Of a stretch of 38,363 nt of DNA, positions 1 to 38,363 are shown piece by piece. Where the stretch lies: IMG/VR virus record IMGVR_UViG_2541047946_000018, positions 1 to 38,363 of that record; one strand, given 5' to 3'. Within the stretch, counting starts at the first letter, position 1; the number at the start of each line of letters is the position of its first letter. The notes beneath the pieces were generated by a model. The model saw nothing but the letters and a program-made list of their open reading frames with translations, was not told the DNA's origin and ran no database searches. This DNA comes from a virus. Lineage: Duplodnaviria; Heunggongvirae; Uroviricota; Caudoviricetes. A program made the translations under genes and the position numbers.

Positions 1-183
1 CGTACAGCCAATCTTTGGAGCAATGGAACAAATTGTCGCCCATTGTGAGTCATATTCGCCCTGACTTTCCAGAACCATACGGACTGCCCGTTGACGGACT
101 TCAGGGGAAAAACGAGTATTTTTAGTCATCCTGTTTACCTCTTTCTCAGGAAGTTTAGTCTCCAGGATTCCCGGGGCGGTTCA
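1..183 (-). mobile_element. IS629-like (IS3 family) insertion sequence, partial copy running off the left window edge; terminal inverted repeat ends at 183
   Basis: Bases 1..183 are the exact reverse complement of 11808..11990, the left end of the full IS copy, including the terminal TGAACCGCCCCGGG repeat and the orfA start. Confidence 0.85.
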
Positions 184-1076
184 GCTTGCCACGCGGCCCA
201 GTCTATTGACTGAGATAATGAGTCAACAAAAGGATATAAGGATTTTGCTTCAGAAATTGAAGAAAACCTCTCAGATAATGGATGATATTTCCCATCCCCA
301 ATTGCTCCGAATTGTTTTACATTTAAGAAAAGAGCATTGTTTTCATGCTGAGTTATAGTTACAGCCCCGGCAAATGGCTGCCTTACACCAATTAATGCAT
401 CACCTTTTCCTTCTCCTGCGCTAGATAATTGCAGAAGAACATCTGCGGCACTGCCAGAAGGCACAGGTACACCTATAGGTTTACCATTGACGATACCAAT
501 GACAGTTTCTTCCAGTAAATGAACTGGAGGAAGTGGTTCAATAAAATTATCTGGAACCCGTAATGTCCTGTTAATATTCACATTAACAATATTATCAACA
601 TAATTCTTTGTAGCTGCATCTTGAGGCTTGGAAGGATCGCGCAAATTGCGGATGTAATTATTCAAGGCATCGTAATAGTTTGCCACAAATGATGGTTTGC
701 GCAGCGCCAGGCTAAACCAACTGCGGACTTGCTGTATCAGCATCGTCAGCTTATCTAACGCGTCTTCATGCACCTCAGCGAAAAACTTTCCCTGATTTCG
801 CAGATCAGTTTCCTGCGTAACCGGTAGCTCTCGTGATATAGAAATCTGATAACCGTTAGCTAACGCCTTCGACAGAATTACATTACCGCCATTATATCCA
901 CCAGCCCCAGTGACAGTGTAATCAGTATCAAGAGCCAGCACAGCGATATTTTCGTCAAGGTCAACCACCTGTACTGCCAGATCAGATTCCTTGAAAACCC
1001 TAAAGGTATACGGAAATGATGTCGTAACGCCGTTACCTGTGTATTCGTTGTGGTCAACTTCGGTTGAGACCGTCAT
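184..1076 (-). pseudogene. T7 gp17-like tail fiber/tailspike, N-terminal about 297 codons only; C-terminus replaced by IS sequence
   Basis: ATG at 1076 with GGAG RBS. N-terminus (YTGNGVTTSFPYTF...TDYTVTG) resembles the T7 gp17 adapter domain; a pectate-lyase-type beta-helix start motif (FGAIGDGK) follows. The frame runs into the IS at 183 and stops at 135 inside it. Confidence 0.7.
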
Positions 1077-1179
1077 GTTAAATCTCCAGATAGTCGCAGC
1101 ACCCGTTGCGCCGCATATCTGGTTATTCTATTACCTGAAAAACCACATATGGATAGAAAGGGTGTGAATACGAACAGAT

Positions 1180-1196
1180 ATTACCTTTCAGGTAAT
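1180..1196. promoter_or_regulatory. 17-bp palindromic operator ATTACCTTTCAGGTAAT (consensus ATTACC-N5-GGTAAT)
   Basis: Perfect inverted half-sites; same motif as the tripartite site between cro-like and cI-like genes. Associated AACCACATA element at 1142..1150 and half-site at 1128..1133. Confidence 0.6.
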
Positions 1197-1234
1197 TTGC
1201 AAAACGTGCTGGATAGCAAACAAATTATTTGATA

Positions 1235-1250
1235 CTGTATAAATATACAG
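1235..1250. promoter_or_regulatory. LexA (SOS) box CTGTATAAATATACAG overlapping the -10 region of the downstream plus-strand gene
   Basis: CTGT-N8-ACAG with AT-rich spacer, one mismatch from the E. coli consensus CTGTATATATATACAG; 21 bp upstream of ATG 1272. Confidence 0.7.
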
Positions 1251-1271
1251 TTATTGCATGGAGAAGATAAG

Positions 1272-1529
1272 ATGCAGCAGTATCACTATCCACTGGAAGA
1301 CGGATTTACCGAAAGGATTCACACGCCGGGAGGCGTCAGGTCACTGGTGGAGGGATCGCACTTGATGAAATTACTCCGGGATCTCGATAAGGATGGATTT
1401 AATGTCGATGGCCCACTTGCCGAACTGACTGCACTGATTAACTACGTCACCAGCTCACAGATGTCTATGCGGGATCTGCAAACACATCTCGACTATTGTG
1501 CCGAACAATTACGAAAACAAACCCGGTAA
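1272..1529 (+). CDS. Small antirepressor-like protein, homologous to the C-terminal domain of the Bro-N protein at 2913..3605; likely SOS-induced
   Basis: ATG 1272 preceded by GGAGAAG RBS (the ORF track starts at TTG 1254). About 40 percent identity by eye to the Bro-N C-terminus (LMxLL..L..DG..V.G..AELT....Y.......LRD[IL]QTH..Y). Confidence 0.6.
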   Translation: MQQYHYPLEDGFTERIHTPGGVRSLVEGSHLMKLLRDLDKDGFNVDGPLAELTALINYVTSSQMSMRDLQTHLDYCAEQLRKQTR

Positions 1530-1553
1530 ATTTAAAGGCCGCAAGAGCGGCCA

Positions 1554-2060
1554 TTAACAGTCGTAAAATTCCGGGTCCCACAAACTTGCATCGCGCGGCA
1601 TGGATTCTAAATTTTTCAGCCGCAAAATTCTGTCACACTCGACAAGAAGTTTTTGTTTTTGTTCGTCAATTTCTACTTTTTTGTGTGCTGGCTCATCCCA
1701 GTAATCCAGAAGAAACGCATGTCGCTCAGACGTTACAAGATAAATCACATACACATCACTGGTTGGTATTTTTTTATGCTTGTTGGTGGTCTTGTCTTTC
1801 TTCCCGGATGCCCAGTTTTTCCAGCATTGTTCCGTACCGCTCTCACCAAACTTGTCAGTATAGTTTCCGATGTTTACGTGAACGTGGCGTATGTGATATT
1901 CCAGCATCTCTTTCGGTGGATCCCGAAACAGAGTGTCCTTTCCGAAATCCTTATGATGACCGTAGCGCCAGTGATCTATGAACGCGTTTTTGATAGGTAT
2001 TAGCTCAGGGTCCTTCCCAAAAATTCCAGGGTGAACCAACCCCTGGAATTTATTCAGCAT
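1554..2060 (-). CDS. YafO-like putative toxin (mRNA interferase family), paralog A
   Basis: ATG 2060 overlaps the upstream gene's stop by 11 nt. Shares HWR[YH]GHH, GKDTLF, HVHVNIG, TEQCW and YWDxPAH motifs with the paralog at 4049..4561; resembles E. coli YafO from memory. Confidence 0.55.
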   Translation of the reverse strand: MLNKFQGLVHPGIFGKDPELIPIKNAFIDHWRYGHHKDFGKDTLFRDPPKEMLEYHIRHVHVNIGNYTDKFGESGTEQCWKNWASGKKDKTTNKHKKIPTSDVYVIYLVTSERHAFLLDYWDEPAHKKVEIDEQKQKLLVECDRILRLKNLESMPRDASLWDPEFYDC

Positions 2061-2469
2061 CGTCGTAGAGCTCCTGAGCCATATCTTCGGCAGTGCGTGC
2101 AAACATCCTGCGCGAGATTGCATGAGATTTCTCGACGGACATCTTTGGGACCTCATGCATAACATTTTTGGGAGTTGTGTAATAGCCTATTACAATTTTC
2201 ACACCTGACTTATGATTAATATCAGCATAATATACTTCTTGTTCAGACGTTTCACGACGAACATAATCTGCCAGTTTTCCACATTTAAATTCCCCTCCCT
2301 GATGTTTTAAAATCTCCTCAACTGCACTATTTTCAGTGAAATACCGAATAAGAAATTTCTGTCCAGTCTCTTCAGCATGAGGTATAACAGTATTATTGGA
2401 AGCCCGAACAATGGCCTTACTCAATATTTCATGGTCTTTATTTTTTTCTGATTTCCTCAAATGCTGCAT
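2050..2469 (-). CDS. Small basic partner protein of YafO-like paralog A (putative antitoxin), acidic C-terminus
   Basis: ATG 2469 with GAAGAGAG RBS (track ORF starts at TTG 2505). N-terminal region similar to the partner at 3736..4062; not YafN-like. Confidence 0.45.
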   Translation of the reverse strand: MQHLRKSEKNKDHEILSKAIVRASNNTVIPHAEETGQKFLIRYFTENSAVEEILKHQGGEFKCGKLADYVRRETSEQEVYYADINHKSGVKIVIGYYTTPKNVMHEVPKMSVEKSHAISRRMFARTAEDMAQELYDDAE

Positions 2470-2504
2470 TACTGTAGCTCTCTTCGTGTTCACGGGCCCC
2501 CCCA

Positions 2505-2521
2505 ACTACCTCTAGGGTAAA
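2505..2521. promoter_or_regulatory. Operator-like site ACTACCTCTAGGGTAAA (one mismatch), just downstream of a candidate sigma70 promoter for the minus-strand module
   Basis: On the minus strand TTGCCA-18 bp-TAGAAT precedes this site, 36 bp upstream of ATG 2469. Confidence 0.45.
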
Positions 2522-2629
2522 CATTCTATCGAAAGTATACGCATACTGGCAAAAAAATAGGCAGGTATTTTCTGAAATGGGATCAATCAAACCACATAGG
2601 GTTGAAATAACGTGAGTTATGCATTTATT

Positions 2630-2646
2630 ATTACCTTTGCGGTAAA
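2630..2646. promoter_or_regulatory. Operator site ATTACCTTTGCGGTAAA with AACCACATA element at 2590..2598
   Basis: Near-consensus palindrome in the divergent intergenic region between the minus-strand module and the Bro-N gene. Confidence 0.55.
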
Positions 2647-2723
2647 TTTACATCGCACTCCTCTTGTGCCATAGTAATCGGGCACTGGCAAAATCCAGTG
2701 CCGGGATTGGTCTCCCGGATTAC

Positions 2724-2870
2724 TACAGAGGCACATATGCCGCATAAGCGGTTTTTTTATGTGTAAAGCGCACCTATTCTATGGTGGGCTGTGTGGGGGC
2801 ACCGAAAGGTGCGCCGGGTTCCTTTGTAGCCGGTAAGACCAACTCTGCACAGTTCACCACCATCTGATTG
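2724..2870 (+). repeat. Conserved non-coding element, copy A (Bro-N leader), homologous to 22221..22360
   Basis: Shared blocks GGCACAT..GC..CG.ATA.GCGG, GGGGCACC, GTAGCCGG and TTCACCA in the same order and similar spacing in both copies; several hairpins (GGCACTGG/CCAGTGCC, CCGGGA/TCCCGG, CCGC-ataa-GCGG followed by T7). Confidence 0.4.
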
Positions 2871-2912
2871 GTCTCAGCGGTGGTGATTAACCTAACTACA
2901 AAGGTGATCGCC

Positions 2913-3605
2913 ATGAATACCAAACCTTCCATCTTTTCCTTTGAGTCATCCTGCCAGATCCGTATGTTCATGATTGACGGAGAACCTTGGTTTGTCACCA
3001 AAGATGTGTGCAATGCTTTGAATATTGATGTTACACAAGCGAGAAAACTTGATAAAAAAGGCTGGAACAAAAAGGGGCTGTATTCAATACAGACCCCTGG
3101 TGGAATACAAGAACTATCCATCGTTTCAGAATCAGGTCTCTACATCCTTATTCTGCGTTGCAAAGAGGCAATGACTGAGGGAACGAGAGCATTCAGATTT
3201 CTTGAATGGGTTACAGGTGAGGTTCTTCCTCAGATCCGCCGCACCGGAAGTTACATTAAAAACTCGCTCCCGCAGGAAGAACGCATAAAGATGGTTGCCG
3301 ACCAGGTAGCCAACGCCACAGCATCAGCAGTGATGCAGGCAATGAAGATAGAGAACAAAACCTACAGCGCCCCGCTGAAGCCCGGCTACCGTAGCCTGAT
3401 TCATTCTCCGTCTGGTGTTCTCGGCCTGACGGAGAACTCACTGCTGATGAATCTGCTGAACCAGTTACAGGAAGACGGGCACGACGTATCGGGCGCGGCG
3501 GCGGAGCTGACCACCATGTTCTGCTACATCGTTGGTGTGAGCAAATGCCTGCGTGATATCCAGACGCACGCGGAGTACATCAACGACAAGGCAGGGTTCT
3601 TCTGA
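2913..3605 (+). CDS. Bro-N domain antirepressor-like protein
   Basis: ATG 2913 with AGGTGA RBS. N-terminal Bro-N signature (IRMFMIDGEPWFVTKDVCNALNI); C-terminal domain homologous to the 1272..1529 product. Confidence 0.7.
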   Translation: MNTKPSIFSFESSCQIRMFMIDGEPWFVTKDVCNALNIDVTQARKLDKKGWNKKGLYSIQTPGGIQELSIVSESGLYILILRCKEAMTEGTRAFRFLEWVTGEVLPQIRRTGSYIKNSLPQEERIKMVADQVANATASAVMQAMKIENKTYSAPLKPGYRSLIHSPSGVLGLTENSLLMNLLNQLQEDGHDVSGAAAELTTMFCYIVGVSKCLRDIQTHAEYINDKAGFF

Positions 3606-3614
3606 CAGAACGGC

Positions 3615-3640
3615 GGCACAGGGATGTGCCTTTAAATAAT
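3615..3640 (+). terminator. Possible intrinsic terminator after the Bro-N gene
   Basis: GGCACA-ggga-TGTGCC hairpin followed by TTTAAATAATT. Confidence 0.3.
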
Positions 3641-3677
3641 TCTGTACAGATTGCAGACTGTGGGTGAATAGCGTACT

Positions 3678-3694
3678 ATTACCTTAAAGGTAAA
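3678..3694. promoter_or_regulatory. Operator site ATTACCTTAAAGGTAAA overlapping a candidate promoter (TTGCAG-17 bp-TACTAT)
   Basis: Palindrome 42 bp upstream of ATG 3736. Confidence 0.55.
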
Positions 3695-3735
3695 CCTGTT
3701 TTTATTTTATACCTGTAACTTACCGGAGATTAAAG

Positions 3736-4062
3736 ATGACAAAACTTGGATTCGTGATGAGAGGTCCGGTAAGAAGCGGAACTCATGCAAAGCGTAGCAA
3801 GAGTCGTATTTTTACTGGTAAGGTTGTAGCACGTAAATCAGCTATTGGCTCGTTCAATAGTGAAAATGCGGCATTGCGCCATATTTTTATCAGCACAAAG
3901 CCAAGAGCATCCGCTGATGTGCATACAATGTCTATTCCTATCACAAAGAATATAAAGCGGATAAAAAAGCTCTCATCTGCAGAATCAAAAGAGATATCTT
4001 TCCGCCAGCTTAACTCATTAGAAACGCATATGAAGGAAGAGGAATTCGATGTTTTTGAGTGA
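3736..4062 (+). CDS. Small basic partner protein of YafO-like paralog B (putative antitoxin), acidic C-terminus
   Basis: ATG 3736 with GGAG RBS; stop overlaps the downstream start by 14 nt. Confidence 0.5.
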   Translation: MTKLGFVMRGPVRSGTHAKRSKSRIFTGKVVARKSAIGSFNSENAALRHIFISTKPRASADVHTMSIPITKNIKRIKKLSSAESKEISFRQLNSLETHMKEEEFDVFE

Positions 4063-4561
4063 GTATAGCGGGAAGGTTATACCTACTGGTGAGTTTAAAA
4101 CTGATGACTTTCTGATTTCGCTAAAAGATGCTTTTAAACAACACTGGCGTCATGGTCATCATCCTGATCTGGGAAAAGATACTCTTTTTGAAAGACCAGA
4201 GGAAGTATTAGGCTTCCATCTCAGAAAGGTTCATGTCAATATTGGTGAATATGCATCATATTCATACTCATGTACTGAACAGTGTTGGGATGAGTGGTCA
4301 TATGGATTGATTGATGAACAAGGAAATTACAGGCCAAAACCAACCAGTAACGCATATCTCATATATGCAGTCAATGAAATAAGAGATGCAGCCTTACTAG
4401 CTTATTGGGACCCGCCCGCACACACCAAAGCTAACGCAAAAGTTTGGATGGATTCCGTATTGAATTTCACAAAATTATTTCATGAACGAACGAATACAGC
4501 TCCACTTAGTAGAAATGTTTATCCGTGGGATTATTCGTACAAATCCAAAAAGCCTGCATAG
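4049..4561 (+). CDS. YafO-like putative toxin, paralog B
   Basis: ATG 4049 with GAAGGAAGAGGAA RBS; same motif set as paralog A. Confidence 0.55.
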   Translation: MFLSEYSGKVIPTGEFKTDDFLISLKDAFKQHWRHGHHPDLGKDTLFERPEEVLGFHLRKVHVNIGEYASYSYSCTEQCWDEWSYGLIDEQGNYRPKPTSNAYLIYAVNEIRDAALLAYWDPPAHTKANAKVWMDSVLNFTKLFHERTNTAPLSRNVYPWDYSYKSKKPA

Positions 4562-4642
4562 TAGTTTTTTATGGACGAAACAAAAGTCAGTGCTACACTC
4601 ATTGACGCCACATTGAGGTGGTTTATAGATGGAAATTTCACA

Positions 4643-4804
4643 ATGAAAAAAGCATTTGCTGCACTGTTCGTTTTGTTGTCTCTGGTAGCTTCAACTCAGG
4701 CCTTTGCCGGTCGTTGTCAGCACGACAGCGACACTGCTGCTGACGGCTCCCGCTGCGGTGGGCGTTCTGCGGATTCCCGCCCGGGTGGCGGTGGCATTCG
4801 TTAA
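4643..4804 (+). CDS. Possible small secreted peptide (53 aa), third gene of the paralog-B operon
   Basis: Canonical Sec signal MKKAFAALFVLLSLVASTQAFA; no terminator between 4561 and this ORF; terminator immediately after. Confidence 0.35.
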   Translation: MKKAFAALFVLLSLVASTQAFAGRCQHDSDTAADGSRCGGRSADSRPGGGGIR

Positions 4805-4810
4805 AAACAA

Positions 4811-4832
4811 GGCCGCGAAAGCGGCCTGTTTG
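4811..4832. terminator. Bidirectional intrinsic terminator between convergent genes
   Basis: GGCCGC-gaaa-GCGGCC hairpin flanked by AAAAACAA upstream and TGTTTG downstream. Confidence 0.65.
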
Positions 4833-4833
4833 A

Positions 4834-5685
4834 TCACTGTGCAGTTTTCGCTGATCGATTTTCAGCTCTAAATTCAAGAACCGTTTCAATATTTCTTTCC
4901 TTCAGCATATCAATAACATTTTTATTCATTTGACTATCACTGGTTAATAACTGGTAAACGTTGCTTCTCTCTTTATCAGAGTTTTCTTTAACAGCTGCTT
5001 TGCATGCCAAATGCTTATTGAAATTTTCTACATCGCTAGTACAGGAATTTACGGCTGCTGATGAAATATCAGACGCTGAAGAAACACCATCATCCAAACG
5101 TTTTATAGCATTTTCTATACATGAGTTAAGGGAATAAACGACAACTGAGCGATACCCTTCAGACGCACACCATTCTAAATTTCTTGAAGGATCGAGTGGT
5201 TTTACTTCGCTGGATTGAATTAACTTGTCAAAAACTGACTTATATTCAATCTGTTTTTTATCTATAGCCCATACTTCAGTAGCTGATTTATAATTCCCCG
5301 TATGCCTATTAACATCAAACCCATGTTTTATAAGCAAATCTGCCCATGAAAGATTTATTGATTCATTGTTATGAGGCCATTTTCCTGTCAGAACCGCCCC
5401 CATAGACCCCATATATCCGCCATATGATGGTATAGCACCATGGCTCAGTAACTTCTCAGCAACCACAGGGCAATTAATTACATAAGAGGCGTAAAGCCCA
5501 TTCCATAAAGCCCCTCTATAGTAATCGCCACGATTAGGTTCTTTTAAGTCGATAGCCTTTGATAATTGTTCACACGTTTTGCATGCATCAAAGTTATCCT
5601 TATTGCATTGCAATGAACTGGCAGCTGTAGGATTTACAGAGACTATTGAAAGCACTATGCCAAAAAACAAATTTATTTTTTTCAT
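4834..5685 (-). CDS. AT-rich moron: secreted protein with possible ankyrin-like repeats
   Basis: Signal peptide MKKINLFFGIVLSIVSVNPTAASS; ANK-like segments (LLSHGA, LLIKHGFDVN); low GC versus neighbours; starts 1 nt after the gp16-like stop. Confidence 0.6.
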   Translation of the reverse strand: MKKINLFFGIVLSIVSVNPTAASSLQCNKDNFDACKTCEQLSKAIDLKEPNRGDYYRGALWNGLYASYVINCPVVAEKLLSHGAIPSYGGYMGSMGAVLTGKWPHNNESINLSWADLLIKHGFDVNRHTGNYKSATEVWAIDKKQIEYKSVFDKLIQSSEVKPLDPSRNLEWCASEGYRSVVVYSLNSCIENAIKRLDDGVSSASDISSAAVNSCTSDVENFNKHLACKAAVKENSDKERSNVYQLLTSDSQMNKNVIDMLKERNIETVLEFRAENRSAKTAQ

Positions 5686-5686
5686 C

Positions 5687-8600
5687 CTATTTCATCTGTT
5701 CTTCAACTTTATTTAGTAATGGTGATATCGCCCACAGATTCTGAAAAGGTAGCATTTTACGGACAGCGTGGGTTTGCTGGCTGTCAAATTCTCCGTTAAG
5801 TACACCATTCGCAACCGTCGCGGCATCACCGCCAAGATCAAAGGTAGGACCAAGTAAAGCACCAATAGCATTACGACTCTGAAACCTTGATACCGGAGGC
5901 GCACCAAACATCGCGCCAAGACCAAACCTACCGCCGCTTATGTTCTCAACGGTATTCAGCGGCTCAGAGAGCCAGCCAAGCATTCCGCCCCGGTCGATCC
6001 CCTCTTTCACAAGGTTATTCCAGCTGTAGTCAATATCGCGACCGCTTAACTTCTGTTTCATCATATAGACCATTGAGCCAAGCGCAATCGTGCCAAGCGC
6101 ACCAAGATAGAATGCAGCATCGCCCTGCTGGATACCAGATACCAGCACCCTGTTATGCTGTGCGAAGATAAACGTTTTGAACTGCGTGATCATCTTCCAG
6201 CCTTCTTTACTAAAAAACAGCGGTGTATCACCTACGCCAGGCGTTACAATCACTGAGTCTACATCTTTCAGCACTGCAGACTGGAAAATCTCTCTAGCGA
6301 AACGGTCATCCCACAGATGACTATGCCCGGTTAACAGCCCGTCCATATCCTCTCCGTGCTTCCCGAATTGCTCCCCGATTCGGCGCAGAACATCTTCATT
6401 GATGCCGACCTGTGCCATCTTCCGCATTTCACTTTTGGAGAGCGTGCCACCAGCAGAAACTTGGCGAGCCGCGTCAAGTATCCTCGACTGCACTATCATC
6501 CCGGACCATGATTTAAGTGCGCTGTTCCACTGATTCATCAGCGTCCAGTTACCGAATTTCTGCGTCATCCAGTTCAGACCTCGCTCAGCGGCGCTTCTCC
6601 GGCTATAGGGGTCAGTAAGATCCGCTATAGCCTTTGTACGCGTAGACAGGACATAATCAAGCCCAACGGCCATTTCTCGCAAATCCCTGGTTGCAATTTT
6701 CACTGAGTCCATATTTTTAAGCATGCTTACCATTGGTCCGAGAGATTTTCTCAGGCCATGCTGCATCATCGGTCGCATCAGATCAGTTGCAGCGGAGACA
6801 GTCATTCCACCAAGCAAACGGAGGAAGTTAATATTCCTAGCAACTCGCCCGGCACGAACAAAGAAACTGCGTGGATCTTGAGGTGCACCGTAAGTACCAA
6901 GCAGTCGATCACGCATAGCCGTAATATCCCTAATATCAGCCTCCCGTTGCTTCTCAAGAACTGCACGTCGTTTAGGTGTTTTAGCCTCTTTTATTAGCCG
7001 GGTATATTCCTCACTAACCTGACGGATTTGCTCCCCCATATCTTTACGGCCAAACTGCGCAGTCAGCTCAATTTCTGGTGCCACCTGCCGGAGATAACTT
7101 TCCATGATGTAGTTAACATCTGATTCAAGAAAATCTTCTATACGCTCATCAGGAATAAGCAGCGTTCTGCTTTTAGTGAAACCAGCCCGACCAACGAGTC
7201 TCTCTGGGATAATATCGGCTGGTACAAGCCCGGAAGGTGCGCCTATTATTTTATTCACGATCTCGTCAGCAGCGTCCTCTGCTTCCTCTCGGGATAGAGG
7301 CTCCATCTGCTTCAGTGCTCGTTCGCGGCTTGCATTCAGCCTTGTGGTTGAATTTGCCCGTTTTTGCAGTCGGCGAAGCTCAGAACGATATTTCCGTGGA
7401 TTATCCAACAACTCCATATGACGCTGATAGACAGGAAGCTCACTCTTTGCCTGCGCTATATCATCAAGGCGTGTTTTAAGGTCAGAGCTTTCTTTCATCA
7501 TTCTTGCCTGAAGTTTTTCTGATGAAGTCTCGGCCAACTCTTTTTCTATTCTTGTAAGACGCGCCTGTGTGTCAGTCTCCTGAGATATAAGCTTATTTCG
7601 TTTATCCAGTTCTTCCATGAGTAGAATTTTTTTACCAGACCATTTCTCCGCTTCAGCGATTTCACTAGCGAGAGCATCAGCGCGCGGTGCCGATTCCTCT
7701 GCAGTTTTTAGCAATGAATTTATCCTTTCAATTCGCTGACCTGCTTTGTCAGCACCTTTGGCACTAATCCCTTGTATCCAGTTGGCAATTCGCCCTCTGA
7801 ATTCAGTGCGGTCGGAAAGTATCTTATCGAACTTATAAATGCGGGGAAGATAACTTTTCGCCGTCACGACATCGATATCCTCAGGAAGGATCCCCAGTTC
7901 CTGCATACGGGCTTTTGTGGTCTCGAAAATGGGGCGGATTCTAGCGGCTGCTTGTGAAACCTCAGGAATATCACTCTGATCACCACGGCGCATAGCCATG
8001 CCAACAGCTTCATTGAAATCAATAAAGTTCATCCTCTTCACGCCGCGGGCGCTAACAGATTTGCTGTACTGCTGGTAAGCATCACGAGTGGCTTCCATCT
8101 GCTTATAAAGCATGGCGTCGTATTGCTTAATCTTAGTCTCGACTGCCGTAAACGTAGCCAACCCCTCATCATTTTTGGCGAAGAAATAGTTATTTTCGGC
8201 AAGCTGCTGGTTAATCTGACGGGAGACAAGAGATGGTGATTGCGCCAAGCGGCCAGCAGGAGTGACACTCAACGTTTTGTTAGCAAGTCCAAGTCCAGCG
8301 AGCTGTTCCTGATCGAGTGTGGTATTGAAAACCTGAGCTGCACCAATGCTTTGAGGAGAATCCATACCTCGCAAATGATTACCTACTGAGTTAACCACTG
8401 CCTCGCGCGCGCCAGGTCCAGCAAGTAGCTGTGCACCAGCACCAAGGATCCCACCAACGAGAGCATCAACAACAACGTTCGATACGCTCTCCATCGGTGA
8501 GCGAGCTTCCTGAGTGGCCTGTAATGCGGCCTCTGAAGCAACACTGCCAGCAGCATTCGCCAGGGCAAAACGCCCGGCTGTTTCTGCAATACGACCGCCA

Positions 8601-9076
8601 CGAACGACAGCGCCGAACGGAATAAACATAGAAATCGCATTGAATGGATCTGCTAATCTCATTGCTACAGAAGAGACTGTACCAGCAAATCCCAAGCCTG
8701 AATTGTATTCCATGTCAGCTCTCTGCTGATCGATTCGATGTTTAATTGCCATTGTTTCTTCAGGCGAACCGGAGTTGATAAACGAATCTGCAAAATCTTC
8801 ATAGCCTTTAATATCTGCTGCATCGTTATCAAATGGGTTATATCCTTCAACCCTGTCAAACTGACTGAAAGGAGCACTGGCAATAAAGCTACCCAGCGTG
8901 TTATCTATACGAAATGCTGCTTGTCTAGACCTTTGAACGCGTTGATCACTGGTAAATGGGTTCACAGCAGAAAGCAAAGAAGGTGTTTCCATATAGAAAT
9001 TACTGTCATCAGGTGCTGCTATTTGCTGAATATCCTCGCCAAGCAACTCTTTAGGATCCTGTTCATATATCGGCAT
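5687..9076 (-). CDS. Internal virion/ejection protein, T7 gp16-like by position and size (1129 aa)
   Basis: Large ORF in the T7-like gene order after the gp15-like gene; coiled-coil-rich centre. Confidence 0.55.
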   Translation of the reverse strand: MPIYEQDPKELLGEDIQQIAAPDDSNFYMETPSLLSAVNPFTSDQRVQRSRQAAFRIDNTLGSFIASAPFSQFDRVEGYNPFDNDAADIKGYEDFADSFINSGSPEETMAIKHRIDQQRADMEYNSGLGFAGTVSSVAMRLADPFNAISMFIPFGAVVRGGRIAETAGRFALANAAGSVASEAALQATQEARSPMESVSNVVVDALVGGILGAGAQLLAGPGAREAVVNSVGNHLRGMDSPQSIGAAQVFNTTLDQEQLAGLGLANKTLSVTPAGRLAQSPSLVSRQINQQLAENNYFFAKNDEGLATFTAVETKIKQYDAMLYKQMEATRDAYQQYSKSVSARGVKRMNFIDFNEAVGMAMRRGDQSDIPEVSQAAARIRPIFETTKARMQELGILPEDIDVVTAKSYLPRIYKFDKILSDRTEFRGRIANWIQGISAKGADKAGQRIERINSLLKTAEESAPRADALASEIAEAEKWSGKKILLMEELDKRNKLISQETDTQARLTRIEKELAETSSEKLQARMMKESSDLKTRLDDIAQAKSELPVYQRHMELLDNPRKYRSELRRLQKRANSTTRLNASRERALKQMEPLSREEAEDAADEIVNKIIGAPSGLVPADIIPERLVGRAGFTKSRTLLIPDERIEDFLESDVNYIMESYLRQVAPEIELTAQFGRKDMGEQIRQVSEEYTRLIKEAKTPKRRAVLEKQREADIRDITAMRDRLLGTYGAPQDPRSFFVRAGRVARNINFLRLLGGMTVSAATDLMRPMMQHGLRKSLGPMVSMLKNMDSVKIATRDLREMAVGLDYVLSTRTKAIADLTDPYSRRSAAERGLNWMTQKFGNWTLMNQWNSALKSWSGMIVQSRILDAARQVSAGGTLSKSEMRKMAQVGINEDVLRRIGEQFGKHGEDMDGLLTGHSHLWDDRFAREIFQSAVLKDVDSVIVTPGVGDTPLFFSKEGWKMITQFKTFIFAQHNRVLVSGIQQGDAAFYLGALGTIALGSMVYMMKQKLSGRDIDYSWNNLVKEGIDRGGMLGWLSEPLNTVENISGGRFGLGAMFGAPPVSRFQSRNAIGALLGPTFDLGGDAATVANGVLNGEFDSQQTHAVRKMLPFQNLWAISPLLNKVEEQMK

Positions 9077-11790
9077 TATTTGCCTCCTGCGTATATATTG
9101 CTCGGAAGGTAATTGGCTGAACCATAACCGAATGGTTTGGTCAGATCTGGAGGAGTATATCCATCTTTATTGCTGAACTGCGGCAGCGGATTGCCTTCTC
9201 TCCGCACTCTAGCCTCATCAACACGCTGTTGCTGGAACTGAATGGTTTGCCTGTACATTGGAGATGTCAGCTGATCCGGCTTGAAACGAACAGGGAGACC
9301 ATTTTCTCCAATATAATTTCTCGGTTCTATCGCTCCGTTTGCGTCAGGCTGTAAAACCATAACAGCATAACTCCTATCCCTTGCCGTAAGGCCATCAGAA
9401 ACAAGTATTAAGTCCGTATCACTGCGAGGACCGCCAAAGGATTTTGATTTAAGCTCGCGTTTTTCCTGCTCCCACTGCCCCTGTATCCAGTTACCAGCAC
9501 CATTATTTACTCCGTACAATGCCTCAGGTGCATACTTCATAACCTCTGCTTTGCCATTAACCGTAGAAACTCCCCAAGTGGTTCTGATCATGGCATTGGT
9601 CATTTTCTCAGCCTGTTCTGCATCGCCACCTGTCTGTACAAAGTTAGCATCGTAAATTGTCTGGTAATCTCGCTGATAGGCCGCATTTGATTTTCCTGGA
9701 TCGGTAATATCCGGAGACCACGAACCAAAGGAAGTCAGACTGCTGGCGTTATTTTGTGCAGCAGTTGCCCTCGCCGCGACATATTTTTTGTCTCGCATGG
9801 CAGTGGAAAGCATCTGTTTCATTCGGTCATCCTGTTGGAACACCTGGCTGTAAGCCATATCAACAGCCTTATCCTCCGGCACGCCAGCGCGGGAATAATC
9901 GTAAACCTTGCCGTAAAATGCCATCGTACTTTTATCAAGTGTTGCCGCTGCCGCCGGATTATTATCGAATAACTGACCGTAGAATTTTGCCATCGGGACA
10001 ACCAGCGCAGGATCTCTTGATGTTGCTCCACTGTTAAGCATTGTTTTAACCTGAGTTGGTATCATGCCGCTTTTAGTTGTGACGGTGACCAGTGTATTGA
10101 TGCTCTGCGGATCAGATATGGAAAACGAAGGCGCGATATCCTGCGCGAAATAACGGTCTACCGCTGCCTGATTGTTTTTGTCGTTCGGGTCCAGCGGGAA
10201 GTTATTTTGCATTGAAGACACGAACCTGTTTCTTCCCTGCTGAATCTCCCACTCCCTATCCATCTCTTTAAATTTGGCCTGCATTTTCTCCCAGCGTTGC
10301 TGGTTAGCTGCAAATCCAGGAGCGTTTGGATCCTGTGGACGTAAACGTTCAAGAATGTCTTGTCGTCCTTCTGGAGTGAGGTCTTTAGCGGCACCAATGA
10401 CACCTCCATATTGTATCTGCGCCTGCATATCCTTCCACTTCATAGCGCCAATGCGCGGACCATTGGCCCGGATAAAATCGTCCTCAGAAGGTAACTTCTC
10501 AGGTTTCAATCCTTCATCAAGGGCTGAATATGCATCTTTAACTACGGTGCTAAGCTGGTCCGCATACTGCTGGCGGTACTGATTTCTCAGCTCATTAGCC
10601 TGCCTCAATGCCTGTATTTGCATTTGAGGGCTCATAGCATCAAATGCCGCATTGCCCGTATAACGCTTAGGTGAATCAAGGTTAGTTAGACCAAGGGCTG
10701 CCGAGATACCAGTTTCAAGCTGTTCGGTGCTATAAGGCATACTGCCATTTTCGTGTTTAATAATCCCAGCACATAAAGCAGCTAGTGTCTTTGGGTTAGA
10801 GATATCAAGCTGATCATTCTCCCCAACACCAAGCTCACCACACAATGCCCTAATATAAGCATCAGTATTATTACCATCACTAACCGGAGCATAGCGATTA
10901 ACAATCTCGCTAACGGTGTCATAGCCTTGACGCTGGTAAGACAACATATTTTTACCCAACGCGCGGATTCCATGCTCAGGGGTAGCAAACGTTGCAAAAC
11001 GTCCATCGCTACCGATCTGACCTTCCCACGGGTTAGATTTGCTCGCTTCAATATTACCAGGGTTATTATTACGTAAACCACGAGCATCCAATGAATTACC
11101 ATGTGATATTGCACGACTCACACCATCAAGATCCCCTGGCTCTCCATTAACCTGAAGAAACTCGTTGTATTTTTGAGCGATATTTCCTATCCATGCTTGC
11201 TGCCCCATTTGTTCCTTGAGCTGAGTTTTCTGCTGAACACGCCACTCATCAGGAAGCCCATGCGCATCAGCGTATTGATCAATAGATTCAAATCGCTGCT
11301 TGGCTAAATCGACAAATGCTTGGTTATCGCTATATAGCCCCGCAGACTGAGTGACAGCCAATGCATTTCCTGACAAATACGTTTGATCTTGGAATTGCTG
11401 AAACTGCCCAACTTCATATCGACGTGCCTGATTGTAATAAGACTGCATAGACTGCTGGAGTTGAAAGGATAATTTATTCCTTTCCTCACTTTCAGGAATT
11501 GAGCCTAATAATGCCTGAGCCCTTTCCTGCATATTTTTCATAACAGCGTCACTCTGACCAAGAGCGTTTTTACCCTGTTTAGAAATCAGCCCACTTTCAG
11601 GGTTGTTAATCTGGTCATCTGCAAATTGGTTAAATTGCAGTAACGCCTCCTGGGCCATAGCAACATTCGCTTTCTGCCTGGCTTCACCATATGCCACCGC
11701 ATACTGATCTGCGACATTCGCCAGCACCTGACCTGCTTGAGGAACATCGAAGATCTGAAAACCACCGGTTTGCACACCACGACTTTGCAC
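9076..11790 (-). CDS. Internal virion protein, T7 gp15-like by position (904 aa); GTG start 18 bp from the IS end
   Basis: ORF begins GTG 11790 with weak RBS; contains a conserved NNPGNI-containing domain of unknown function; the IS sits immediately upstream. Confidence 0.5.
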   Translation of the reverse strand: MQSRGVQTGGFQIFDVPQAGQVLANVADQYAVAYGEARQKANVAMAQEALLQFNQFADDQINNPESGLISKQGKNALGQSDAVMKNMQERAQALLGSIPESEERNKLSFQLQQSMQSYYNQARRYEVGQFQQFQDQTYLSGNALAVTQSAGLYSDNQAFVDLAKQRFESIDQYADAHGLPDEWRVQQKTQLKEQMGQQAWIGNIAQKYNEFLQVNGEPGDLDGVSRAISHGNSLDARGLRNNNPGNIEASKSNPWEGQIGSDGRFATFATPEHGIRALGKNMLSYQRQGYDTVSEIVNRYAPVSDGNNTDAYIRALCGELGVGENDQLDISNPKTLAALCAGIIKHENGSMPYSTEQLETGISAALGLTNLDSPKRYTGNAAFDAMSPQMQIQALRQANELRNQYRQQYADQLSTVVKDAYSALDEGLKPEKLPSEDDFIRANGPRIGAMKWKDMQAQIQYGGVIGAAKDLTPEGRQDILERLRPQDPNAPGFAANQQRWEKMQAKFKEMDREWEIQQGRNRFVSSMQNNFPLDPNDKNNQAAVDRYFAQDIAPSFSISDPQSINTLVTVTTKSGMIPTQVKTMLNSGATSRDPALVVPMAKFYGQLFDNNPAAAATLDKSTMAFYGKVYDYSRAGVPEDKAVDMAYSQVFQQDDRMKQMLSTAMRDKKYVAARATAAQNNASSLTSFGSWSPDITDPGKSNAAYQRDYQTIYDANFVQTGGDAEQAEKMTNAMIRTTWGVSTVNGKAEVMKYAPEALYGVNNGAGNWIQGQWEQEKRELKSKSFGGPRSDTDLILVSDGLTARDRSYAVMVLQPDANGAIEPRNYIGENGLPVRFKPDQLTSPMYRQTIQFQQQRVDEARVRREGNPLPQFSNKDGYTPPDLTKPFGYGSANYLPSNIYAGGK

Positions 11791-11861
11791 CTGGCGTCCG
11801 GATGTAGTGAACCGCCCCGGGAATCCTGGAGACTAAACTTCCTGAGAAAGAGGTAAACAGG

Positions 11862-12188
11862 ATGACTAAAAATACTCGTTTTTCCCCTGAAGTCCGTCAA
11901 CGGGCAGTCCGTATGGTTCTGGAAAGTCAGGGCGAATATGACTCACAATGGGCGACAATTTGTTCCATTGCTCCAAAGATTGGCTGTACGCCGGAGACTC
12001 TGCGTGTCTGGGTTCGCCAGCATGAGCGGGATACCGGGGGCGGTGATGGAGGGCTCACCACCGCTGAACGTCAGCGTCTGAAAGAGCTGGAGCGTGAAAA
12101 TCGTGAACTGCGCCGCAGTAACGATATCCTTCGCCAGGCTTCCGCTTATTTTGCGAAGGCGGAGTTCGACCGCCTCTGGAAAAAATGA
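11862..12188 (+). CDS. IS629 OrfA (IS3-family transposase N-terminal HTH part)
   Basis: [31 protein letters not shown]...; recognised IS629/IS3411-type OrfA; A6 slippery run at its 3' end. Confidence 0.85.
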
Positions 12189-13075
12189 TGCCACTGCTGG
12201 ATAAGCTGCGTGAGCAGTACGGGGTCGGACCGCTATGCAGCGAACTGCATATTGCCCCGTCAACGTATTACCACTGTCAGCAACAGCGACATCATCCGGA
12301 TAAACGCAGTGCCCGTGCGCAGCGCGATGACTGGCTGAAGAAAGAGATACAGCGCGTATACGATGAAAATCACAAGGTATACGGTGTGCGTAAAGTCTGG
12401 CGTCAGTTGTTACGGGAAGGTATCAGAGTGGCCAGATGCACTGTGGCACGTCTCATGGCGGTTATGGGACTTGCCGGTGTTCTCCGGGGTAAAAAGGTCC
12501 GTACGACCATCAGCCGGAAAGCCGTTGCCGCAGGCGACCGCGTAAACCGTCAGTTCGTGGCAGAACGACCTGACCAGCTGTGGGTGGCTGATTTTACTTA
12601 CGTCAGCACATGGCAGGGCTTCGTCTATGTGGCGTTCATCATTGATGTGTTTGCCGGATACATTGTGGGGTGGCGGGTCTCATCGTCCATGGAGACGACA
12701 TTCGTGCTGGATGCACTGGAGCAGGCGTTATGGGCCCGTCGACCGTCCGGCACGGTCCATCACAGTGATAAAGGTTCTCAGTATGTATCGCTGGCCTACA
12801 CACAGCGGCTTAAGGAAGCCGGATTACTGGCATCAACAGGAAGTACAGGCGACTCGTATGACAACGCGATGGCGGAGAGCATCAATGGTCTTTACAAAGC
12901 GGAGGTAATACACCGTAAGAGCTGGAAAAACCGTGCAGAAGTGGAACTGGCCACACTCACGTGGGTGGACTGGTATAACAATCGACGATTGCTGGAAAGG
13001 CTGGGCCATACTCCTCCGGCAGAAGCAGAAAAAGCTTATTATGCTTCCATCGGAAACGATGATCTGGCAGCCTGA
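12185..13075 (+). CDS. IS629 OrfB (transposase catalytic DDE domain)
   Basis: Overlaps orfA in the -1 frame; rve-type integrase core by family knowledge. Confidence 0.85.
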
Positions 13076-13135
13076 GTTCACAGATAAAATACTCTCCAGG
13101 AAACCCGGGGCGGTTCATAGTAGGAACAACAGGCA

Positions 13136-13711
13136 TCAGTAACCTCCTATTTTGAATCGGGAGTCAGAATTCATAAAACCTGAGTTAGATAACATTGGCG
13201 TCCCACCACTAGATGTACTTCCTTTAGAGAACGGACTCCACGTCCCACCAAACATCTGGTACGCACCGTATGCCTTCAGAGGCGCAGTGAGCAATGTTGT
13301 TGCTGCTCCCACATTCCCCTGTTTACGGGCTGAACTGGCTTCTGCTTTATAGTTGGCAGCCTGAACCTGATAACCGTAAGCCTCGCGTTGCGCGTTATTC
13401 ACCGTCGTCAGCGAATCAAGAGCGCCAAACTGGGCAGTGTCGCCAAATATATCCAGCGCGTTACCGGTAGATAAATCGGCGCCGGTCGCCCCCATTGTCG
13501 CCGCTTGAGTACCAAGCCGCTGTCGGGTCTCTCTGCGCCGTTGCTCAGCTTCAGCGTTACCTCTGTTTATTGCATCATTTGCCTGAGCAGTGGCTATATC
13601 TGCGTTCGCTTCTGCAACCTTCGAGACATACTTTCCCTGTTGGTACTGGGTGTATGCCTGAATGCCACTCATGGCGAGCATTGCGCCACCAGCAATAACC
13701 GGATCGCACAT
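13136..13711 (-). CDS. Internal virion protein, T7 gp14-like by position and size (191 aa)
   Basis: Ala/Gln-rich low-complexity protein following the gp13-like gene; stop is 18 bp from the IS right end. Confidence 0.5.
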   Translation of the reverse strand: MCDPVIAGGAMLAMSGIQAYTQYQQGKYVSKVAEANADIATAQANDAINRGNAEAEQRRRETRQRLGTQAATMGATGADLSTGNALDIFGDTAQFGALDSLTTVNNAQREAYGYQVQAANYKAEASSARKQGNVGAATTLLTAPLKAYGAYQMFGGTWSPFSKGSTSSGGTPMLSNSGFMNSDSRFKIGGY

Positions 13712-14175
13712 TATTTTCTCTCCATGTGAAATCTGTGGAAATTAAGACCAAGAGCACCATAAGGCGCGGCTTCTTCAAGCCTGAATCCAAGCCAGTGCAG
13801 CCATGCTTTGGCAACATGGTTTCGCTCGTCGACGTAGTTTTCCAGGCGCGGATAAACTGCCAGCATCTGCTGCAATACAGGTCGGCAGTGGCGAAGAAAT
13901 GTCTTCTGATATTTTTCAATACGGCTGGTCCCGACCAGCCAGGGCGTACCATTGCCACCGATCATTGACGCCGGAGATACGCCAAACATGGTTACCAGTT
14001 CTCCGTTCGCAAATCCTGACCAGGCCATAGTCGCAGTACGCAGACCAACACGCAGCGCATCTTCGGTAGTCATCAGTGATACCGCATACAGTTCGTCAAT
14101 ATCAGCCTGACGAACATCCGGCAAAATCATCTGAAGATGCTCTTCGGTAGCGGGAATAATTTGAACATCGATCAT
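13711..14175 (-). CDS. Virion protein, T7 gp13-like by position (154 aa)
   Basis: Position between the tail tubular B and gp14-like genes; start overlaps the upstream stop. Confidence 0.4.
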   Translation of the reverse strand: MIDVQIIPATEEHLQMILPDVRQADIDELYAVSLMTTEDALRVGLRTATMAWSGFANGELVTMFGVSPASMIGGNGTPWLVGTSRIEKYQKTFLRHCRPVLQQMLAVYPRLENYVDERNHVAKAWLHWLGFRLEEAAPYGALGLNFHRFHMERK

Positions 14176-16646
14176 CAGAATCCCCCAACAGTAAGGCGAG
14201 GAATAACGGCAAGAACAGACAGCGGCAACGGGTCAAGCTGACGGATTTTTACACGCCCGTTTTTGCCCCAGTTACTGTCCAGTTTCACTTCTACTTTTCC
14301 GGTAGCATCATCAACAGGATCATCGTAGAACTCGAATTCACGCTGTGGATATTCGTACCATTTACCGCCAGGCGTAGTCGCCCAGATGCCGCGACTGGCA
14401 TTCACAACCAGAGTAACGGATGGGATCACCTGTTTTTTGTCCAGCAGCGTTTCCTGTCCGTTAATGTTGATATCCAGTGTTTCGAATTCAGCAGTTATTG
14501 GCAGGCCGATGTGCACTACAGCCCCCGGAGATTCCAGCGTGACGGCACCTCCGGAAACCACTTTCTGTGGTTCCACGTTCGCATCAGAGAGAATGTTTAC
14601 GGTCTGGCCTTCAAGATGAGACAGGCCTCCAAATGTCCGGCGCGCCATCTGCCAGTTCGTGGTGGCCACATTCCTGAGGGATGGCGGGACGTTCCTGTTA
14701 ACACGAACCACTACAGCGGTATTACTGGTTACAGAAATAATGTCGCAACGTAATTCTTTTGACACCTCATCGCCAGTATCAGGATCAGTTCCGGTATAAG
14801 GGAACTGTAGTTGCGCGCCGACATCACTACTGGTGAAGTACGCACCACCAGAAACACTGATTGTATATTCCGCGCGGTAATCCCATTCGCCAGAACCACC
14901 AGTGATGATCATCGTTCTGTCAGACGTATTTCTTCCATCATAGCTAAGGCCAGAATCAACAAAGAAAGCATCTTCATCGCTGGTAAATAAACGGCTGGAC
15001 AGTCGCTCGATGTATCTCACTGTTTGCCCGTTAACGGTTCGGTTAACGACGAAATACACCGCATCTTCATTGCCTTCGCTGATACTGCATGTGCTTTCAT
15101 ATTTTCCGGTACTGGATTGTGGTGCCCATGCAAAAACCTGCTGATCACGCAAATAGGTCATCACCAGTAATTTACCGTCATCACGGATGCAGAAGGCGCT
15201 GGAGTAAGGGACTATTGAGAAGCACCAGTCAACAATGCTGTGCTTCTGAAAAAGATGATTGGCAAGGATAGTAAGGTCGTTCCCCTGATAGCCGTCAACA
15301 TCGAATGAGTAGGCGAGATCACGGACAACACTGCCTTTCTCCTGGACGAACAGAGCAATATTCGCCACGGCAATTGGTGGGACATTGCTCGAGCCATTTG
15401 ATCCCTGAGAGCTGAATGCAAATGATGATGGGGTAAGCACTTTGTTCTGGTCGCCAGTGATGACGTACTCACCTCCGGAAGTCAGCGCCACCAGCGAACC
15501 AACATCAATCAGGTGACGGATCTCATTAACCTGACGCCCGGCATAGGTGTAGATAATTCTGTCGTCATCCTGCGTAGGATTGCTTTTGCCAAAATCCTTA
15601 TAATCCCCAGTACGGCTGGCCCAGATAGTCTGAGGGAACGCAGTCGATGCGGCGAAGTAAAGACGTTGTTGATAATAAACAACAGTGCCAGGATAACCAT
15701 TAACACTGTTCCAGGCATATTTAGCCCATTTATAGCTGGCATTATCCTCGCCAACGACCTGCGAAGGGATATAGGAAATCACCTCGGCAGTTGCAGTAGT
15801 GCCGTTTACAGCAGTGATACGGGCAATGCCAAAACCACTGTGCAGATACTCCCACTCAATGCCAGTATCATCATCACCGGATCCGCCCCAGCCATCCCAT
15901 GATGTGCCTTCTGTATGCGAAGGGCGCAAAGTACCTGTTTTGCCTGCTGTAACGGCGCGATAGTAGTTACTGTCTGCACGGCGAATATCGCCAATCGACG
16001 TACTCTTACTGGTTTCCCATACCGGTACTGAATCCACTGCTGGCTGTTCCAGATAGAACAATTTGCCTACCTGCTCCGCGCCAAAAATAGAGGCGCTTGC
16101 CGTTAACGTAATTGTCCCGGTGCTGGCGCTGGCATAAACCGTCACTGACTCGTCAATATTGATATCTTCAAATGGTCCGTTCTTCGTTACCACATCAACC
16201 AGTTGCCAGTTGTCATGCGCATAGCGACGCAACTCTTTCGGCGGGTATGCCGGATGAACCAGCGTAAGCACGTCGGCGCTTTGCGTGAATTTAATTCGGA
16301 ACAGATCGGCTTCAGTATATGGCGTGGAAATTTCATAAATAACATTGCTGCTGTTCAGCACCAACGCACCATCTTTGATAACGCGCATGTACTGGTGTCC
16401 GAACTCCAGAGCATAAGTCTGAACCGTCGAGAACTGGAACGGGATCAGGCGGCATTTCCGATTTGGATATTTGGCGGCACCGACAAAACGCGTACCAGGT
16501 CGATTCTCAACGCCGCCATACTGCCGCACGATAAAGTTATCGCACTTGCGCAATGCCACCTGGTACTTCGCCATGTCAATACGCCCGTACAACGACGGTC
16601 CAATCTCACCACCGGCAAAGCTGGGCTGGATCCAACTGATAGCCAT
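14175..16646 (-). CDS. Tail tubular protein B (T7 gp12-like, 823 aa)
   Basis: Size and position after tail tubular A in the T7-like order. Confidence 0.6.
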   Translation of the reverse strand: MAISWIQPSFAGGEIGPSLYGRIDMAKYQVALRKCDNFIVRQYGGVENRPGTRFVGAAKYPNRKCRLIPFQFSTVQTYALEFGHQYMRVIKDGALVLNSSNVIYEISTPYTEADLFRIKFTQSADVLTLVHPAYPPKELRRYAHDNWQLVDVVTKNGPFEDINIDESVTVYASASTGTITLTASASIFGAEQVGKLFYLEQPAVDSVPVWETSKSTSIGDIRRADSNYYRAVTAGKTGTLRPSHTEGTSWDGWGGSGDDDTGIEWEYLHSGFGIARITAVNGTTATAEVISYIPSQVVGEDNASYKWAKYAWNSVNGYPGTVVYYQQRLYFAASTAFPQTIWASRTGDYKDFGKSNPTQDDDRIIYTYAGRQVNEIRHLIDVGSLVALTSGGEYVITGDQNKVLTPSSFAFSSQGSNGSSNVPPIAVANIALFVQEKGSVVRDLAYSFDVDGYQGNDLTILANHLFQKHSIVDWCFSIVPYSSAFCIRDDGKLLVMTYLRDQQVFAWAPQSSTGKYESTCSISEGNEDAVYFVVNRTVNGQTVRYIERLSSRLFTSDEDAFFVDSGLSYDGRNTSDRTMIITGGSGEWDYRAEYTISVSGGAYFTSSDVGAQLQFPYTGTDPDTGDEVSKELRCDIISVTSNTAVVVRVNRNVPPSLRNVATTNWQMARRTFGGLSHLEGQTVNILSDANVEPQKVVSGGAVTLESPGAVVHIGLPITAEFETLDININGQETLLDKKQVIPSVTLVVNASRGIWATTPGGKWYEYPQREFEFYDDPVDDATGKVEVKLDSNWGKNGRVKIRQLDPLPLSVLAVIPRLTVGGF

Positions 16647-17251
16647 CAGGACAACCTCGCAATGGTAAACTCATCAACCGGTGGCTGTGGTTCCTGTGAT
16701 TCATTCTGGCTATGCGAGCCAGCACTAAGAATCACGCGATTGTACATATTGAGGGCAAACGTACCGAGGTCTGCATTCCCAGTCAGCGCCATGTTAATAG
16801 CTGCCGCAAGACGCCAGGCCAACGCCTCCATAAAAATGGCATCAAACATGTTCACATCTGTAACGCGAGAGACATACTTGAGCCATGCCTGAGGCTGGTC
16901 TGTGTAGATCAACTTTCCTGTTCCGTCGGTGTCTGCACCAACTTCGTACTGAACGCGCATTGCTGCTGTTGGATTGCGTACACCAGGAAGCATAATTTCA
17001 GTAATGCGCAGACAATCGGACGGGTACTGGTATGCGTATTCCCAGTCTGGCGGCGGATTGCTCGTATCTGCAAGCGCCACGCGTTTGGTAGCAAAGTTCC
17101 AGTCAAAATCAGAAAGCACAGCATCACGGCAGGCCTCAAAGTGCAGCGAACATTCCCCCGCTTCCTTGCTGGCTTCCGTCAGGCTGTTAATACTGCGGCT
17201 GTTGCCAATATTGGACAGCGCACGATTGCAGATCTCTACTACAGAGGCCAT
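16646..17251 (-). CDS. Tail tubular protein A (T7 gp11-like, 201 aa)
   Basis: Size and position; hairpin plus GGAG RBS upstream. Confidence 0.55.
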   Translation of the reverse strand: MASVVEICNRALSNIGNSRSINSLTEASKEAGECSLHFEACRDAVLSDFDWNFATKRVALADTSNPPPDWEYAYQYPSDCLRITEIMLPGVRNPTAAMRVQYEVGADTDGTGKLIYTDQPQAWLKYVSRVTDVNMFDAIFMEALAWRLAAAINMALTGNADLGTFALNMYNRVILSAGSHSQNESQEPQPPVDEFTIARLS

Positions 17252-17307
17252 AAGTTTCTATACTCCTGCAATAAAGGGGCCGAAGCCCCTTGTCTCATCC
17301 GCGAGGC

Positions 17308-17652
17308 TTACACGCCCAGTTCTTTACGCTTATCTGCGATCTTCTCGCGGAGCGTTTCTGCTTTGGCGTTATGGTGTGGCTTCTCGTTAAAGAGCAATTC
17401 GTACTCTTCACGGAGCTTATCCAGTTCACCATCATCTGACACATCGTTGATGATTTTGGTGCTGGTTGCTGCCATAGACACCTTTCCTGCTACCTTTGCT
17501 TTTGCCTGTCTGGCTGCATCGTTAACAGGTTCCAGTGCGCTACCAGGCTCACCTTCGTATTCGATTTCTGCCCCCTCCGGCCACAGAGTGTTATGGATAT
17601 GAGAGAGGCGCAGAACGCGGTATCTTGGTTTCTCACCTGACATCAATATCAC
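17308..17652 (-). CDS. Hypothetical virion-module protein (114 aa)
   Basis: Start overlaps the upstream stop; coding on the same strand within the structural operon. Confidence 0.45.
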   Translation of the reverse strand: MILMSGEKPRYRVLRLSHIHNTLWPEGAEIEYEGEPGSALEPVNDAARQAKAKVAGKVSMAATSTKIINDVSDDGELDKLREEYELLFNEKPHHNAKAETLREKIADKRKELGV

Positions 17653-17653
17653 C

Positions 17654-18091
17654 TTAACCAGTTACTTTTGAGCGGATCGGATACGGCGTATTGGCATCAA
17701 CATCAAGATTGATACCCGCAGTGAATTTGCCGGCCGTTAGTGGGCCAGTTGCGACGGAGTAGTTAACACGCAGATATCGCTGAACACCGGCAGGCACCTT
17801 TGCAGAAACAACTCGTTTACCTGCTGTCAGGGTAGCCTTTGCCAGTGCGCCACTATCATAAATAGTGGACCATGAGCTGTTATTCTCACTCGTCTGCAAC
17901 TGGATGTTTACAGTTGCCTCACCACTTGCCGTGGCGGCTTCGTTAACCAGCACCCAAAACTCAAGCGGATAACCCACGCCGATATCGCGACGGTTTCCAT
18001 CAATTGGACCGAGATCGATTACGTCAGTAGAAGCCGCGGTATTCGTAACCGCCTGAGCTTCGGAGAACATCAACAGTTTGTCGGTGATCAT
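17654..18091 (-). CDS. Hypothetical capsid-associated protein (145 aa)
   Basis: Strong RBS GGAGAAAGAAG; preceded by a hairpin (GTGGGTC/GACCCAC) just after the capsid gene. Confidence 0.5.
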   Translation of the reverse strand: MITDKLLMFSEAQAVTNTAASTDVIDLGPIDGNRRDIGVGYPLEFWVLVNEAATASGEATVNIQLQTSENNSSWSTIYDSGALAKATLTAGKRVVSAKVPAGVQRYLRVNYSVATGPLTAGKFTAGINLDVDANTPYPIRSKVTG

Positions 18092-18142
18092 CTTCTTTCT
18101 CCATTAGTGGGTCTGTTACGACCCACAGGTTAATAACAGGCG

Positions 18143-19135
18143 TTACACCACGCGGGCTTCTGTTTCCAGAAGCGCATCAGTTTCACGGATTGGTACACCA
18201 CAGAATGAAGTCCACCACTCGCCTTCTGTCTCTTTTACGCTGATCGCCAGAGATGTTTTCTCCAGAGATTGCAGATCAAGAGCCTGGCCTACAGTGCGGT
18301 TCATGTAGAACACCGGGCGACCCATGCCACGATTTGGAATGCGATGCAGTGCTTTAACCATCAACTTCGCAATATTTGCGGCAGAGGAAGGTTCTGAAAG
18401 ATTGCTGACATCGATGTTTGCAATGCGAACAACATAACGCCAGTCACGCAGAGCAAGTCCGTTGTCCCATTTGTAATGGGTACGGTAGCCTTCGTACTTG
18501 CCGCCATTAGCATCTTCCAGTGTCACCTGGCCTTTATCTTCCATCTGAATGCCAGCCTTCTGCCCTTTCGGGAAGATGCCATGCACTGTGTTTTCGCCCC
18601 ACACCACTAACCAGATTGAAGTGTTATCTGTACCCGTGCCACCAGCATCAATGATGTTCTGAGCATTACCCGCAGACAGGCTGGAATAGCGGGAGGACAG
18701 TCCCATAAACTGCTGAGGGTTAACGCTGGAATCACCGTAAAACAGCGTCTGCGCCATCGCCTGATTCATCGCTTCAATAAATGCTCGGTCTTCAGACAGG
18801 CGGAATTCGGCAGTATTACCGTTCAGATCAGCCAGAGACTTATCGACTTCAGCATAGGTTTCCAGCATGCCAATGGAATCAGTGACCTGCACCGTTGTTG
18901 ATTTGCTCGGTTGTACGCCATAGTTCAGCAAACGCCAGGTAGCGGAAGGCAAACCAGAACGAATGGTGGTTCGGTGTCCGGTAGGAAGGTTTCCTTCAAC
19001 AAAAGGCATATCCTGAAGGATTGGGTTGGTTTGACTGAGAAGCTCGATAATCTTATCGACTTTCCCGTTTGGATCGACGCGCTTACCCCAGTCAGCCAGC
19101 GTTAGCGCAGTTAAGCCTTTAACAGCCATTGTCAT
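18143..19135 (-). CDS. Major capsid protein (T7 gp10-like size, 330 aa)
   Basis: Follows the scaffold gene; size and position. Confidence 0.65.
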   Translation of the reverse strand: MTMAVKGLTALTLADWGKRVDPNGKVDKIIELLSQTNPILQDMPFVEGNLPTGHRTTIRSGLPSATWRLLNYGVQPSKSTTVQVTDSIGMLETYAEVDKSLADLNGNTAEFRLSEDRAFIEAMNQAMAQTLFYGDSSVNPQQFMGLSSRYSSLSAGNAQNIIDAGGTGTDNTSIWLVVWGENTVHGIFPKGQKAGIQMEDKGQVTLEDANGGKYEGYRTHYKWDNGLALRDWRYVVRIANIDVSNLSEPSSAANIAKLMVKALHRIPNRGMGRPVFYMNRTVGQALDLQSLEKTSLAISVKETEGEWWTSFCGVPIRETDALLETEARVV

Positions 19136-19143
19136 TTCCTCTC

Positions 19144-19845
19144 TTATTTGCCATAGAGCACTTCGGCCGCACTACGCTGGCCTTCATTACCACCGGTGAC
19201 CATGCCATCTTCAGACATCGCCTTTCCGATTTTCACGAACGTTTTGACCAGATCAGGGTGATTACCCAGCCCGGTGGTGTTCAGATATTCTTTGAGTTCA
19301 GGTGTCCCGAACTGGTCGAGCGCACGCTGTGCGGCGCTAAGGTTAGAAATCAACTTGTCGCCACCGATTTCTTTGTCAGCTTTTACATCCGCAGCCCACT
19401 GCTCGGTTGTTTTCTGCCAGGCTTCTGCCTGGCGCTGCTGAACACCTGCCAGAATCTTCGGATAAGCATCAACCAGCTTTTGCGCTTGCTCGTTGGTCAG
19501 GTTAAGTTCTCGCGCCACCGGCTCGAATTCCTTCAACGCTTCTGTATCCAGCTCTACGCCTTCGGCAGCCTGAAACTCGTACTTCTCCGGCGCACCATCC
19601 GGTTTATCGCCGTCCTTTTTTTCACCCTGCTTATCGCTTTCAGGCTTTTTGTCATCAGCAGGTTTATCGCCATCAGCAACAGGTTGCGGCTTATCACCTT
19701 CTTGTTGTGATGGATCACCAACTGGAGCAGGGTTATCACCTGCAGGCGCTGACGGTTCTGACGCAGCCGGAGCTGCTCCACCATCGACTGGTTGCTCATT
19801 GCAAAGACGGCGATACAGCAAACGCTCAAATAAATTCATGATCAC
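19144..19845 (-). CDS. Scaffolding protein (acidic, 233 aa)
   Basis: Highly acidic, Pro/Ala/Asp/Lys-rich protein between portal and capsid genes. Confidence 0.6.
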   Translation of the reverse strand: MIMNLFERLLYRRLCNEQPVDGGAAPAASEPSAPAGDNPAPVGDPSQQEGDKPQPVADGDKPADDKKPESDKQGEKKDGDKPDGAPEKYEFQAAEGVELDTEALKEFEPVARELNLTNEQAQKLVDAYPKILAGVQQRQAEAWQKTTEQWAADVKADKEIGGDKLISNLSAAQRALDQFGTPELKEYLNTTGLGNHPDLVKTFVKIGKAMSEDGMVTGGNEGQRSAAEVLYGK

Positions 19846-20138
19846 TCCTGTTCACTGGCCTCTTTGGCCATCTTCAAATACTGTTCAGGGCAATGCGCCA
19901 TAACGCGCTGAAACAGTTCCAGCGCCAGATTGCATTGCCCCTCATTAAATGCCATTGCCATAGCGTCCATCGGTGAGATAGCGGAAAACACACGGCCTTT
20001 CTCCAGCACCGACCAGACAACGCGACGCCCCTGTTCACTGCTCATGACAAAGCGAATGTCATCAATTTCACGCTGTGCCATGTCACGTTGCTTACGGGCG
20101 TTTTCTTCTTTCAGTTGATCATCTTCGTAATCTGTCAT
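19842..20138 (-). CDS. Hypothetical protein (98 aa) between portal and scaffold genes
   Basis: ATGA-type overlaps on both sides. Confidence 0.45.
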   Translation of the reverse strand: MTDYEDDQLKEENARKQRDMAQREIDDIRFVMSSEQGRRVVWSVLEKGRVFSAISPMDAMAMAFNEGQCNLALELFQRVMAHCPEQYLKMAKEASEQE

Positions 20139-21814
20139 TGTGATTGCCCACCCTGACCACTAACTGCATTCGCCATAGCTGACAAAACACTCGGATCCGA
20201 AGTTTTAGCTTCGCTTAGCGTCTTGGCACCCTGTGCCGCCGCCATCCCCATCGCCATCATTTGTTGCTGCTGTTGTTGCTGTGCCCGTTGCTGGCGAGCC
20301 TGCTCAACCTGTTCCTGCGGAACAATGACGGTTGGAGACACTCCGGACATATCAGCGAATGCATCGATCGCCTGATCAACGTTGAGTTTGTCGAGAGCTT
20401 CTGGTTTCGCTTGCGCAAGTTGACCAATGAAGTTAACCGTGGACGCCAGACTGGACAGGCCGATAGACTTCTGCGCCTGAGCCATGACGGAAATGTATTC
20501 GACCTTCAGGGGCATGCCTTCCATCGCGTCAGGCGGTGGCGGCAGCATGTTTTTGCGCACCATCATCGAGAAAGCGCGGTCAATGAGAGGATTAAGACAT
20601 TCGTCGTTCAGACGCTCCAGAACCGGCCCCAACATCAGAAGTTTTTCTTCTTTCATTTCGATCACCGCTTCAACAGGCATCGAGCGGGTATTGATGTTCT
20701 GCAACATCATGAACAGATCGACAAAGTAGGCGCTGTTAATGATTTGACGAGTGTCCTGAATGTCTGCCACCAAATCTGCTGTACTGGGGTTAACCAGATA
20801 AGCAGGCCTGAAGCCATCCTGACCAGTAATCTGATCGATATACGTGATGTCGCCAGGAAGAAGGGAGGCGCGCTGATTCTTGAGGGAAGTCGGAGCAACC
20901 ATCGGCGGATTGGTGGCTTTATCAATCAACTGCGACTTGCGCTTCTGGAGAAGCTGCAATGCCTTAACAGGTCCAAGCGCCAGCATACCCGGGCATGATG
21001 ATCCATAAACATCTTCGCCGTTAACTTCCCAGCGCGGAGCCATAATTGGAAACTCATCGAATCCGGACTCACGCAACAACTTGTCGTTATCGCCACCAAC
21101 CTCGTAATAAACCGATTTGAATGGCTTGTTCTTGCTATCCAGCTTCGATGTATCGCGGTCAATGTTCGGGTAAACCGAATGCATCACTTCGATCCACTTC
21201 TCGTAGGTGCCGCTTTCCCACATGCTTTTTACGGATTCGCTGACGTTATTTAGCCCGAACTCCTGAACAAGCTGACGAACAGTCATAGAGAACTTGCGAA
21301 AACAGGTGTCAACACTGCCACGAGGTGAGTTAGCCAGGTAGTAACTGCCTATCGGGAATGGCATTGTGCGAATGATGTCCTCGTCATCCTCCAGCACTGC
21401 CATTGCACCAGTGCTGTATGTGCCGAGGCTTCCGTATAACTGCGGAAGAGACTGGTAGAGATTCGACTTATTGAACATATCGTTCATGCGGTTCTGAACT
21501 GCCTCAAGCCACAACTTAACAGGGCCATAATCCATCATTTCAGGATCTGGCGTAGCCAGGCGAAACCACGGACGCGCGGGGCTTGTGATGCCTGACATCA
21601 TGCCGCTGGCGAGAGTGCGCGCCGCCATAGTCCCGGTCGAATCAATAATGCGTGTATTGCGCCGATCGTTACGGTTGGCCTCAGAAGTCAGAAAGCGGGA
21701 ACCACGCGGGTTGATGTAATCACTCAACTCGCGCCAGTGCGGCTCGAACGACTGACGCTCGCTTTCAAGTTGTGCGAACTGTTTGTTCAATCGCTCTTTA
21801 GTTGTTTCCGCCAT
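20135..21814 (-). CDS. Portal (head-to-tail connector) protein, T7 gp8-like (559 aa)
   Basis: C-terminal QQRAQQQQQQQMMAMGMAAAQGA tract resembling the T7 gp8 C-terminus; size and position. Confidence 0.75.
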   Translation of the reverse strand: MAETTKERLNKQFAQLESERQSFEPHWRELSDYINPRGSRFLTSEANRNDRRNTRIIDSTGTMAARTLASGMMSGITSPARPWFRLATPDPEMMDYGPVKLWLEAVQNRMNDMFNKSNLYQSLPQLYGSLGTYSTGAMAVLEDDEDIIRTMPFPIGSYYLANSPRGSVDTCFRKFSMTVRQLVQEFGLNNVSESVKSMWESGTYEKWIEVMHSVYPNIDRDTSKLDSKNKPFKSVYYEVGGDNDKLLRESGFDEFPIMAPRWEVNGEDVYGSSCPGMLALGPVKALQLLQKRKSQLIDKATNPPMVAPTSLKNQRASLLPGDITYIDQITGQDGFRPAYLVNPSTADLVADIQDTRQIINSAYFVDLFMMLQNINTRSMPVEAVIEMKEEKLLMLGPVLERLNDECLNPLIDRAFSMMVRKNMLPPPPDAMEGMPLKVEYISVMAQAQKSIGLSSLASTVNFIGQLAQAKPEALDKLNVDQAIDAFADMSGVSPTVIVPQEQVEQARQQRAQQQQQQQMMAMGMAAAQGAKTLSEAKTSDPSVLSAMANAVSGQGGQSQ

Positions 21815-21828
21815 TTCAATGACTCCGG

Positions 21829-22035
21829 TTACTGACCAAGCAGCGTTTTACCGCTGGTATTAGCGGTTGATGTGTCGCCCTGAGAACCGGTAAGCAGCGT
21901 AGAACTACGACCAGCAGCAGCGCGACGGCGACGTGTTTCTTCGTCGCGGGCATCAACAACGGCGGCATCCTGCTCCTGTGGTGCTGCCTGAACTTCTGGT
22001 GTTGCAGGCACTGATGGTGAGCTACCCATGCACAT
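21829..22035 (-). CDS. Small disordered virion protein (T7 gp6.7/7.3-like composition)
   Basis: 68-aa Ala/Gln/Thr-rich ORF with GGAG RBS immediately upstream of the portal gene; the alternative frame 21816..22055 looks like junk. Confidence 0.45.
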   Translation of the reverse strand: MCMGSSPSVPATPEVQAAPQEQDAAVVDARDEETRRRRAAAGRSSTLLTGSQGDTSTANTSGKTLLGQ

Positions 22036-22124
22036 ATCAATGACTCCGTACGCAATTAAATTATTACCAATTTAACCACATATGATTTATTTATCGTAGA
22101 AGGTTGACATTTAACGCGTGAATT

Positions 22125-22141
22125 ATTACCTTTCGGGTAAC
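22125..22141. promoter_or_regulatory. Operator site ATTACCTTTCGGGTAAC with adjacent TTGACA -35 hexamer (22104..22109), AACCACATA element (22074..22082) and half-site (22063..22068)
   Basis: Same cassette architecture as at 1128..1196, 2590..2646 and 29686..29764. Confidence 0.55.
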
Positions 22142-22220
22142 CAAAGAGCTCATTCCGGTTACTAACCTGACTGGCTTGTCGTTAAATTAAACAGGTGGAG
22201 TGAGCTTTTATTTTGAGCAG

Positions 22221-22360
22221 TACGGCGTATGGCACATGCGCCGATAGCGGTCTGGATACGTTTAAGGGGCACCCTCCCTTGCTCGGGCAAACGAACCAGG
22301 TAGCCGGAATGTGCAAGTCGAGCGGTTTTATTCCGCGCACGGGGATTCACCATCCCGGCG
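22221..22360 (+). repeat. Conserved non-coding element, copy B (leader upstream of tRNA-Arg), homologous to 2724..2870
   Basis: Same ordered sequence blocks as copy A; GC-rich; no ORF of 60 aa or more on the plus strand. Confidence 0.4.
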
Positions 22361-22462
22361 ATTCGGTGTGACGCCTCGGAAGAGACGAGGGTACAACGAT
22401 GAGAGCATTTATGGAGCCGCGACAAAGTGTGGCGCCTTAACAGGCTAAGTGCTCTCAGCGTT

Positions 22463-22539
22463 GTGGCATTAGCTCAGTTGGACAGAGCAACCGCCTTCTA
22501 AGCGGTTGGTCGCAGGTTCGAATCCTGCATGCCACGCCA
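22463..22539 (+). tRNA. tRNA-Arg (anticodon UCU), argU-like
   Basis: Cloverleaf: acceptor GTGGCAT/ATGCCAC, D-arm TAGCTCAGTTGGACAGAGC, anticodon stem ACCGC/GCGGT with loop CTTCTAA, T-arm GCAGGTTCGAATCCTGC, discriminator G plus CCA; close to E. coli argU. Confidence 0.9.
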
Positions 22540-22582
22540 GAATCACGCCTAAGGACCGTGATGCCAGAAGTTCCAGGTGCTT

Positions 22583-22627
22583 GGCGGTGATGGTTTCCCT
22601 TGAAGGACTATCACCGCCCTTTTTACA
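22583..22627 (+). terminator. Intrinsic terminator downstream of the tRNA
   Basis: GGCGGTGAT...ATCACCGCC stem followed by CTTTTT. Confidence 0.55.
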
Positions 22628-22702
22628 GCAGGACGCCATTGCGATGACTTCATGCTGTAAACCCGTACAGCCACGGAAGGCATAACTCATTGCTTCCAGT
22701 TC

Positions 22703-22727
22703 GCCCGGTTCGCCGGGCATTTTTTTG
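22703..22727 (+). terminator. Intrinsic terminator
   Basis: GCCCGG-ttcg-CCGGGC hairpin followed by ATTTTTTT. Confidence 0.7.
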
Positions 22728-22741
22728 CTTGATGACCGCAA

Positions 22742-22758
22742 ATTACCTTAAAGGTATA
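22742..22758. promoter_or_regulatory. Operator site ATTACCTTAAAGGTATA overlapping a TATAAT hexamer (22755..22760)
   Basis: Palindrome immediately upstream of the moron ORF. Confidence 0.55.
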
Positions 22759-22761
22759 ATC

Positions 22762-23580
22762 ATGAAAAACTTCAAGGTAATTAGCATGTTTGAATCGTTT
22801 AAAGAGCTGTTTTTATCTACTGCCAATACTGCCGTGAATCGAGCCAAAAACCCTGTGCTTGGTGCTTTTGTTATGTCCTGGTGCGCCTTCAACTGGAAAT
22901 CAATTCTTTATCTATTTTTTAGCAAATCAAACATAATAGATAAAATTTCATATATCTCAGATAACAGCACATGGAAAACTGTTATGTTTTATCCATGCTT
23001 ATCTGTAATTGCTATCTGCTGCCTATTACCATGGGTAAACAATATCATTAACGTATGGCAAGCAAAGCCTCTTGATAATAATGACTCAATCGAAAATCAC
23101 CTGAAGGCAAGAAAAATCCAGCGTGAAACCAGACTGCAGAGGTTATTGGCTAAAAAAGATGTTACATACGACAAAGTTAAGACTGGCGCGGAAAAAGACA
23201 TCCAAGAGATGAAAGAAGAGATTATTCGATCAAAGAATAGTATGGGGGAATTGACTGCTGAGTTGAAAGCTAAAGATGACGAATTGAGATCCGCCAGTGC
23301 TCAGTTAGCAGCTCTAAATCATTCATTAAAAGAGATATCGGAAACTCTTGGAAGAATGAATGAGGCATATAAGACCCTCCAAAATGATTTCGACGAATAC
23401 AAACTCAAATACCCTGAAAAATCTCAAATAAAAAGTCTTGCACTTGGCAACGGCCAAACAATTAGCAACTTTTTGGAGCAACACAACTTATCCGGATTAA
23501 AATCTGGTAAGCCAGACGTTTTTAATAACTTTGGTGTTCTATCTGGATTATCAGGTTTCGAGGATAAAAATAAAGACTAA
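22762..23580 (+). CDS. AT-rich moron: membrane protein with two predicted TM helices and a long C-terminal coiled coil; candidate superinfection-exclusion or abortive-infection factor
   Basis: Start ATG 22762 or 22786 (both have RBS); hydrophobic segments VLGAFVMSWCAFNWKSILYLFF and VMFYPCLSVIAICCLLPWV; low GC; stop codon overlaps the TerL stop tail-to-tail. Confidence 0.6.
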   Translation: MKNFKVISMFESFKELFLSTANTAVNRAKNPVLGAFVMSWCAFNWKSILYLFFSKSNIIDKISYISDNSTWKTVMFYPCLSVIAICCLLPWVNNIINVWQAKPLDNNDSIENHLKARKIQRETRLQRLLAKKDVTYDKVKTGAEKDIQEMKEEIIRSKNSMGELTAELKAKDDELRSASAQLAALNHSLKEISETLGRMNEAYKTLQNDFDEYKLKYPEKSQIKSLALGNGQTISNFLEQHNLSGLKSGKPDVFNNFGVLSGLSGFEDKNKD

Positions 23581-25052
23581 GCATATGGATCGTACTCGGT
23601 AAGCGCCTTGCCTTGCTGGTTCTGCTGCCCGGGAAGTCGCAGGCGCTTCGACACCGGGAAAGCAAACGTCAGCAGCAGCGCATCGCCTTTACCCGGCGAA
23701 CGCCCAAGTCGCTCTTTGATATCTTCCTTCGGTTCGATAACGATTTTACCGTCCACTCGAACTTTGTACTCTGCCGCCGACAGGTCGTCTGCAGTTTCCT
23801 GGTCATCCAGCATGCCGCCCAGCCTCAGCCATGTCTTACATGAGTTGAACATCTCCCCACGCTTGTTGAGCATCTGCGGGTCAGTAGACGCGCCACCGAA
23901 CGGAACAAGTTGCCATGTACGACCCCAGCCGTCACCGATTGACTTCAGACCAGTTCCGTAACCGAAGTCGATGAACACTGCGTCAGCCTGGTACTGGTCT
24001 TCAAAGTCAGCGATACGCTTCGCCATAATCAGATCGTCAGTGGTCTTGTTGCCAGTCCACAGCACCTTACTGTGCAGCCCCTGCCGCAGGTATATCACAG
24101 CGTCATCAACGCCTGAGTATGCCGGGTCAACGCCGATTATCACCGGAGCATGTGCAACCTGCGCAGCGGTGACCACCCGTTTCATTGCCTCGTCAGTAAG
24201 TCCGGTAGGGATAAACTGCAATTCAGATGCATCCGGGAATATGCCGCGCACACGGATTTTAACGAAGTCGCTGTCTTCCCCGTAGTCATCAACCCATTTC
24301 TGCAACTGCTGTTTGTTGGTGCCTTCCACCGTCCGGCTGTCAATCTGCGCAGTTTTCCAGCGGTGTTTATATTTGCGGAAACATTCGCGGAAACGTCCGG
24401 TATTACGCGTCGGGTTTCCGAACGCCACCCAGATAATCTCAGTGTCTTCGTCCGTTAGCGCACCCTCGGCAACTTCCCACACCAGATCCGCAATGTTCGA
24501 CGCTTCATCGAATACCACGATGATGCGTTTGCGCTCGTTGTGTAGTCCGGCGAATGCCTCAGTGTTGTGCTCAGACCAGGGTATTGCGTCAGCTCGCCAC
24601 CGCTTGTCGTGTCCAGGATCATTGCTGTACATCGCGGTAGCGGTACAGGTAAACCAGTCTTTCGTGATAGCAAGGTTCGACCACTTGATAATTTCCGGCC
24701 AGGTCTTCGTTCGTAGCTGGTTGTCGGTGTTGGCGGTCACCACAACCTTACAATCCTCGCAAGTGGACATGCCCCAGTTGATCAGCATTGAGATGAATGC
24801 GGATTTACCAATACCGTGACCCGAAGCGCGTGCCAGCATAAGCGGCTGATAGCGCGTCTCTGGATTCTGCAGGTGATCACGTATCTCTCGGAACGCATCA
24901 GCCTGCCACTGACGTGGACCGGTGGCATGTGCCAGTTCAGTCCCATCTTCCCCCCACGGGAACGCATAGAGGGCATAGCCAAGCGGATCGTGAGTGAACC
25001 CTGCAATATCCTCGATTAACTGCTCTTCAGGAGATAACGCTGTATCTGTCAC
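23577..25052 (-). CDS. Terminase large subunit
   Basis: P-loop SGHGIGKS and C-terminal nuclease-like Asp motifs; ATGA overlap with the upstream TerS gene. Confidence 0.8.
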   Translation of the reverse strand: MTDTALSPEEQLIEDIAGFTHDPLGYALYAFPWGEDGTELAHATGPRQWQADAFREIRDHLQNPETRYQPLMLARASGHGIGKSAFISMLINWGMSTCEDCKVVVTANTDNQLRTKTWPEIIKWSNLAITKDWFTCTATAMYSNDPGHDKRWRADAIPWSEHNTEAFAGLHNERKRIIVVFDEASNIADLVWEVAEGALTDEDTEIIWVAFGNPTRNTGRFRECFRKYKHRWKTAQIDSRTVEGTNKQQLQKWVDDYGEDSDFVKIRVRGIFPDASELQFIPTGLTDEAMKRVVTAAQVAHAPVIIGVDPAYSGVDDAVIYLRQGLHSKVLWTGNKTTDDLIMAKRIADFEDQYQADAVFIDFGYGTGLKSIGDGWGRTWQLVPFGGASTDPQMLNKRGEMFNSCKTWLRLGGMLDDQETADDLSAAEYKVRVDGKIVIEPKEDIKERLGRSPGKGDALLLTFAFPVSKRLRLPGQQNQQGKALTEYDPYA

Positions 25053-25645
25053 TGATTACCATCCTGACGTTCTTTGAGTCGCTTCCTGGCTGCTGCTATG
25101 CGATCAGCAATTGTCACATTCACATTAACATCCAGACGTTCTTTGAATGCGTTGACATCAACATGCTTACCAATCAGCTCAAGGTTCTTCACCTTGTCAG
25201 GCCATTTAATTTTTTTGAGGATTGTCTCTATTGAATCCTCGTTCATGTTCATGATGGTCGATGACAGATCAAAGCCACTAAGCGTAGTGCGCCAGATTTT
25301 CGGCCACTCACGGATTGGTTTAAGGCTCCCATCGTCGTTGAGGATGTCGATCACGTCCATCTGGTCGATCTCCACCAGGCGCATGAGAACGTAATCAGCA
25401 CTGACACGCATTCGTTTGTTGCGCTCCTCCATCAACTCGGCAATCCGTTTCTGAATGCGTTCATCGCGCATCATGACACTGGCTTTAACTGCCGCTGTAT
25501 TTGGGGAGAATCCTGCGTTAATCGCAGCCTGAGTCTGGTTTTCAGGCGTTTTGATGTATGACTGGCAATAAGCCTCCTGCATTGCTGTGAGCGGCTTAAA
25601 TTGCGTTGATTTGCGTTTATAGGTTTTAGGTTCAGCAGGCATCAT
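25049..25645 (-). CDS. Terminase small subunit
   Basis: Position immediately upstream of TerL; start taken at ATG 25645 (the track ORF extends to 25723 through an upstream terminator and operator). Confidence 0.55.
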   Translation of the reverse strand: MMPAEPKTYKRKSTQFKPLTAMQEAYCQSYIKTPENQTQAAINAGFSPNTAAVKASVMMRDERIQKRIAELMEERNKRMRVSADYVLMRLVEIDQMDVIDILNDDGSLKPIREWPKIWRTTLSGFDLSSTIMNMNEDSIETILKKIKWPDKVKNLELIGKHVDVNAFKERLDVNVNVTIADRIAAARKRLKERQDGNQ

Positions 25646-25661
25646 AACCACCGTGGTAATT

Positions 25662-25678
25662 GTTACCGTTGTGGTAAT
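25662..25678. promoter_or_regulatory. Operator site GTTACCGTTGTGGTAAT just upstream of the TerS start, with extra half-site GGTAAT at 25655..25660
   Basis: Consensus TTACC-N5-GGTAA palindrome. Confidence 0.5.
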
Positions 25679-25687
25679 AATACCATG

Positions 25688-25714
25688 CAAAATAAAGCCG
25701 CCATAGTTGGCGGC
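25688..25714 (-). terminator. Intrinsic terminator on the minus strand between the nin-like operon and TerS
   Basis: GCCGCC-aactat-GGCGGC hairpin followed by TTTATTTTG on the minus strand. Confidence 0.5.
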
Positions 25715-25763
25715 AGTATTCAAAATCCATCAAATTCATCATGCATAATCTACTCGTGACATG

Positions 25764-26111
25764 TCACACTATTAATTTCGTTTCATGCCAGCCTTTAGTC
25801 ACCCAGCATTGCGAGTCACCATTACACGGGCATGAATTAACTGGAACTCTCTCGCCGCACTTACCGCAACGTTTTCTGCTGATCGATTTTATACGCCCGC
25901 GCACACGTGCATCATCCTGGCGGATCAGCAGCGCGATGTACTCGGCCATTTCATAGGGATCGCGACCAGGGCGCCGGGCGGCGCAGTTCCGCGCCAGCAT
26001 TTCCTGCTCCTGCTTATCCAGCACCAGTTCAATTTTGCGCTCACCGGCGGCGGACTGCCGAGCGCGCTGCGCGGCTTTGCGTTCTGCGGGGGATTTAGCC
26101 ACGAATCGCAC
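25764..26111 (-). CDS. Hypothetical protein with C-terminal Cys cluster (CGKCG...CPCNG), possible zinc-binding regulator
   Basis: Start uncertain (GTG 26111 or GTG 26102, coupled to the stop of the upstream small ORF). Confidence 0.4.
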   Translation of the reverse strand: MRFVAKSPAERKAAQRARQSAAGERKIELVLDKQEQEMLARNCAARRPGRDPYEMAEYIALLIRQDDARVRGRIKSISRKRCGKCGERVPVNSCPCNGDSQCWVTKGWHETKLIV

Positions 26112-26217
26112 TCCACGCCAGATTGATTAATGACTCCCAGGTAATATAAACCCGGATACCAGCAGCCAGGCCGAAACCAATCACCATGGCATAAAGCAGA
26201 GCGTTGCACTTGTTCAT
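26095..26217 (-). CDS. Possible small membrane peptide (40 aa)
   Basis: ATG 26217 preceded by AGGAGGT RBS, overlaps the upstream stop (TGATG); hydrophobic core LLYAMVIGFGLAAGI; not in the ORF track (below the 60-aa cutoff). Confidence 0.4.
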   Translation of the reverse strand: MNKCNALLYAMVIGFGLAAGIRVYITWESLINLAWSAIRG

Positions 26218-26807
26218 CACTTCACCTCCTGCGGCGGTTCTGGTAGCGGCATCCAGTGGGTTACTCCATGCCATATACCAGTTAAGGTTTCAAACCTTGG
26301 CTCTCTGCCTTTCTGTGTCTTGGCATATCCATTCCTTGTATATACGCATTGTCTAACTGCATATCCATTCCATCCAATAACTGTTTGTCTAATTTCAGGC
26401 ATTCGCTCACTACAGCTTATCCAACCATCCGGAGTTCCCGGAGTTGGTCCATCGAATTCGGGCATGTCAGGACCTTTTCTGATAGCTTTAGCCAGCTCCA
26501 GCGGGTCATCGTAAAGCCAGTCGCCAGTTTGTGGGTGATTTGCTTCTGCCAGTTGCGCCGCCCATTCAAGGCCGTCTTTGTGACCTTGCAGATAGCCCAG
26601 CGGCAACTCATCACGATTACTTACATGTTCGGCACCCCGAAGCATGGCGGCGCGGAGTTTCTGTATCTCCCGTGCCATTATTGCGTCCTGACGAGGAGTG
26701 AACATATCACCTGCAATAATTCTGTTTAGTTCCTCGTCAGTGAACTCATAATCATCAGGAACATTGTGAACCTCAGCATAAAGAGGCTTTTTGGTAGAAA
26801 TGGTCAT
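26217..26807 (-). CDS. DUF551-like phage protein
   Basis: C-terminal WISCSERMPE...THWMPLPEPP pattern typical of DUF551, from memory. Confidence 0.5.
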   Translation of the reverse strand: MTISTKKPLYAEVHNVPDDYEFTDEELNRIIAGDMFTPRQDAIMAREIQKLRAAMLRGAEHVSNRDELPLGYLQGHKDGLEWAAQLAEANHPQTGDWLYDDPLELAKAIRKGPDMPEFDGPTPGTPDGWISCSERMPEIRQTVIGWNGYAVRQCVYTRNGYAKTQKGREPRFETLTGIWHGVTHWMPLPEPPQEVK

Positions 26808-27943
26808 CGTAAAACACCCTCCGCACTTACCAGTCCGTTTCGCAAAAGATAATCCATCGCCCTATCTGGTAATTTGCAATCAGGTTTTGCTTTTTTCAGT
26901 TGGCTGACCAATTGTTTAACCAGCACTGTTAATTCGATAACCTGGTAGCGCGGCAATGGTGAATTATCGGATTTGCCCTGACTTTCTGCGCTGCATGAAT
27001 GCCCTTCCAGCCATGCCAATGCTTGTCGCATGAAATACGCAATATGTTTGCCGTGGTAATCGTCTTCATCGATGTGAAAAGCGATACTGCGGATGTATTC
27101 TATTGCGTTTTCAATAGCCTCCGGCCTTATCGGCGCTGACATATTTTGATTTTGGAGTGCCAAGACGCGGCAGGCATACTCAACGCCCTTAACTGCATCT
27201 GCGCAGTAGTTATAGCGATTGCATTCCACTAATTTCCGTTTGAGTTTTTCAATTGCCTGCGCGACATCAGCCTGTATTACAGGAACTGGCGGAACGGCTG
27301 TTTGCTCTCGAACGTCATTAGTCGCTATCGGTTCTGCTGCCAACTGACTGGCATATTTGTTAATGGTAACGATAAGCTCTTGCTCAGCCTCATCCAGACA
27401 ATCACCGATACCTCGCCTGTCACCGTCAAAATCATCGAAATCGGCACGAATCTTGGCAACCTTCAGGATTGCGGACAACACCTCACTAGGAATTACCGGA
27501 TAGTTGGTTGACGTTTCCGCGATTTCCCGAAAATTATTGGTTGACGAATTCTTGTTTTCCCGAAAGTTTCCGGACTGAAGCATGGCGGCGCGGCAGGCGT
27601 TCCATCCAGCTGTTCGCCCAAGCGCGTAAACTTCAGATGGCTCAAGATAATCAATGTCATGCCCGTCCTCATCGTCGTTCTCAGGTAATGCAGCAGGTAC
27701 TACCGGTACTGGCGGAGCGGCGTAGACTTCAATAATCCCATTATCAATAGGCCACTCTCCATCCTTGATGTAGTCACTTGTGCCGTCAACTTGCTGTTCA
27801 GCAATGTGGAATGCACCAACTGGCTCTGCCTCAAGCGAGGCCAGTGCAATTCGTGCCAGTTCCATTTGTTCGCCACGGGTAAGCCCGTTATCAAGCGGAT
27901 TTTTAATGAATAATTCGATACGTTCTTTGGTAATAGTGGTCAT
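26804..27943 (-). CDS. Hypothetical nin-region protein (379 aa)
   Basis: ATGA-type overlaps with both neighbours; no family recognised. Confidence 0.5.
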   Translation of the reverse strand: MTTITKERIELFIKNPLDNGLTRGEQMELARIALASLEAEPVGAFHIAEQQVDGTSDYIKDGEWPIDNGIIEVYAAPPVPVVPAALPENDDEDGHDIDYLEPSEVYALGRTAGWNACRAAMLQSGNFRENKNSSTNNFREIAETSTNYPVIPSEVLSAILKVAKIRADFDDFDGDRRGIGDCLDEAEQELIVTINKYASQLAAEPIATNDVREQTAVPPVPVIQADVAQAIEKLKRKLVECNRYNYCADAVKGVEYACRVLALQNQNMSAPIRPEAIENAIEYIRSIAFHIDEDDYHGKHIAYFMRQALAWLEGHSCSAESQGKSDNSPLPRYQVIELTVLVKQLVSQLKKAKPDCKLPDRAMDYLLRNGLVSAEGVLR

Positions 27944-28149
27944 TTGTTAATCCTCAAAACTTTATGCCCGGGCGCAAAAGCACGTGTTTTGTCTTTACTT
28001 ATTCGCCACCCGTCTTTACGGGCCTCTTTTGCACAACCAGACCATGACGTACCGATATACTCACCGAAGTCTGGCACTGGATATACACCTTCCGTACACT
28101 GGCGGCAGTCACAATAGAGATGCATGGTGTAACTTGCAGCGATAGCCAT
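27940..28149 (-). CDS. Small Cys-rich protein (69 aa)
   Basis: ATG 28149 with AAGGAG RBS; CDCRQC motif. Confidence 0.45.
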   Translation of the reverse strand: MAIAASYTMHLYCDCRQCTEGVYPVPDFGEYIGTSWSGCAKEARKDGWRISKDKTRAFAPGHKVLRINK

Positions 28150-28150
28150 A

Positions 28151-28849
28151 TCACTCTCCTTTGATGCGAATGCCAGGGGCGCGTGGCACATTAACTTCCA
28201 CGATGCGCACAGTTGGTTTGTACATCTCAATCGCAGTCAGCCAGTCAGCGCCAGTCATGCGCTTTTCTGCATCGCCATTAGTCCACTTAACCGGTACACC
28301 AATAGCCTTCATCGCGATTTCTATTTCCCCGGCAATGGCGCTTTTTCCGCAACCAGTAAAACCAGATACAACGACCAGAACTTCACCTTTGGCTGGTTTT
28401 ATTTCCCGCTCCTCTAGTTCAGCAATGCGCTTACTCCCATCCGAGATAACACCTTCGTAATACTCACGCTGCTCGTTGAGTTTTGATTTTGTCTCCTCAA
28501 GCTCAACTCTCAGCTTCCCAACCGTAAGCGCAATATCCTCGTTCTCCTGATCGCGGCTTTTGATGTATTGCAGGTTTCTTTCCCGTTCATCCAGCAGTGC
28601 CAGCACGGTAGCTGGATTGGCTGCGGCGATGAATTCAGCATTGGCCTGCTGCTCCATTTGGAAATCTTCATAGAAACGGCTTTCTGGATGCGCTCCTTCA
28701 ATTCTGCAAATGGGAATATATCCAGCAACTTCACGATGAATTAGTGCATCATCACCATCAAATCGGCCATCTCCATATTCGAGCGACCACTCGCCACACG
28801 TTGCTTTCTCTGCCGCCTCACGCAGTGCCTGATAGTCAATCTTGCTCAC
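28151..28849 (-). CDS. Ead/Ea22-like protein
   Basis: N-terminus MSKIDYQALREAAEKAT..W and coiled-coil middle typical of lambdoid Ea22-like proteins, from memory. Confidence 0.5.
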   Translation of the reverse strand: MSKIDYQALREAAEKATCGEWSLEYGDGRFDGDDALIHREVAGYIPICRIEGAHPESRFYEDFQMEQQANAEFIAAANPATVLALLDERERNLQYIKSRDQENEDIALTVGKLRVELEETKSKLNEQREYYEGVISDGSKRIAELEEREIKPAKGEVLVVVSGFTGCGKSAIAGEIEIAMKAIGVPVKWTNGDAEKRMTGADWLTAIEMYKPTVRIVEVNVPRAPGIRIKGE

Positions 28850-29277
28850 TGGATGACTCCTTTACGAAGCTGTTCAGCAATACTTACGCATATCTCTGCG
28901 CCTCTAATCAGCCCCGGAACGTTCTTGTTTGGCCCAACTTCACCATCAACAAAATCAATCATCGCGTTACGAGCCATATCCACGCCCTGCGCCCGCACTT
29001 CAGCCAGGAAAGCGTCGGTGGCTGGGGTTTCCGTGAAGTTGTCCTCCCAACCGTAGTACTCCTGACGACAGAAGTTATTAAATTCCTTCTCCGACTGTTT
29101 AAGCCCCGCATTCTCCGCCGCCAGCGCATTAGCACGCACCAGTTGCACTTCCAGTTGCGTTGCCAAATCGCTGATCAGCTTTGCCACACTGCGCATATCA
29201 ACGGCACCACATTCTGCTTTCAGTTCCGAAGCCATCTCATGCCCGGCGGCAACTAACCCTTTGATATTACTTTCCAT
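28846..29277 (-). CDS. Hypothetical early protein (143 aa)
   Basis: ATG 29277 with GAGGG RBS. Confidence 0.5.
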   Translation of the reverse strand: MESNIKGLVAAGHEMASELKAECGAVDMRSVAKLISDLATQLEVQLVRANALAAENAGLKQSEKEFNNFCRQEYYGWEDNFTETPATDAFLAEVRAQGVDMARNAMIDFVDGEVGPNKNVPGLIRGAEICVSIAEQLRKGVIQ

Positions 29278-29338
29278 CTTTACCCTCGCTTATCCACATA
29301 ACTTATTGATTACATTGATAACTAAAAAGATCGTCGAT

Positions 29339-29683
29339 TCAGAACTTTTCGATGTTCCAGCCACCACCTGCTTTCTTTGGTTTAACCGTTACCCCGATGA
29401 TTCGGAACGGATACTGATCTGCGGCGACTTTGGTTTTCACCCTGGCGTCGTCGGTCCAGAAACCTTTCACTTCGTGCAGTTCCATCTCGCCGGTGGCGAG
29501 CATCACAGCAAAATCGGGCGTATAGAACGTGTTGTCAGCTAACCGCAGCTTGATACCCTCAAATCGATACCAGACGATTTCTCCTGCACGTTTACGCAGC
29601 TCAAGGTGCTGGCAATACGCAGATTCTGTTTTGTTCATCTGACCTGTTTTGAGTCGACCAAGAGCCTGTATCTGTTTTCTCAT
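29339..29683 (-). CDS. PD-(D/E)xK-type nuclease-like protein (114 aa)
   Basis: PDFAV...GEMELHEVKG resembles a PD...ExK catalytic motif; the start codon is overlapped by an operator site. Confidence 0.45.
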   Translation of the reverse strand: MRKQIQALGRLKTGQMNKTESAYCQHLELRKRAGEIVWYRFEGIKLRLADNTFYTPDFAVMLATGEMELHEVKGFWTDDARVKTKVAADQYPFRIIGVTVKPKKAGGGWNIEKF

Positions 29684-29685
29684 GA

Positions 29686-29702
29686 TTTACCTCTGAGGTA
29701 AT
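29686..29702. promoter_or_regulatory. Operator site TTTACCTCTGAGGTAAT abutting the nuclease start codon
   Basis: Consensus palindrome; AACCACATA element at 29707..29715. Confidence 0.55.
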
Positions 29703-29747
29703 TAAAAACCACATAAGACACGAAATCAATAGATTTTAGAATATTTT

Positions 29748-29764
29748 ATTACCTAACAGGTAAT
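29748..29764. promoter_or_regulatory. Operator site ATTACCTAACAGGTAAT
   Basis: Perfect half-sites. Confidence 0.6.
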
Positions 29765-29800
29765 TGTCGAGGCGTAAAAAAATGCGCTATCGCGCTGGTA

Positions 29801-30601
29801 TTACTTGATAAATCCTGCCGCCTTTCCCCGCCTGTATTCCTCCATCAGCCACTGCGCCGGTGTTATTCCCCCAAGGGTGGCGGCGTTAGGCATGCACCCG
29901 AAACTTCGCCCTGGTGGATGGTAAACGTCTCTCCCTGTGTCCGGAGGCGTACTCATGGGCTCTGGCTTTGCCTGTATGCTGATCACCGGATCGGGTATCT
30001 GCTGTCCGGAAGCCACCTTTTTCGCCCAATCATCGAGCAGCCTGCGTGCGTGTTTCTCAACCTCAATCTCGCTAAGCTGGCGCTGATACATTGCACGGCG
30101 GGTATCACATACGACCCAGTACATAACCGGATGTCGCCACGGGAATCTTTCGGGACCACCAGGATATAAACTTTTTTCCTTGCTGTACCGGTGAAACTCC
30201 GCCATCACATCGTCAATGGTGACGCCAAGAACCATCTTGCTGTCTTTGCACCACTTGATAAATTGCCCTGGAGACGGCCAGAACGGAGATTCACTGGCGC
30301 GGGCGTGGCGCATACCAGCAGAAACCTGTTCACGGGTTCGGATCCCCCCTTCGGCAAACGCAGCAATCCACTGCTGTTTTGCAGCAACTTCCTGCTCTGG
30401 CGTCTTCAGGTTGGTTACCACTGCCGCCGGAAACAGTTGTTTCAGCTGTTTAAAAAGGGCATCAACAAGCCTCTCTGCTGACATGTTCACCACATTGTCA
30501 TTGTTGACGTACTGATGCTCATAACCTGACATGCGAGAAAGGGCTTCTCCGTCACGGTTTTGTATCGCGGTAAAAACGTTGTTCACAAGAAATCCTCCCA
30601 T
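29801..30601 (-). CDS. Replication protein P-like (DnaB helicase loader)
   Basis: AAFAEGGIRTREQVSAGMRHARASESPFWPSPGQFIKWCKD matches lambda P (LAFRENGITTMEQVNAGMRVARRQNRPFLPSPGQFVAWCRE) from memory. Confidence 0.8.
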   Translation of the reverse strand: MGGFLVNNVFTAIQNRDGEALSRMSGYEHQYVNNDNVVNMSAERLVDALFKQLKQLFPAAVVTNLKTPEQEVAAKQQWIAAFAEGGIRTREQVSAGMRHARASESPFWPSPGQFIKWCKDSKMVLGVTIDDVMAEFHRYSKEKSLYPGGPERFPWRHPVMYWVVCDTRRAMYQRQLSEIEVEKHARRLLDDWAKKVASGQQIPDPVISIQAKPEPMSTPPDTGRDVYHPPGRSFGCMPNAATLGGITPAQWLMEEYRRGKAAGFIK

Positions 30602-31398
30602 GCTTCAGGGCTGTTCCAGTGCGGAACGTTGTTATCAGGTAATGTTGATTGCTTCTGTCTGCTAATCTGCAGCCGCCTTGCCAGCTTCTGCTCCCACTGT
30701 GCCTGATGGTATGCCTTACCCTCAGCCATCCAGTAAATTCTGAACTCTGCAAGTTCCTGTGCCGTTGGCAGACTGTCCAGGTAGATCCCCTGCAATGAGC
30801 TTTTCCGAAGAAAGTCATCTGATGGCTGCCATTGTTCATGCATGACAAATTTGCCTAATTGCCCTGGCCCACCAGGAGGAACAAAGTTATTCATCACGGC
30901 GTTGTTTGCTCCGGGGTCATGAGGCACAGAATCCCCGCTTTTTGTCCTGCTCTCCCTCTCTTGGTTAAATGACTGGTTATATGACTGGTTCTGGATCCCG
31001 TTTTTGGGATCATTCAACATCCCGTTTTTGGGATCATTCAACATCCCGTTTTTGGGTATATTCCCGTTTTCGGGTATATTCCCGTTTTCGGGTTCATTGC
31101 CCCCCTCCCGGTTGCCTTTAATGTTCCCGTTTTTGGTTATATTAAGAGAGAAAACCCGCACTCTTTTTGTCGCTCCCTTTCTCTCTCCGGTATCTGAAAT
31201 AATCCCCATTTTCATGAGCGATATAAGCCCGGCCTGCACGGTTTTTTTATTCAGGCAAGTGTCTTTAACGAGGCGTTCTATGCTGGGGTAGCAGAGGTTA
31301 TATTCATCGGCTCTGTCAGCCATCGAGAGCAGTATGAGCTTTAATGATGAGCTACCTGGATCTGTCTCCCAAGCCCAATCTGTTGCATGTCTGCTCAT
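30583..31398 (-). CDS. Replication initiator O-like protein with ori iterons inside the gene
   Basis: N-terminal replisome-organiser-like domain; protein repeats ENGNIP/KNGMLNDP mirror the DNA iterons. Confidence 0.75.
   Translation of the reverse strand: MSRHATDWAWETDPGSSSLKLILLSMADRADEYNLCYPSIERLVKDTCLNKKTVQAGLISLMKMGIISDTGERKGATKRVRVFSLNITKNGNIKGNREGGNEPENGNIPENGNIPKNGMLNDPKNGMLNDPKNGIQNQSYNQSFNQERESRTKSGDSVPHDPGANNAVMNNFVPPGGPGQLGKFVMHEQWQPSDDFLRKSSLQGIYLDSLPTAQELAEFRIYWMAEGKAYHQAQWEQKLARRLQISRQKQSTLPDNNVPHWNSPEAWEDFL
30995..31140. repeat. Replication origin iterons: 5-6 copies of the dyad ATCCCGTTTTTGGGAT and variants
   Basis: Direct repeats at 30995, 31019, 31043, 31061, 31079 and 31123, each internally palindromic. 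Confidence 0.8.
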
Positions 31399-31413
31399 GA
31401 TTAATCTCCGCTA

Positions 31414-31614
31414 TCAGCTTGAATGTTGTGGGGAGGAATTAATCATGATCTGCTTAATCTCTGCCCTGATGCGACGGTTTGACTCCATGGTGCACTCAAC
31501 ACAGTGTCCGTTGTAAACCCAGCGTTCACTGTCATGTCCGTGCTTACATGGTTTTCCGGTGTAGTAGCGTTTAAGTCCGCGCTTTGCGGCATCAATACGT
31601 GTAATGATTTCCAT
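31414..31614 (-). CDS. Small zinc-ribbon-like protein (66 aa) at the cII position
   Basis: ATG 31614 with RBS; CKHGH...CVEC motif; the track ORF extends upstream through the operator. Confidence 0.45.
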   Translation of the reverse strand: MEIITRIDAAKRGLKRYYTGKPCKHGHDSERWVYNGHCVECTMESNRRIRAEIKQIMINSSPQHSS

Positions 31615-31693
31615 GGTAAGCCCTGTTATTAGTATTGGGATTACGGTTATTTTGTGCTGACACAAAAAAAAGATCAACCAGATTTGGTTTTTT

Positions 31694-31710
31694 ATTACCT
31701 TTGAGGTACG
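31694..31710. promoter_or_regulatory. Operator site ATTACCTTTGAGGTACG
   Basis: Palindrome between the cro-proximal terminator and the downstream gene. Confidence 0.5.
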
Positions 31711-31717
31711 AATAGAT

Positions 31718-31742
31718 ATGAAAAGACCGCCGGATGGCGGTC
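31718..31742 (-). terminator. tR1-like intrinsic terminator after the cro-like gene
   Basis: GACCGCC-atcc-GGCGGTC hairpin followed by TTTTCAT on the minus strand. Confidence 0.65.
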
Positions 31743-31764
31743 TACAGAGGGTTGTTGCCAGATA

Positions 31765-31995
31765 TCATGAGTAGAAGAAGTATGCCAGTTCCGCTTTTGA
31801 GCGCAGCCATTGTCTTGTTTTACAGGCTTTAAAAAGCCCATTCATCAATACCTTACCTGGCATTTTGCGCTTACCTGTTAAGTGAGTCTGGATATAGTGA
31901 CTCGTCGTTCCGGCTTCCTGTGCGAAGGCTTCACGCTCATCCGGAGTAAGTGCAAGCCAGTGCTTTTTGAAATCGAAATGTCCGTTATCGCTCAT
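31765..31995 (-). CDS. Cro-like HTH regulator
   Basis: 76 aa with HTH (FAQEAGTTSHYIQTHLTGKR), divergent from the repressor gene across the operator region. Confidence 0.6.
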   Translation of the reverse strand: MSDNGHFDFKKHWLALTPDEREAFAQEAGTTSHYIQTHLTGKRKMPGKVLMNGLFKACKTRQWLRSKAELAYFFYS

Positions 31996-32030
31996 AGCTA
32001 TTGCCTGATATTTATTTCAGATAATAAATA

Positions 32031-32095
32031 TTCACCCATAAGGTAACAAAAATCAAGGATAGTTACCTATGGGGTGCATTTACCTGTTGGGTAAT
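32031..32095. promoter_or_regulatory. Immunity operator region with three operator sites between cro-like and cI-like genes
   Basis: Sites at 32031..32047 (TCACC-N5-GGTAA), 32062..32078 (degenerate) and 32079..32095 (TTTACCTGTTGGGTAAT). Confidence 0.7.
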
Positions 32096-32149
32096 ATTGC
32101 TTTAAATTGAATCATCTACTGATTCATATATGAGGCGATTTTCCAGAAA

Positions 32150-32734
32150 ATGAAAAGTATCCAGGACGTCCGCAGGCAAAATCTCAACGACTTGATCGAC
32201 CGTGAATTCAATGGTGTTCAGACGCGGATGGCTGAAAAACTTGGAACTCAGGCAAATCTGGTAAACCGCTGGGCTCTTGGCAAGAAGGTTATCGGCGACC
32301 AGGTTGCACGAAAAATTGAAGCTGCCGCCAATAAACCCCGTAACTGGCTTGATATCGATCGCTCGCTTTCTCAGGAAGGTTTTCAGCCTGTCGGCCCAAG
32401 CGACATTGGCCAGCTGGCGGCTCACAACCTGGAACGCTGGATGAGCGAAAGCCGCGACCTTTCAACACAGGGAAAACTTCACCGCGCATCCGGCGTAGCC
32501 CAGGTGACAATCAGCCGCCTGTTAAACAATGAGGTCAGCGTTTCCATTTCCACCCTGGAGAATGTTGCATCCGCATTCGGGCGTCACGGCTATGAATTAC
32601 TGATTCACCCGCACGACCCTGCGACCATCAACTATGATCGCTCGCGCTACGCATTGTTACCCGAAACCGAGAAAGCAAAGATCGAAAGTTACATTGAATT
32701 TGTCATCAACCAGAACGAAAAAAACAAACAATAA
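32150..32734 (+). CDS. CI-like repressor with two HTH domains and no recognisable S24 autopeptidase domain
   Basis: Two XRE-type HTH segments; no GDSM/Ser-Lys dyad region; position between the operator clusters. Confidence 0.6.
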   Translation: MKSIQDVRRQNLNDLIDREFNGVQTRMAEKLGTQANLVNRWALGKKVIGDQVARKIEAAANKPRNWLDIDRSLSQEGFQPVGPSDIGQLAAHNLERWMSESRDLSTQGKLHRASGVAQVTISRLLNNEVSVSISTLENVASAFGRHGYELLIHPHDPATINYDRSRYALLPETEKAKIESYIEFVINQNEKNKQ

Positions 32735-32756
32735 AACCATATTTTTCAGTAAGTAA

Positions 32757-32780
32757 GCCGCCTTATGGCGGCTTTTTTAT
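32757..32780 (+). terminator. Intrinsic terminator after the repressor gene
   Basis: GCCGCC-ttat-GGCGGC hairpin followed by TTTTTTAT. Confidence 0.75.
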
Positions 32781-32800
32781 TGCCTATTCGATTACCTAAC

Positions 32801-32870
32801 GGGTAATTTTTTTAACTCATATCTATTGACATCAAACCATATACGCATAATTATTACCTCAACGGTAACA
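32801..32870. promoter_or_regulatory. OL/PL-like region: operator sites at 32801..32817 and 32854..32870 flanking a TTGACA -35 hexamer
   Basis: ATTACCTAACGGGTAAT and ATTACCTCAACGGTAAC; TTGACA at 32825..32830; extra half-site GGTAAC at 32877..32882. Confidence 0.6.
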
Positions 32871-32887
32871 GACCGAGGTAACAAGTT

Positions 32888-33040
32888 ATGCAGTGGAAAA
32901 TCATCAACGGTTGGTACTGCGTTACTGCATGCGGATTCATGAGCTGGAAGTTCCGCACCTTACAGGAAGGCATTAAGTGGGCTTTCGTCAGCAAAGAAGC
33001 TCGCGATGTGGCCAACGATAACGAGATATGGGAGGGCTGA
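32888..33040 (+). CDS. Small first gene of the leftward-type early operon (50 aa)
   Basis: ATG 32888 with GAGGT RBS; not in the ORF track (below cutoff). Confidence 0.4.
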   Translation: MQWKIINGWYCVTACGFMSWKFRTLQEGIKWAFVSKEARDVANDNEIWEG

Positions 33041-33042
33041 TA

Positions 33043-33342
33043 ATGAACGTTAATCAGCAGAAAAATCTTCAAAAAATCATGCTGGCATTCGACAAGGACT
33101 ACCGTCTGTCAGAACAGCTATATGACCGACAAGTTGAACTGATTGAGAGTATCCGGCTTCATCAACTGGCATCAACTTTCGACGTTGTAACAGTTAAAGG
33201 CGTTCGCCAGGAAGTACTGGAGGCCGCTAAAGACAGCCCTGAGTTCGAAGAACTAATGGATGCCTACCGGCGCGAGGCAATGGCAATTATCGCCCGCTGG
33301 GATCTGGCTGATCAGCTTGATGGGCAGAGGGACGCGGCATGA
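33043..33342 (+). CDS. Hypothetical early protein (99 aa)
   Basis: ATG 33043 with GGGAGGG RBS; ATGA overlap with the downstream exonuclease gene. Confidence 0.5.
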   Translation: MNVNQQKNLQKIMLAFDKDYRLSEQLYDRQVELIESIRLHQLASTFDVVTVKGVRQEVLEAAKDSPEFEELMDAYRREAMAIIARWDLADQLDGQRDAA

Positions 33343-34160
33343 AACCGGGAATTTATTTCGACATCAGCAACGAAGACTACCACGCCGGTGACGGCGTGAG
33401 TAAGTCGCAACTGGACATGGTTGCCAAGAATCCGGCGCTTCTTAAATGGGTTCAGGCAGCACCAGAAGACGAAGAGAAAAAGTCTGCACTGGATATGGGA
33501 ACCGCATTGCACTGTCTGCTTCTGGAGCCTGGAGAGTTCGACAAACGCTTCATTGTTTCACCGAAATTCGATCGTCGGACGAAACAAGGTAAAGCTGACG
33601 AAGAGGAATTTCTTCGTGATGTGGCGGATATGGGGATTACGGTACTTGATGCCGAGCAGTGGCGGAAACTGGAGCTGATGCGTGATAGCGCAATGGCTCA
33701 CCCGGCGGCACGCTGGATGCTGGAAGCACCTGGTTACTGCGAAGCATCAATGTACTGGAACGATGAAGAGACGGGGGAGTTGTGCCGAATTCGTCCAGAC
33801 AAATGGCTGAACGAGCACAACGTGATCGTCGACGTGAAAAAGGTTGCAGATATGGACCGTTTTGCACGCCACATCGAGGAATTCCGCTACCACGTGCAGG
33901 ACGCAATGTACCGCGAAGGCGCAATGAGGGTTACTGGTCAGCCGCATGGTTTTTTCTTTCTTGCCGTGAGCGAAAGCATTGATTGTGGTCGGTATCCGGT
34001 ACGCGTGTTCGAGCTGGATGCGCAGGATGTCGATGCCGGGCACGCTCTGTTCCGCCGGGATCTGAATACCTATCACGAATGCCGCATCAATGATGAATGG
34101 GGCGGTGTGGAAATCATTAAACGCCCTGAGTGGGCACGCAAACAGGATATGTACATATGA
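33339..34160 (+). CDS. Recombination exonuclease (PD-(D/E)xK, RecE/YqaJ-like)
   Basis: Immediately upstream of and coupled to RecT; Asp/Glu/Lys-containing nuclease-like core. Confidence 0.6.
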   Translation: MKPGIYFDISNEDYHAGDGVSKSQLDMVAKNPALLKWVQAAPEDEEKKSALDMGTALHCLLLEPGEFDKRFIVSPKFDRRTKQGKADEEEFLRDVADMGITVLDAEQWRKLELMRDSAMAHPAARWMLEAPGYCEASMYWNDEETGELCRIRPDKWLNEHNVIVDVKKVADMDRFARHIEEFRYHVQDAMYREGAMRVTGQPHGFFFLAVSESIDCGRYPVRVFELDAQDVDAGHALFRRDLNTYHECRINDEWGGVEIIKRPEWARKQDMYI

Positions 34161-35098
34161 GCAACGACATCGCAAACATCAACGCACCAGTAGACACAGC
34201 AATCGCTGGAACTGCTGCAACTATTTTCAGCCCAGACGGCTTGAACCAACTGATGAAATTCGCCGAGGTAATGGCGCAAAGCCGCGTAACGGTACCGGCG
34301 CACCTCGCCGGGAAACCAGCTGATTGCATGGCCGTGGCAATGCAGGCTGCGCAGTGGGGAATGAACCCGTTTGCCGTGGCTCAGAAAACCCATGTTGTGA
34401 ACGGCACGCTAGGTTATGAAGCCCAATTAGTAAACGCAGTTATCTCAACGATGTCGCCAACAAAAGATCGCATCAACTACGAGTGGTTCGGGCCGTGGGA
34501 ACGCGTGATCGGTAAGTTTGTTGAGAAAACATCCAAAAACGGCAATCCATATATCGCACCAGGCTGGACTCTAAAAGACGAAGAAGGCTGCGGTGTTCGC
34601 GTATGGGCAACCATGAAGGGCGAGGATCAACCTCGAGTGCTTGAGTTAATGCTGTCTCAAGCACAGGTAAGAAACTCCACACTTTGGGCCAGTGATCCGA
34701 AACAACAACTCGCATACCTTGCGACAAAACGCTGGTCTCGCCTGCACTGTCCTGACGTAATCATGGGCGTCTACACCCCAGACGAATTACAGGAAACGGC
34801 ACCGCGCGTTGAGCGAGACATTACTCCGCAAACGACCACTGCTGCGGGAATGAACAGTCTGATCAACGCTAAACCAGCGAAAAAGCCTGATGAGCAAACG
34901 CGTAAATCGGACAGCCGTGATCCAGAAGAAATGCTGATGGCCTTTACCAGCGCAGCGATGAATTACAGCACTGTCTCCGAACTGGATAAGGCTTACAAAT
35001 ACATTGCACAAAAACTTTCAGATGATGACGAACTGCTGGCAAAAGCAACCGACGTTTACAGCGTTCGTCGGGAAGAATTAAACGAAACATCTATGTAA
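34157..35098 (+). CDS. recT: RecT-family single-strand annealing protein
   Basis: RecT-like core (FAEVMAQSRV...AVAMQAAQWGMNPF) and position after the exonuclease. Confidence 0.7.
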   Translation: MSNDIANINAPVDTAIAGTAATIFSPDGLNQLMKFAEVMAQSRVTVPAHLAGKPADCMAVAMQAAQWGMNPFAVAQKTHVVNGTLGYEAQLVNAVISTMSPTKDRINYEWFGPWERVIGKFVEKTSKNGNPYIAPGWTLKDEEGCGVRVWATMKGEDQPRVLELMLSQAQVRNSTLWASDPKQQLAYLATKRWSRLHCPDVIMGVYTPDELQETAPRVERDITPQTTTAAGMNSLINAKPAKKPDEQTRKSDSRDPEEMLMAFTSAAMNYSTVSELDKAYKYIAQKLSDDDELLAKATDVYSVRREELNETSM

Positions 35099-35147
35099 CC
35101 ACCACCGCGGCGCCACGTGCGCCGCACTGCAACCAAGAGAGGTATTC

Positions 35148-35396
35148 ATGAAAGGTGCATTAGGTAAGAAAGAACTCCTGGCGGTGGTGCCACTGTCATG
35201 GAGCACTATCGACCGTATGGAGCGCGCAGGGGAATTTCCTAAACGCTGGTATATCACCGATAAACGCTGCGCATGGAACCGTGATGAAGTTGAGCGTTGG
35301 CTTGATGAACGTCAGGCAGCAAGCCCGGCAGAGTTCCAGGGTAAAAAGCCTCCTGTTCAGCAACGTGTATATCGTCCCGTGAGCAACGCTGCATGA
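35148..35396 (+). CDS. AlpA/Xis-like excisionase or regulator
   Basis: KKELLAVVPLSWSTIDRMERAGEFPKRWYITDKRCAWNRDEVERWL matches the AlpA-family HTH pattern. Confidence 0.65.
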   Translation: MKGALGKKELLAVVPLSWSTIDRMERAGEFPKRWYITDKRCAWNRDEVERWLDERQAASPAEFQGKKPPVQQRVYRPVSNAA

Positions 35397-35505
35397 GTGC
35401 GCTGCTAAGGCACTGGAGCAAATGGTCAGGATGGTACTTATTCCTGGCCTCTGTTTCAGCATGGCTTTATCTGCTGGCATTAATTTTCAGAGAGGGTTGG
35501 ATTAA

Positions 35506-35805
35506 GTGAGAAAGTTAAGCCGACTTGAAAAATATCACATGAATAAGGTTTCAATGCGCAGTCCGTCAAAGATTGTCGCCGTTACTCCTGCGGCGATAGA
35601 GATCGAAAAACGCGCGATTGAAAGAGAGAAAAAAGGGCAATTCCGCATTGCCGCTCACCTTTGGCTTCAGTGTATGGATGTTGCTTCTGGTGATGTTGAA
35701 CGTGCAAGGATCGCGGTTCGCAGGGACCAATGTATCACAAAAGGTAACGGCCTTCGCCGTGGCGACTATAGCGGCATAGGATGTTGTGGGGTGGTTTATG
35801 ACTAA
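35506..35805 (+). CDS. Hypothetical protein (99 aa), GTG start
   Basis: GAGGG RBS upstream of GTG 35506; weak resemblance to PerC-like regulators, not asserted. Confidence 0.4.
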   Translation: MRKLSRLEKYHMNKVSMRSPSKIVAVTPAAIEIEKRAIEREKKGQFRIAAHLWLQCMDVASGDVERARIAVRRDQCITKGNGLRRGDYSGIGCCGVVYD

Positions 35806-36448
35806 GAAATACACACTAATCTATGCAGATCCACCCTGGGTATACCGGGACAAAGCCGCAGATGGTAATCGCGGTGCCGGTTTTAAATATCCGGTTATGA
35901 GTGTGCTGGATATCTGCCGCCTTCCTGTGTGGGATTTGGCCGATGAAAACTGTCTGTTGGCCATGTGGTGGGTGCCAACACAACCACTCGAAGCACTAAA
36001 AGTTGTTGAAGCCTGGGGATTTCGTCTGATGACGATGAAGGGCTTCACGTGGATAAAATGTGGTAGTCGACAACCAGATAAACTGGTTATGGGTATGGGA
36101 CACATGACTCGCGCCAATAGTGAAGATTGCCTGTTTGCAGTAAAGGGAAAACTACCTCCACGCATTAATGCAGGGATCGTTCAGTCATTTACCGCACCGC
36201 GGCTTGAGCATTCAAGAAAACCAGATGTCGTTCGTGAAAAACTTGTGCAATTGTTAGGCGATGTTTCTCGCATTGAACTGTTCGCCCGCCAGACGTCTCA
36301 TGGCTTCGATGTTTGGGGTAATCAGTGCGAAGACCCGGCAGTGCAACTACACCCTGGATACGCGTTGGATATTGGCGGATTAACAAATGCATTCAGCAAT
36401 GCTCCGGTGTCACCAATAGACAACCAGGGGCGGGAGCGTGCAGCATGA
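35798..36448 (+). CDS. DNA N6-adenine methyltransferase (MT-A70 family)
   Basis: N-terminal IYADPPW motif; ATG 35798. Confidence 0.75.
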
Positions 36449-37104
36449 ACCTATATCAACGCATCAATGGCGCTGACTGGTGCAATATCTTCGTCGTCGG
36501 CGATCTGCATGGGTGCTACACGCTGCTGATGAACGAACTCGACAAAGTTTCATTCGACCCGGCGCGCGATTTACTTATTTCCGTTGGTGACCTTGTTGAC
36601 CGCGGCGCTGAAAACCTCGAATGCCTGGATTTGATTACTATGCCGTGGTTCCGAGCTGTTCGTGGCAACCATGAGCAGATGATGCTGGATGCACTGGTCA
36701 ACGGCGGAAGTTTCGGACATTGGATGTCAAACGGCGGTGGATGGTGGCACCAACTTGATTCTGAGCAGGATGTGCAACTCAAATACCTTCTGCCAAAGAT
36801 TGCCAACCTCCCGATGATTATCGAACTGGTTACCGGCAATAAGAAGGTCGTCATCTGTCACGCAGACTACCCGCACAACGAATACGCATTCGATAAGCAA
36901 GTACCAGAAGAAATGGTGATATGGAATCGTGAGCGGGTTAGCGACGCGCAGGACGGTATTGTCTCGGAGATAACCGGTGCCGATTTGTTCATCTTCGGTC
37001 ATACGCCAGCACATCACCCACTGGTGTATGCAAACCAGATGTACATCGACACCGGCGCAGTGTTCTGCGGAAATCTGACGCTTATCAAAGTCCAGGAAGG
37101 ATAG
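36445..37104 (+). CDS. Ser/Thr protein phosphatase (lambda-phosphatase-like metallophosphoesterase)
   Basis: GDLHGC, GDLVDRG and GNHE motifs. Confidence 0.8.
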
Positions 37105-37106
37105 AA

Positions 37107-38363
37107 TTATTTATTACTGTCTTCCATCCACCTCTCAAACTTCGACGGGGAGAACGGAATCAGATCCGTATGCTCCCCGTTAATCCAGGAATCAATCATA
37201 TCGGCCCACTGCTGCAACATGTAGGCGCGCTGTCTGGCGTATTCCGCTTTGTTATATACGGCGCGCACACCTTTCTGCTCATGTGCCAGAGCCTTTTCAA
37301 TCCAGTCTGAAGGATAACCAGCCTCATGCAACAACGTACTTGCTGTACGGCGCATATCGTGTACGGTGAAGTCCTGAATATGCTCACCATCTTCATTTAT
37401 TATTTTCACCGTTCTGTCGATCAGAGAGTTCAGCGCGGCATTAGATAATGGCTTCCGGAAATTGTAACGACCAGGAACCAGATATTCACTTCCACCAGCG
37501 CACATCTGCAACCCAACCAATATATCCTGTGCCTGTTTAGGCAGGTAAATAACGTGCGCCCGGCTTCCCTTCATGCGGTCTGAAGGAATTGTCCATGTCC
37601 ATTTTTTAAAATCTATTTCATCCCACGTTGCATTGGTGAATTCGCCTTTACGAACCATAGTGATAAGCACCAGCTTTAAAGCCATTTTCATAGTGCCCAT
37701 AGCACCAATGGCATCCAGCGTGCGGAAGAACAGGCCAATTTCTTCTGGTGTCAGTGTTCGCTCTCGTGGTTTAAATATGGCGATAGACGAAGGTTTAATG
37801 TCAGCAGCAGGATTAAACAAACCATGACCACGGTCATTGGCATGACGGTATACGCTGCTGATGATCTCCCTGGCCTGCACTGCTGTTGCCCGGCCGCCGC
37901 GTTCGACAATCCGGTCACACAAATCACGAACCATCGATGTGGTAATTTCAGCCATCATTTTGTTACCAAGAACAGGAAGTATGTCACGGTCGATCACCGC
38001 CTGCTTCATTGCGCGGGTACTGTCAGCCAGGATGACGTGTTTCATATAACTGTCGGTATGTACCGCAAACGTCTCGGCACCACGAATCTTTTTGATACCG
38101 TCACGTTTAGCCGCAGCCGGTGACTGGCCTGCTTTAAGCAGCTTCTTTGCAGCAATCAGTTCTTCTCGCGCTTCTGCCAGGCTGATACCGTCACGCCCAT
38201 ACTGCCCAATTACCAGTGTTTCGCGGCGACCGTTGATACGGTAGTCATAGCGAAACGAGACCGTACCTGACGTAAGCACAGCTACATACAGCCCGTCACG
38301 ATCGGAGACCTTGTACAGTTTGTCCTGCGGCTTGAGGTTTTTTAATTTTGTATCGGTAAGCAC
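37107..38363 (-). CDS. int: Tyrosine integrase (P4/CP4-57-like), N-terminus at the window edge
   Basis: N-terminal LTDTKLKNLKPQDKLYKVSDRDGLYVAV arm-binding signature; ORF reaches the last base of the window. Confidence 0.85.
   Translation of the reverse strand: MLTDTKLKNLKPQDKLYKVSDRDGLYVAVLTSGTVSFRYDYRINGRRETLVIGQYGRDGISLAEAREELIAAKKLLKAGQSPAAAKRDGIKKIRGAETFAVHTDSYMKHVILADSTRAMKQAVIDRDILPVLGNKMMAEITTSMVRDLCDRIVERGGRATAVQAREIISSVYRHANDRGHGLFNPAADIKPSSIAIFKPRERTLTPEEIGLFFRTLDAIGAMGTMKMALKLVLITMVRKGEFTNATWDEIDFKKWTWTIPSDRMKGSRAHVIYLPKQAQDILVGLQMCAGGSEYLVPGRYNFRKPLSNAALNSLIDRTVKIINEDGEHIQDFTVHDMRRTASTLLHEAGYPSDWIEKALAHEQKGVRAVYNKAEYARQRAYMLQQWADMIDSWINGEHTDLIPFSPSKFERWMEDSNK

Follow-up and report, generated by a model that had tools for sequence, protein, structure and literature searches.

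Phage tailspikes are usually built from a conserved module that attaches them to the virion and, behind it, a body that can be exchanged. In epsilon15, phiV10 and TL-2011b, the gene order is internal virion protein genes, tailspike gene, lysis cassette. Insertions of IS629 into prophage and backbone genes of Escherichia coli were reportedly described by Ooka et al. in 2009 (as cited by Rump et al. 2011). Such insertions, for example in O157:H7, are well documented and are accompanied by target duplications of 3–4 bp (Rump et al. 2011, PMC3271280). We have analysed a stretch of viral DNA of 38,363 nucleotides (IMG/VR record IMGVR_UViG_2541047946_000018; Caudoviricetes), here called the window, in which a tailspike gene is cut by IS629. 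The locus is like the documented cases in the length of the element (1310 bp), its TGAACCGCC termini, the presence of orfA and orfB, both primer sites and a 3-bp duplication; prophage genes are typical targets of IS629 and inactivation is the typical result, as is the case here. In contrast to the O157:H7 insertions, the host lineage is that of UMEA bacteraemia/UTI isolates.

The window carries genes for the large terminase, portal, major capsid protein, tail tube proteins A and B and T7-type internal virion proteins, in the expected order, with an integrase gene at one end and IS629 at the other. The major capsid protein is 98.5–98.8% identical to those of phiV10 and TL-2011b (98.5% for phiV10). 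Typed by capsid, tailspike N-terminus and gene order, the prophage is an epsilon15/phiV10-type (Uetakevirus-like) podovirus of E. coli, and the window would comprise most of it, integrated beside yfgI. The tailspike gene has the same place in the gene order as in epsilon15, phiV10 and TL-2011b, and its N-terminal ~220–280 residues are 64–76% identical to theirs (phiV10 76%, epsilon15 70%). In contrast, the receptor-binding body is a different allele: past residue ~230 it shows no similarity to the epsilon15 and phiV10 proteins, its C-terminal part is an endosialidase-type chaperone domain, and the gene has been split into three. Over its first ~80 residues the beta-helix is like those of LKA1 gp49 and the phi297 tailspike (PDB 4RU4, 4RU5), with the shared motif FGA(I/V)GDG...HPLSERF...IDWAA.QAAI, but the likeness is confined to this N-terminal cap: the proteins differ in the remainder of the body, in the substrate and in the C-terminal domain. 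The C-terminal domain matches the chaperone of endosialidase-type tailspikes and fibres (Peptidase_S74; PDB 3GW6, 7Y5S), although in this prophage it lies outside the window and is separated from the beta-helix by a second type of element, IS2. The coordinates of all features are collected in the table.

Features of the window, of the scaffold that extends it (L002) and of the full-length tailspike
Feature	Position	Strand	Remarks
IS629 left end (IRL), edge copy	1..183	-	orfA start at 129; runs off the left edge of the window
Fusion ORF	135..1076	-	313 aa: tailspike codons 1–298, 15 IS-encoded residues, stop inside IS629
Native tailspike 5' part	184..1076	-	nt 1–893 of 2976; 99.9% identical to the YDC107 gene
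3-bp target site duplication	184..186	-	AGC on the coding strand; flanks both IS ends in L002
85-aa ORF	1272..1529	+	neighbour of the tailspike gene
isrK sRNA	2682..2758	+	Rfam match
C4 antisense RNA	2777..2864	+	Rfam match
Bro-N domain gene	2913..3605	+	directly downstream of isrK and C4
108-aa ORF	3736..4062	+	precedes and overlaps the 170-aa ORF
170-aa ORF	4049..4561	+	YafO_toxin Pfam match, E = 7e-4, below cut-off
Internal virion protein remnant ORF	9076..11790	-	matches phrog_1044 from profile position 13 onward
Second, complete IS629	11808..13117	+	1310 bp; TAG duplication at 11805–11807 and 13118–13120
tRNA-Arg(TCT) gene	22463..22539	+	between portal and large terminase genes
272-aa coiled-coil ORF	22762..23580	+	phrog_4780; between portal and large terminase genes
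Integrase gene	37107..38363		window end
IS2	L002 13883..15213		1331 bp; ~2.8–4.1 kb left of window start; cuts tailspike codon 815
Tailspike N-terminal domain	residues 1–129		PDB 28lx, N-terminal domain of Klebsiella phage depolymerase Dpo31
Tailspike beta-helix start	residues 251–336		PDB 4ru4, 4ru5 (LKA1 gp49, phi297 tailspike catalytic modules, first residues), E = 1e-13 to 1e-17
Tailspike C-terminal domain	residues 820–988		endosialidase-type intramolecular chaperone domains; Peptidase_S74 at 860–922

The tailspike reading frame crosses into the element at position 183, close to the window's left edge, gains its 15 IS-encoded residues and stops at a TAA at 135–137; the uninterrupted allele reads GGCAAGCTGCC at the target. 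Window 1..183 is the reverse complement of 11808..11990, the first 183 bases of the complete IS copy (100% identity by self-BLAST), and the terminal TGAACCGCCCCGGG ends at window position 183, which is the end of the IS. The preliminary description had called the edge copy inverted; this is correct with respect to the plus strand of the window and to the second IS629 copy, but the element points the same way as the tailspike gene. Two contigs that extend beyond the window, L002 and L007, show it continuing into orfA and orfB. An exact-sequence look-up recorded the identical 313-aa protein on 26 contigs, which include those of two NCBI assemblies, E. coli UMEA 3609-1 and UMEA 3592-1, and of several unrelated metagenome assemblies of different projects. 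The junction at codon 298 was present in none of the 5,426 complete E. coli genomes searched. The fusion ORF has a good Shine–Dalgarno sequence, GGAG, 8 nt before its ATG; scanned for promoters and terminators, window 1..1600 had no more sites than shuffled sequences, and none in the intergenic region 1077–1253.

Only the start of orfA of the edge copy lies inside the window, and the ORF and frameshift features of the element were read from the complete copy. The latter has ends TGAACCGCCCCGGGAATCCTGGAGA and TCTCCAGGAAACCCGGGGCGGTTCA and termini TGAACCGCCCCGGG...CCCGGGGCGGTTCA; IS629 is typically ~1310 bp long with terminal inverted repeats starting TGAACCGCCCCGGG. The complete copy encodes an orfA of 108 aa and an orfB of 296 aa, each matching NF033516 (NCBIfam IS3 family transposase), and contains an ALIL frameshift pseudoknot at 12143..12259 (120 bits). 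The IS629-specific primer sequences insideF and insideR, taken from Rump et al. 2011 (PMC3271280), have sites at 12066..12087 (no mismatch) and 12827..12846 (one mismatch), and none occurred by chance in shuffled sequences. The target duplications of both copies, AGC at the tailspike (via L002) and TAG at the second copy, are 3 bp long, within the reported 3–4 bp (PMC3271280). On these sequence features the label IS629 is justified; they are compatible also with the isoforms IS1203 and IS3411, which the primer sites do not separate. Two plus-strand ORFs of 296 aa, at 16712..17602 and 22690..23580, were considered as further copies of IS629 orfB and rejected: self-BLAST shows only one internal IS copy, and the ORF at 22690..23580 corresponds to a phrog_4780 protein.

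An intact tailspike gene is present in E. coli YDC107, where it is 2976 nt long and encodes 991 aa (WP_105955783.1); downstream come two holins, a GH19 endolysin, a DUF2514 protein and yfgI. Window 184..1100 is 99.6–99.9% identical to the chromosomal gene in 11 complete E. coli genomes, namely YDC107 (99.9%) and ten others. Residues 1–298 match positions 1–298 of a PHROG profile of 743 positions and 1–293 of one of 765 positions, many tailspike and tail-fibre PHROGs of 600–1084 positions are matched over their N-terminal part only (the first ~300 positions), and known phage tailspikes match the query from residue 1 to residues 186–298. The homologue search gave almost only partial proteins cut by contig ends, and full lengths were taken from YDC107 and the PHROG profiles. 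On that basis full-length homologues do not end near residue 300: the YDC107 protein has 991 residues and the profiles have 743–1084 positions.

In an alignment of 39 homologues, columns are invariant only as far as residue ~175, and from residue ~225 onward the sequences diverge. Domain boundaries were taken from sequence matches to solved structures. Residues 254–336 align to positions 18–98 of the 4ru4 chain (E = 1e-13); this chain is LKA1 gp49 without residues 1–167, and the beta-helix of gp49 begins at residue 181 (PMC5701251). Because the chain begins at gp49 residue 168 and the helix at 181, the FGAIGDGK motif would mark the start of the helix and the cut would fall ~45 residues into it. 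The preliminary description had placed the IS629 cut near the start of the beta-helix, and the position of codon 298 in this alignment bears that out. By these comparisons, the native 5' part encodes the conserved N-terminal virion-binding module (about residues 1–175), a linker of variable sequence and ~45 residues from the start of the beta-helix. From the FGAxGDG motif onward, the body is predicted by homology to be a right-handed, pectate-lyase-like beta-helix; PF12708 is matched by nine of the 39 homologues, and Pfam searches with the window protein and the full-length protein found no beta-helix family. An AlphaFold2 model of P0002, a 498-aa intact partial homologue, built from the 39-sequence alignment was unusable (mean pLDDT 39, pTM 0.25).

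The N-terminus had also been described as a T7 gp17-like adapter. In favour of this, PF03906 is matched at E <= 0.01 by 25 of the 39 homologues with the same N-terminus (best 4e-5); on the other side, the window protein scores 15.2 bits (E = 0.017) against a gathering cut-off of 25.2, the full-length protein gives E = 0.4, and an hhalign comparison of the N-terminal profile with T7 gp17 found only 40 collinear columns, which is not significant (P = 0.05). The resemblance to gp17 is thus weakly supported.

The remainder of the gene was found in the sequence to the left of the window. Scaffold KE702418.1 (L002; assembly GCA_000461395.1; 2.9 Mb) is identical to window 1..11076 over all 11,076 bases, which form the link between the two, and extends 10 kb beyond the left edge. 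Relative to the YDC107 gene, the order in L002 is tailspike nt 1–893, IS629, nt 891–2444, IS2 and nt 2440–2976, followed by holins, a GH19 endolysin, a DUF2514 protein, yfgI, yfgH and yfgG. The IS629 junction reads GGCA-AGC-[TGAACC...GGTTCA]-AGC-TGCC, a clean 3-bp duplication. The centre of IS629 in L002 is a scaffold gap of 1000 N, so that its halves are joined by the submitters' scaffolding, the AGC duplication and the continuity of the gene, and not by a continuous read. The 1331-bp element further on matches, at 100% identity, copies with the annotation 'IS3-like element IS2 family transposase', and its junction, AGA-ATCGG-[TAGACTGG...AAATCCA]-ATCGG-TCACG, shows a clean 5-bp duplication. 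IS2 lies between the beta-helix body and the Peptidase_S74 chaperone domain, and the start codon of the middle tailspike ORF is an ATG within the right end of IS629.

The other 693 codons thus lie directly past IS629; they are split by IS2 and contain no stop or frameshift. When both elements and one copy of each duplication are removed, the rejoined gene is a 991-aa reading frame of 2976 nt whose only stop is at its end; it differs from the YDC107 gene by 12 nt and 5 aa. Because it is still a perfect ORF without secondary damage, the insertions are probably recent. As read from the scaffold, no part of the tailspike gene has been deleted, and the IS629 event is a simple insertion. The receptor-binding or depolymerase part, which had been described as missing, is therefore present beyond the element, interrupted once. 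The suggestion to look left of the window for the 3' part proved productive, although this part is not displaced, as had been supposed, but follows IS629 directly; when the window was searched by BLAST with the YDC107 locus, no displaced 3' segment turned up in it.

The second IS629 was left unconnected in the preliminary description. It has independently cut the gene for an internal virion/transglycosylase protein of roughly 916 aa, after codon 6 (at about codon 7). Three complete E. coli genomes carry the rejoined empty site with 100% identity along 1008 nt.

Similarity between the window and the YDC107 locus (L001) is confined to 182..1552, at 99.3% identity, a segment with just the 5' part of the tailspike gene and the neighbouring gene of 85 aa; the remainder of the 12.9-kb locus has no match in the window. 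Because of this confinement, the tailspike cassette would be mosaic relative to the virion module. By eye and without statistics, the product of the 85-aa ORF resembles the C-terminal ~60 residues of the Bro-N protein, the common pattern being DG..V.G..AELT....Y...RD.QTH..Y. The segment made up of isrK, C4 and the Bro-N gene (2682..3605) sits between the tailspike and virion genes and looks like an antisense-controlled antirepressor module of the P1/P7 immI type. Beyond it, a YafO family toxin is annotated by RefSeq relatives in the region matching window 3736..4561, which is possibly a prophage-borne toxin–antitoxin pair. Elsewhere, the portal and large terminase genes have between them the tRNA-Arg(TCT) gene and the 272-aa coiled-coil ORF, both on the opposite strand, and this segment (22463..23580) looks like a moron; from 22056 to 22462 (roughly 400 nt) all ORFs are shorter than 90 aa and no Rfam match was found.

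The window ends inside an IS and is by itself silent on what follows, and its two inverted IS629 copies, 11.6 kb apart, could support an inversion. We therefore considered that the 3' two-thirds of the tailspike gene had been lost or moved by an IS-mediated deletion or rearrangement, for example by recombination between these copies. This is very unlikely and is largely refuted already: in L002 the IS is immediately followed by the remaining codons, the window contains no further part of the gene, and the AGC pair in L002 and the TAG pair in the window are both intact. An inversion would have separated the members of these pairs, and since each copy keeps its own matching duplication, no inversion has taken place between them. 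Still lower, indeed the lowest among the alternatives, is the probability that the IS at the window edge reflects a repeat mis-join, the gene being really intact. Copies of IS elements commonly break or mis-join contigs, and L002 has its N gap inside IS629. Nevertheless, the same IS junction is found in several independent metagenome contigs (L003–L011), one of which, L007, runs 980 bases into the IS, and the identical fusion ORF is on 26 contigs that include two NCBI genomes and independent metagenome assemblies; the junction is therefore not an artefact of assembly. Nor would a mis-join give a duplicated AGC and then the exact continuation of the gene past the IS.

An alternative of a different kind is that the interrupted state is itself of use. 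The 313-aa fragment retains the whole conserved virion-binding module (~1–175) behind its good ribosome-binding site, the allele occurs in many samples and the rejoined ORF is undamaged; the fragment might then be kept as a dominant-negative adapter, a 'blank' spike that poisons the assembly of related podoviruses such as superinfecting epsilon15-like phages, or the IS copies might serve as a reversible off-switch operated through an IS-excision enhancer. We regard either version as extremely unlikely. There is no sign of selection and the spread of the allele fits clonal inheritance, the promoter-like sites upstream are not beyond chance, the two further IS hits in structural genes of the same prophage look like decay, and restoration of function would take three precise excisions.

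We believe it highly probable that IS629 inserted at codon 298 of a gene that continues past the element and is cut again by IS2, the prophage decaying by simple insertions. IS629 would have transposed into codon 298 of the 991-aa tailspike gene, duplicating 3 bp (AGC), so that the product is now at most 313 aa: the virion-binding module, the linker, the first turns of the beta-helix and 15 residues encoded by the IS. The 693 codons beyond would specify what remains of the beta-helix, together with an intramolecular chaperone domain of the endosialidase type at the C-terminus, and this stretch would in turn be cut by IS2 at codon 815, with a 5-bp duplication. The second IS629 would split the start codon and first six codons from the body of the large internal virion (ejection/transglycosylase) gene. 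With adapter, enzyme body and folding chaperone on three separate ORFs, a functional tailspike trimer would not be expected to form. The prophage is thus very probably defective and unable to make infectious particles without help, a view that derives from the three IS insertions and agrees with what the preliminary description had proposed; a helper phage or excision of the IS elements could in principle rescue function.

In conclusion, both the type of event and the type of gene are already known, and the junction is present in public draft genomes and metagenomes. Its significance beyond annotation is small: the prophage should be scored as defective, with a tailspike split three ways and an ejection protein gene interrupted. 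The apparent loss of the receptor-binding domain is an effect of the window boundary together with an IS insertion, and not of a deletion. Prophage and host-range pipelines should accordingly rejoin tailspike ORFs that end at an IS or at a contig edge before specificity is called. The prophage appears to be decaying through insertion sequences, and the number of IS hits may serve as a quick marker of such decay.

What the first reader, a model, noticed from the sequence alone, without database searches (positions are those of the whole stretch)
1128..32882. Genome-wide dispersed operator network: one 17-bp palindrome at 13 or more sites across nearly every operon
The palindrome ATTACC-N5-GGTAAT forms a classic tripartite operator between the cro-like and cI-like genes and an OL-like pair after the repressor. 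The same motif also sits upstream of the cII-position gene, the nin-like operon (one site abutting a start codon), TerS, the head genes, the moron, both toxin-like modules and the tailspike. In four places it occurs in a conserved cassette with an AACCACATA element about 40 bp away. Lambdoid phages normally control late genes by antitermination rather than by repressor sites at each operon; this layout is closer to P1 C1 or mycobacteriophage stoperator logic.
Basis: seen in the sequence. Interest (0 to 1): 0.6.

Follow-up and report, generated by a model that had tools for sequence, protein, structure and literature searches.

The report
Phage repressor operators at every operon
The repeated 17-bp palindrome is real and is almost certainly the binding site of the prophage's master repressor, placed at nearly every promoter, but the same layout is already annotated for the related phage epsilon15, so this is another example of a known design.

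Summary
ATTACC-N5-GGTAAT occurs 15 times at up to 2 mismatches, against about 1.1 expected. A weight matrix trained only on other phages finds 15 window sites of at least 12 bits, against 0.28 expected. All 15 lie in the ~6% of the window that is non-coding. The window is a phiV10/epsilon15-like podovirus prophage (genus Uetakevirus). Its repressor is a full-length homologue of the crystallised SPC32H Rep (PDB 5D50). It also carries a LexA-boxed small antirepressor and a second Bro-N/Ant gene. The epsilon15 RefSeq record already marks this palindrome as "repressor / lysogeny" binding sites at TerS, the head genes, the tail fibre, PL and the nin-like operon. Six diverged genomes (Rep 42-100% identical) carry 14-18 sites each at orthologous positions, with an invariant 62-bp operator pair at the PL and nin-like promoters. 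Changes in the half-sites are one-sided (87 against 2 compensatory), so this is a protein site and not a hairpin. The P1 C1 and stoperator analogy holds only for the dispersal of sites. These operators are symmetric and sit at promoters, and Rep is an unrelated tetrameric HTH protein. "AACCACATA" is half of a second conserved palindrome, AACCA-N4-TGGTT, whose binder is unknown. Verdict: real, functional, essentially already known, modest interest.

The parts
1180..1196 (.). Rep operator ATTACCTTTCAGGTAAT (24.2 bits), between the divergent tail-fibre gene and the small ant gene
   Evidence: Orthologous site in all six genomes. Annotated as repressor-binding in epsilon15 at 19895-19911.
2505..2521 (.). 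Rep operator-like site ACTACCTCTAGGGTAAA (13.5 bits), just downstream of the -10 of a predicted minus-strand promoter for YafO-like toxin module 1
   Evidence: Promoter-like TTGCCA-18-TAGAAT at 2552..2523.
2630..2646 (.). Rep operator ATTACCTTTGCGGTAAA (21.3 bits), overlapping the -10 of the predicted promoter of the Bro-N/Ant-C gene
   Evidence: Promoter-like TTGAAA-18-TATTAT at 2602..2631. Orthologues at phiV10 20496 and Tyrion 21392.
3678..3694 (.). Rep operator ATTACCTTAAAGGTAAA (23.1 bits), 41 nt upstream of YafO-like toxin module 2 (3736..4561)
22125..22141 (.). Rep operator ATTACCTTTCGGGTAAC (18.8 bits), upstream of the head-gene operon
   Evidence: Annotated as repressor-binding in epsilon15 at 2931-2947.
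22742..22758 (.). Rep operator ATTACCTTAAAGGTATA (20.9 bits), in the spacer and -10 of the predicted promoter of the plus-strand moron (22762/22786..23580)
   Evidence: Promoter-like ATGACC-17-TATAAT at 22732..22760.
25644..25678 (.). Tandem Rep operators 18 bp apart (25644-25660 at 12.9 bits; 25662-25678 at 20.8 bits), between the nin-operon terminator and the TerS start codon
   Evidence: Epsilon15 orthologue annotated as repressor-binding at 12-27.
29686..29764 (.). Operator pair of the nin-like operon: proximal 29686-29702 (20.7 bits, 2 nt from the ATG) and distal 29748-29764 (23.4 bits), 62 bp start to start
   Evidence: The 62-bp spacing is identical in all six genomes. Epsilon15 35906-35922 is annotated as repressor-binding.
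31694..31710 (.). Rep operator (16.3 bits) after the cro-like terminator and upstream of the cII-position gene, followed after 4 nt by the second palindrome
32031..32095 (.). OR-like cluster between the cro-like and rep genes: 32031-32047 (15.7 bits, overlaps the -35 of the leftward promoter), 32062-32078 (8.9 bits, weak) and 32079-32095 (20.5 bits). Spacings are 31 and 17 bp.
   Evidence: Three strong sites at the same place in epsilon15 and SPC32H.
32791..32869 (.). OL-like operator pair flanking the early-left promoter TTGACA-17-AATTAT (32826..32854): distal 32791-32807 (20.9 bits) and proximal 32853-32869 (20.7 bits), 62 bp apart
   Evidence: Epsilon15 orthologues annotated as repressor-binding.
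32150..32734 (+). Rep, the prophage repressor (194 aa): N-terminal HTH, a second HTH_3-like middle domain and a C-terminal tetramerisation / Ant-binding part
   Evidence: Full-length match to SPC32H Rep, PDB 5D50_A, E 4e-42. Pfam HTH_3 and no S24 peptidase. Helix NLVNRW invariant across Reps that are 43-78% identical to the window's.
31765..31995 (-). Cro-like small HTH protein (76 aa), divergent from rep
   Evidence: phrog_35 'transcriptional repressor', E 5.6e-13
1272..1529 (+). Small antirepressor (Ant, 85 aa)
   Evidence: Translation nearly collinear with the SPC32H Ant chain 5D50_E. phrog_450 and phrog_1760 anti-repressor.
1233..1252 (.). LexA (SOS) box TACTGTATAAATATACAGTT, in front of the small ant gene
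   Evidence: 2 mismatches to the consensus; 0 expected by chance
2913..3605 (+). Second antirepressor: a Bro-N domain fused to an Ant-like C-terminal domain
   Evidence: Pfam Bro-N, E 2e-13. C-terminus matches SPC32H Ant 5D50_E, E 1e-13.
1141..1154 (.). Second palindrome (AACCACATATGGAT), between the operator and the tail-fibre -10 region
22074..22087 (.). Second palindrome copy (AACCACATATGATT) in the head-gene cassette. TATGTGGTTaaatTGGTAATAATTTAA is invariant in six genomes.
29707..29715 (.). Half of the second palindrome (TATGTGGTT on the minus strand), 4 nt from the proximal nin operator
31676..31689 (.). Second palindrome with perfect arms (AACCAGATTTGGTT), 4 nt from the operator at 31694. 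This composite is conserved in six genomes.

Best explanation
The 17-bp palindrome is the operator of the prophage's master repressor Rep (32150..32734).

What Rep is. It is a homologue of the tetrameric Rep of the epsilon15-like phage SPC32H. Its N-terminal HTH dimers read the TTACC/GGTAA half-sites.

In the lysogen (inferred). Rep occupies about 15 operators, at least one at almost every transcription unit. These units are the rightward early promoter and its own promoter (a cluster of 3), the leftward early promoter, the cII-position gene, the nin-like operon, TerS, the head genes, the tail-fibre/ant divergent region, the Bro-Ant gene, two toxin modules and a moron. The whole genome is therefore silenced directly and not through a cascade.

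Looping (inferred). At the early-left and nin-like promoters, two operators lie exactly 62 bp apart (about 6 helical turns) and bracket the promoter. A Rep tetramer has two DNA-binding units, so it probably clamps both sites and loops the promoter. At most other sites the operator overlaps the -10/+1 region (occlusion). At the late head, tail-fibre and lysis promoters it lies about 65-80 bp upstream.

Induction (inferred from SPC32H). DNA damage removes LexA from the box at 1233-1252. The small Ant is made and strips Rep from all operators at once. The Rep-repressed Bro-Ant gene would then add positive feedback.

Shown here: motif enrichment, placement, conservation and the protein homologies. 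Inferred: actual occupancy, looping and feedback.
For: Enrichment and exclusive non-coding placement.

Same motif across the genus. Each of six Uetakevirus genomes carries 14-18 sites, against about 1.2 expected, although Rep is only 42-78% identical between groups. Sites sit at orthologous positions. The 62-bp pair is present at the nin-like promoter in 6 of 6 genomes and at PL in 5 of 6 (63 bp in the sixth).

Public annotation. The epsilon15 RefSeq record annotates seven of these sites as 'protein_bind: repressor, lysogeny'.

Protein evidence. Rep matches SPC32H Rep (PDB 5D50) full length, E 4e-42, and the recognition-helix segment NLVNRW is invariant. An Ant homologue with a LexA box is present.

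Independent link between domain and half-site. A distant lambda-like Pseudomonas phage has a CI whose N-terminal domain is 39% identical to Rep's. It carries ATTACC-N4-GGTAAT sites only around cI.

Protein site, not hairpin. Half-site changes are one-sided (87) and almost never compensatory (2), and there are 71 different spacers among 82 unique sites.

Promoter overlap. Operators overlap promoter-like hexamers at PL, PR, the Bro-Ant gene, toxin module 1 and the moron.

Literature. SPC32H Rep binds palindromic DNA as a tetramer whose DNA-binding pairs come from different dimers (PMC9638917). It has a loop-type tetramerisation domain with its paired domains about 100 A apart (PMC9986798). Overexpressing the identical repressor in phage ZX5 cut holin and endolysin mRNA by more than 99.9% (PMC9782041).
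Against: No binding data for this phage or for the dispersed sites could be examined. The three primary papers (Kropinski 2007, Kim & Ryu 2013, Kim 2016) are not in the library, so I cannot say which sites have been tested by EMSA or footprinting.

At the head, tail-fibre and lysis promoters the strong operator is centred roughly 65-80 bp upstream of the likely -10. That is not a classic occlusion position.

Transcription start sites are unknown, and the promoter calls are consensus matches that are barely enriched over shuffles.

The ZX5 transcript data do not separate direct from indirect repression.

A Cro-like protein may share the sites.
Confidence: 0.85

Rival explanations
1. The dispersed copies are bound by another regulator and not by Rep. 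Candidates are the Cro-like protein at 31765..31995 or the Zn-finger regulator at 25764..26111. Rep would use only the copies flanking its own gene.
For: A Cro-like HTH protein is encoded divergently from rep. In lambda-type switches Cro and CI share operators. At the late promoters the sites are not in occlusion positions.
Against: The immunity-region and dispersed copies are indistinguishable in a weight matrix. They co-occur with the conserved Rep helix across the genus. The same half-site follows the Rep-type N-terminal domain into an unrelated Pseudomonas phage. The epsilon15 depositors assign the sites to the repressor. Shared use with Cro would add to the Rep model and would not replace it.
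Confidence: 0.07
2. The palindromes are passive passengers. A promoter/terminator cassette was copied around the genome by recombination, and only the immunity-region copies function.
For: Several sites sit in repeated cassettes with a second motif. The moron site (22742) is nearly identical to the site upstream of int in relatives.
Against: Between genomes the flanks and the N5 spacers diverge freely, while the 12 half-site bases stay fixed at orthologous positions. The 62-bp phasing is invariant. That pattern indicates purifying selection on the half-sites themselves.
Confidence: 0.05
3. The palindrome works as an RNA or DNA hairpin and not as a protein site, for example by sequestering the Shine-Dalgarno-like AGG at the three sites that abut start codons.
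For: Three sites lie 0-3 nt from an ATG, with AGG/GAGG in the spacer or right arm.
Against: There are 87 one-sided arm changes against 2 compensatory ones. Most sites lie upstream of or across promoter hexamers and would not be transcribed in a useful register. The arms are conserved in sequence, not merely in pairing.
Confidence: 0.02

Closest known systems
Rep-Ant immunity system of epsilon15-like podoviruses (Uetakevirus: epsilon15, SPC32H/SPN1S, phiV10)
   Same: Homologous Rep (E 4e-42 to PDB 5D50) and Ant, and a LexA box before ant. The operator consensus is identical. Sites are orthologous at TerS, head, tail fibre, PL (pair or triple), OR (triple), the cII-position gene and the nin-like operon (pair). 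Seven of these are already annotated as repressor sites in epsilon15.
   Different: This prophage adds operators at accessory genes absent from phiV10 and epsilon15: two YafO-like toxin modules and a moron. It carries both a small Ant and a Bro-N/Ant fusion. It is disrupted by IS elements. Its lysis and int sites lie outside the window.
Phage P1 C1 repressor regulon (own knowledge: more than a dozen 17-bp operators scattered over the genome, controlled through antirepressors)
   Same: One repressor, many unlinked operators controlling most operons, and induction through an antirepressor instead of repressor autocleavage.
   Different: P1 operators are asymmetric and are read by a C1 monomer. 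Here the operators are palindromic and are read by an XRE-type HTH tetramer. No sequence relationship is evident: Pfam finds only HTH families.
Stoperators of Cluster A mycobacteriophages (L5/L1). Own knowledge, plus the PMC1934351 abstract: 'multiple asymmetric operator DNAs'.
   Same: Many copies of one repressor site spread along the genome, some of them downstream of promoters and next to gene starts.
   Different: Stoperators are asymmetric 13-14-mers, oriented with transcription, lying mostly within transcribed regions, and they block elongation. Here the sites are symmetric, all 15 are in promoter-bearing intergenic gaps, and several overlap -10/-35 hexamers.
Lambda CI/Cro switch with OR-OL looping
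   Same: Divergent rep and cro-like genes with a three-site cluster between them, a site pair on the far side of rep, and probable cooperative or looped binding.
   Different: No S24 autocleavage domain. Operators are not confined to the immunity region. The inferred loops are 62 bp around single promoters and not 2.3 kb between OL and OR.
CI of Pseudomonas phage PseuP_224 (a lambda-like siphovirus)
   Same: N-terminal DNA-binding domain 39% identical to that of Rep, and the same ATTACC/GGTAAT half-sites.
   Different: The spacer is N4 and not N5. Sites occur only around cI (3 upstream, 2 downstream). The C-terminal half is unrelated to that of Rep; I take it to be an autocleavage-type (S24-like) domain from reading the sequence, but I did not run a domain search on it. 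The record annotates a putative Q antiterminator.
IncP-1 plasmid global repressors KorA/KorB (PMC2665229 abstract)
   Same: Symmetric operators at many promoters of one replicon, giving coordinated global repression.
   Different: A plasmid system, not a phage. The proteins are unrelated and there is no antirepressor switch.

Membership tests
Uetakevirus (epsilon15/SPC32H-type) Rep-Ant immunity system | Repressor homologous to SPC32H Rep over its full length (N-terminal DNA-binding domain, middle domain and C-terminal tetramerisation / Ant-binding domain) | tested here: met
   phmmer against PDB: 5D50_A, E 4e-42, residues 1-190. 42-78% identity to the epsilon15, SPC32H, BUCT711 and Tyrion Reps.
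Uetakevirus (epsilon15/SPC32H-type) Rep-Ant immunity system | Small antirepressor homologous to SPC32H Ant, under LexA control | tested here: met
   ORF 1272..1529 is collinear with chain 5D50_E. A LexA box lies at 1233-1252, about 20 nt upstream of the gene.
Uetakevirus (epsilon15/SPC32H-type) Rep-Ant immunity system | Operator ATTACC-N5-GGTAAT at the positions annotated as repressor-binding in epsilon15 (TerS, head genes, tail fibre, PL, nin-like operon) | tested here: met
   Epsilon15 protein_bind features and their sequences. Orthologous window sites.
Uetakevirus (epsilon15/SPC32H-type) Rep-Ant immunity system | Rep physically binds these sites and represses the adjacent promoters | not testable with these tools
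   Needs EMSA, footprinting or ChIP. The primary papers are not held in the library.
Lambda-type CI/Cro immunity | Repressor with an S24 (LexA-like) autocleavage domain | tested here: not met
   Pfam finds only HTH families in Rep.
Lambda-type CI/Cro immunity | Operators confined to OR and OL flanking the repressor gene | tested here: not met
   10 of the 15 strong sites lie 400 bp to 31 kb away from rep, at other operons.
P1 C1-type regulon | Many dispersed operators controlling unlinked operons | tested here: met
   15 sites over 31.7 kb at about 11 intergenic regions.
P1 C1-type regulon | Asymmetric operator recognised by a C1-family protein | tested here: not met
   The operator is a palindrome with symmetric information content. 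Rep is an XRE/HTH_3 protein.
Cluster A mycobacteriophage stoperators | Asymmetric 13-14-bp sites oriented with transcription | tested here: not met
   Symmetric 17-bp sites.
Cluster A mycobacteriophage stoperators | Sites mostly inside transcribed regions, away from promoters, acting as elongation blocks | tested here: inconclusive
   All sites are intergenic and several overlap promoter-like hexamers. The TerS tandem, the proximal nin site and site 2505 lie downstream of candidate promoters and could act as roadblocks. Start sites are unknown.

The most novel reading that the evidence does not exclude
Uetakevirus promoters may be built from two interleaved palindromes. One is the Rep operator. 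The other is AACCA-N4-TGGTT, which I could not find described. It lies 4 bp from an operator at the nin-like, PL and cII-position promoters, and between the operator and the -10 at the head, tail-fibre and lysis promoters. That would imply a second genome-wide regulator acting beside Rep at the same promoters. Candidates are the Cro-like protein, the Zn-finger gp55-like protein, or Rep's own second HTH-like domain. In addition, the strictly conserved 62-bp operator pairs would be clamped into very small promoter loops by single Rep tetramers. The shared operator across Reps only 42% identical would mean that having about 15 dispersed sites has frozen the immunity specificity of the whole genus.
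Probability: 0.3. Interest if true: 0.5.

Novelty: already known. Interest (0 to 1): 0.3.

Why it matters
The result shows that this prophage is silenced by direct repression at almost every operon, and that all operons can be released together by an SOS-controlled antirepressor. It extends the epsilon15 annotation to the E. coli phiV10-like prophages and to their accessory toxin and moron genes.

It also yields testable details that I could not find described:
- the exact 62-bp phasing of the operator pairs
- the invariance of the operator across diverged repressors
- a second conserved palindrome next to the operators

These details would interest people who study repressor looping and phage immunity evolution. 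The central observation will not surprise a specialist on these phages.

Tried and rejected
Primary papers not available. I tried to read Kropinski 2007 (PMC2698709), Kim & Ryu 2013 (PMC3807360) and Kim 2016 (PMC4983836). None is held. What I say about their content beyond secondary citations comes from memory. Text searches for the motif in the literature returned only noise.

Weight-matrix error. My first matrix had an off-by-one error that blurred the motif and doubled the hits. It was corrected, and only one search is used.

Site 9097. Rejected as chance: it has 2 mismatches, lies inside a gene, scores 10.5 bits and has no orthologue.

RNA hairpin / Shine-Dalgarno sequestration. Rejected on the 87:2 ratio of one-sided to compensatory changes.

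Search for distant Rep relatives. I wanted relatives with a different operator as a covariation test. The search for related loci returned only 80 loci with a 100% identical Rep. The one informative distant relative came from tblastn (PseuP_224).

Other regulators. PDB, NCBIfam and Pfam searches for the Cro-like and gp55-like proteins gave nothing useful.

AACCACATA copy at 2590. I read it as a relic of an ant 3' end and not a regulatory element, because in Tyrion and SPC32H the same bases are the last codons of the small ant gene.

Not attempted. Structure prediction of the other regulators, and a scan of the host genome.

Full report
**Observation.** The pattern ATTACC-N5-GGTAAT has 3 exact matches in the window and 15 at up to 2 mismatches. 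Dinucleotide-preserving shuffles give 1.09, and none of 100 reached 15. To avoid circularity I built a weight matrix only from four other phages (epsilon15, SPC32H, Tyrion, BUCT711) and scanned the window with it. This gave 15 sites of at least 12 bits against 0.28 expected, and 13 of at least 14 bits against 0.10 expected (one search contained an indexing error and is discarded). The sites start at 1180, 2505, 2630, 3678, 22125, 22742, 25644, 25662, 29686, 29748, 31694, 32031, 32079, 32791 and 32853. A weak 16th starts at 32062. The match at 9097 lies inside a structural gene, has no orthologue, and is probably chance. All 15 site centres fall in the ~6% of the window that is non-coding in my curated map (P about 4e-19). 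Only the 5-bp spacer is enriched: at up to 1 mismatch there are 11 sites with N5 and 0-1 with other spacers.

**What the window is.** It is a phiV10/epsilon15-like podovirus prophage (genus Uetakevirus). The immunity and replication region is 97-98% identical to phiV10, PAS61 and related records, and it runs in reverse orientation relative to the phiV10 record. The repressor (32150..32734) is 100% identical to that of phiV10 and ZX5. It matches the crystallised Rep of Salmonella phage SPC32H over its full length (PDB 5D50_A, E 4e-42). Pfam finds only HTH families and no S24 peptidase domain. ORF 1272..1529 is a close homologue of the SPC32H antirepressor Ant. It is preceded by a near-consensus LexA box at 1233-1252. 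A second gene (2913..3605) fuses a Bro-N domain to an Ant-like C-terminus. From memory, this is the SPC32H arrangement described by Kim & Ryu in 2013: Rep is not cleaved, and is instead inactivated by a LexA-controlled Ant. I could not open that paper.

**It is already annotated elsewhere.** The epsilon15 RefSeq record NC_004775.2 carries seven 'protein_bind: repressor, lysogeny' features. They lie upstream of TerS, upstream of the head genes, upstream of the tail fibre, three beyond the repressor gene, and one before the nin-like operon. Their sequences are ATTACC-N5-GGTAAT. The dispersed layout is therefore the depositors' own reading for the type phage of this genus.

**Comparative evidence.** Six genomes were compared: the window, phiV10, epsilon15, SPC32H, Enterobacter phage Tyrion and Klebsiella phage BUCT711. 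Rep identity to the window's Rep ranges from 42% to 100%. Each genome carries 14-18 sites at up to 2 mismatches, against about 1.2 expected.
- Sites are orthologous at TerS (tandem, 18 bp apart), the head genes, the tail fibre, the OR-like cluster (17 and 30/31 bp), the PL-like promoter, the cII-position gene and the nin-like operon.
- In the genomes that extend beyond the window's ends, there are also sites before the lysis cassette and before int.
- The pair at the nin-like operon is exactly 62 bp start to start in all six genomes. The PL pair is 62 bp in five genomes and 63 bp in one.
The hits were mostly ~40-kb contigs, many with two pairs about 3 kb apart, as in the window.
- Flanks and spacers diverge freely (71 distinct spacers among 82 unique sites), while the 12 half-site bases are kept.
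- The Rep segment N36-L-V-N-R-W41 and I48-G/A53-R/I56-E are invariant across the five diverged Reps. This explains a shared operator despite 42% overall identity.
- A lambda-like Pseudomonas phage (PseuP_224) gives an independent link between this DNA-binding domain and the half-site. The N-terminal domain of its CI is 39% identical to that of Rep. It has ATTACC-N4-GGTAAT sites only around cI, three upstream and two downstream. In that phage the half-site is used in the classic local way.

**Protein site or hairpin?** Three sites abut start codons and contain AGG, so I tested selection for base pairing. Among 82 unique sites, arm positions show 87 one-sided changes, 2 compensatory double changes and 6 non-complementary double changes. 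Sequence is conserved and pairing is not, so this is a protein-recognised DNA site.

**Architecture and likely mechanism.**
- Where promoter-like hexamers are recognisable, operators overlap them. The proximal PL operator starts inside the -10 of TTGACA-17-AATTAT. Site 32031 overlaps the -35 of the leftward TTGTTA-17-TATTAT. Site 2630 overlaps the -10 of the Bro-Ant promoter. Site 2505 follows the -10 of the toxin-module promoter. Site 22742 fills the spacer and -10 of the moron promoter. These are consensus matches only.
- At PL and the nin-like operon, a second operator 62 bp away brackets the promoter. Secondary literature states that SPC32H Rep binds palindromic DNA as a tetramer whose DNA-binding pairs come from different dimers (PMC9638917). 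It also has a p53-like 'TetDloop' tetramerisation domain, with the two domain pairs about 100 A apart, and its repression mechanism 'has not been extensively characterized' (PMC9986798).
- I therefore infer that one tetramer clamps both operators, about 6 helical turns apart, and loops the promoter. The abutting sites at OR and TerS may likewise be taken by one tetramer.
- At the head, tail-fibre and lysis promoters the strong operator lies roughly 65-80 bp upstream of the likely -10. In the head cassette a conserved GGTAAT half-site falls exactly in the 62-bp register over the -10. In the tail-fibre cassette it falls in a 50-bp register.
- Induction would be global: LexA cleavage leads to Ant, which removes Rep from all operators. 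The Rep-controlled Bro-Ant gene would give positive feedback.
- In phage ZX5, which has the identical repressor, overexpressing the repressor lowered holin and endolysin mRNA by more than 99.9% (PMC9782041). This is consistent with the model but does not prove direct action.

**The AACCACATA element.** TATGTGGTT occurs 4 times exactly, against 0.1 expected. Alignment across genomes shows that it is one half of a second palindrome, AACCA-N4-TGGTT, typically AACCATATATGGTT. The window has 7 copies at up to 1 mismatch, against 1.55 expected. It always lies 18-54 bp from a Rep operator.
- It is 4 bp from the operator at the nin-like, PL and cII-position promoters.
- It lies between the distal operator and the -10 at the head, tail-fibre and lysis promoters.
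- Its changes are again one-sided, so it looks like a second protein site. Its binder is unknown.
- The copy at 2590 corresponds to the last codons of the small ant gene in Tyrion and SPC32H, and is probably a relic left when a toxin module was inserted.

**Late control.** The last nin-like gene (25764..26111) encodes a phrog_536 'transcriptional regulator' with a Cys-rich C-terminus. It is followed in order by a perfect palindrome GTGACATGTCAC, a promoter-like GTGACA-18-CATGAT, a strong terminator, the tandem operators and then TerS. This resembles the lambda Q/PR'/tR' layout.

**Comparison with known systems.** The feature is a member of the epsilon15/SPC32H Rep-Ant system. All features testable here are met; only physical binding could not be tested. 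It works like the P1 C1 regulon in having one repressor, many unlinked operators and antirepressor induction. It is not a member of that family, because its operators are symmetric and its protein is unrelated. It fails the defining features of stoperators (asymmetry, orientation), although a few sites could act as roadblocks. It is not lambda-type, because it lacks an S24 domain and its operators are not confined to the immunity region.

**Verdict.** The phenomenon is already annotated for epsilon15, and its repressor is structurally characterised. Three points I could not find described: the strict 62-bp phasing, the frozen operator specificity across the genus, and the second palindrome. 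Interest 0.3.

Noticed in passing
It lies 4 bp from an operator at three promoters. It is conserved in six genomes and its binder is unknown.
   Followed up: partly
window 25756-25767 (also L001 2262 and 19493; L002 2142, 19517 and 39612): A third perfect palindrome, GTGACATGTCAC, lies next to rho-independent terminators at operon ends in all six genomes. In the window it overlaps a promoter-like -35 just after the gp55-like regulator gene and before the terminator, operators and TerS. This layout resembles lambda Q/PR'/tR'.
   Followed up: partly
window 25764-26111 (minus strand): The last nin-like gene encodes a 115-aa 'transcriptional regulator' (phrog_536) with a Cys-rich C-terminus (CGKCG...CPC...C). 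It is a candidate late activator or antiterminator. It has no Pfam, NCBIfam or PDB sequence match.
   Followed up: partly
window 11862-13117 and 1-183: An IS3-family element (orfA with HTH_Tnp_1, orfB with rve) is inserted among the tail/internal-protein genes. A matching IS terminal sequence at 143-183 coincides with truncation of the tail-fibre gene at 313 codons. The first ~600 bp of the window hit thousands of places in E. coli genomes. The prophage is probably defective, or the contig breaks at an IS copy.
   Followed up: partly
window 1554-2469 (minus strand) and 3736-4561 (plus strand): Two paralogous YafO-like toxin modules, each with an upstream small gene and its own Rep operator, flank the Bro-Ant gene. 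The same arrangement occurs in several E. coli chromosomal prophages. Accessory genes placed under the prophage repressor would be silent in the lysogen, which is unusual for morons.
   Followed up: partly
window 30962-31093 (inside the DnaT-like replication gene 30583..31398): Three adjoining tandem-repeat arrays (periods 12, 24 and 18 bp, 94-100% matches), including hairpin-forming units. They are probably replication-origin iterons inside the initiator gene, as in lambda O.
   Followed up: no
window 32008-32031: An AT-rich palindrome with 9-bp arms (ATATTTATT-N6-AATAAATAT) covers the -10/+1 region of the leftward promoter for the cro-like gene. It is conserved in phiV10 and, with changes in both arms, in Tyrion.
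   Followed up: no
L204 (Pseudomonas phage PseuP_224) 19921-19975 and 20796-20837: A lambda-like siphovirus whose CI shares the Rep-type N-terminal domain uses the same ATTACC/GGTAAT half-sites with a 4-bp spacer, and only around cI. This is a natural contrast to the dispersed network.
   Followed up: yes
window 22742-22758, compared with L001 26869 and L002 26881: The moron's operator and promoter closely resemble the conserved site upstream of int and attP in relatives (ATTACCTTAAAGGTATA). This suggests that the moron arrived with, or captured, a copy of that control region.
   Followed up: no
window 26323-26394: A 36-nt tandem direct repeat (72% identity) inside a nin-like ORF.
   Followed up: no

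Follow-up and report, generated by a model that had tools for sequence, protein, structure and literature searches.

Genomic context of the ant locus

The window, meaning the whole stretch of 38,363 nucleotides that was analysed, runs from a tailspike gene at one end to a tyrosine integrase gene at the other and is therefore a prophage of the ε15/phiV10 type, an Escherichia coli member of the genus Uetakevirus. The DNA around the ant locus is 95-99% identical to that of the E. coli podoviruses phiV10, TL-2011b, phiv142-3, vB_EcoP_ZX5 (ZX5), and PAS61, all of which belong to this genus. The small gene ant lies between the tail/structural operon and the tailspike gene, from which it is divergently transcribed across an intergenic region of 195 nt (1077..1271), and its position is syntenic with that in SPC32H, phiV10, ε15, Tyrion, and BUCT554. 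DNA of the locus (1150..1530) was matched in 529 of 5,426 complete E. coli genomes, and the RefSeq rows that were examined call the gene product a 'hypothetical protein'. The features at and around ant, together with the far end of the window, are as follows.

135..1076, minus strand: tailspike gene, at one end of the window
1180..1196: palindrome ATTACCTTTCAGGTAAT of 17 bp, putative Rep operator, between the tailspike gene and ant
1210..1238, plus strand: putative ant promoter, with -35 TGGATA (1210..1215), a 17-nt spacer, and -10 TACTGT (1233..1238)
1233..1252: near-consensus LexA (SOS) box TACTGTATAAATATACAGTT, which spans the -10 and the region of the start site of ant
1272..1529, plus strand: ant, with an ATG start, encoding an 85-aa antirepressor that is the orthologue of SPC32H Ant by identity and by PDB and PHROG matches
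1537..1552: GC-rich hairpin, probable terminator, between ant and a convergent YafO-like gene
37107..38363: tyrosine integrase gene, at the other end of the window

A LexA box over the putative ant promoter

The LexA box ends 20 nt before the 85-aa open reading frame and has CTGTATAAATATACAG (1235..1250) as its core. The pattern CTGT-N8-ACAG occurs three times in the window (0.54 expected), and the copy at 1235..1250 is the only one that carries an AT-rich spacer and TA/T flanks. Its heterology index is 1.7-2.05, on par with the strongest chromosomal boxes, as scored with a matrix built from 20 E. coli SOS boxes, and the values are approximate. The runner-up site in the 38 kb scores 9.7 and the lowest value in 50 shuffles was 7.35; with an index of about 2 against 9.7, this SOS box is the only credible one in the window. 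The scan found no further box with an index below 9.7 near the Bro-N gene (2913..3605, described below) or elsewhere in the window, and a candidate second box at 28708 (index 9.7), which is without the CAG arm, was rejected. The sequence-only reading of this DNA had placed a near-consensus SOS box at the promoter of the small open reading frame and proposed scoring by heterology index as a check; both the location of the box, over the putative -10 hexamer, and the distance between its score and that of the next site bear this out.

An alignment of the tailspike-ant intergenic regions of eight phages of E. coli, Salmonella, Enterobacter, and Klebsiella retains four blocks, namely the palindrome ATTACC-N5-GGTAA(T/A), CTGGATAG, the LexA box, and GGAG-ATG. 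Box, promoter layout, and gene position are conserved across the eight genomes; the box is kept in phiV10, SPC32H, ε15, Tyrion, and BUCT554, and both aligned Klebsiella genomes have ATGT where the others have CTGT. The hexamers TGGATA and TACTGT are invariant or nearly so in the eight Uetakevirus genomes. They are weak hexamers, and a consensus promoter scan returned no match for them; as judged from the sequence, TGGATA-17-TACTGT is a plausible ant promoter whose -10 would be the left arm of the LexA box. The same overlap is found in p95, the annotated SOS promoter of the phage 186 tum gene, where the box TACTGTATGTTTATACAGTA is almost equal to that of SPC32H. An alternative promoter starting from TTGCAA at 1197, which abuts the palindrome, was rejected since its would-be -10 region is unconserved. 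Downstream of the promoter, a GGAG motif lies 8-12 nt upstream of the ant ATG. The hairpin at 1537..1552, directly 3' of the ant stop on the plus strand, was called by the scan as a terminator-like site of the minus strand.

A larger sample of box sequences was available from IMG/VR, in which 79 loci were retrieved through the Bro-N module and ant is present in 70 of them. A perfect CTGT-N8-ACAG stands 39-40 nt before the ATG in 65 of these 70 loci, and the copies of the box differ in the spacer only, which indicates selection on the box arms. Among the remaining five loci, one has an interruption upstream of the box, and the box is truncated in two others, in one case because the retrieved locus begins there and in the other by unrelated sequence.

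Ant and its probable partner repressor

Ant is 86.7-87% identical to SPC32H_020, an 'anti-repressor protein', and the GenBank record of SPC32H (KC911856) annotates the orthologous genes as ant and rep. The protein also matches chain E of PDB 5D50 ('Anti-repressor protein', E=1.4e-46) and phrog_450 (7e-48), a PHROG marked 'unknown function'. No Pfam family was found for Ant, and a sub-threshold match to Pfam DUF724 was regarded as spurious. Ant is narrowly distributed: tblastn against 50,697 phage records gave 35 matching records, all of the Uetakevirus type, and a profile search of 1.84 billion representative proteins gave only 60 clusters. In a protein homologue search, the best 120 of 147 matches were stand-alone Ants and short N-terminally extended variants (142 aa or less); fusions to large N-terminal domains surfaced only in the profile search of representatives.

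The repressor gene and its surroundings, at the opposite side of the window, include the following features.

31765..31995, minus strand: Cro-like early regulator, divergent (phrog_35, 5.6e-13), syntenic with SPC32H_042
32079..32095: palindrome TTTACCTGTTGGGTAAT, in the rep-cro intergenic region
32150..32734, plus strand: rep, two-domain repressor of 194 aa (PDB 5D50_A and 5D4Z; Pfam)
32791..32807 and 32853..32869: further copies of the palindrome, downstream of rep

Rep matches chain A of PDB 5D50 ('Repressor') over residues 1-190 (E=4e-42), and its C-terminal domain has an HTH_3 fold that matches PDB 5D4Z. Pfam places HTH_3 at residues 106-147 and a weaker HTH-type match at residues 21-61, residues 1-76 have PHROG matches to regulators, and a Pfam search gave no match to Peptidase_S24 at E<=0.01. 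A CI-like repressor with two helix-turn-helix domains and without an S24 region, as had been read from the sequence, is thus what the domain searches return. Self-cleaving repressors of the lambda CI/LexA type, in contrast, have a C-terminal Peptidase_S24 domain.

With its matches to chains E and A of 5D50, the window thus codes for the two members of a repressor-antirepressor complex that has been crystallised. Ant and Rep co-occur in essentially the same ~35 phage records, all of the Uetakevirus type. Rep of the window is 100% identical to Rep of phiV10 and ZX5 and 42% identical to Rep of SPC32H (53% in the N-terminal domain); with Rep at 42% and Ant at 87%, cognate Ant-Rep binding is an assumption for the allele of the window.

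The 17-bp palindromes are candidate binding sites of Rep. The motif ATTACC-N5-GGTAAT, allowing up to two mismatches, occurs 15 times in the window (1.09 expected) and 18 times in SPC32H (1.01 expected), where it clusters at equivalent places, and in the window its copies are almost always intergenic. The copy upstream of ant is kept in eight phages, and the GenBank record of ε15 annotates the equivalent palindrome as 'protein_bind: repressor'; a literature search for the palindrome as an operator gave no relevant paper. Since the putative operator near ant lies ~57 nt upstream of the probable ant start site, it could add a layer of control beyond a simple LexA model.

A probable SOS antirepression circuit

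The match of Ant and Rep to the SPC32H pair, together with the conserved box, promoter layout, and gene position, points to the LexA-Ant-Rep circuit already published for SPC32H. That this switch is real in the window and equals the SPC32H circuit is very probable, and its properties in SPC32H (binding of LexA, binding of Ant to Rep, and disassembly of Rep) would by analogy carry over to this E. coli phage. Rep, incapable of self-cleavage, would hold lysogeny, while host LexA, bound to a strong box over the -10 and start-site region, would keep ant silent. Upon DNA damage, RecA-stimulated cleavage of LexA would free the ant promoter. Ant would then be made and bind Rep; in SPC32H, an Ant tetramer splits the DNA-binding Rep tetramer into dimers. 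Rep would leave its operators and the prophage would be induced.

The SPC32H Rep/Ant/LexA antirepression system is reportedly the subject of Kim and Ryu in 2013 (J Virol 87:11775) and of Kim et al. in 2016 (PNAS 113:E2480), with the structures PDB 5D50 and 5D4Z. The switch is thus already known, having been published and structurally solved in the same virus genus. Of the papers that cite this work, one describes for these Salmonella phages that an antirepressor is produced once LexA cleaves itself and that it blocks the lytic repressor through direct contact between the two proteins (PMC7380047), and two others describe a tetrameric Ant that binds two Rep dimers and breaks the Rep tetramer (PMC9638917; bioRxiv 2025.11.27.690993). 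ZX5, whose Rep is identical to that of the window, is inducible by mitomycin C (PMC9782041).

SPC32H resembles the window in most respects: it belongs to the same genus, its Ant is 87% identical, its Rep is homologous over the full length, its ant gene is divergent from the tailspike gene with a LexA box at the same distance from the ATG, and 17-bp palindromes are found at the rep-cro region and upstream of ant. It differs in that its Rep has diverged (42% identity), whereas the host of the window phage is E. coli, and in lacking the accessory cassette that lies downstream of ant in the window (an isrK-like RNA, a C4 RNA, a Bro-N::Ant-like protein, and two YafO-like modules). The same logic, with a LexA-repressed small antirepressor that inactivates a non-cleavable repressor, is known from 186 Tum and from Gifsy-1, Gifsy-3, and Fels-2 (Shearwin 1998; Lemire 2011, PMC3121763). 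The layout of the 186 promoter, in which the left arm of the box (TACTGT) is the -10, is also that of ant, and the likeness is one of functional analogy only: Tum has a DinI-like part that Ant is without, and the repressor families differ as well. The sequence-only reading had proposed a route from LexA to an antirepressor acting on a non-cleavable repressor, which agrees exactly with what experiments established for the orthologues in SPC32H and with the Rep-Ant complex in PDB 5D50. It had likened this route to that of the Gifsy prophages and 186 Tum; the shared logic stands, but the direct counterpart is the SPC32H orthologue, and homology to Tum was not detectable.

A probable second antirepressor with predicted RNA control

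A second locus lies downstream of ant, and its features are as follows.

2630..2646: palindrome ATTACCTTTGCGGTAAA, second copy of the palindrome upstream of ant, abutting the promoter-like site at 2647..2675
2647..2675, plus strand: promoter-like TTTACA-17-CATAGT, which would start the isrK-like RNA
2682..2758, plus strand: isrK-like Hfq-binding sRNA/leader with an intrinsic terminator (Rfam RF01394, 74.7 bits against a gathering threshold of 50)
2777..2864, plus strand: C4-type antisense RNA of the P1/P7 immI type (Rfam RF01695, 78.6 bits against a gathering threshold of 45)
2821..2829: C4 loop CCTTTGTAG, exact complement of CTACAAAGG
2836..2842: C4 bulge AGACCAA, exact complement of TTGGTCT
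2868..2874, plus strand: C4 target TTGGTCT
2896..2904, plus strand: C4 target CTACAAAGG, covering the Shine-Dalgarno sequence of the Bro-N gene
2913..3605, plus strand: large accessory antirepressor, consisting of a Bro-N domain (~aa 16-106), a linker, and an Ant-like module (~aa 147-230; nt 3351..3602)

The large protein has a Bro-N domain (Pfam, 1.8e-13) and matches phrog_130 ('anti-repressor Ant') as well as phrog_450. BLASTP aligns Ant with residues 149-222 of this protein (43% identity over 74 aa, E=1e-16), confirming the homology that had been read between the 85-aa protein and the Bro-N protein C-terminus; across comparisons, identity with the module ranges from 39 to 43%. The claim that the SOS-controlled protein is a stand-alone domain of a larger antirepressor holds with respect to homology and is better reversed with respect to which form is basic, Ant being the core gene and the fusion the accessory. 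Free Ant is present in every Uetakevirus record (~35), whereas the fused form is found in a subset, always beside free Ant, and is absent from SPC32H, ε15, BUCT554, and BUCT711. A frameshift shortens the phiV10 copy, whereas the full length of 231 aa is seen at nine related loci. At least four different heads (Bro-N, AntA, Phage_pRha, and ORF6N) occur in fusion with the module. At the E. coli loci, conservation of the module is at least 99%, while the N-terminal part before it switches among five or more sequences. Among the 50,697 phage records, the module is found only in genomes that also encode a Uetakevirus Rep. In the large protein, an accessory one, variable N-terminal domains are thus joined to an Ant-type module, and its gene would have RNA-based control of its own.

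An experiment on a close relative exists. The Bro-N protein is 81% identical to ORF4 of ZX5, and residues 104-230 are identical; like the window, ZX5 has the identical Rep and the same isrK/C4 leader. Overexpression of ORF4 lowered the number of lysogens from 1e9 to 1e6 (1000-fold) and rep mRNA by 75% (Li et al. 2022, PMC9782041). The authors regard ORF4 as the sole antirepressor of ZX5, and the small Ant, LexA, SPC32H, and the RNA elements go unmentioned in their paper.

Transcription from the promoter-like element is predicted to start near 2682, which is also where the Rfam isrK match begins. The isrK/C4 pair is at the same place in phiV10, phiv142-3, Tyrion, Kp4865-1, and ZX5, and the C4/isrK leader was counted in six further phages. 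Complementarity between C4 and its targets is maintained while the sequences change: in other phages the loop and target read CCTTTTAG and CTAAAAGG, or CCACTTAG and CTAAGTGG. Loop and target fall into three classes (40, 24, and 12 loci) across 84 loci, with zero mismatches where both are readable, and bulge and target covary in all 77 loci with a C4 (AGACCAA with TTGGTCT, ACGCCAA with TTGGCGT, and GTCTCAA with TTGAGAC). At the level of sequence, this double covariation of loop and bulge with their targets is the signature of the c4-ant system of P1/P7 immI.

In P1/P7 immI (c4 antisense RNA, icd, ant), as in the window, C4 has two single-stranded segments with one downstream pairing site each, and the ribosome-binding site is one of these two. 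The locus likewise parallels isrK-orf45-anrP of Gifsy-1, in which an isrK leader controls the translation of an antirepressor-like protein (PMC4825925). The window differs from P1 and Gifsy-1 in that no upstream open reading frame like icd or orf45 was identified and the C4 target covers the Shine-Dalgarno sequence of the antirepressor itself; in the interval from C4 to the ATG at 2913 no separate short open reading frame is evident, and there is an in-frame TTG at 2868. The effector is also of another kind, an Ant-type module in place of the P1 Ant and AnrP types. With an isrK-like leader, a C4 RNA that pairs with the ribosome-binding site, and no LexA box, the Bro-N gene would by this analogy most likely be a P1 immI-like 'anti-immunity' input on the same Rep.

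Alternative explanations

Two other roles for the LexA box and its gene deserve consideration. The box is palindromic and lies inside the 195-nt divergent intergenic region, together with a putative Rep operator, so it might mainly control the divergent tailspike/late unit, or act in both directions, with the small open reading frame as a passenger. This is very unlikely. The tailspike start is 157 nt away from the box, against just 20 nt for the ant ATG; the box shares sequence with the conserved rightward -10, and the promoter scan gave no leftward promoter over it. The orthologous product, moreover, has been demonstrated to be an antirepressor and has a co-crystal structure. Even less probable is that Ant is an SOS modulator of the DinI/Tum family, acting on RecA or LexA and not on the phage repressor. 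Ant does share with Tum and the DinI-like prophage genes that it is small, phage-encoded, and controlled by LexA, and the 186 record annotates tum as DinI-like, but a single pairwise BLASTP comparison of Ant with 186 Tum gave no significant similarity (E=0.056, 30% over 47 aa with gaps). The family holds only 60 clusters among 1.84 billion representative proteins, every large member that was scanned against Pfam has an antirepressor-type architecture, and the orthologue was crystallised in complex with Rep. The LexA-Ant-Rep switch thus remains the preferred reading of the small gene.

For the large protein, the Ant-like module could be an oligomerisation (tetramerisation) domain only, borrowed for a DNA-binding Bro-N regulator, common in fold to Ant and not sharing Rep as its target. 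The heads Bro-N, AntA, Rha, and ORF6N are generally regarded as N-terminal domains with a role in DNA binding or regulation, the identity of Ant to the module is only 39-43%, and SPC32H Ant is tetrameric (PMC9638917), so that part of the conserved surface serves self-assembly. Against this, the module is confined to genomes with a Uetakevirus Rep among the 50,697 phage records, and in E. coli phages with identical Rep it is at least 99% conserved while at least five N-terminal domains have been swapped before it. Overexpression of ZX5 ORF4, whose C-terminal half is identical, also reduced lysogens 1000-fold and lowered rep mRNA (PMC9782041). A module that only oligomerises is accordingly considered unlikely. 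The Bro-N protein would instead use its Ant-type module on the same Rep, under the control of C4, as an anti-immunity input.

A possible two-input control of one repressor

Combining the two loci suggests, tentatively and at somewhat less than an even chance, that in ε15/phiV10-like prophages of E. coli a single repressor receives two inputs through a Rep-binding Ant fold that is used twice, once as the free, LexA-gated Ant and once as the isrK/C4-gated effector of a Bro-N, AntA, Rha, or ORF6N antirepressor, giving heteroimmunity in the style of P1/P7. Ant and the Bro-N protein would then have a common effector module and different sensors (LexA versus a C4 antisense RNA). At least three C4 specificity classes exist among phages whose Rep is the same; immunity would therefore fail against a superinfecting phage from a different class, since the resident C4 would not act on it and its antirepressor would be expressed. 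As far as found, the literature holds no description of this antirepressor paralogy, of its separate sensors, or of three C4 classes under one Rep.

The central result is a rediscovery of an induction switch that had been published, and it brings an annotation and not a concept. The new value is modest and consists in joining two literatures, that on the small Ant of Salmonella phages and that on the Bro-N 'anti-repressor' of E. coli phages, the sole experimental paper on an E. coli member (PMC9782041) having overlooked the small ant locus. If the two-input reading is true, it would amount to P1/P7-style heteroimmunity in a podovirus, and the Ant fold would be the portable 'repressor-binding' half of the long-enigmatic Bro/AntA/Rha antirepressor architectures. 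Its confirmation would show what the C-terminal half does in a class of Bro-N/AntA/Rha proteins and would explain how these common prophages combine SOS induction with anti-immunity.

Annotation and conservation of the antirepressor

An orthologue of ant, the gene for the 85-aa antirepressor (1272..1529; locus 1150..1530 of the window), is carried by 529 of the 5,426 complete E. coli genomes in RefSeq, and among the E. coli RefSeq entries listed it is named 'hypothetical protein'. The corresponding protein family, PHROG 450, is marked 'unknown function', and Pfam holds no family for Ant. Despite a crystal structure dating from 2016, Ant is an annotation gap. Between the E. coli and Salmonella phages, Ant retains 87% identity, whereas its target, the two-domain repressor Rep (32150..32734), retains only 42% (53% in the Rep N-terminal domain). 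In the two Klebsiella phage genomes of the genus Uetakevirus that were aligned (L005 and L006, ~2460..2490), the SOS box of ant carries ATGT rather than CTGT in its left arm, a degenerate half-site; judging from this alignment, LexA control of ant may be weaker or altered in the Klebsiella phages.

Accessory genes and mobile elements

The large Bro-N antirepressor gene is preceded by two RNA elements and flanked by two gene pairs in inverted arrangement:

1554..2165 with 2050..2505, both (-), YafO-like gene with overlapping small ORF
2682..2758, isrK-like sRNA, upstream of the Bro-N antirepressor gene
2777..2864, C4 antisense RNA, upstream of the Bro-N antirepressor gene
3736..4062 with 4049..4561, both (+), YafO-like gene with overlapping small ORF

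The two YafO-toxin-like genes are paralogous (phrog_1651; the Pfam YafO match is weak), each is preceded by its overlapping small ORF, and the pairs are probably two toxin-antitoxin morons. For the C4 RNA, covariation of two C4-target pairings was observed in three classes across ~80 loci. In phiV10 (L001, 5743..6422), a frameshift truncates the 'putative anti-immunity protein' p23 (194 aa) inside its Ant-like module, and the remainder is annotated separately as ORF p22; the intact 231-aa form of p23 occurs in nine related IMG/VR loci.

Other elements lie in the structural, late and integration regions:

~11808..13119, IS3-family insertion sequence, between two prophage tail/structural genes
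11862..12188, IS3-family orfA
12185..13075, IS3-family orfB
12143..12259, ALIL frameshift pseudoknot (120 bits) in the IS3-family element
22463..22539, tRNA-Arg, anticodon TCT, late region
37107..38363, tyrosine integrase ORF, reaching the window's final nucleotide

The IS3-family element, which presumably resembles IS629/IS1203, has the terminal inverted repeats TGAACCGCCCCGGG; its insertion may be polar on the downstream structural genes and could leave the prophage defective. The late-region tRNA-Arg (TCT) is shared with the Salmonella phage SPC32H. For this phage type, the study of E. coli phage ZX5 (PMC9782041) locates attB at the 3' end of guaA.

The putative Rep operator

The 17-bp palindrome ATTACC-N5-GGTAAT is strongly over-represented in the window (15 sites versus 1.09 expected), and SPC32H contains 18 sites (1.01 expected).

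Palindrome 17-mers, starts in the window: 1180, 2505, 2630, 3678, 22125, 22742, 25644, 25662, 29686, 29748, 31694, 32079, 32791, 32853

Nearly all sites are intergenic, often with an adjoining -35-like hexamer; late genes, lysis genes and morons are among those with a site upstream. A copy precedes each YafO-like pair, and one lies ~57 nt upstream of the inferred ant start site. The GenBank record of ε15 labels the palindrome a repressor-binding site. The E. coli and Salmonella phages share this palindrome as their putative operator even though Rep has diverged between them. If Rep binds every one of these sites, repression would be genome-wide, in the manner of 'stoperators'.

Follow-up and report, generated by a model that had tools for sequence, protein, structure and literature searches.

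An intact YafO-type toxin cassette in an epsilon15-like Escherichia coli prophage, probably exchangeable cargo under repressor control

We analysed a 38,363-nt stretch of DNA (hereafter the window) that derives from an epsilon15/phiV10-type (Uetakevirus-like) E. coli prophage, and that contains two related two-gene modules, A and B, in inverted orientation on either side of an antirepressor gene. Our favoured reading, which we consider probable though by no means secure, is that module A is an intact cassette of the type II toxin–antitoxin (TA) kind, carried as exchangeable prophage cargo and gated by the prophage repressor, and that module B was acquired separately. The proposed order of module A is promoter (2552..2523), operator (2521..2505), partner gene (2493 or 2469 to 2050) and toxin gene (2060..1554); transcription would proceed from a sigma-70 promoter, the start site of which would lie under a 17-bp operator that is dispersed through the phage. 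The bare finding is ordinary, because this type of toxin has already been named in RefSeq: we are dealing with a fairly ordinary gene type that is unusually wired.

Toxin genes and their YafO relatives

Toxin A (1554..2060, minus strand) is an intact 168-aa protein, and toxin B (4049..4561, plus strand) is its 170-aa paralogue. An earlier note on this DNA had described the two modules as a diverged pair with a common architecture, a description that our alignments bear out: the toxins share 44% identity over 163 aa (E = 9e-41), each has a small overlapping partner gene upstream, and the motifs HWR[YH]GHH, GKDTLF, VHVNIG, TEQCW and YWDxPAH are all found in both. The overlap that the note gave as 11 nt in each case has that length in module A; in module B it is 14 nt. 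Among 40 family members that we compared, each invariant column (29 residues) is kept in toxin A and in toxin B, and hence neither copy has a visible inactivating lesion, a possibility that the note had raised. In all 56 copies inspected (50 loci) the partner ORF is located 5' of the toxin gene, usually with an overlap of 11–26 nt; a small partner that adjoins or overlaps the toxin gene and always co-occurs with it is the bicistronic arrangement of type II TA systems. Directly 3' of the toxin A stop codon is a GC-rich, terminator-like hairpin (GGCCGCTCTTGCGGCC, 1537..1552) with a T-rich tail, which is common to toxin A and to the convergent ORF at 1272..1529.

The assignment of these toxins to the YafO family comes from profiles. 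Toxin A has no match to the Pfam YafO_toxin model (PF13957) at E ≤ 1, and toxin B matches it at E = 7e-4 with 20.1 bits; both toxins are thus under the whole-protein gathering cut-off of 25 bits. The same model is matched at E ≤ 0.01 by 39 of the 40 family members (best value, 8.8e-9). Proteins retrieved with the family profile match K-12 YafO at E-values from 2e-11 to 5e-8. In hhalign comparisons, the family profile scored 51% (E = 1.5e-4) against K-12 YafO alone, and 99.4% (E = 7.8e-22, 134 columns) against a group of nine YafO sequences that were picked among the matches of the toxin family's own profile, which makes this comparison partly circular; the members of the group do, themselves, match K-12 YafO at E-values from 2e-11 to 3e-4. 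The latter alignment brings FG[KR]D, H-x-H, TSD..Y and AH into register. Given profile-level homology to bona fide YafO that includes these core motifs, and a RelE-like α/β fold as in RelE/ParE-fold toxins, toxin A is a distant YafO-family protein with the RelE/HigB fold. The YafO of E. coli performs ribosome-dependent mRNA cleavage and arrests growth (PMC7781912); by analogy with YafO and other RelE-superfamily toxins, toxin A would most likely bind the ribosome and cut mRNA, thereby stopping translation.

The E. coli YafN–YafO pair has a homologous toxin core, and in both systems the partner gene is upstream. The phage toxin differs in its length (about 170 aa, versus 132), to which a ~20-residue insertion (TEQCW..W..G) and a longer C-terminus contribute. 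Within the RelE/HigB superfamily, and particularly with respect to Vibrio cholerae HigB2 (5mje/5jaa), sequence identity is only 6–17% and Foldseek is not significant; the phage toxin has extra helices. Foldseek returned no significant match from PDB plus BFVD, PDB sequence searches with toxin A, partner A and the partner profile returned no match, NCBIfam yielded nothing meaningful, and PADLOC-DB 2.0 had no match at E ≤ 1 to any of seven proteins (both toxins, both partners and neighbouring genes). Some close homologues carry a precomputed PF13957 assignment. Two giant multi-stretch matches in the representative search (P0076 and P0102) are RCC1-repeat proteins and were discarded as spurious. 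A scan of genome contigs produced a single locus, in Serratia aquatilis, and our literature search found no study of the phage YafO subclade or of its partner.

Partner genes: a conserved tail and a hypervariable cassette

The partner A gene, which encodes the putative antitoxin (2050..2493, minus strand), has two candidate starts: GTG at 2493 (147 aa), chosen by PGAP and replaced by ATG in allelic variants, and ATG at 2469 (139 aa), chosen in the earlier note, by the PHROG profile and in the GenBank record of phage EC.W1-9. The protein matches phrog_9503 (function unknown) and has no Pfam, NCBIfam, PADLOC or PDB match. Partner B (3736..4062, plus strand; 108 aa; phrog_5933) has a very basic N-terminal part and an acidic tail. 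The note's 'basic partner with acidic tail' is accurate for the tails of both partners (pI 4.0–4.3) and for partner B (pI 10.6); it does not fit partner A overall, which has a pI of 7.9 or 6.7 according to the start chosen, and of 9.2 for the N-terminal part alone. Nor are the partners alignable along their length, as the note had proposed to examine: pairwise BLASTP detects no similarity (E = 39), and their relatedness shows only by profile, in a C-terminal motif of 36 aa.

We name this motif C36; in partner A it comprises the last 36 codons (2053..2160, minus strand; MHEVPKMSVEKSHAISRRMFARTAEDMAQELYDDAE) and is nearly invariant across 26 homologues. Searching the ORFs of the window with a C36 profile built from non-A partners gave E = 2.3e-5 (next best ORF, 0.69), a significance that is one-directional, in that the reverse search with an A-type tail profile did not retrieve partner B. 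By hand count, about 10 of 36 positions are identical between the A and B tails. Across 38 unique modules, C36 identity follows toxin identity (Spearman 0.66, versus 0.10 for the N-terminal part). This co-variation, together with the profile match that connects the A and B tails, marks C36 as the portion of the partner that evolves in concert with the toxin, and it renders plausible the note's suggestion that the two modules differ in partner specificity. The AF2 model of partner A (pLDDT 50), too poor for a structure search, contains one moderately confident element, a helix at residues 120–146. We infer that C36 is the toxin-binding, neutralising segment of partner A, and claim no more for it because the model is poor; with its strand-like PKMS segment, helix and acidic tail, C36 probably wraps and neutralises the cognate toxin. 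Module B has its own cognate tail, and the two modules are probably insulated from each other.

The partners constitute a previously unnamed, putative antitoxin family. It is unrelated to YafN (probability 0.15%): no cognate antitoxin of the Phd/YefM type is present upstream of the toxins, neither partner has a Pfam domain, and the HTH, RHH, AbrB and Phd domains by which an antitoxin might bind DNA and autoregulate were not detected in either with Pfam or NCBIfam. The arrangement also differs from that of HigB2: here the putative neutralising segment is C-terminal in the partner, and the N-terminal part to which it is attached is variable and apparently unstructured.

That variable part is a hypervariable cassette (2161..2496, minus strand; AF2 pLDDT <50) with sharp mosaic boundaries: its DNA is 40–60% identical to alleles L011–L013, versus 92–100% for the promoter and for the stretch that comprises C36 and the toxin. 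Sixteen further clusters (at 90% identity) align with the query over 92% or more of its length at 37–47% identity, and in every one C36 is near-invariant. One N-domain class occurs with two different tail-plus-toxin classes, which is N-domain shuffling, and the N-terminal parts of partners A and B are unrelated. The N-terminal two-thirds of the partner lack a recognisable DNA-binding fold and are swapped or hypervariable among modules that are nearly identical elsewhere. A diversity-generating retroelement was ruled out as the source of the cassette, there being no template repeat within the window.

Many alleles in a sharply bounded cassette, N-domain shuffling and residence in prophage cargo slots would all be expected if the modules served abortive infection against phages or competitors, with the partner's N-domain acting as a sensor or decoy that frees the YafO-type RNase once a protein of a rival phage binds to it or degrades it. 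Variable sensing domains are known from TA-based defence systems. Partner swapping and defence have been described for a combinatorial TA network (PMC10440598), which resembles our modules in having a modular partner, one part of which is cognate to the toxin while the other is exchanged between systems; our modules differ in having a conserved 36-aa cognate tail, a variable part without a known domain, and no PADLOC match. That negative PADLOC result also counts against defence, as does the monomorphism of module B, the toxin of which shows at least 99% identity across the 69 E. coli genomes with this module. Moreover, the operator described below predicts silence in the lysogen, the very state in need of defence. 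We consider abortive infection unlikely, while allowing it a real chance.

Promoters, operators and the immunity region

The sigma-70-type promoter that the earlier note had reported for module A, TTGCCA-18-TAGAAT, is indeed present (2523..2552, minus strand), agrees with the consensus at 10 of 12 positions and is conserved in related loci; promoter-like matches inside genes, at 9 versus 7.5 expected from shuffled sequence, show no excess. Three nucleotides after the -10 element begins the core (TACCCTAGAGGTA, 2507–2519) of a repressor-type operator (2505..2521) that covers the expected transcription start. Module B has a promoter that agrees only weakly with the consensus (TTGCAG-17-TACTAT) and abuts an operator of the same type (ATTACCTTAAAGGTAAA, core 3680–3692), the two together spanning 3651..3694 (plus strand), so that the palindrome ATTACC-N5-GGTAAT overlaps the promoter or transcription start of both modules. 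The note's operator-like site is therefore real (palindrome 2519..2507), but it is not specific to the module, being of a phage-wide type. TACC-N5-GGTA occurs 13 times in the window versus 0.18 expected; the sites (consensus ATTACCTnnnAGGTAAT, a 17-bp palindrome) extend to a PL-like region (TTGACA-17-AATTAT, abutting the site at 32855), the repressor/cro-like intergenic region and elsewhere, and their positions are conserved in phiV10, TL-2011b and EC.W1-9. An identical motif is annotated as 'protein_bind: repressor' in the epsilon15 record NC_004775, an annotator's prediction and not a footprint. The window's own repressor (32150..32734), an HTH_3-type protein of 194 aa, is 100% identical to phiV10 gp40, the protein whose overexpression in phage ZX5 shuts off lytic genes (PMC9782041).

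This distribution also bears on whether the modules are classical autoregulated type II TA systems, constitutively expressed in the lysogen for addiction or stabilisation, with the palindrome bound by the partner or by the toxin–partner complex. Most type II TA operons regulate themselves through a palindrome in the promoter, and the earlier note had implied as much here. Additionally, the related modules L018 and L020–L022 keep the promoter and lack the TACC-N5-GGTA site, from which it follows that repressor control is not universal. Against autoregulation, the same palindrome recurs at PL/PR-like promoters and before non-homologous cargo (in TL-2011b, the module B promoter and operator precede a different cassette), the operator stays constant at most module promoters even where flanks differ and the partner N-terminal parts are non-homologous or hypervariable, and the partners have no detectable domain with which to bind it. 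We regard autoregulation as doubtful. Since the operator is a phage-wide, repressor-type site, both cassettes are probably under the control of prophage immunity instead, with the prophage repressor acting on modules A and B through the predicted operators.

The operon between the modules would belong to the same circuit. Its leader (2602..2864, plus strand; promoter TTGAAA-18-TATTAT) contains an operator (2632–2644), an isrK-like RNA (2682–2758) and a C4 antisense RNA similar to that of P1 immI (2777–2864), and is followed by a Bro-N antirepressor gene (2913..3605, plus strand; Pfam Bro-N, E = 1.8e-13; PHROG anti-repressor Ant families). In phage P1, C1 operators are dispersed and the immI operon consists of c4 RNA, icd and ant. 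The likeness is that one operator type is spread over many promoters, including that of a C4-RNA/antirepressor operon, and that accessory genes are under the same operators; what sets the present case apart is the symmetric 17-bp palindrome of the operator, a repressor of the HTH_3 type with 194 aa, and a pair of YafO-type TA cassettes as the operator-controlled cargo. In phage ZX5, overexpressed Bro-N antirepressor promotes lytic growth (PMC9782041).

On our proposal, a single operator type acts at the PL/PR-like early promoters, the immI-like antirepressor operon and both modules. Because the operator that covers the module A start is the one that covers the early promoters, the cassette would probably be silent in the lysogen; it would come on together with the antirepressor when the repressor, which is of a non-cleavable type, is inactivated (induction) or absent (fresh infection). 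Silence in the lysogen would be strange in a cassette meant for addiction or for lysogen defence.

Origin of the pair and its place in prophage biology

In epsilon15-like prophages, the region between the genes for the tailspike and the internal virion protein behaves as a pair of cargo slots, whose operator-controlled promoters are fixed. The slots vary in size from 67 to ~3000 bp: slot 1 is empty (~70 bp) in phiV10 and in several IMG/VR prophages, and slot 2 is occupied by a different cassette in TL-2011b and by a DUF2335 gene in others. The comparison of related prophages that the earlier note had recommended shows that module number varies, from none in phiV10 and one in TL-2011b to both in the isolated phage EC.W1-9. 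Among 5426 E. coli genomes, module A is present in 58, module B in 69 and both in at least 11; the modules assort independently, and either alone is far commoner than both together.

The note had argued that the pair is not a recent duplication, and rightly so: alongside the 44% protein identity, DNA similarity between the toxin genes is confined to one 66-bp stretch at 73% identity, and modules A and B are anciently diverged. The wider picture that its wording implies, of one ancestral module inverted and duplicated in situ around the antirepressor gene and diversified afterwards, draws on the common architecture, the inverted orientation and the spacing of ~1.7 kb. We find this very improbable: the near absence of toxin DNA similarity, the low GC of the modules (39–44%, versus 48.5% for the window) and their independent assortment all argue against a local duplication, and moreover a Serratia homologue is nearer to toxin B (69% identity) than to toxin A, and the slot promoters remain fixed while their cargo varies. 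The pair instead has the appearance of cargo cassettes that were acquired independently, one in each of two variable slots. That they are decaying, passively carried remnants which no longer encode an active toxin is scarcely credible: the prophage does look damaged (IS3 sequence at 1..183 and 11805..13117, a truncated tailspike ORF), but both toxin ORFs are full length with their family-invariant residues, toxin A is 94–100% conserved across its 58 genomes and toxin B at least 99% across its 69, and the same modules are present in an isolated phage.

Our preferred reading, of repressor-gated cargo, has consequences for how the toxins are wired. The chromosomal yafNO genes are located in the LexA-controlled dinB operon (PMC7781912), which is likewise an SOS operon; the phage modules, by contrast, are prophage cargo. 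Both systems are wired to an external, damage-responsive repressor, here through a predicted prophage repressor operator: the module A and B promoters carry this operator and would act downstream of a LexA-boxed small antirepressor-like gene (1272..1529, convergent with toxin A). The partners' lack of a DNA-binding domain and the repressor's operator at the promoters suggest that TA expression is coupled to the lysis–lysogeny switch and, via the LexA-boxed gene, to SOS.

A bolder reading, which we offer tentatively and think rather unlikely to be correct, is that both cassettes are repressor-gated weapons and not addiction modules, with the hypervariable N-domain as an arms-race interface. DNA damage would free the small gene from LexA; its product would inactivate the non-cleavable repressor, and all 13 operators would open, those of both YafO-type modules included. 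Controlled release of the RNase could then shut off the host or commit it to lysis, or abort a rival phage, the antirepressor of which could itself trip the switch; the antitoxin N-domain might serve as trigger sensor, decoy or protease degron. If true, prophage immunity would here directly govern a YafO-type system that has an exchangeable sensor module. More generally, the two-slot layout helps to predict which accessory genes these common E. coli prophages carry, and the partners, as an undescribed putative antitoxin family, offer a compact natural system for the study of TA insulation and, possibly, of trigger sensing.

Two YafO-like toxin modules

Two toxin–partner modules lie on either side of the Bro-N antirepressor gene (2913..3605): module A, in which toxin A (1554..2060, minus strand, 168 aa) follows a putative antitoxin, partner A, that ends at 2050, and module B (partner B, 3736..4062; toxin B, 4049..4561, 170 aa; plus strand). 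The paralogy that an earlier note had proposed for the toxins is borne out by pairwise alignment (44% identity over 163 residues, E 9e-41), and the motifs by which the two had been likened are present in both copies. In a 40-sequence alignment of the family both toxins match all of the invariant columns, so neither shows a visible inactivating lesion. The small ORF upstream overlaps the toxin start by 11 nt in module A, as had been described, but by 14 nt in module B. The start of partner A is ambiguous: GTG at 2493 (PGAP; ATG in allelic variants) or ATG at 2469 (the earlier note, PHROG and one GenBank record). Both partners end in an acidic tail; partner B is strongly basic, as had been claimed of both, whereas partner A as a whole is close to neutral.

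The PGAP name for toxins A and B is ‘type II toxin-antitoxin system YafO family toxin’. A direct comparison with Pfam gives weak support: toxin A had no match, and toxin B scored 20.1 bits against YafO_toxin, below the 25-bit cut-off. The evidence at the level of the family is stronger: YafO_toxin is matched at E≤0.01 by 39 of 40 homologues, and when 1.8 billion representatives were searched exhaustively with the family profile, only 72 proteins reached E≤1e-3, among them short ones with matches to K-12 YafO (E 2e-11 to 5e-8). Profile–profile comparison with the classic YafO group (99.4%, E 7.8e-22, 134 columns) aligned FG[KR]D, H-x-H, TSD..Y and AH, and is partly circular in that the comparison set came from the family’s own matches. 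Members of the present subclade exceed YafO in length by about 40 residues. The E. coli enzyme is a ribosome-associated endoribonuclease that cuts mRNA 11–13 nt past the start codon (PMC7781912); by analogy, ribosome-associated mRNA cleavage is the most likely activity of these toxins. Four proteins from the representative search (P0076, P0091, P0102 and P0112; 723–3067 aa, 6–10 stretches matched to the toxin profile) were rejected as chance repeat matches, not YafO domains; P0076 and P0102, the two examined among the large multi-stretch proteins, are RCC1-repeat proteins. Our literature search found no paper on this subclade, and no PADLOC model matched.

Cargo slots and origin of the modules

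The sequence of the window is that of an epsilon15/phiV10-type (Uetakevirus-like) prophage of E. coli, with guaA adjoining its integration site; the chromosome of E. coli N10 is 99.9% identical to positions 1200–4900, and phages EC.W1-9, TL-2011b, phiV10 and others match pieces of it. Both modules are situated between the tailspike gene and the gene for a large internal virion protein (DUF919), where the module count varies among related prophages: phiV10 has a small gene and a Bro-N gene and nothing else, TL-2011b has one YafO-type pair (in slot 2, the position of module B; 59-aa partner, 181-aa toxin), and other prophages carry a DUF2335 gene. In related prophages slot 1, the position of module A, measures anything between about 70 bp (empty) and about 3 kb; the promoter and operator of slot 2 stand before a different cassette in TL-2011b.

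Comparison of the toxin genes as DNA yields only a 66-bp stretch in common, at 73% identity. The modules are lower in GC (39–44%) than the window (48.5%); toxin B shares 69% identity with a Serratia homologue and only 44% with toxin A; and of 5426 complete E. coli genomes, 58 have module A, 69 have module B and at least 11 have both. Because of this divergence, low GC, Serratia-closer toxin B and separate occurrence, together with the variable slots, the data fit independent acquisition into two cargo slots. The observation in the earlier note is confirmed and its interpretation partly right: the copies do not look like a recent duplication, and separate arrival fits better than in-situ duplication with diversification.

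Slot 2 cargo differs among related loci (L002, 4027–4828; L003, 3821–4520; L055, 31060–32244) and comprises a hypothetical gene and a DUF2335 gene in some E. coli strains; near slot 2, TL-2011b has an additional Arc-like repressor with a P22-type Ant. IS3-family sequence (1–183 and 11805–13117, with an ALIL pseudoknot at 12143–12259) breaks a structural gene and abuts a truncated tailspike ORF (135..1076); the IS position differs in N10. The window prophage is probably defective. A tRNA gene (22463–22536, plus strand; tRNA-Arg in the matching N10 annotation) lies between the terminase and structural modules.

The partner family: conserved tail, variable N-part

BLASTP found no match between the two partners (E 39), nor had they a relative in Pfam, NCBIfam, PADLOC or PDB, and they are unrelated to YafN. 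Loci with toxin homologues were collected (46 from IMG/VR and one from Serratia), and for 56 toxin copies, those of the window and of the annotated reference records N10, FDAARGOS_497 and TL-2011b included, the upstream ORF was extracted. All 56 have a partner ORF, and the products form one cluster, linked through their last 35–40 residues: h-P-K/R-h-x-x-M/L-S-x-E-x-x-x-x-I/L-S-R, then a helix, then [FY]-D-x-x-E. With a profile made solely of non-A tails, the ORF of partner A was retrieved from the 699 six-frame segments of the window at E 2.3e-5 (next best, 0.69); the reverse search gave no significance. Across 38 unique modules, identity of the last 36 residues tracks toxin identity (Spearman 0.66), whereas that of the remainder does not (0.10), and we therefore read this tail as a toxin-cognate, putative neutralising element. 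Cross-neutralisation between modules A and B seems unlikely, because their tails are identical at only about 10 of 36 positions (hand count).

Alleles of module A at three related loci (L011–L013) are 92–100% identical to the window in the DNA of the promoter and in that of the tail and toxin, and only 40–60% identical from roughly 2496 to 2135, the N-terminal two-thirds of the partner. A database search with partner A found 26 further 90%-identity clusters: 16 at ≥92% query coverage and only 37–47% identity, and ten partial matches, eight of them essentially to the tail alone; the tail is near-invariant in all 25 that were aligned. The window’s N-part allele is present in only 39 of the 58 complete genomes with module A; module B is ≥99% identical in all 69 carriers. 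The A-type tail is joined to at least two unrelated N-domain classes, one of which also occurs with a different tail and toxin class; the N-domain is therefore exchanged as a whole. AlphaFold models partner A poorly save for the C-terminal helix.

A diversity-generating retroelement was rejected as the source of this variation, there being no template repeat within the window. The flanks remain near-identical down to silent sites, so relaxed constraint alone does not account for the pattern; what is required is recombination among old alleles, possibly maintained by diversifying selection.

Operators, antirepressors and role

The promoter claimed for module A, TTGCCA-18-TAGAAT, is found at 2552..2523 (minus strand), followed by the palindrome TACCCTAGAGGTA. 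The ‘operator-like site’ is a real palindrome, but not specific to the module: TACC-N5-GGTA (extended consensus ATTACCTnnnAGGTAAT) has 13 copies in the window against 0.18 expected (1182, 2507, 2632, 3680, 22127, 22744, 25664, 29688, 29750, 31696, 32081, 32793 and 32855), at early, late and cargo promoters. By comparison with the annotation of the N10 prophage and with the ORFs of the window, two sites lie just downstream of the repressor gene (32150..32734), one abutting a consensus promoter (TTGACA-17-AATTAT); one lies between that gene and a divergent cro-like gene; others lie past the cro-like gene, between the genes for replication and the nin-like ones, close to the start of the terminase and ahead of the structural genes. 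The cargo region has four, upstream of ORF 1272..1529 (1182), module A (2507), the antirepressor operon (2632) and module B (3680). PhiV10, TL-2011b and EC.W1-9 have the same sites at the same places, and the −10 of most related module promoters is followed by the motif even where the surrounding sequence differs.

Exactly this motif is annotated in the epsilon15 GenBank record as ‘protein_bind: repressor, lysogeny’ (an annotator’s prediction, not a footprint). The window repressor is 100% identical to phiV10 gp40 and has HTH_3 domains; no peptidase domain was detected in it. Overexpression of the identical repressor of phage ZX5 shut off lytic transcription (PMC9782041). The site at module A is thus the phage’s predicted immunity operator. 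Because of this, and because the partners showed no detectable DNA-binding domain, both cassettes are most simply read as repressed in a lysogen and turned on wherever the repressor is missing or inactivated. The dispersed 13-site system is reminiscent of phage P1 C1.

Upstream of the Bro-N gene (plus strand) are a promoter and operator (2602–2644), an isrK-like RNA (2682–2758, plus strand, 74.7 bits), a C4 antisense RNA (2777–2864, plus strand, 78.6 bits) and a sub-threshold c4-a1b1 target match (2669–2721); together with that gene, 2602–2864 makes up an antirepressor operon of the P1 immI-like, antisense-RNA-controlled kind within an epsilon15-like prophage. A near-consensus LexA box (TACTGTATAAATATACAGTT, 1233–1252, plus strand), its 16-nt core exactly conserved in 21 of 57 related loci, lies about 20 nt upstream of ORF 1272..1529 (plus strand; 85 aa, an epsilon15 gp19 homologue), whose product shares 43% identity with the Bro-N antirepressor over the latter’s C-terminal domain (E 1e-16) and is a candidate SOS-inducible small antirepressor for the window repressor.

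A lytic-phase function of the modules, as host shut-off or rival exclusion, is compatible with parts of these data. So are defence of the lysogen and selfish addiction, but the predicted repression in the lysogen disfavours both in their usual form. The element pairs a YafO/RelE-type toxin with an undescribed, modular putative antitoxin; it is cargo of the prophage and apparently linked to the phage repressor in its control. Hypervariability of the N-domain is suggestive of an arms race.

Follow-up and report, generated by a model that had tools for sequence, protein, structure and literature searches.

The DNA analysed here (the window, all 38,363 nucleotides of IMG/VR record IMGVR_UViG_2541047946_000018) carries at 3736-4561 two overlapping small genes that raise the question of whether they form a toxin-antitoxin module and whether their transcription has been left to the repressor of the surrounding prophage. 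A preliminary description had proposed an operator-controlled module of three genes at this site, and its three ORFs, 14-nt overlap, palindrome at 3679-3693, and terminator hairpin were all recovered at the same positions. The host element was identified as an E. coli prophage of the Uetakevirus (epsilon15/phiV10-like) type, in which the cassette occupied a variable immI-like region between tail-fibre/antirepressor genes on one side and injection-protein genes on the other. The contents of this slot were exchanged at precise boundaries for other cargo, and the backbone genes on both sides were conserved. The cassette was absent from phiV10 and most Uetakeviruses, EC.W1-9 had unrelated cargo in the slot with the phage operator still upstream, and TL-2011b had a swapped YafO-like cassette behind the same operator; all cargo types found in the slot, whatever their product, were preceded by the operator.

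The downstream gene (4049-4561, plus strand) overlapped the upstream gene 3736-4062 by 14 nt, had GGAAGAGGA preceding its ATG, and encoded a 170-aa homolog of the YafO toxins, a family classed as BECR-fold with the gene order antitoxin-toxin (PMC11980606). The Pfam profile YafO_toxin (PF13957) matched this protein at E = 7e-4 over profile positions 7-100 of 101, with a score of 20.1 bits that falls below the gathering score of 25, such that the Pfam comparison called for in the preliminary description gave a YafO match at a sub-threshold score. Among the subfamily members, 25 of 40 matched PF13957 at E <= 0.01 (best 2.2e-6). Identity to K-12 YafO was approximately 20% and pairwise BLASTP gave no significant match between the two proteins, whereas a subfamily profile built from 40 sequences, compared with K-12 YafO by hhalign, reached 90.3% probability (E = 1.5e-6, 110 columns) in an alignment spanning query residues 18-148 and YafO residues 11-128, essentially the whole YafO domain. 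Motifs common to the toxin and YafO included F-x2-[YW]-x2-G-x2-P, G-[KR]-D, R-x2-H, Y, and P-x2-H. The subfamily-invariant F29, G42, D44, Y106, P122, and H125 aligned with YafO F25, G39, D41, Y88, P106, and H109, and the R-x2-H motif R59..H62, with H62 also invariant in the subfamily, matched YafO R57..H60 with a one-residue register ambiguity. These YafO-shared residues were invariant across 40 diverse subfamily members.

A Cys/Trp-containing insert of 20-30 residues was present at approximately residues 65-97, as had been described, and contributed an extra helix. The AF2 model of the 170-aa protein had a pLDDT of 94.3; fold searches with the predicted models gave no significant match, and the toxin-type matches to the toxin model were HigB chains only, all of them weak (E 0.7-2.4). 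The gene was under strong purifying selection (pN 0.13 vs. pS about 0.8), and the NCBI pipeline (PGAP) already names its product a YafO family toxin. The YafO-like assignment first made from motifs was thus borne out, the motifs being real and in agreement with the Pfam match, the hhalign probability, and the PGAP name, and on these comparisons the 170-aa protein is classified as a distant YafO-family (BECR/RelE-superfamily) toxin homolog. The family to which the toxin belongs had been described and annotated before; the unusual features of this locus are the partner and the wiring.

The partner was the 108-aa product of the candidate antitoxin gene (3736-4062, plus strand; phrog_5933) that accompanies the toxin gene. 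Its N-terminus was basic and conserved (MTKLGFVMRG..KR.K.R), its middle part variable and disordered, and an amphipathic acidic helix at the C-terminal end (...ISFRQLNSLETHMKEEEFDVFE) was again conserved. Its AF2 model had a pLDDT of 56 and was confident at helix 89-107 only. Its homologs were few and fast-evolving, and dN/dS was 0.34-0.52 overall, 0.74 in the middle, and 0.22 over the last 30 codons, indicating purifying selection that was tightest at the C-terminal helix. No known domain was matched in Pfam, NCBIfam, or PADLOC, the Phd/YefM N-terminal domain had no Pfam match, and no DNA-binding domain was detected by domain searches or in the AF2 model; the earlier view that the partner is not a YafN/Phd-type antitoxin therefore stood. 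Its similarity to any antitoxin was not significant. A resemblance of the acidic tail to the toxin-binding C-terminal tail of YafN (...M-x-acidic3-F-x-D-F-x-E) was visible but not significant and is given no weight as evidence: against K-12 YafN, hhalign aligned the last 29 residues only (0.3% probability, E = 0.23) and HMM comparison gave E ~9-13. The tails of A-type and B-type partners were mutual best non-self matches among 2,882 decoy ORFs, with E = 0.2-3 making this tail likeness suggestive only.

Both cassette genes occurred together in 69 of 69 E. coli genomes. A small ORF, adjacent or overlapping, was located upstream of the toxin gene in every locus examined, which covered E. coli, Salmonella, Serratia, a myovirus tail module, a P2-like phage, and metagenomic contigs; these upstream ORFs were unrelated in sequence across the loci, yet always retained. 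In the P2-like phage, a distant homolog pair was found between the portal and Ogr/GPA genes, and distant homologs generally occupied cargo and defence-type slots of unrelated phages. Its constant association with the toxin gene makes the partner a probable antitoxin, one that lacks a DNA-binding domain. With regard to type II modules, the locus has adjacent, co-oriented, coupled, and co-inherited small genes with the candidate antitoxin upstream, whereas neither an antitoxin DNA-binding domain nor an operator of the module's own was found, the promoter carrying only the phage-wide palindrome. None of four proteins matched any defence-system model of PADLOC-DB 2.0 at E <= 1, and in the literature searched, experiments were found neither on Uetakevirus operators nor on phage-borne YafO-like pairs or this toxin subfamily.

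A second, paralogous YafO-like pair, overlooked in the preliminary description, occupies minus-strand positions 1554-2469 of the window. Its toxin gene (1554-2060), apparent from the ORF list and from homology to the 170-aa protein, codes for 168 aa starting MLNKFQG and was 44% identical to the first toxin (E = 9e-41); its PGAP annotation in 58 E. coli genomes is YafO family toxin, and it had no Pfam match at E <= 0.01. The partner of this toxin (2050-2469, minus strand, 139 aa from MQHLRK, C-terminus ...MFARTAEDMAQELYDDAE) overlaps its toxin gene by 11 nt, and in locus L024 its C-terminal 35 aa were identical and its N-terminal part diverged. A promoter with 10/12 consensus matches, TTGCCA-18-TAGAAT (2552-2523), followed by the palindrome TTACCCTAGAGGTAG (2520-2506), makes up the minus-strand control region at 2506-2552. 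The two YafO-like cassettes lie on either side of the antirepressor gene and have its control element in common. The partners of the two paralogous toxins were not alignable with each other, and such non-alignable partners beside toxins of 44% identity are the pattern expected of cognate-specific antitoxins. The first and second cassettes were found in 69 and 58 of 5,426 complete E. coli genomes, respectively.

Transcription of the first cassette was assigned to a putative sigma-70 promoter on the plus strand (3651-3679; own scan), comprising a -35 element TTGCAG (3651-3656), a 17-nt spacer, and a -10 element TACTAT (3674-3679). This promoter is weak, with 7/12 consensus matches, and was not reported by a generic promoter scan. 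The final T of its -10 element is also the first base of TTACCTTAAAGGTAA (3679-3693), a perfect 7+1+7 palindrome and an exact copy of the ATTACC-N5-GGTAAT operator motif, which places the operator directly downstream and over the predicted start site. The same geometry was identified at the stronger antirepressor promoter (TTGAAA-18-TATTAT at 2631) and early promoter (TTGACA-17-AATTAT at 32854). Allowing at most one mismatch to TTACC-N5-GGTAA, 15 sites were counted in the window vs. 0.6 expected, a number that 0 of 100 shuffles reached. The palindrome arms were invariant in upstream regions from Salmonella, Serratia, and TL-2011b that were otherwise ~65% identical, and the palindrome was also present at other intergenic sites of the Salmonella and Serratia prophages. 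The earlier reading of the palindrome as a phage operator was supported by the 15 sites in the window, by 14 sites in phiV10, and by the epsilon15 record, where this motif carries the annotation protein_bind 'repressor, lysogeny', apparently itself a prediction. An autoregulatory site of the cassette's own was ruled out by the 15 window sites, the sites in other prophages, and the unrelated EC.W1-9 cargo; the operator does not belong to the cassette because it also stands before that cargo and before the swapped TL-2011b cassette. From this distribution, the palindrome is assigned as a phage-wide operator and part of the phage backbone.

The presumed ligand of these palindromes is the prophage repressor encoded at 32150-32734 (plus strand), a 194-aa protein with two HTH motifs and no peptidase domain, in which residues 106-147 matched Pfam HTH_3 and residues 21-61 matched an HTH more weakly. 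The annotation of its homolog in phiV10 is that of a repressor with two HTH motifs, and palindromes at 32032, 32080, 32792, and 32854 flank its gene. Overexpressing the homolog of this repressor blocks lytic growth of vB_EcoP_ZX5 (PMC9782041). Upstream of the cassette and 3' of the Bro-N antirepressor gene, a terminator-like hairpin (GGCAC-AGGGAT-GTGCC, then TTTAAATAATT; 3615-3630, plus strand) was read from the sequence. Its stem pairing was kept by compensatory changes in an alignment with Salmonella loci (GGCGC...GCGCC in L004 and L007); owing to its weak T tract, the hairpin was not flagged by the terminator scan. As predicted, this hairpin would insulate the cassette from transcription coming from upstream.

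With somewhat better than even confidence, the cassette is interpreted as toxin-antitoxin-type cargo, a YafO-family RNase with a disordered antitoxin, controlled by the prophage repressor and having an accessory role. By homology, the 170-aa toxin would cut mRNA on or near ribosomes, resulting in translation arrest, and the amphipathic acidic helix at the C-terminus of the partner would most likely bind and block it; YafO itself is reported to cleave 11-13 nt past start codons. As the partner has no detectable DNA-binding domain, the operon would probably not be autoregulated. Repressor control is expected because the promoter abuts the operator, shares one base with it, and has the operator over its predicted start; the prophage repressor would then keep the cassette low in the lysogen and release it upon infection or induction. 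The toxin would fire once the antitoxin supply fails, most likely in the accessory role of abortive-infection defence or prophage stabilisation. What the analysis establishes is the layout of the genes, the homology to YafO, the invariable pairing of toxin and partner genes, purifying selection, and the operator family with its placement, whereas we infer the toxicity, its neutralisation by the partner, the binding of the repressor and its strength, and the biological role. A lysogen-repressed promoter is awkward for a defence role, which requires expression in the lysogen.

Two other readings also involve control by the lysogeny switch. In one, the cassette would be silent in the lysogen and expressed when the repressor is gone, with the RNase remodelling or shutting down host translation early and the partner acting as a timer or buffer. 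Repressor-controlled host-killing genes are a known phage theme, with lambda kil and P1 kilA as precedents, and such timing would fit an operator that adjoins the -10 and extends over the predicted start in the manner of the 32854 early and 2631 antirepressor promoters, that precedes every cargo in the slot, and that is part of the control element common to both YafO-like cassettes flanking the antirepressor gene. Host shutoff is nevertheless considered improbable, given that a non-selective mRNA endonuclease would cut phage messages too, that a tightly coupled and strictly co-expressed partner leaves no obvious net activity, and that unrelated phages have distant homologs at cargo- and defence-type positions; most Uetakeviruses, including phiV10, are without the cassette, which is therefore dispensable for lytic growth. 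Similarly unlikely in our estimate is an immunity-gated toxin device, in which the antitoxin would have given up DNA binding, the global repressor would set both YafO-like pairs flanking the antirepressor gene, and the lysogeny switch itself would be the sensor. Loss or neutralisation of the repressor, possibly triggered by induction or by the antirepressor of a superinfecting relative, would then release a pulse of toxin and labile antitoxin that could either shut off host translation at a set time or serve as an infection-aborting alarm.

The toxin-antitoxin assignment and the effect of the operator can each be doubted as well. The YafO-like activity may have been lost or changed, for example by the Cys/Trp insert, or the partner may be a nucleic-acid-binding regulator or cofactor; the scores against the YafO model are sub-threshold, the second toxin has no Pfam match at E <= 0.01, the partner has no significant antitoxin similarity, and an antitoxin reading leaves its strongly conserved basic N-terminus unaccounted for. 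A low probability is given to this possibility in view of the strong purifying selection on the toxin and the invariance of the YafO-shared residues in 40 diverse subfamily members, and the universal retention of an adjacent upstream small ORF despite unrelated sequences is the signature of a neutraliser kept by toxin-driven selection. It is likewise doubtful that the palindrome has little effect here, with the cassette being a constitutive moron or defence toxin-antitoxin pair or owing most of its transcription to read-through out of the antirepressor gene. The 3651-3679 promoter is weak and predicted only, and the 3615-3630 hairpin has only a weak T tract. In addition, phiV10 has a 1-mismatch copy of the palindrome upstream of oac, a gene to which its depositors assign a role in superinfection immunity, so that having a palindrome close by does not have to imply silence in the lysogen. 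Set against this are the invariant arms amid ~65%-identical upstream regions, the placement of the operator against the -10 and over the predicted start, an arrangement that recurs at two stronger promoters, and the annotation of the motif as a repressor site by the epsilon15 depositors.

Among the closest known systems is K-12 YafN-YafO, with which the cassette has in common the antitoxin-then-toxin order, coupled ORFs, a homologous toxin, and, as presumed here, control by a repressor encoded elsewhere. The preliminary description had regarded wiring to the prophage repressor as non-standard; its foreignness was overstated in that the dinB promoter, under LexA control, also drives co-transcription of yafNO in K-12 (PMC7781912). 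Differences from K-12 include the ~20% identity of the toxins, the 20-30-residue Cys/Trp insert with its extra helix, a partner without the Phd/YefM fold and without a detected DNA-binding domain, and a phage-borne location in which the presumed controller is the prophage repressor. HigB-/gp49-type BECR toxins belong to the same fold superfamily of mRNA-cleaving toxins as the cassette toxin, although the HigBA order is toxin-antitoxin rather than antitoxin-toxin and the structural likeness to HigB was not significant (E 0.7-2.4). Abortive-infection roles are documented for toxins of the HigB-/gp49-type (PMC11980606).

Like phage morons and prophage defence cargo, the cassette is discrete, variably present, and swappable, the P22 sieA/immI region and P2 tin/old being what we take to be the comparable cargo hotspots. 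Classical morons have a promoter active in the lysogen, whereas the cassette promoter is overlapped by the operator of the lysogenic repressor, and in contrast to prophage-encoded defence cargo the cassette has no known defence phenotype or PADLOC model. Dispersed operators are a feature of the P1 C1 repressor, with more than 15 of them, and of mycobacteriophage L5, where gp71 acts at stoperators. As in these systems, one motif is distributed genome-wide in this phage at most transcription units, accessory genes included, while the sites here are symmetric 15-17-bp palindromes rather than asymmetric, and the repressor is a two-HTH protein whose binding is presumed. Multiple operators of L1/L5 are mentioned in PMC1934351.

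If the preferred reading is true, a phage-borne branch would be added to the small YafO family (~1,000 Pfam members), and the antitoxins paired with it would form a new class, short, disordered, and devoid of a DNA-binding domain. The module would be one that leaves its transcription to the repressor of a prophage, which bears on how toxic cargo is kept silent or poised, and the immI-like slot of Uetakeviruses would be a site placing any incoming cargo behind the phage operator. In practical terms the value is modest, with the toxin already annotated and the cassettes present in the 69 and 58 E. coli genomes given above.

The third gene of the proposed module codes for a small signal-peptide protein (4643-4804, plus strand, 53 aa; 77 aa from an alternative start at 4571; phrog_14503 and phrog_3117). 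The product carries an MKK-hydrophobic-AFA signal sequence and is named 'transmembrane anchored protein' in many Enterobacterales. Its inclusion in a three-gene operon was rejected: the small gene was present in 497 E. coli genomes vs. 69 with the cassette, it was absent beside the cassette in Salmonella and Serratia prophages, and in TL-2011b an intrinsic terminator lies between the YafO-like gene and the small gene. Because the identical stretch sits after that terminator, transcription of the small gene in TL-2011b must start from a promoter of its own. A promoter-like site read from the sequence, TTGACG and TATAGA with a 16-nt spacer (4602-4629, plus strand), was excluded by the rules of the scan; its spacer contains the inverted repeat CCAC-N6-GTGG. 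By this distribution, the small gene is classed as an independent backbone gene outside the cassette, into which transcription from the cassette may continue. Downstream of it, the GC-rich hairpin AGGCCGC-GAAA-GCGGCCT (4810-4827) was detected by the terminator scan on the minus strand only (tail TGTTTTTAAC) and read from the sequence on the plus strand, where the tail GTTTGATC has a weak T tract; it is a predicted bidirectional terminator, common to the convergent minus-strand gene at 4834-5685.

The window, an E. coli prophage of the epsilon15/phiV10-like (Uetakevirus) type, contains two overlapping plus-strand genes (3736-4062 and 4049-4561) whose best-supported reading is a YafO-family toxin-antitoxin-type cargo cassette, in which the upstream partner would be the putative antitoxin. 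The open reading frames, their 14-nt overlap, the ribosome-binding sites, and a downstream signal-peptide ORF were all found as in the preliminary description; overall, its observations held and its interpretation was supported only in part. The toxin family is already known and annotated, and what is distinctive here is the partner class, an insert in the toxin, the presence of two such cassettes, and their wiring to the operator.

The YafO-like character proposed for the 170-aa downstream product (4049-4561) was confirmed by alignment of its subfamily profile with K-12 YafO (110 columns, 90% probability, E = 1.5e-6) and by the PGAP name "type II toxin-antitoxin system YafO family toxin" given to the exact protein in dozens of genomes, with a Pfam YafO_toxin match (residues 36-145, E = 7e-4) of 20.1 bits that lay below the gathering score of 25. 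PHROGs placed the protein in phrog_1651, which has no functional name, and nothing was returned by NCBIfam or PADLOC. An exhaustive profile search gave 54 cluster representatives, PF13957 was matched by 25 of 40 aligned subfamily members, and close homologs (66-82% identity) occurred in Salmonella, Serratia, Enterobacter, and Raoultella. The subfamily-invariant residues F29, G42, D44, H62, Y106, and H125 have counterparts in YafO, from which the toxin differs by an added Cys/Trp-containing insert (about residues 65-97) that was partly helical in the predicted model. This AF2 model was confident (pLDDT 94.3), and Foldseek identified no significant neighbor for it, the sole toxin-like matches being weak HigB chains. 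These weak fold matches are consistent with the classification of YafO in the BECR RelE/ParE superfamily (PMC11980606) and with there being no solved structure of detectable sequence similarity to the toxin. The gene is under strong purifying selection (pN 0.13 versus a saturated pS of about 0.8).

The 108-aa partner (3736-4062; phrog_5933) had no domain match in Pfam, NCBIfam, or PADLOC searches, and its homologs formed six clusters only. Conservation was confined to the N-terminus (MTKLGFVMRG...KR.K.R) and the last ~30 residues (...S.E[IL]SFR.LNSLE..MKEE.FD.FE), the middle varying freely; AF2 predicted disorder except for a helix of amphipathic pattern at residues 89-107. Values of dN/dS were 0.34-0.52 overall, 0.22 for the last 30 codons, and 0.74 for the middle, which marks the gene as genuinely protein-coding, with constraint on an element at the C-terminus. 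Resemblance of the tail to the YafN C-terminus was below significance and is a lead only. As an antitoxin, the partner would be short, disordered, and without a DNA-binding domain. Codons 1-25 (3736-3810) had a pS of 0.28 versus about 0.5-0.8 elsewhere in the cassette, which suggests constraint at the nucleic-acid level or a recombination boundary.

A second cassette lies on the minus strand and includes a paralogous toxin-like gene (2060-1554, 168 aa, 44% identity, E = 9e-41), also named YafO family by PGAP, and a partner (2469-2050) overlapping it by 11 nt. It was present in 58 genomes and is preceded by a strong promoter (TTGCCA-18-TAGAAT) and a one-mismatch palindrome (2520-2506). The two partners do not align except for a weak common tail pattern. 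Both cassettes were identified in E. coli JNE25-001 (2501-5557 of that locus), where the partner of the second type had an identical C-terminal 35 aa and a diverged, longer N-terminal part, suggesting from sequence comparison that the partner evolves modularly around a fixed toxin-proximal tail. In the window, the cassettes flank a Bro-N antirepressor gene with its own palindrome (2631). A terminator-like hairpin 3' of the antirepressor gene (3615-3630) has the stem GGCAC/GTGCC in the window and GGCGC/GCGCC in Salmonella loci, compensatory changes that keep the pairing.

The cassette occupies a variable region with tail-fiber and antirepressor genes on one side and convergent injection-protein genes on the other, the immI/sieA position in P22-type terms; a Salmonella relative carries Arc, Mnt-like, and Ant genes at the corresponding region. 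Its flanks match phages EC.W1-9, phiv142-3, TL-2011b, and phiV10, and 3640-4830 was 99-100% identical to chromosomal prophages integrated beside guaA. TL-2011b is identical to the window through the palindrome end, then carries a different cassette (a 59-aa ORF and a toxin 32% identical to that of the window) before identity resumes at the T-run ahead of the small signal-peptide gene. The slot holds an unrelated two-gene cargo in EC.W1-9 (3290-4129), encoding 108-aa and 167-aa proteins, the latter with transmembrane-segment-like C-terminal hydrophobic stretches, under a different promoter still with a TTACC-N5-GGTAA palindrome; in phiV10 it is without cargo. Whatever cargo occupies this slot seems to come under control of the phage operator every time. 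The minus-strand gene at 4834-5685 (283 aa, N-terminal signal sequence, phrog_6118 without functional name) is replaced in related prophages by Rap1a-domain proteins (PF18602) and looks like a further variable cargo position.

The palindrome at the cassette promoter, TTACCTTAAAGGTAA (3679-3693), is perfect and is one copy of the putative phage-wide operator. With at most one mismatch, TTACC-N5-GGTAA had 15 copies in the window versus 0.6 expected (1181, 2506, 2631, 3679, 22126, 22743, 25645, 25663, 29687, 29749, 31695, 32032, 32080, 32792, and 32854), and ATTACC-N5-GGTAAT sites in the epsilon15 RefSeq record are annotated as protein_bind "repressor, lysogeny". Two of the copies sit in the interval from the repressor gene (32150-32734) to a divergent cro-like gene, two more just 3' of the repressor gene and before the recombination operon, and the remainder in most other intergenic promoter regions; nearly every transcription unit has such a site. 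The palindrome is conserved in phiV10 (14 copies at syntenic places), TL-2011b, EC.W1-9, and Salmonella and Serratia prophages, the last two with further copies at other intergenic sites. Judged from sequence, the operator is the phage's, not the cassette's own. The candidate binder of these putative repressor sites is the repressor, in which two HTH motifs are present and a cleavage domain is absent; lytic development of vB_EcoP_ZX5 is blocked when its homolog is overexpressed (PMC9782041). In layout, the system resembles P1 C1 with its dispersed operators.

Cassette transcription would be placed under this dispersed system through a putative weak promoter (TTGCAG-17-TACTAT, 3651-3679) whose last base is the first T of the palindrome, a geometry equal to that at the antirepressor (TTGAAA-18-TATTAT, 2631) and the early promoter (TTGACA-17-AATTAT, 32854). 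This promoter was absent from the output of a generic promoter scan. The palindrome arms were invariant within upstream regions otherwise about 65% identical, and it is unlikely that the operator is irrelevant at the cassette. The preliminary description was right about the phage operator, but wiring to an outside repressor is not without precedent in the YafO family, because K-12 yafNO is included in transcripts that start at the LexA-controlled dinB promoter (PMC7781912).

Every homolog examined had a small ORF directly upstream of the toxin, adjoining or overlapping it, and both genes were present in 69/69 cassette-bearing complete E. coli genomes at at least 99% identity; the upstream ORFs (57-133 aa) were otherwise unrelated in sequence. 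Alongside this pairing, it is improbable that the cassette is not a functional toxin-antitoxin pair. All examined contexts were phage contexts, including podovirus prophages of Salmonella and Serratia, a myovirus tail module, a metagenomic contig with NinB and transposase-type (rve_3, HTH_Tnp_1) genes, and other short contigs. In a metagenomic P2-like phage (1777-2546), a distant YafO-like gene and a 69-aa upstream ORF lay in the portal-Ogr/GPA interval, which we take to be the P2 tin/old defense hotspot. The cassette may be off, expressed at a basal level, or poised in the lysogen, and may act in defense, prophage retention, or host shutoff. Lytic host shutoff is given a low probability; a toxin-antitoxin pair gated by the repressor, with an accessory or defense role, has the balance slightly in its favor.

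Membership of the small signal-peptide gene (4643-4804) in a three-gene module was not upheld. Its 53-aa product, named "transmembrane anchored protein", is widespread in Enterobacterales and was found in 497 E. coli genomes; the gene was not beside the cassette in other genera (Salmonella and Serratia loci), follows an intrinsic terminator in TL-2011b, and has its own promoter-like site (TTGACG-16-TATAGA), which together identify it as a backbone gene. In the window, no terminator closes the cassette, and its transcription may continue into the small gene. An inverted repeat in the promoter-like spacer (CCAC-N6-GTGG, 4608-4621), kept in TL-2011b, could be a separate operator.

Elsewhere in the window, a tRNA-Arg gene (anticodon TCT, 22463-22539, plus strand) lies inside the late region, downstream of operator site 22126 and a TTGACA hexamer. 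A short motif, AAACCACATA (1140, 2589, 22073, 29706, and 32834), sits about 35-50 nt from several palindromes. The motif, which the promoter of the cassette at 3736-4561 lacks, had 7 matches at up to one mismatch versus 2.6 expected (2/100 shuffles reach 7) and may represent another regulatory element.

Follow-up and report, generated by a model that had tools for sequence, protein, structure and literature searches.

A two-domain, probably exported accessory protein encoded beside the ejection-protein genes of an epsilon15/phiV10-like prophage: a possible periplasmic exclusion factor

The 283-aa protein encoded directly after the gp16-like gene of an epsilon15/phiV10-like prophage is very probably an exported, non-virion accessory protein, and it is best explained as a moron-type, non-structural accessory of this group of temperate podophages. 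By analogy with known systems, it is possibly a periplasmic superinfection-exclusion or anti-phage factor; we advance this reading tentatively, and its three parts (a binding role, an exclusion function and a particular target in the incoming phage) are all drawn indirectly. What follows refers to the window, i.e. the whole stretch of 38,363 nt that was analysed (virus record IMGVR_UViG_2541047946_000018), and to the target, i.e. the gene at 4834..5685 or its product.

The gene and its setting

The following features define the locus:

4834..5685, minus strand: target coding sequence, 283 aa, ATG start (from the open reading frame list)
5687..9076, minus strand: gene for a 1129-aa T7-gp16-like internal virion (ejection) protein, upstream of the target (PHROG 342)
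4810..4827, no strand assigned: GC-rich hairpin terminator 3' of the target stop (terminator scan; 7-bp stem with six GC pairs, followed by a T-run)
4643..4804, plus strand: convergent gene for a 53-aa small secreted or membrane-associated protein (PHROG 14503)
135-1076, no strand assigned: truncated tailspike, beyond Ant/Bro-N

The target is a real gene. Its product is a full-length member of PHROG 6118 (E=1.1e-200, with residues 1-283 aligned to positions 1-283 of the 283 in the HMM profile), homologues are found in five genera, and comparison of the E. coli and Klebsiella versions gives a dN/dS of 0.17, indicating purifying selection. PHROG 6118 carries no functional annotation, and membership thus provides a family name and no explanation. 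The RefSeq entry (WP_000723561.1) is a 'hypothetical protein', and a literature search for this accession found no paper that mentions it.

The upstream 1129-aa reading frame ends with a TAG at 5687-5689 and the target ATG lies at 5685, so exactly one base (5686) separates stop and start, as had been claimed in the sequence-only reading. The junction reads ...GAAATAG-G-ATGAAAAAA and is kept in both the E. coli and the Klebsiella versions, with a gap of 1 nt in each; in Serratia and Morganella, the gap is about 11-31 nt. The same reading had described the target as much poorer in GC than the genes flanking it, and the GC profile agrees: the GC content of the target is 0.369 (GC3 0.285), whereas the upstream gene stands at 0.481 (GC3 0.436) and the whole window at 0.485. 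Of the 852-bp segments of the window, no more than 0.35% are as AT-rich as the target, which is the most AT-rich stretch with the exception of one region near 22.6 kb.

The window represents a prophage of the epsilon15/phiV10-like (Uetakevirus-type) group. Its virion module is 97-99% identical to that of Escherichia phage EC.W1-9, which encodes a protein identical to the target. EC.W1-9 is a viable phage.

The 1129-aa protein matches PHROG 342, 'internal virion protein with endolysin domain', with an E-value of 2e-233, and upstream of its gene lie a Pfam T7_gp14-family gene and one for a 915-aa protein. Taken together, these three genes indicate an ejection set of the T7 gp14/15/16 type, and the label 'gp16-like', which the upstream gene had been given earlier, is therefore fair in the T7 sense.

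On the other side of the target, the hairpin begins six bases beyond the stop codon and is common to the convergent plus-strand gene; phage phiV10 annotates the same hairpin as 'terminator'. The 53-aa gene is annotated as a coding sequence in EC.W1-9 and in E. coli E-1246, and its family, PHROG 14503, is listed as 'membrane associated protein' in the moron category. Past the terminator, the plus strand carries an AT-rich accessory cluster composed of the 53-aa gene, genes for a 108-aa protein and a YafO-like toxin, and a Bro-N/Ant antirepressor gene. The order in the window is thus truncated tailspike, Ant/Bro-N, YafO-like pair, 53-aa gene, target and gp16-like gene. A crude consensus scan for sigma-70-like promoters between 4400 and 9200 gave none except for one weak site 1.9 kb upstream, and the target appears to be the final cistron of the late virion operon.

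Multiple 296-aa reading frames in the window had suggested several copies of an insertion sequence. Self-BLAST reduces these to one full copy and one end fragment.

Signal peptide and cysteines

The target protein is divided into three parts:

5617..5685, minus strand: Sec-type signal peptide, residues 1-23 (MKKINLFFGIVLSIVSVNPTAAS), from hydrophobicity and conserved layout
5206..5616, minus strand: N-terminal domain, residues 24-160, a Cys-rich cap (C27, C35, C38, C72) and about three diverged ankyrin-like repeats
4837..5205, minus strand: C-terminal domain, residues 161-283, a helical bundle with C173, C189, C215 and C228 and the motif LDDG[VI]S.ASDI ... VLE.R

The signal peptide was called from sequence rules, from conservation among homologues and from eight invariant cysteines, and on these grounds the 'clear Sec signal peptide' of the sequence-only reading is confirmed. 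The leader is composed of MKK, a 14-residue hydrophobic core (INLFFGIVLSIVSV) and NPTAAS, with small residues at -3 and -1, and cleavage by SPase I is predicted after residue 22, 23 or 24. The core is the sole hydrophobic segment in the protein, and residues 1-23 have pLDDT values below 50. Both the n/h/c layout and the small residues at -3 and -1 are kept in 14 of 14 aligned homologues (e.g., SALA followed by KC in Morganella), and in these the leader always ends 1-4 residues ahead of the first invariant cysteine. The lipobox [LVI][ASTVI][GAS]C is absent at the cleavage site, the first cysteine being preceded by S-L-Q (A-K or G-Q in homologues), and a lipoprotein (SPase II) identity was dropped for this reason.

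Eight cysteines (C27, C35, C38, C72, C173, C189, C215 and C228) are invariant among homologues that range from 39% to 100% identity. This pattern is as expected of an oxidised periplasmic protein, and from it we infer export and the presence of disulfides.

Two domains of different origin

When 1.84 billion representative proteins were searched with profiles, the target separated into two modules. This make-up was overlooked in the sequence-only reading, and the non-ankyrin C-terminal domain is the more telling half.

The N-terminal domain is probably a diverged ankyrin-like domain. With the single target sequence, a Pfam search gives no family at E<=1 and leaves the ANK models (Ank, Ank_2-5) below threshold, NCBIfam returns only a chance match to NusA, and the PDB sequences give only two DARPin matches at an E-value of about 1. 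Profiles are more informative. A profile of the free-standing N-module family (A2), compared with the PDB, matches ANK proteins in 19 of 19 cases (best E=2e-4), and a second profile (A1) matches two multi-ANK proteins, P0061 (E=5.5e-9, in six stretches) and P0057, both of which are confirmed as ANK by Pfam. In the AF2 model, the domain has pLDDT values of 53-84 and thus moderate confidence only. Since the profile matches are solely to ANK proteins, the Pfam scores are below threshold and the model is of moderate quality, we use the name 'diverged ankyrin-like domain'. The proposal of ankyrin-like repeats is therefore probably right for the N-terminal domain, on profile and, less clearly, fold evidence; it does not extend to the C-terminal 120 residues, which form a different domain.

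The N-module also occurs alone, in proteins of ~160-170 aa, each with a leader and with the four cysteines of the target domain. The free-standing relatives P0023 and P0025 match no Pfam family at E<=1. Genes for free-standing ankyrin-like relatives are situated in ordinary chromosomal neighbourhoods of Burkholderiaceae, in one case downstream of a PLP decarboxylase/esterase cluster and in another overlapping a gene for cytochrome c. These contexts fit a general periplasmic protein family and are uninformative with respect to phages.

Modelled alone, the C-module is a helical bundle with a pLDDT of 93. Its signature is C-x9-DDx[IV]SxASD[IV]-x8-C, followed by VL..R near the C-terminus, and the fuller motif of the domain is C..I..LDDG[IV]S.ASDIA..V..C ... 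VL..R. The module belongs to no Pfam family and has no convincing fold relative: a profile of the domain alignment gives zero matches to PDB sequences even at E<=10, and a Foldseek comparison of the full model with the BFVD viral structures gives nothing at E<=0.001. A DUF1311/LprI-type lysozyme inhibitor was considered for this domain and rejected, as there is no Pfam match and the pattern of cysteines and motifs differs from that of such inhibitors.

Free-standing relatives of the C-module lie in a mobile element at every locus with identifiable context. Five loci (L010, L057, L058, L060 and L069) are too short or unclassifiable, and at a further one (L070) there is an ISL3 transposase gene nearby and nothing else. 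In two unrelated phage contigs, the C-module gene is located directly downstream of, and co-oriented with, the gene for a CI-like repressor (HTH and Peptidase_S24). The two genes overlap by 4 nt in one contig (L009); in the other (L012), 63 nt separate them, with a divergent Cro-like gene on the opposite side. At a third locus (L071), the C-module gene lies 4 nt downstream of an Arc-like repressor gene, opposite a Rha antirepressor and convergent with a podophage nozzle gene. In islands beside mnmE in Thauera, Accumulibacter and Sulfuricellaceae, it is placed between a P4-type integrase and AlpA/Prim-Pol, and in one more case (L050/L062) it adjoins small-terminase genes in an element that carries an integrase.

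Most of the integrase-island instances come from a single element family and do not count as independent of each other, and since a metagenome scan returned mostly this same integrase-AlpA island family, it added few independent contexts. The independent repressor-linked contexts are three only, and the relatives found in them are distant, with 23-30% identity over one domain only. Coupling to a prophage repressor gene means expression in the lysogen and usually a protective function, lambda rexAB being the textbook case.

Distribution and history

Among 50,697 phage records, the target gene is encoded by a single one, EC.W1-9. The whole gene is present in 106 of 5,426 complete E. coli genomes, and 489 match some of the flanking sequence; the carriers thus amount to about 2% of complete E. 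coli genomes and include ST95-type ExPEC and APEC strains. The carriers are host-associated Enterobacterales, among them human and poultry isolates of E. coli. In thirteen related phage records, the neighbouring 53-aa gene and/or the terminator are present and the target is missing. Both phiV10 and TL-2011b are without it, TL-2011b having other genes in the slot, and the same slot in Klebsiella phage ST512-KPC3phi13.3 holds a gene for an unrelated 204-aa protein that has no leader.

Wherever the gene is present (E. coli, Klebsiella, Serratia, Morganella and Providencia), it is positioned directly after the gene for the ~1130-aa ejection protein. Identity to the target is 84-89% in Klebsiella, ~60% in Serratia and ~40% in Morganella and Providencia. 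The divergence tracks that of the upstream gene but is faster (43% and 58% identity versus 56% and 79%), and in each lineage the target has a lower GC content than the genes next to it, 0.35-0.40 versus 0.46-0.535 (0.32 versus 0.41 in one AT-rich host). Its presence in one slot in all these genera, at identities as low as ~40%, marks the gene as long-standing cargo of one sub-lineage. The sequence-only reading had described the gene as 'wedged' into place, which implies a recent insertion; we reject this, given that the same slot is occupied across genera. Between E. coli and Klebsiella, synonymous divergence of the target is 0.39-0.41, much below that of the upstream gene (1.06-1.34), which could be due to separate exchange of the cargo gene or to a constraint on codon composition.

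Possible functions

Neither of the two modules carries a catalytic signature and both are of a binding type, which suggests that the protein acts by binding a periplasmic partner. In the mechanism that we propose, the target would be made with a cleavable Sec leader and exported to the periplasm, where up to four disulfides would stabilise it. The mature form of ~29 kDa would combine an ankyrin-like, potentially protein-binding scaffold, whose family otherwise appears to consist of small periplasmic proteins of Proteobacteria, with a helical domain that seems to occur elsewhere only in small secreted proteins of temperate phages and satellite-like islands. It might bind something that an incoming phage needs for crossing the periplasm, our best guess being the gp14/gp15/gp16-type conduit of related phages, and could thus be a counterpart of P22 SieA in a soluble, periplasmic form.

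Exclusion is the best-supported reading in view of the C-module genes found next to repressors, the position of the gene in a slot equivalent to that of sieA and the precedent set by HXS, and the context evidence leans towards exclusion or phage conflict rather than host interaction. A search of PADLOC-DB 2.0 found no family match for the target or for its three plus-strand neighbours. The stronger proposal, namely that the C-terminal domain represents an unrecognised family of periplasmic anti-phage or exclusion modules and that the fusion intercepts the T7-type gp14/15/16 ejection conduit of incoming phages, is speculative, and we regard it as somewhat unlikely in this specific form.

Alternatively, the target might be a helper of the late lytic phase that is made with the virion proteins, exported late and active on the envelope of the producing cell. 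It might tune lysis, protect murein or the periplasm until assembly is done, or mask receptors and so limit the loss of progeny on debris. The gene is appended to the last virion gene, it ends at the operon terminator and has no promoter-like site nearby, E. coli and Klebsiella have the same junction, and the gene is co-inherited with the structural module, as seen from the parallel divergence given above. Classical exclusion would need expression in the lysogen, and late expression, as the apparent last-cistron position and the promoter scan suggest it, would fit other roles better; a purely late function therefore stays a serious rival. Nevertheless, we consider it unlikely: the gene is dispensable, being missing in most related phages and replaced by a different gene in one, the lysis cassette of the prophage is located elsewhere in the genome, and the coupling of C-domain relatives to repressor genes indicates lysogenic, not late, expression. 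Should the target be a dispensable late gene with no phenotype, it would be an ordinary moron.

An ankyrin-like domain together with a signal peptide is also the architecture reported for ANKp of the sponge-symbiont 'Ankyphages' (bioRxiv 10.1101/608950), and the carriers of the target are host-associated. The protein might accordingly be released by lysis or in vesicles and dampen phagocytosis or inflammation in an animal host. This is improbable, as a Sec leader alone reaches no further than the periplasm and there is no dedicated secretion signal or system nearby, and the target is without the Pfam ANK signatures by which ANKp was defined. Moreover, both domains have many relatives in Betaproteobacteria of the environment (activated sludge, sulfur oxidisers) and in the mobile elements of these bacteria, and an animal target is hardly to be expected there.

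Immunity proteins of the ankyrin type are among those listed for polymorphic toxin systems. The target, as a predicted periplasmic, disulfide-bonded repeat protein that appears built for protein binding and is carried as mobile-element cargo, could in principle be an orphan immunity protein that neutralises a periplasm-acting toxin of competitors, such as a T6SS effector, a colicin-type toxin or a muralytic enzyme. We found no toxin gene beside any homologue in the contexts inspected, and this role is quite improbable and has little support. Little support also exists for a virion or ejectosome component translationally coupled to and packaged with gp16, which the 1-nt spacing of stop and start and the conserved position after the gp16-like gene might suggest, but which is very improbable given that phiV10, TL-2011b and most other relatives do without the gene, that its composition is foreign to the structural module and that a Sec leader and eight conserved cysteines imply periplasmic oxidation and are incompatible with packaging in the cytoplasm. 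The statement in the sequence-only reading that the protein is not a virion component is thus well supported, albeit indirectly, by predicted export, the high cysteine content, absence from most related phages and replacement in ST512-KPC3phi13.3.

How incoming phage DNA can be stopped in the periplasm is poorly understood; examples are P22 SieA, which resides in the inner membrane, and HXS. If the stronger proposal given above is true, the target would be the first known case of a soluble periplasmic protein that excludes phages at the ejectosome. A small, clonable, soluble and disulfide-bonded binder encoded beside ejectosome genes would provide an easy handle on the periplasmic step of entry. 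Since the C-terminal domain recurs at repressor- and integrase-linked cargo sites in distant Proteobacteria, it is a candidate for catalogues of defence and exclusion systems. Any effect of the target on phage susceptibility or host interaction would have practical reach, since about 2% of complete E. coli genomes have the gene, the ExPEC and APEC strains mentioned above among them. The family itself is known, in that PHROG 6118 is catalogued yet unannotated, and its ankyrin-like half belongs, as a diverged member, to a known fold. In the C-terminal half, there is an uncatalogued domain that is consistently linked to mobile elements.

Comparison with known systems

The closest parallel in position is P22 sieA, which lies between genes 16 and 9 and whose product acts on the gp16/gp20 conduit (PMC10883804). 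The gene is optional, being present in 22 of 66 P22-like phages, and SieA is a multi-pass inner-membrane protein that has its own promoter and the motif FxRYPxEAxxFNK (PMC10883804). The slot of the target is equivalent, i.e. after the last ejection-protein gene, beside the antirepressor region and before the tailspike, and the target is likewise optional. In contrast to SieA, the target is not a multi-pass protein; its one hydrophobic segment is predicted to be cleaved off. Neither the target protein nor any of the six reading frames of the window contains the SieA motif, and no similarity in sequence or fold between the target and SieA was found. The link to SieA is one of analogy, in position and possibly in role, and not of homology.

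In the HXS system, a periplasmic effector (HxsA) blocks DNA entry, and escape mutations map to T7 gp15 and gp16 (PMC13128918). The target resembles it as a small, apparently exported periplasmic protein that may be directed against incoming phage, and homologues of gp15 and gp16 are encoded next to the target gene. Unlike HXS, the target locus is without rSAM maturation genes and the protein without a peptidoglycan-binding domain. T4 Spackle (Sp) is another small exported protein that acts in the periplasm against incoming phage. Neither Spackle nor HxsA gives a sequence or fold match to the target.

The secreted phage ankyrin ANKp combines ankyrin repeats with a signal peptide (bioRxiv 10.1101/608950). 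The target differs from ANKp and from the Pfam Ank clan in that it falls below all ANK thresholds, has about three irregular repeats and a Cys-rich cap, and is fused to an unrelated domain. One paper (PMC3573123) mentions epsilon15-like prophages solely with respect to neaT, which has no bearing on the target. What would set the target apart among secreted prophage accessory proteins is its two-domain make-up, together with a mode of exclusion that may be soluble and periplasmic.

Divergence and domain reuse of the predicted exported protein

Using loci L041, L043 and L044, which carry homologues, we compared how far two adjacent genes have diverged at synonymous sites between E. coli and Klebsiella. 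The gene for the predicted exported protein (4834–5685) has a dS of 0.39–0.41, whereas the adjacent ejection-protein gene (5687–9076) has a dS of 1.06–1.34, about three times higher. The low value hints at a cargo gene that is exchanged horizontally on its own or, alternatively, at a strong constraint on codon composition.

In other bacteria, the ankyrin-like N-module is joined to different C-terminal parts (relative proteins P0054, P0062, P0065 and P0066; P0032, P0043, P0046 and P0049). One partner is a conserved region of ∼ 250 aa with TPR/YfiO-like repeats at its end, and the remaining partners are several unrelated extensions. This variety suggests that the N-module serves as a reusable periplasmic binding module.

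The helical C-domain also occurs in a secreted protein encoded on an island:

L054 3186–4786, L055, L056, L061, L066 and L068: conserved island beside mnmE, activated-sludge Betaproteobacteria

The gene order is P4-type integrase, 113-aa ORF, 66-aa ORF, secreted C-domain protein, 176–241-aa ORF, AlpA and Prim-Pol/DUF927. Since the small ORFs have no match in Pfam, the island appears to be a satellite-like element whose cargo set is uncharacterised.

Integrity of the prophage copy

Comparison with the near-identical virion module of Escherichia phage EC.W1-9 locates an insertion sequence, one end of which recurs at the start of the window:

11808–13118: IS3-family insertion sequence, 1310 bp, with 108-aa and 296-aa ORFs
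1–183: inverted copy of one end of this element

The element splits the gene for the 915-aa gp15-like internal virion protein, and its inverted end adjoins the truncated tailspike gene (313-aa ORF, 135–1076). These two lesions argue that the prophage copy is very probably defective; the gene for the predicted exported protein is intact in it. The chromosome of E. coli E-1246 is identical to the window over 4700–5800, and there (L059, 1–7500) the accessory side of the same prophage adjoins an IS26/Tn3 resistance mosaic carrying aac(3)-IIe and pemIK, which has replaced the antirepressor and tailspike side.

Neighbouring accessory genes

3736–4561 (+): AT-rich gene pair, 108-aa protein and 170-aa YafO-like protein
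4643–4804 (+): 53-aa protein gene, convergent to the gene for the predicted exported protein; a longer ORF begins at 4571

The first stretch differs from EC.W1-9. Its two genes (GC 0.40 and 0.39) overlap, the stop of the 108-aa gene with the start of the 170-aa one, and the 170-aa product, named YafO family toxin in RefSeq, matches Pfam YafO below threshold (E = 7e-4). The pair is likely a toxin–antitoxin module within the accessory cluster.

The 53-aa protein has its own leader (MKKAFAALFVLLSLVASTQAFA|GRCQHDSD...) and falls in PHROG 14503, a family of the moron category labelled 'membrane associated protein'; its gene is common across phiV10/TL-2011b-type phages. Because it contains a single HxS triplet and no rSAM genes were seen with it, its NCBIfam match to the His-Xaa-Ser repeat protein HxsA3, weak at E = 0.02 and well short of the cut-off, is a lead only. 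HxsA is a periplasmic effector that stops the DNA entry of phage (PMC13128918).

Follow-up and report, generated by a model that had tools for sequence, protein, structure and literature searches.

A complete IS629 element has entered codon 7 of a gene that encodes an internal virion protein of 915 aa, and it has most probably inactivated this gene in a structurally defective prophage. We assign a probability of about 90% to this reading. The DNA that was analyzed, referred to as the window, is a stretch of 38,363 nucleotides from a virus record (IMG/VR IMGVR_UViG_2541047946_000018). The element inserted antisense to the late operon and duplicated a TAG target. The prophage would be grounded and accumulating IS hits, two of them by IS629 and one by an IS2-like element. 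An IS629 knockout of a prophage structural gene is an ordinary event that is already known, and the anatomy described below fits the known behaviour of the element. The case is one more example of the known preference of IS629 for prophages, and its main value lies in a correction. The 904-aa "intact" protein that appears in gene calls is an artefact of ORF calling on an interrupted gene. For annotation and for judging viability, the label "possibly attenuated" gives way to "structurally defective prophage", as two essential virion genes carry three IS disruptions.

Position of the insertion and the interrupted gene

Both genes flanking the element lie on the minus strand and are transcribed from high to low coordinates. 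The uninterrupted sequence was reconstructed by removing the IS together with one TAG and reading the minus strand. This reconstruction gave ...AAAATAGGAGGTTACTGATGCCTGTTGTTCCTACTACATCCGGACGCCAGGTGCAAAGT... and revealed an ATG (13136..13134, minus strand) which shares 1 nt with the TGA of the 191-aa gene upstream (TGATG). The ATG is in the same frame as a GTG at 11790 and follows 6 nt after the Shine-Dalgarno sequence AGGAGG (13143..13148, minus strand). In phage Tyrion a ribosome binding site is annotated at the place equivalent to this AGGAGG. The reconstructed protein has 915 aa and begins MPVVPTTSGRQ-VQSRG....

Four complete E. coli genomes contain the reconstructed 800-bp empty-site junction with 100% identity, and matches to 80% or more of its length occur in 67 genomes. 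In the free phage EC.W1-9 the empty site is 99% identical. Annotation was read for two uninterrupted records only, those of E. coli strain E-1246 (RefSeq) and of EC.W1-9 (depositor). In both records the CDS comprises 2,748 nt, encodes 915 aa and starts at the reconstructed ATG. The 1-nt stop/start overlap between the two genes (TGATG) was present in every uninterrupted allele examined. The preliminary description had allowed that an uninterrupted homolog extending upstream of 11790 would make the insertion intragenic; such homologs were looked for in relatives and found in E-1246 and EC.W1-9.

Codons 1-11 are kept as MPVVPT[T/V]SGRQ via synonymous changes in three further phages. Tyrion carries MPVVPTTSGRQ, TL-2011b and phiV10 carry MPVVPTVSGRQ, and the ATG is invariant. 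Codon 12 is GTG in Tyrion and GTT in both TL-2011b and phiV10, and therefore it cannot be the start in the latter two phages. In the alignment to the phrog_1044 profile, residue 2 of the ORF beginning at the GTG corresponds to profile position 13, and residues 2-892 align to positions 13-900. Since the uninterrupted alleles, the conserved codons 1-11 and the PHROG 1044 alignment all extend the gene upstream, the insertion is intragenic. IS629 sits inside codon 7 of the 915-aa CDS and not between genes.

The interrupted gene consists of two parts. An orphaned 5' stub (13118..13136, minus strand), delimited by the reconstruction, the annotated starts and the conservation, holds the ATG, codons 2-6 and the first base of codon 7. 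The body of the gene (9076..11807, minus strand), delimited by the ORF list, the reconstruction and phrog_1044, has neither its own start codon nor its own ribosome binding site. The element had been described before as lying in a 32-bp gap between two intact coding regions, the second of them starting with the GTG at 11790. This gap turned out to be nt 2-33 of the downstream gene, comprising the last two bases of codon 1 and all of codons 2-11, and the two genes overlap by 1 nt instead. The GTG is codon 12 (Val). The gp14-family gene upstream is indeed intact; the downstream gene is split at codon 7 and has lost its start and ribosome binding site.

An insertion of IS629 into a 32-bp intergenic spacer, which would leave both CDSs intact, retain a native GTG start at 11790 and affect coupling or transcription only, is extremely unlikely. 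It agrees with a mechanical ORF list made on the interrupted sequence, which gives a 904-aa GTG ORF ending at 11790, and gene calls on the UMEA scaffold give the same 904-aa product. In contrast, the uninterrupted alleles add 11 upstream codons, reaching an ATG that is preceded by AGGAGG and overlaps the TGA. These 11 codons are conserved at the protein level in three diverged phages, in two of which the GTG is GTT, and the PHROG profile holds about 11 more N-terminal positions than the GTG ORF.

The upstream gene (13136..13711, minus strand) encodes a T7 gp14-family internal virion protein of 191 aa. It matched Pfam PF24072 (T7_gp14) over residues 1-167 with 32.6 bits at a cut-off of 27, and phrog_418, labelled "internal virion protein". 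The earlier label "gp14-like" is upheld by the Pfam threshold that was passed. The companion label "gp15-like" is positional: it reflects the place of the gene and the PHROG "internal virion/endolysin" classes. A search of the 915-aa protein against Pfam and NCBIfam matched no family, that of T7 gp15 included. Its only PDB sequence matches define an endolysin-like domain at approximately residues 247-399 of the intact protein (7q47 "Endolysin", E = 5e-15; 9vvp "Gp29", E = 6.6e-35). PHROGs groups the protein with "endolysin", "head protein" and "tail injection transglycosylase" families.

The gp16-position gene (5687..9076, minus strand) encodes an internal virion protein of 1,129 aa and matched phrog_342, labelled "internal virion protein with endolysin domain", with E = 2.2e-233. 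The interrupted gene ends in a stop codon that shares 1 nt with the start of this gene. The three genes form the internal-core/ejection module of a podovirus. They have the same order and sizes as the gp14/gp15/gp16 core (ejectosome) module of T7, and PHROGs classes both the 915-aa and the 1,129-aa proteins as internal virion proteins. In T7 the endolysin-like domain sits on gp16, whereas here it is found on the gp15-position protein. The 1,129-aa protein also gave a Pfam match to DUF919, a nucleopolyhedrovirus (baculovirus) family, with 23.4 bits (cut-off 21) over a 46-residue stretch, and RefSeq names its equivalent in E-1246 "DUF919 family protein". This match is probably marginal rather than a meaningful relationship and was set aside.

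Anatomy of IS629 and its second copy

The IS629 copy is complete, comprises 1,310 bp (11808..13117, plus strand) and has the boundaries TGAACCGCCCCGGG...CCCGGGGCGGTTCA. It opens with TGAACCGCCCCGGG at 11808, and the inverted counterpart closes at 13117. The element had previously been placed at 11791..13135, which is the span between the two ORFs; apart from these limits its physical description was accurate. Over 1,310/1,310 bp the copy is 99.9% identical to the feature "IS3 family IS629" of LC567824.1. The records matched at 99.9% are Stx-phage records in which IS629 was annotated by the depositors. The left terminal inverted repeat (IRL, 25 bp, 11808..11832, plus strand) matches the reverse complement of the right end at 23/25 positions, and the right repeat (IRR) is located at 13093..13117 (plus strand). 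The ends TGAACC...GGTTCA show the 5'-TG...CA-3' form, and the length is the ~1.3 kb of IS629.

The transposase genes lie on the plus strand, antisense to the phage late genes. The first, orfA (11862..12188), encodes 108 aa with an HTH_Tnp_1 domain (Pfam PF01527, E = 6.1e-13). The second, orfB (12185..13075), is in the -1 frame relative to orfA and encodes 296 aa with the DDE/rve integrase core (PF00665, E = 4.8e-28); it scored 315.7 bits against the NCBIfam model transpos_IS3 (cut-off 160). An A6 run read at the overlap of both genes (12180..12185, plus strand) is presumably the IS3-family -1 frameshift site, whose position it shares. The identification as IS629 was confirmed by the full-length 99.9% identity to an annotated IS629 together with the Pfam and NCBIfam IS3 transposase matches, and the length and inverted-repeat ends, the two-ORF layout and the 3-bp duplication agree with it. 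Both ORFs and both inverted repeats are intact and the copies are identical where compared, which suggests recent IS629 activity.

The target-site duplication TAG is present on the left at 11805..11807, which in the interrupted CDS are nt 17-19 (minus strand CTA), and on the right at 13118..13120, as located by the empty-site alignment. The empty site of E. coli E-1246 aligns with 100% identity up to window position 11808 and resumes at 13118. The two halves of this alignment overlap by 4 nt on the empty-site sequence (TAG and one ambiguous T). Because of this alignment the duplication is real and not a chance 3-mer. A simple transposition with a 3-bp TAG duplication, as described before, was thus verified against an empty site.

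The first 183 bp of the window (1..183, minus strand) are the left end of a second, inverted IS629 copy which is cut by the window edge. Their reverse complement is identical at 183/183 positions to the first 183 bases of the IS, and this bears out the earlier report of an inverted copy 11.6 kb away. The segment between both copies (184..11807) comprises 11,624 bp. Scaffold KE702418.1 (GCA_000461395.1), which matches the window with 100% identity throughout their overlap, contains this other IS629 copy completely. There it interrupts the tailspike gene near codon 298 as a simple insertion flanked by an AGC duplication of its own, and removing IS629 and AGC restores the tailspike reading frame. 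Within the window the tailspike is represented by a 5' fragment of about 298 codons (184..1076, minus strand) which is truncated by the IS629 copy and matched phrog_8649 (1-298/743) and phrog_1640 (1-293/765). The two IS629 copies are identical wherever they can be compared, over 1,028 bp in a metagenome contig and over 208 bp + 227 bp in KE702418.1. This identity points to a recent copy-and-paste event within the genome.

Further 3' in the tailspike gene, outside the window, a 1,331-bp IS2-like element with a 5-bp ATCGG duplication was found. Its assignment to IS2 is tentative and draws on the form of its ends, its length and its 5-bp duplication. The tailspike gene is broken twice, by the IS629 copy and by the IS2-like element, and an ORF of 991 aa is obtained when both are removed. 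The C-terminal part of this ORF shows weak Peptidase_S74 and faint End_tail_spike Pfam marks (KE702418.1:10001-15760).

The two IS629 copies and the 11.6 kb between them might be regarded as a single unit, either a composite transposon that moved or a segment that was inverted. The copies have the corresponding geometry: they are inverted, identical where comparable, and both IRL ends face the 11.6-kb segment. Such an origin is nevertheless most improbable. Each copy possesses its own matched duplication (TAG/TAG and AGC/AGC), whereas a recombinational inversion would leave mismatched flanks (TAG with GCT). A continuous reading frame returns on removing each copy, and across both junctions the genes keep the order and orientation that they have in EC.W1-9. 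Because the duplications are matched and the gene order is that of EC.W1-9, no inversion has happened so far. The preliminary description had considered that the copies could drive inversion or deletion. Homologous recombination between inverted copies inverts the segment and cannot delete it.

Predicted consequences for the late operon

The native AGGAGG and ATG would now drive only a chimeric peptide of 59 aa. Its reading frame, taken from the ORF list (12957..13136, minus strand), begins with MPVVPT, continues into antisense IS sequence and stops inside the IS. The body of 904 codons starts ~1.17 kb after this stop, with antisense IS sequence in between. These remaining codons, ~1.3 kb further on, would have the former internal GTG (Val-12) as their sole start. 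The GTG at 11790 has no convincing Shine-Dalgarno sequence, just GGA before it. A promoter scan found no sigma-70-like promoter reading out of the left end of the IS toward the gene body. In the IS3 family an outward -35 element is located in IRR, and the IRR of this copy faces away from the gene body.

The tail-protein genes, the 915-aa CDS and the 1,129-aa gene are chained in this order by 1-nt stop/start overlaps. The protein of the interrupted gene is presumably no longer produced. Owing to the long stretch without translation and to the lost translational coupling, less of the 1,129-aa gp16-position protein, and possibly of the products of later genes, is to be expected. Expression of the gp15- and gp16-position genes is very probably lost, as far as can be judged from sequence. 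The disturbed expression of these genes postulated in the preliminary description is therefore retained in qualitative terms; the primary lesion is the loss of the gene's own start. When an IS enters the 5' part of a gene in a translationally coupled operon, that gene is lost and lower expression of the distal genes is expected. The present insertion resembles in this respect the classical polar mutations caused by IS1, IS2 and IS3 in the gal and lac operons, with polarity being a prediction here.

A weak 5-bp hairpin followed by a T-run was noted inside IRR on the phage-sense strand (13108..13096). It was not relied on as a terminator, the number of terminator-like sites being 5 against an expectation of 2.2 ± 1.6 for shuffled sequence.

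Initiation at the GTG, or readthrough from a late promoter across the IS, could yield a low level of a protein shorter by 11 residues. That the insertion is tolerated or even selected, with a functional N-terminally shortened protein made from the GTG and a prophage viable at this locus, is very unlikely. The 904 codons are still open and carry no further mutations, with 100% identity over 4.4 kb to the intact allele of E-1246. Such a lack of decay, however, equally fits a recent insertion, and the IS copies are still identical. The GTG is preceded by no sequence resembling a ribosome binding site beyond GGA, by no outward promoter-like site and by ~1.17 kb of untranslated antisense IS RNA, and the tailspike gene is broken twice anyway. 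Internal core proteins and tailspikes are essential in T7-like and epsilon15-like podoviruses, and on this basis the prophage could probably no longer make infectious particles.

The host prophage and the spread of the insertions

The host element is, by its sequence relationships, an epsilon15/phiV10-like podovirus (Uetakevirus-like) prophage of E. coli. The window is colinear with EC.W1-9 and 92-99% identical to it over the aligned blocks. Partial matches were also obtained to phiV10, TL-2011b and Tyrion (Uetakevirus). The window runs from the tailspike fragment at its left end to the integrase at its right end. All three IS insertions lie in the virion-structure module; no interruption is apparent in the genes for integrase, repressor, replication and lysis. 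Holin, endolysin and Rz-like genes are present in KE702418.1, and lysis might still occur on induction. The clustering of the IS hits might reflect selection for "grounding" of the prophage in a gut-commensal lineage and not neutral decay. As another possibility, recombination between the identical inverted IS629 copies might serve as a switch by which the 11.6-kb segment is inverted in part of the population; both ideas are speculative and very unlikely.

The spread of the insertions was followed by exact-protein look-up of two junction-specific ORFs. The truncated product of 904 aa was found on 22 contigs, whereas 26 contigs carry the chimeric tailspike product of 313 aa. The same look-up found the intact 915-aa protein on 196 contigs. 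Among the named carriers of the junction products are E. coli UMEA 3609-1 and UMEA 3592-1, together with several isolate and human-gut metagenome assemblies. Records with the junctions include EQZ35123.1, EQZ38821.1, EFW2042632.1 and HAI4413478.1 as well as GCA_027683285.1 and GCA_043996875.1. A metagenome contig of 11,848 bp begins and ends in IS629, as is expected from short-read assembly when one genome carries both insertions. An assembly artefact was ruled out by the identical junctions in independent assemblies. Both insertions are real, and they have become fixed in a lineage that circulates. Neither IS/phage junction (400 bp each) was present among 5,426 complete RefSeq E. coli genomes, which gave thousands of IS-only half-matches. 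Carried by at least 22-26 contigs and by none of these 5,426 genomes, the junctions serve as lineage markers.

In four O157:H7 genomes 62% of the IS629 sites are located in prophages or prophage-like elements, and no sequence-specific target was found (PMC3271280). The insertion described here involves the same element as that in O157:H7/STEC prophages (IS629, with isoforms IS1203 and IS3411), the same habit of entering prophages and the same simple insertion with a 3-bp duplication. The host differs: instead of a lambdoid Stx phage it is an epsilon15/phiV10-like podovirus prophage, residing in non-O157 E. coli (UMEA isolates, gut metagenomes).

The comparison with the intact allele of E-1246 covered window positions 7408..17251. 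On the gene-body side of the insertion the identity is 100% over 4.4 kb, and on the other side it is 98.8% (50 mismatches over 4.1 kb). Such a step is suggestive of recombination between related prophages, with a breakpoint at the insertion or close to it.

Several further features of the prophage were noted. The right edge of the window is the start codon of the integrase gene (37107..38363, minus strand) and aligns to position 34301 of EC.W1-9, the annotated integrase start. The attachment site and the host flank on the integrase side lie outside the window. The large subunit of the terminase (491 aa) is encoded by an ORF with a GTG start at 23577..25052. A tRNA-Arg gene (anticodon TCT; 22463..22539, plus strand) is located inside the prophage, with the portal region on one side and the terminase region on the other, and is encoded on the strand opposite to that of the late genes. 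The early/accessory stretches 22958..23652 and 26656..29105 have no or only patchy matches in EC.W1-9, typical of mosaic replacement. The internal-virion module and the tailspike are separated by a block (1254..4561) whose genes are mostly on the opposite strand and include one for a Bro-N/Ant-type anti-repressor (2868..3605, plus strand). EC.W1-9 has this block too, but window positions 3649..4564 have no match of at least 200 bp in that phage.
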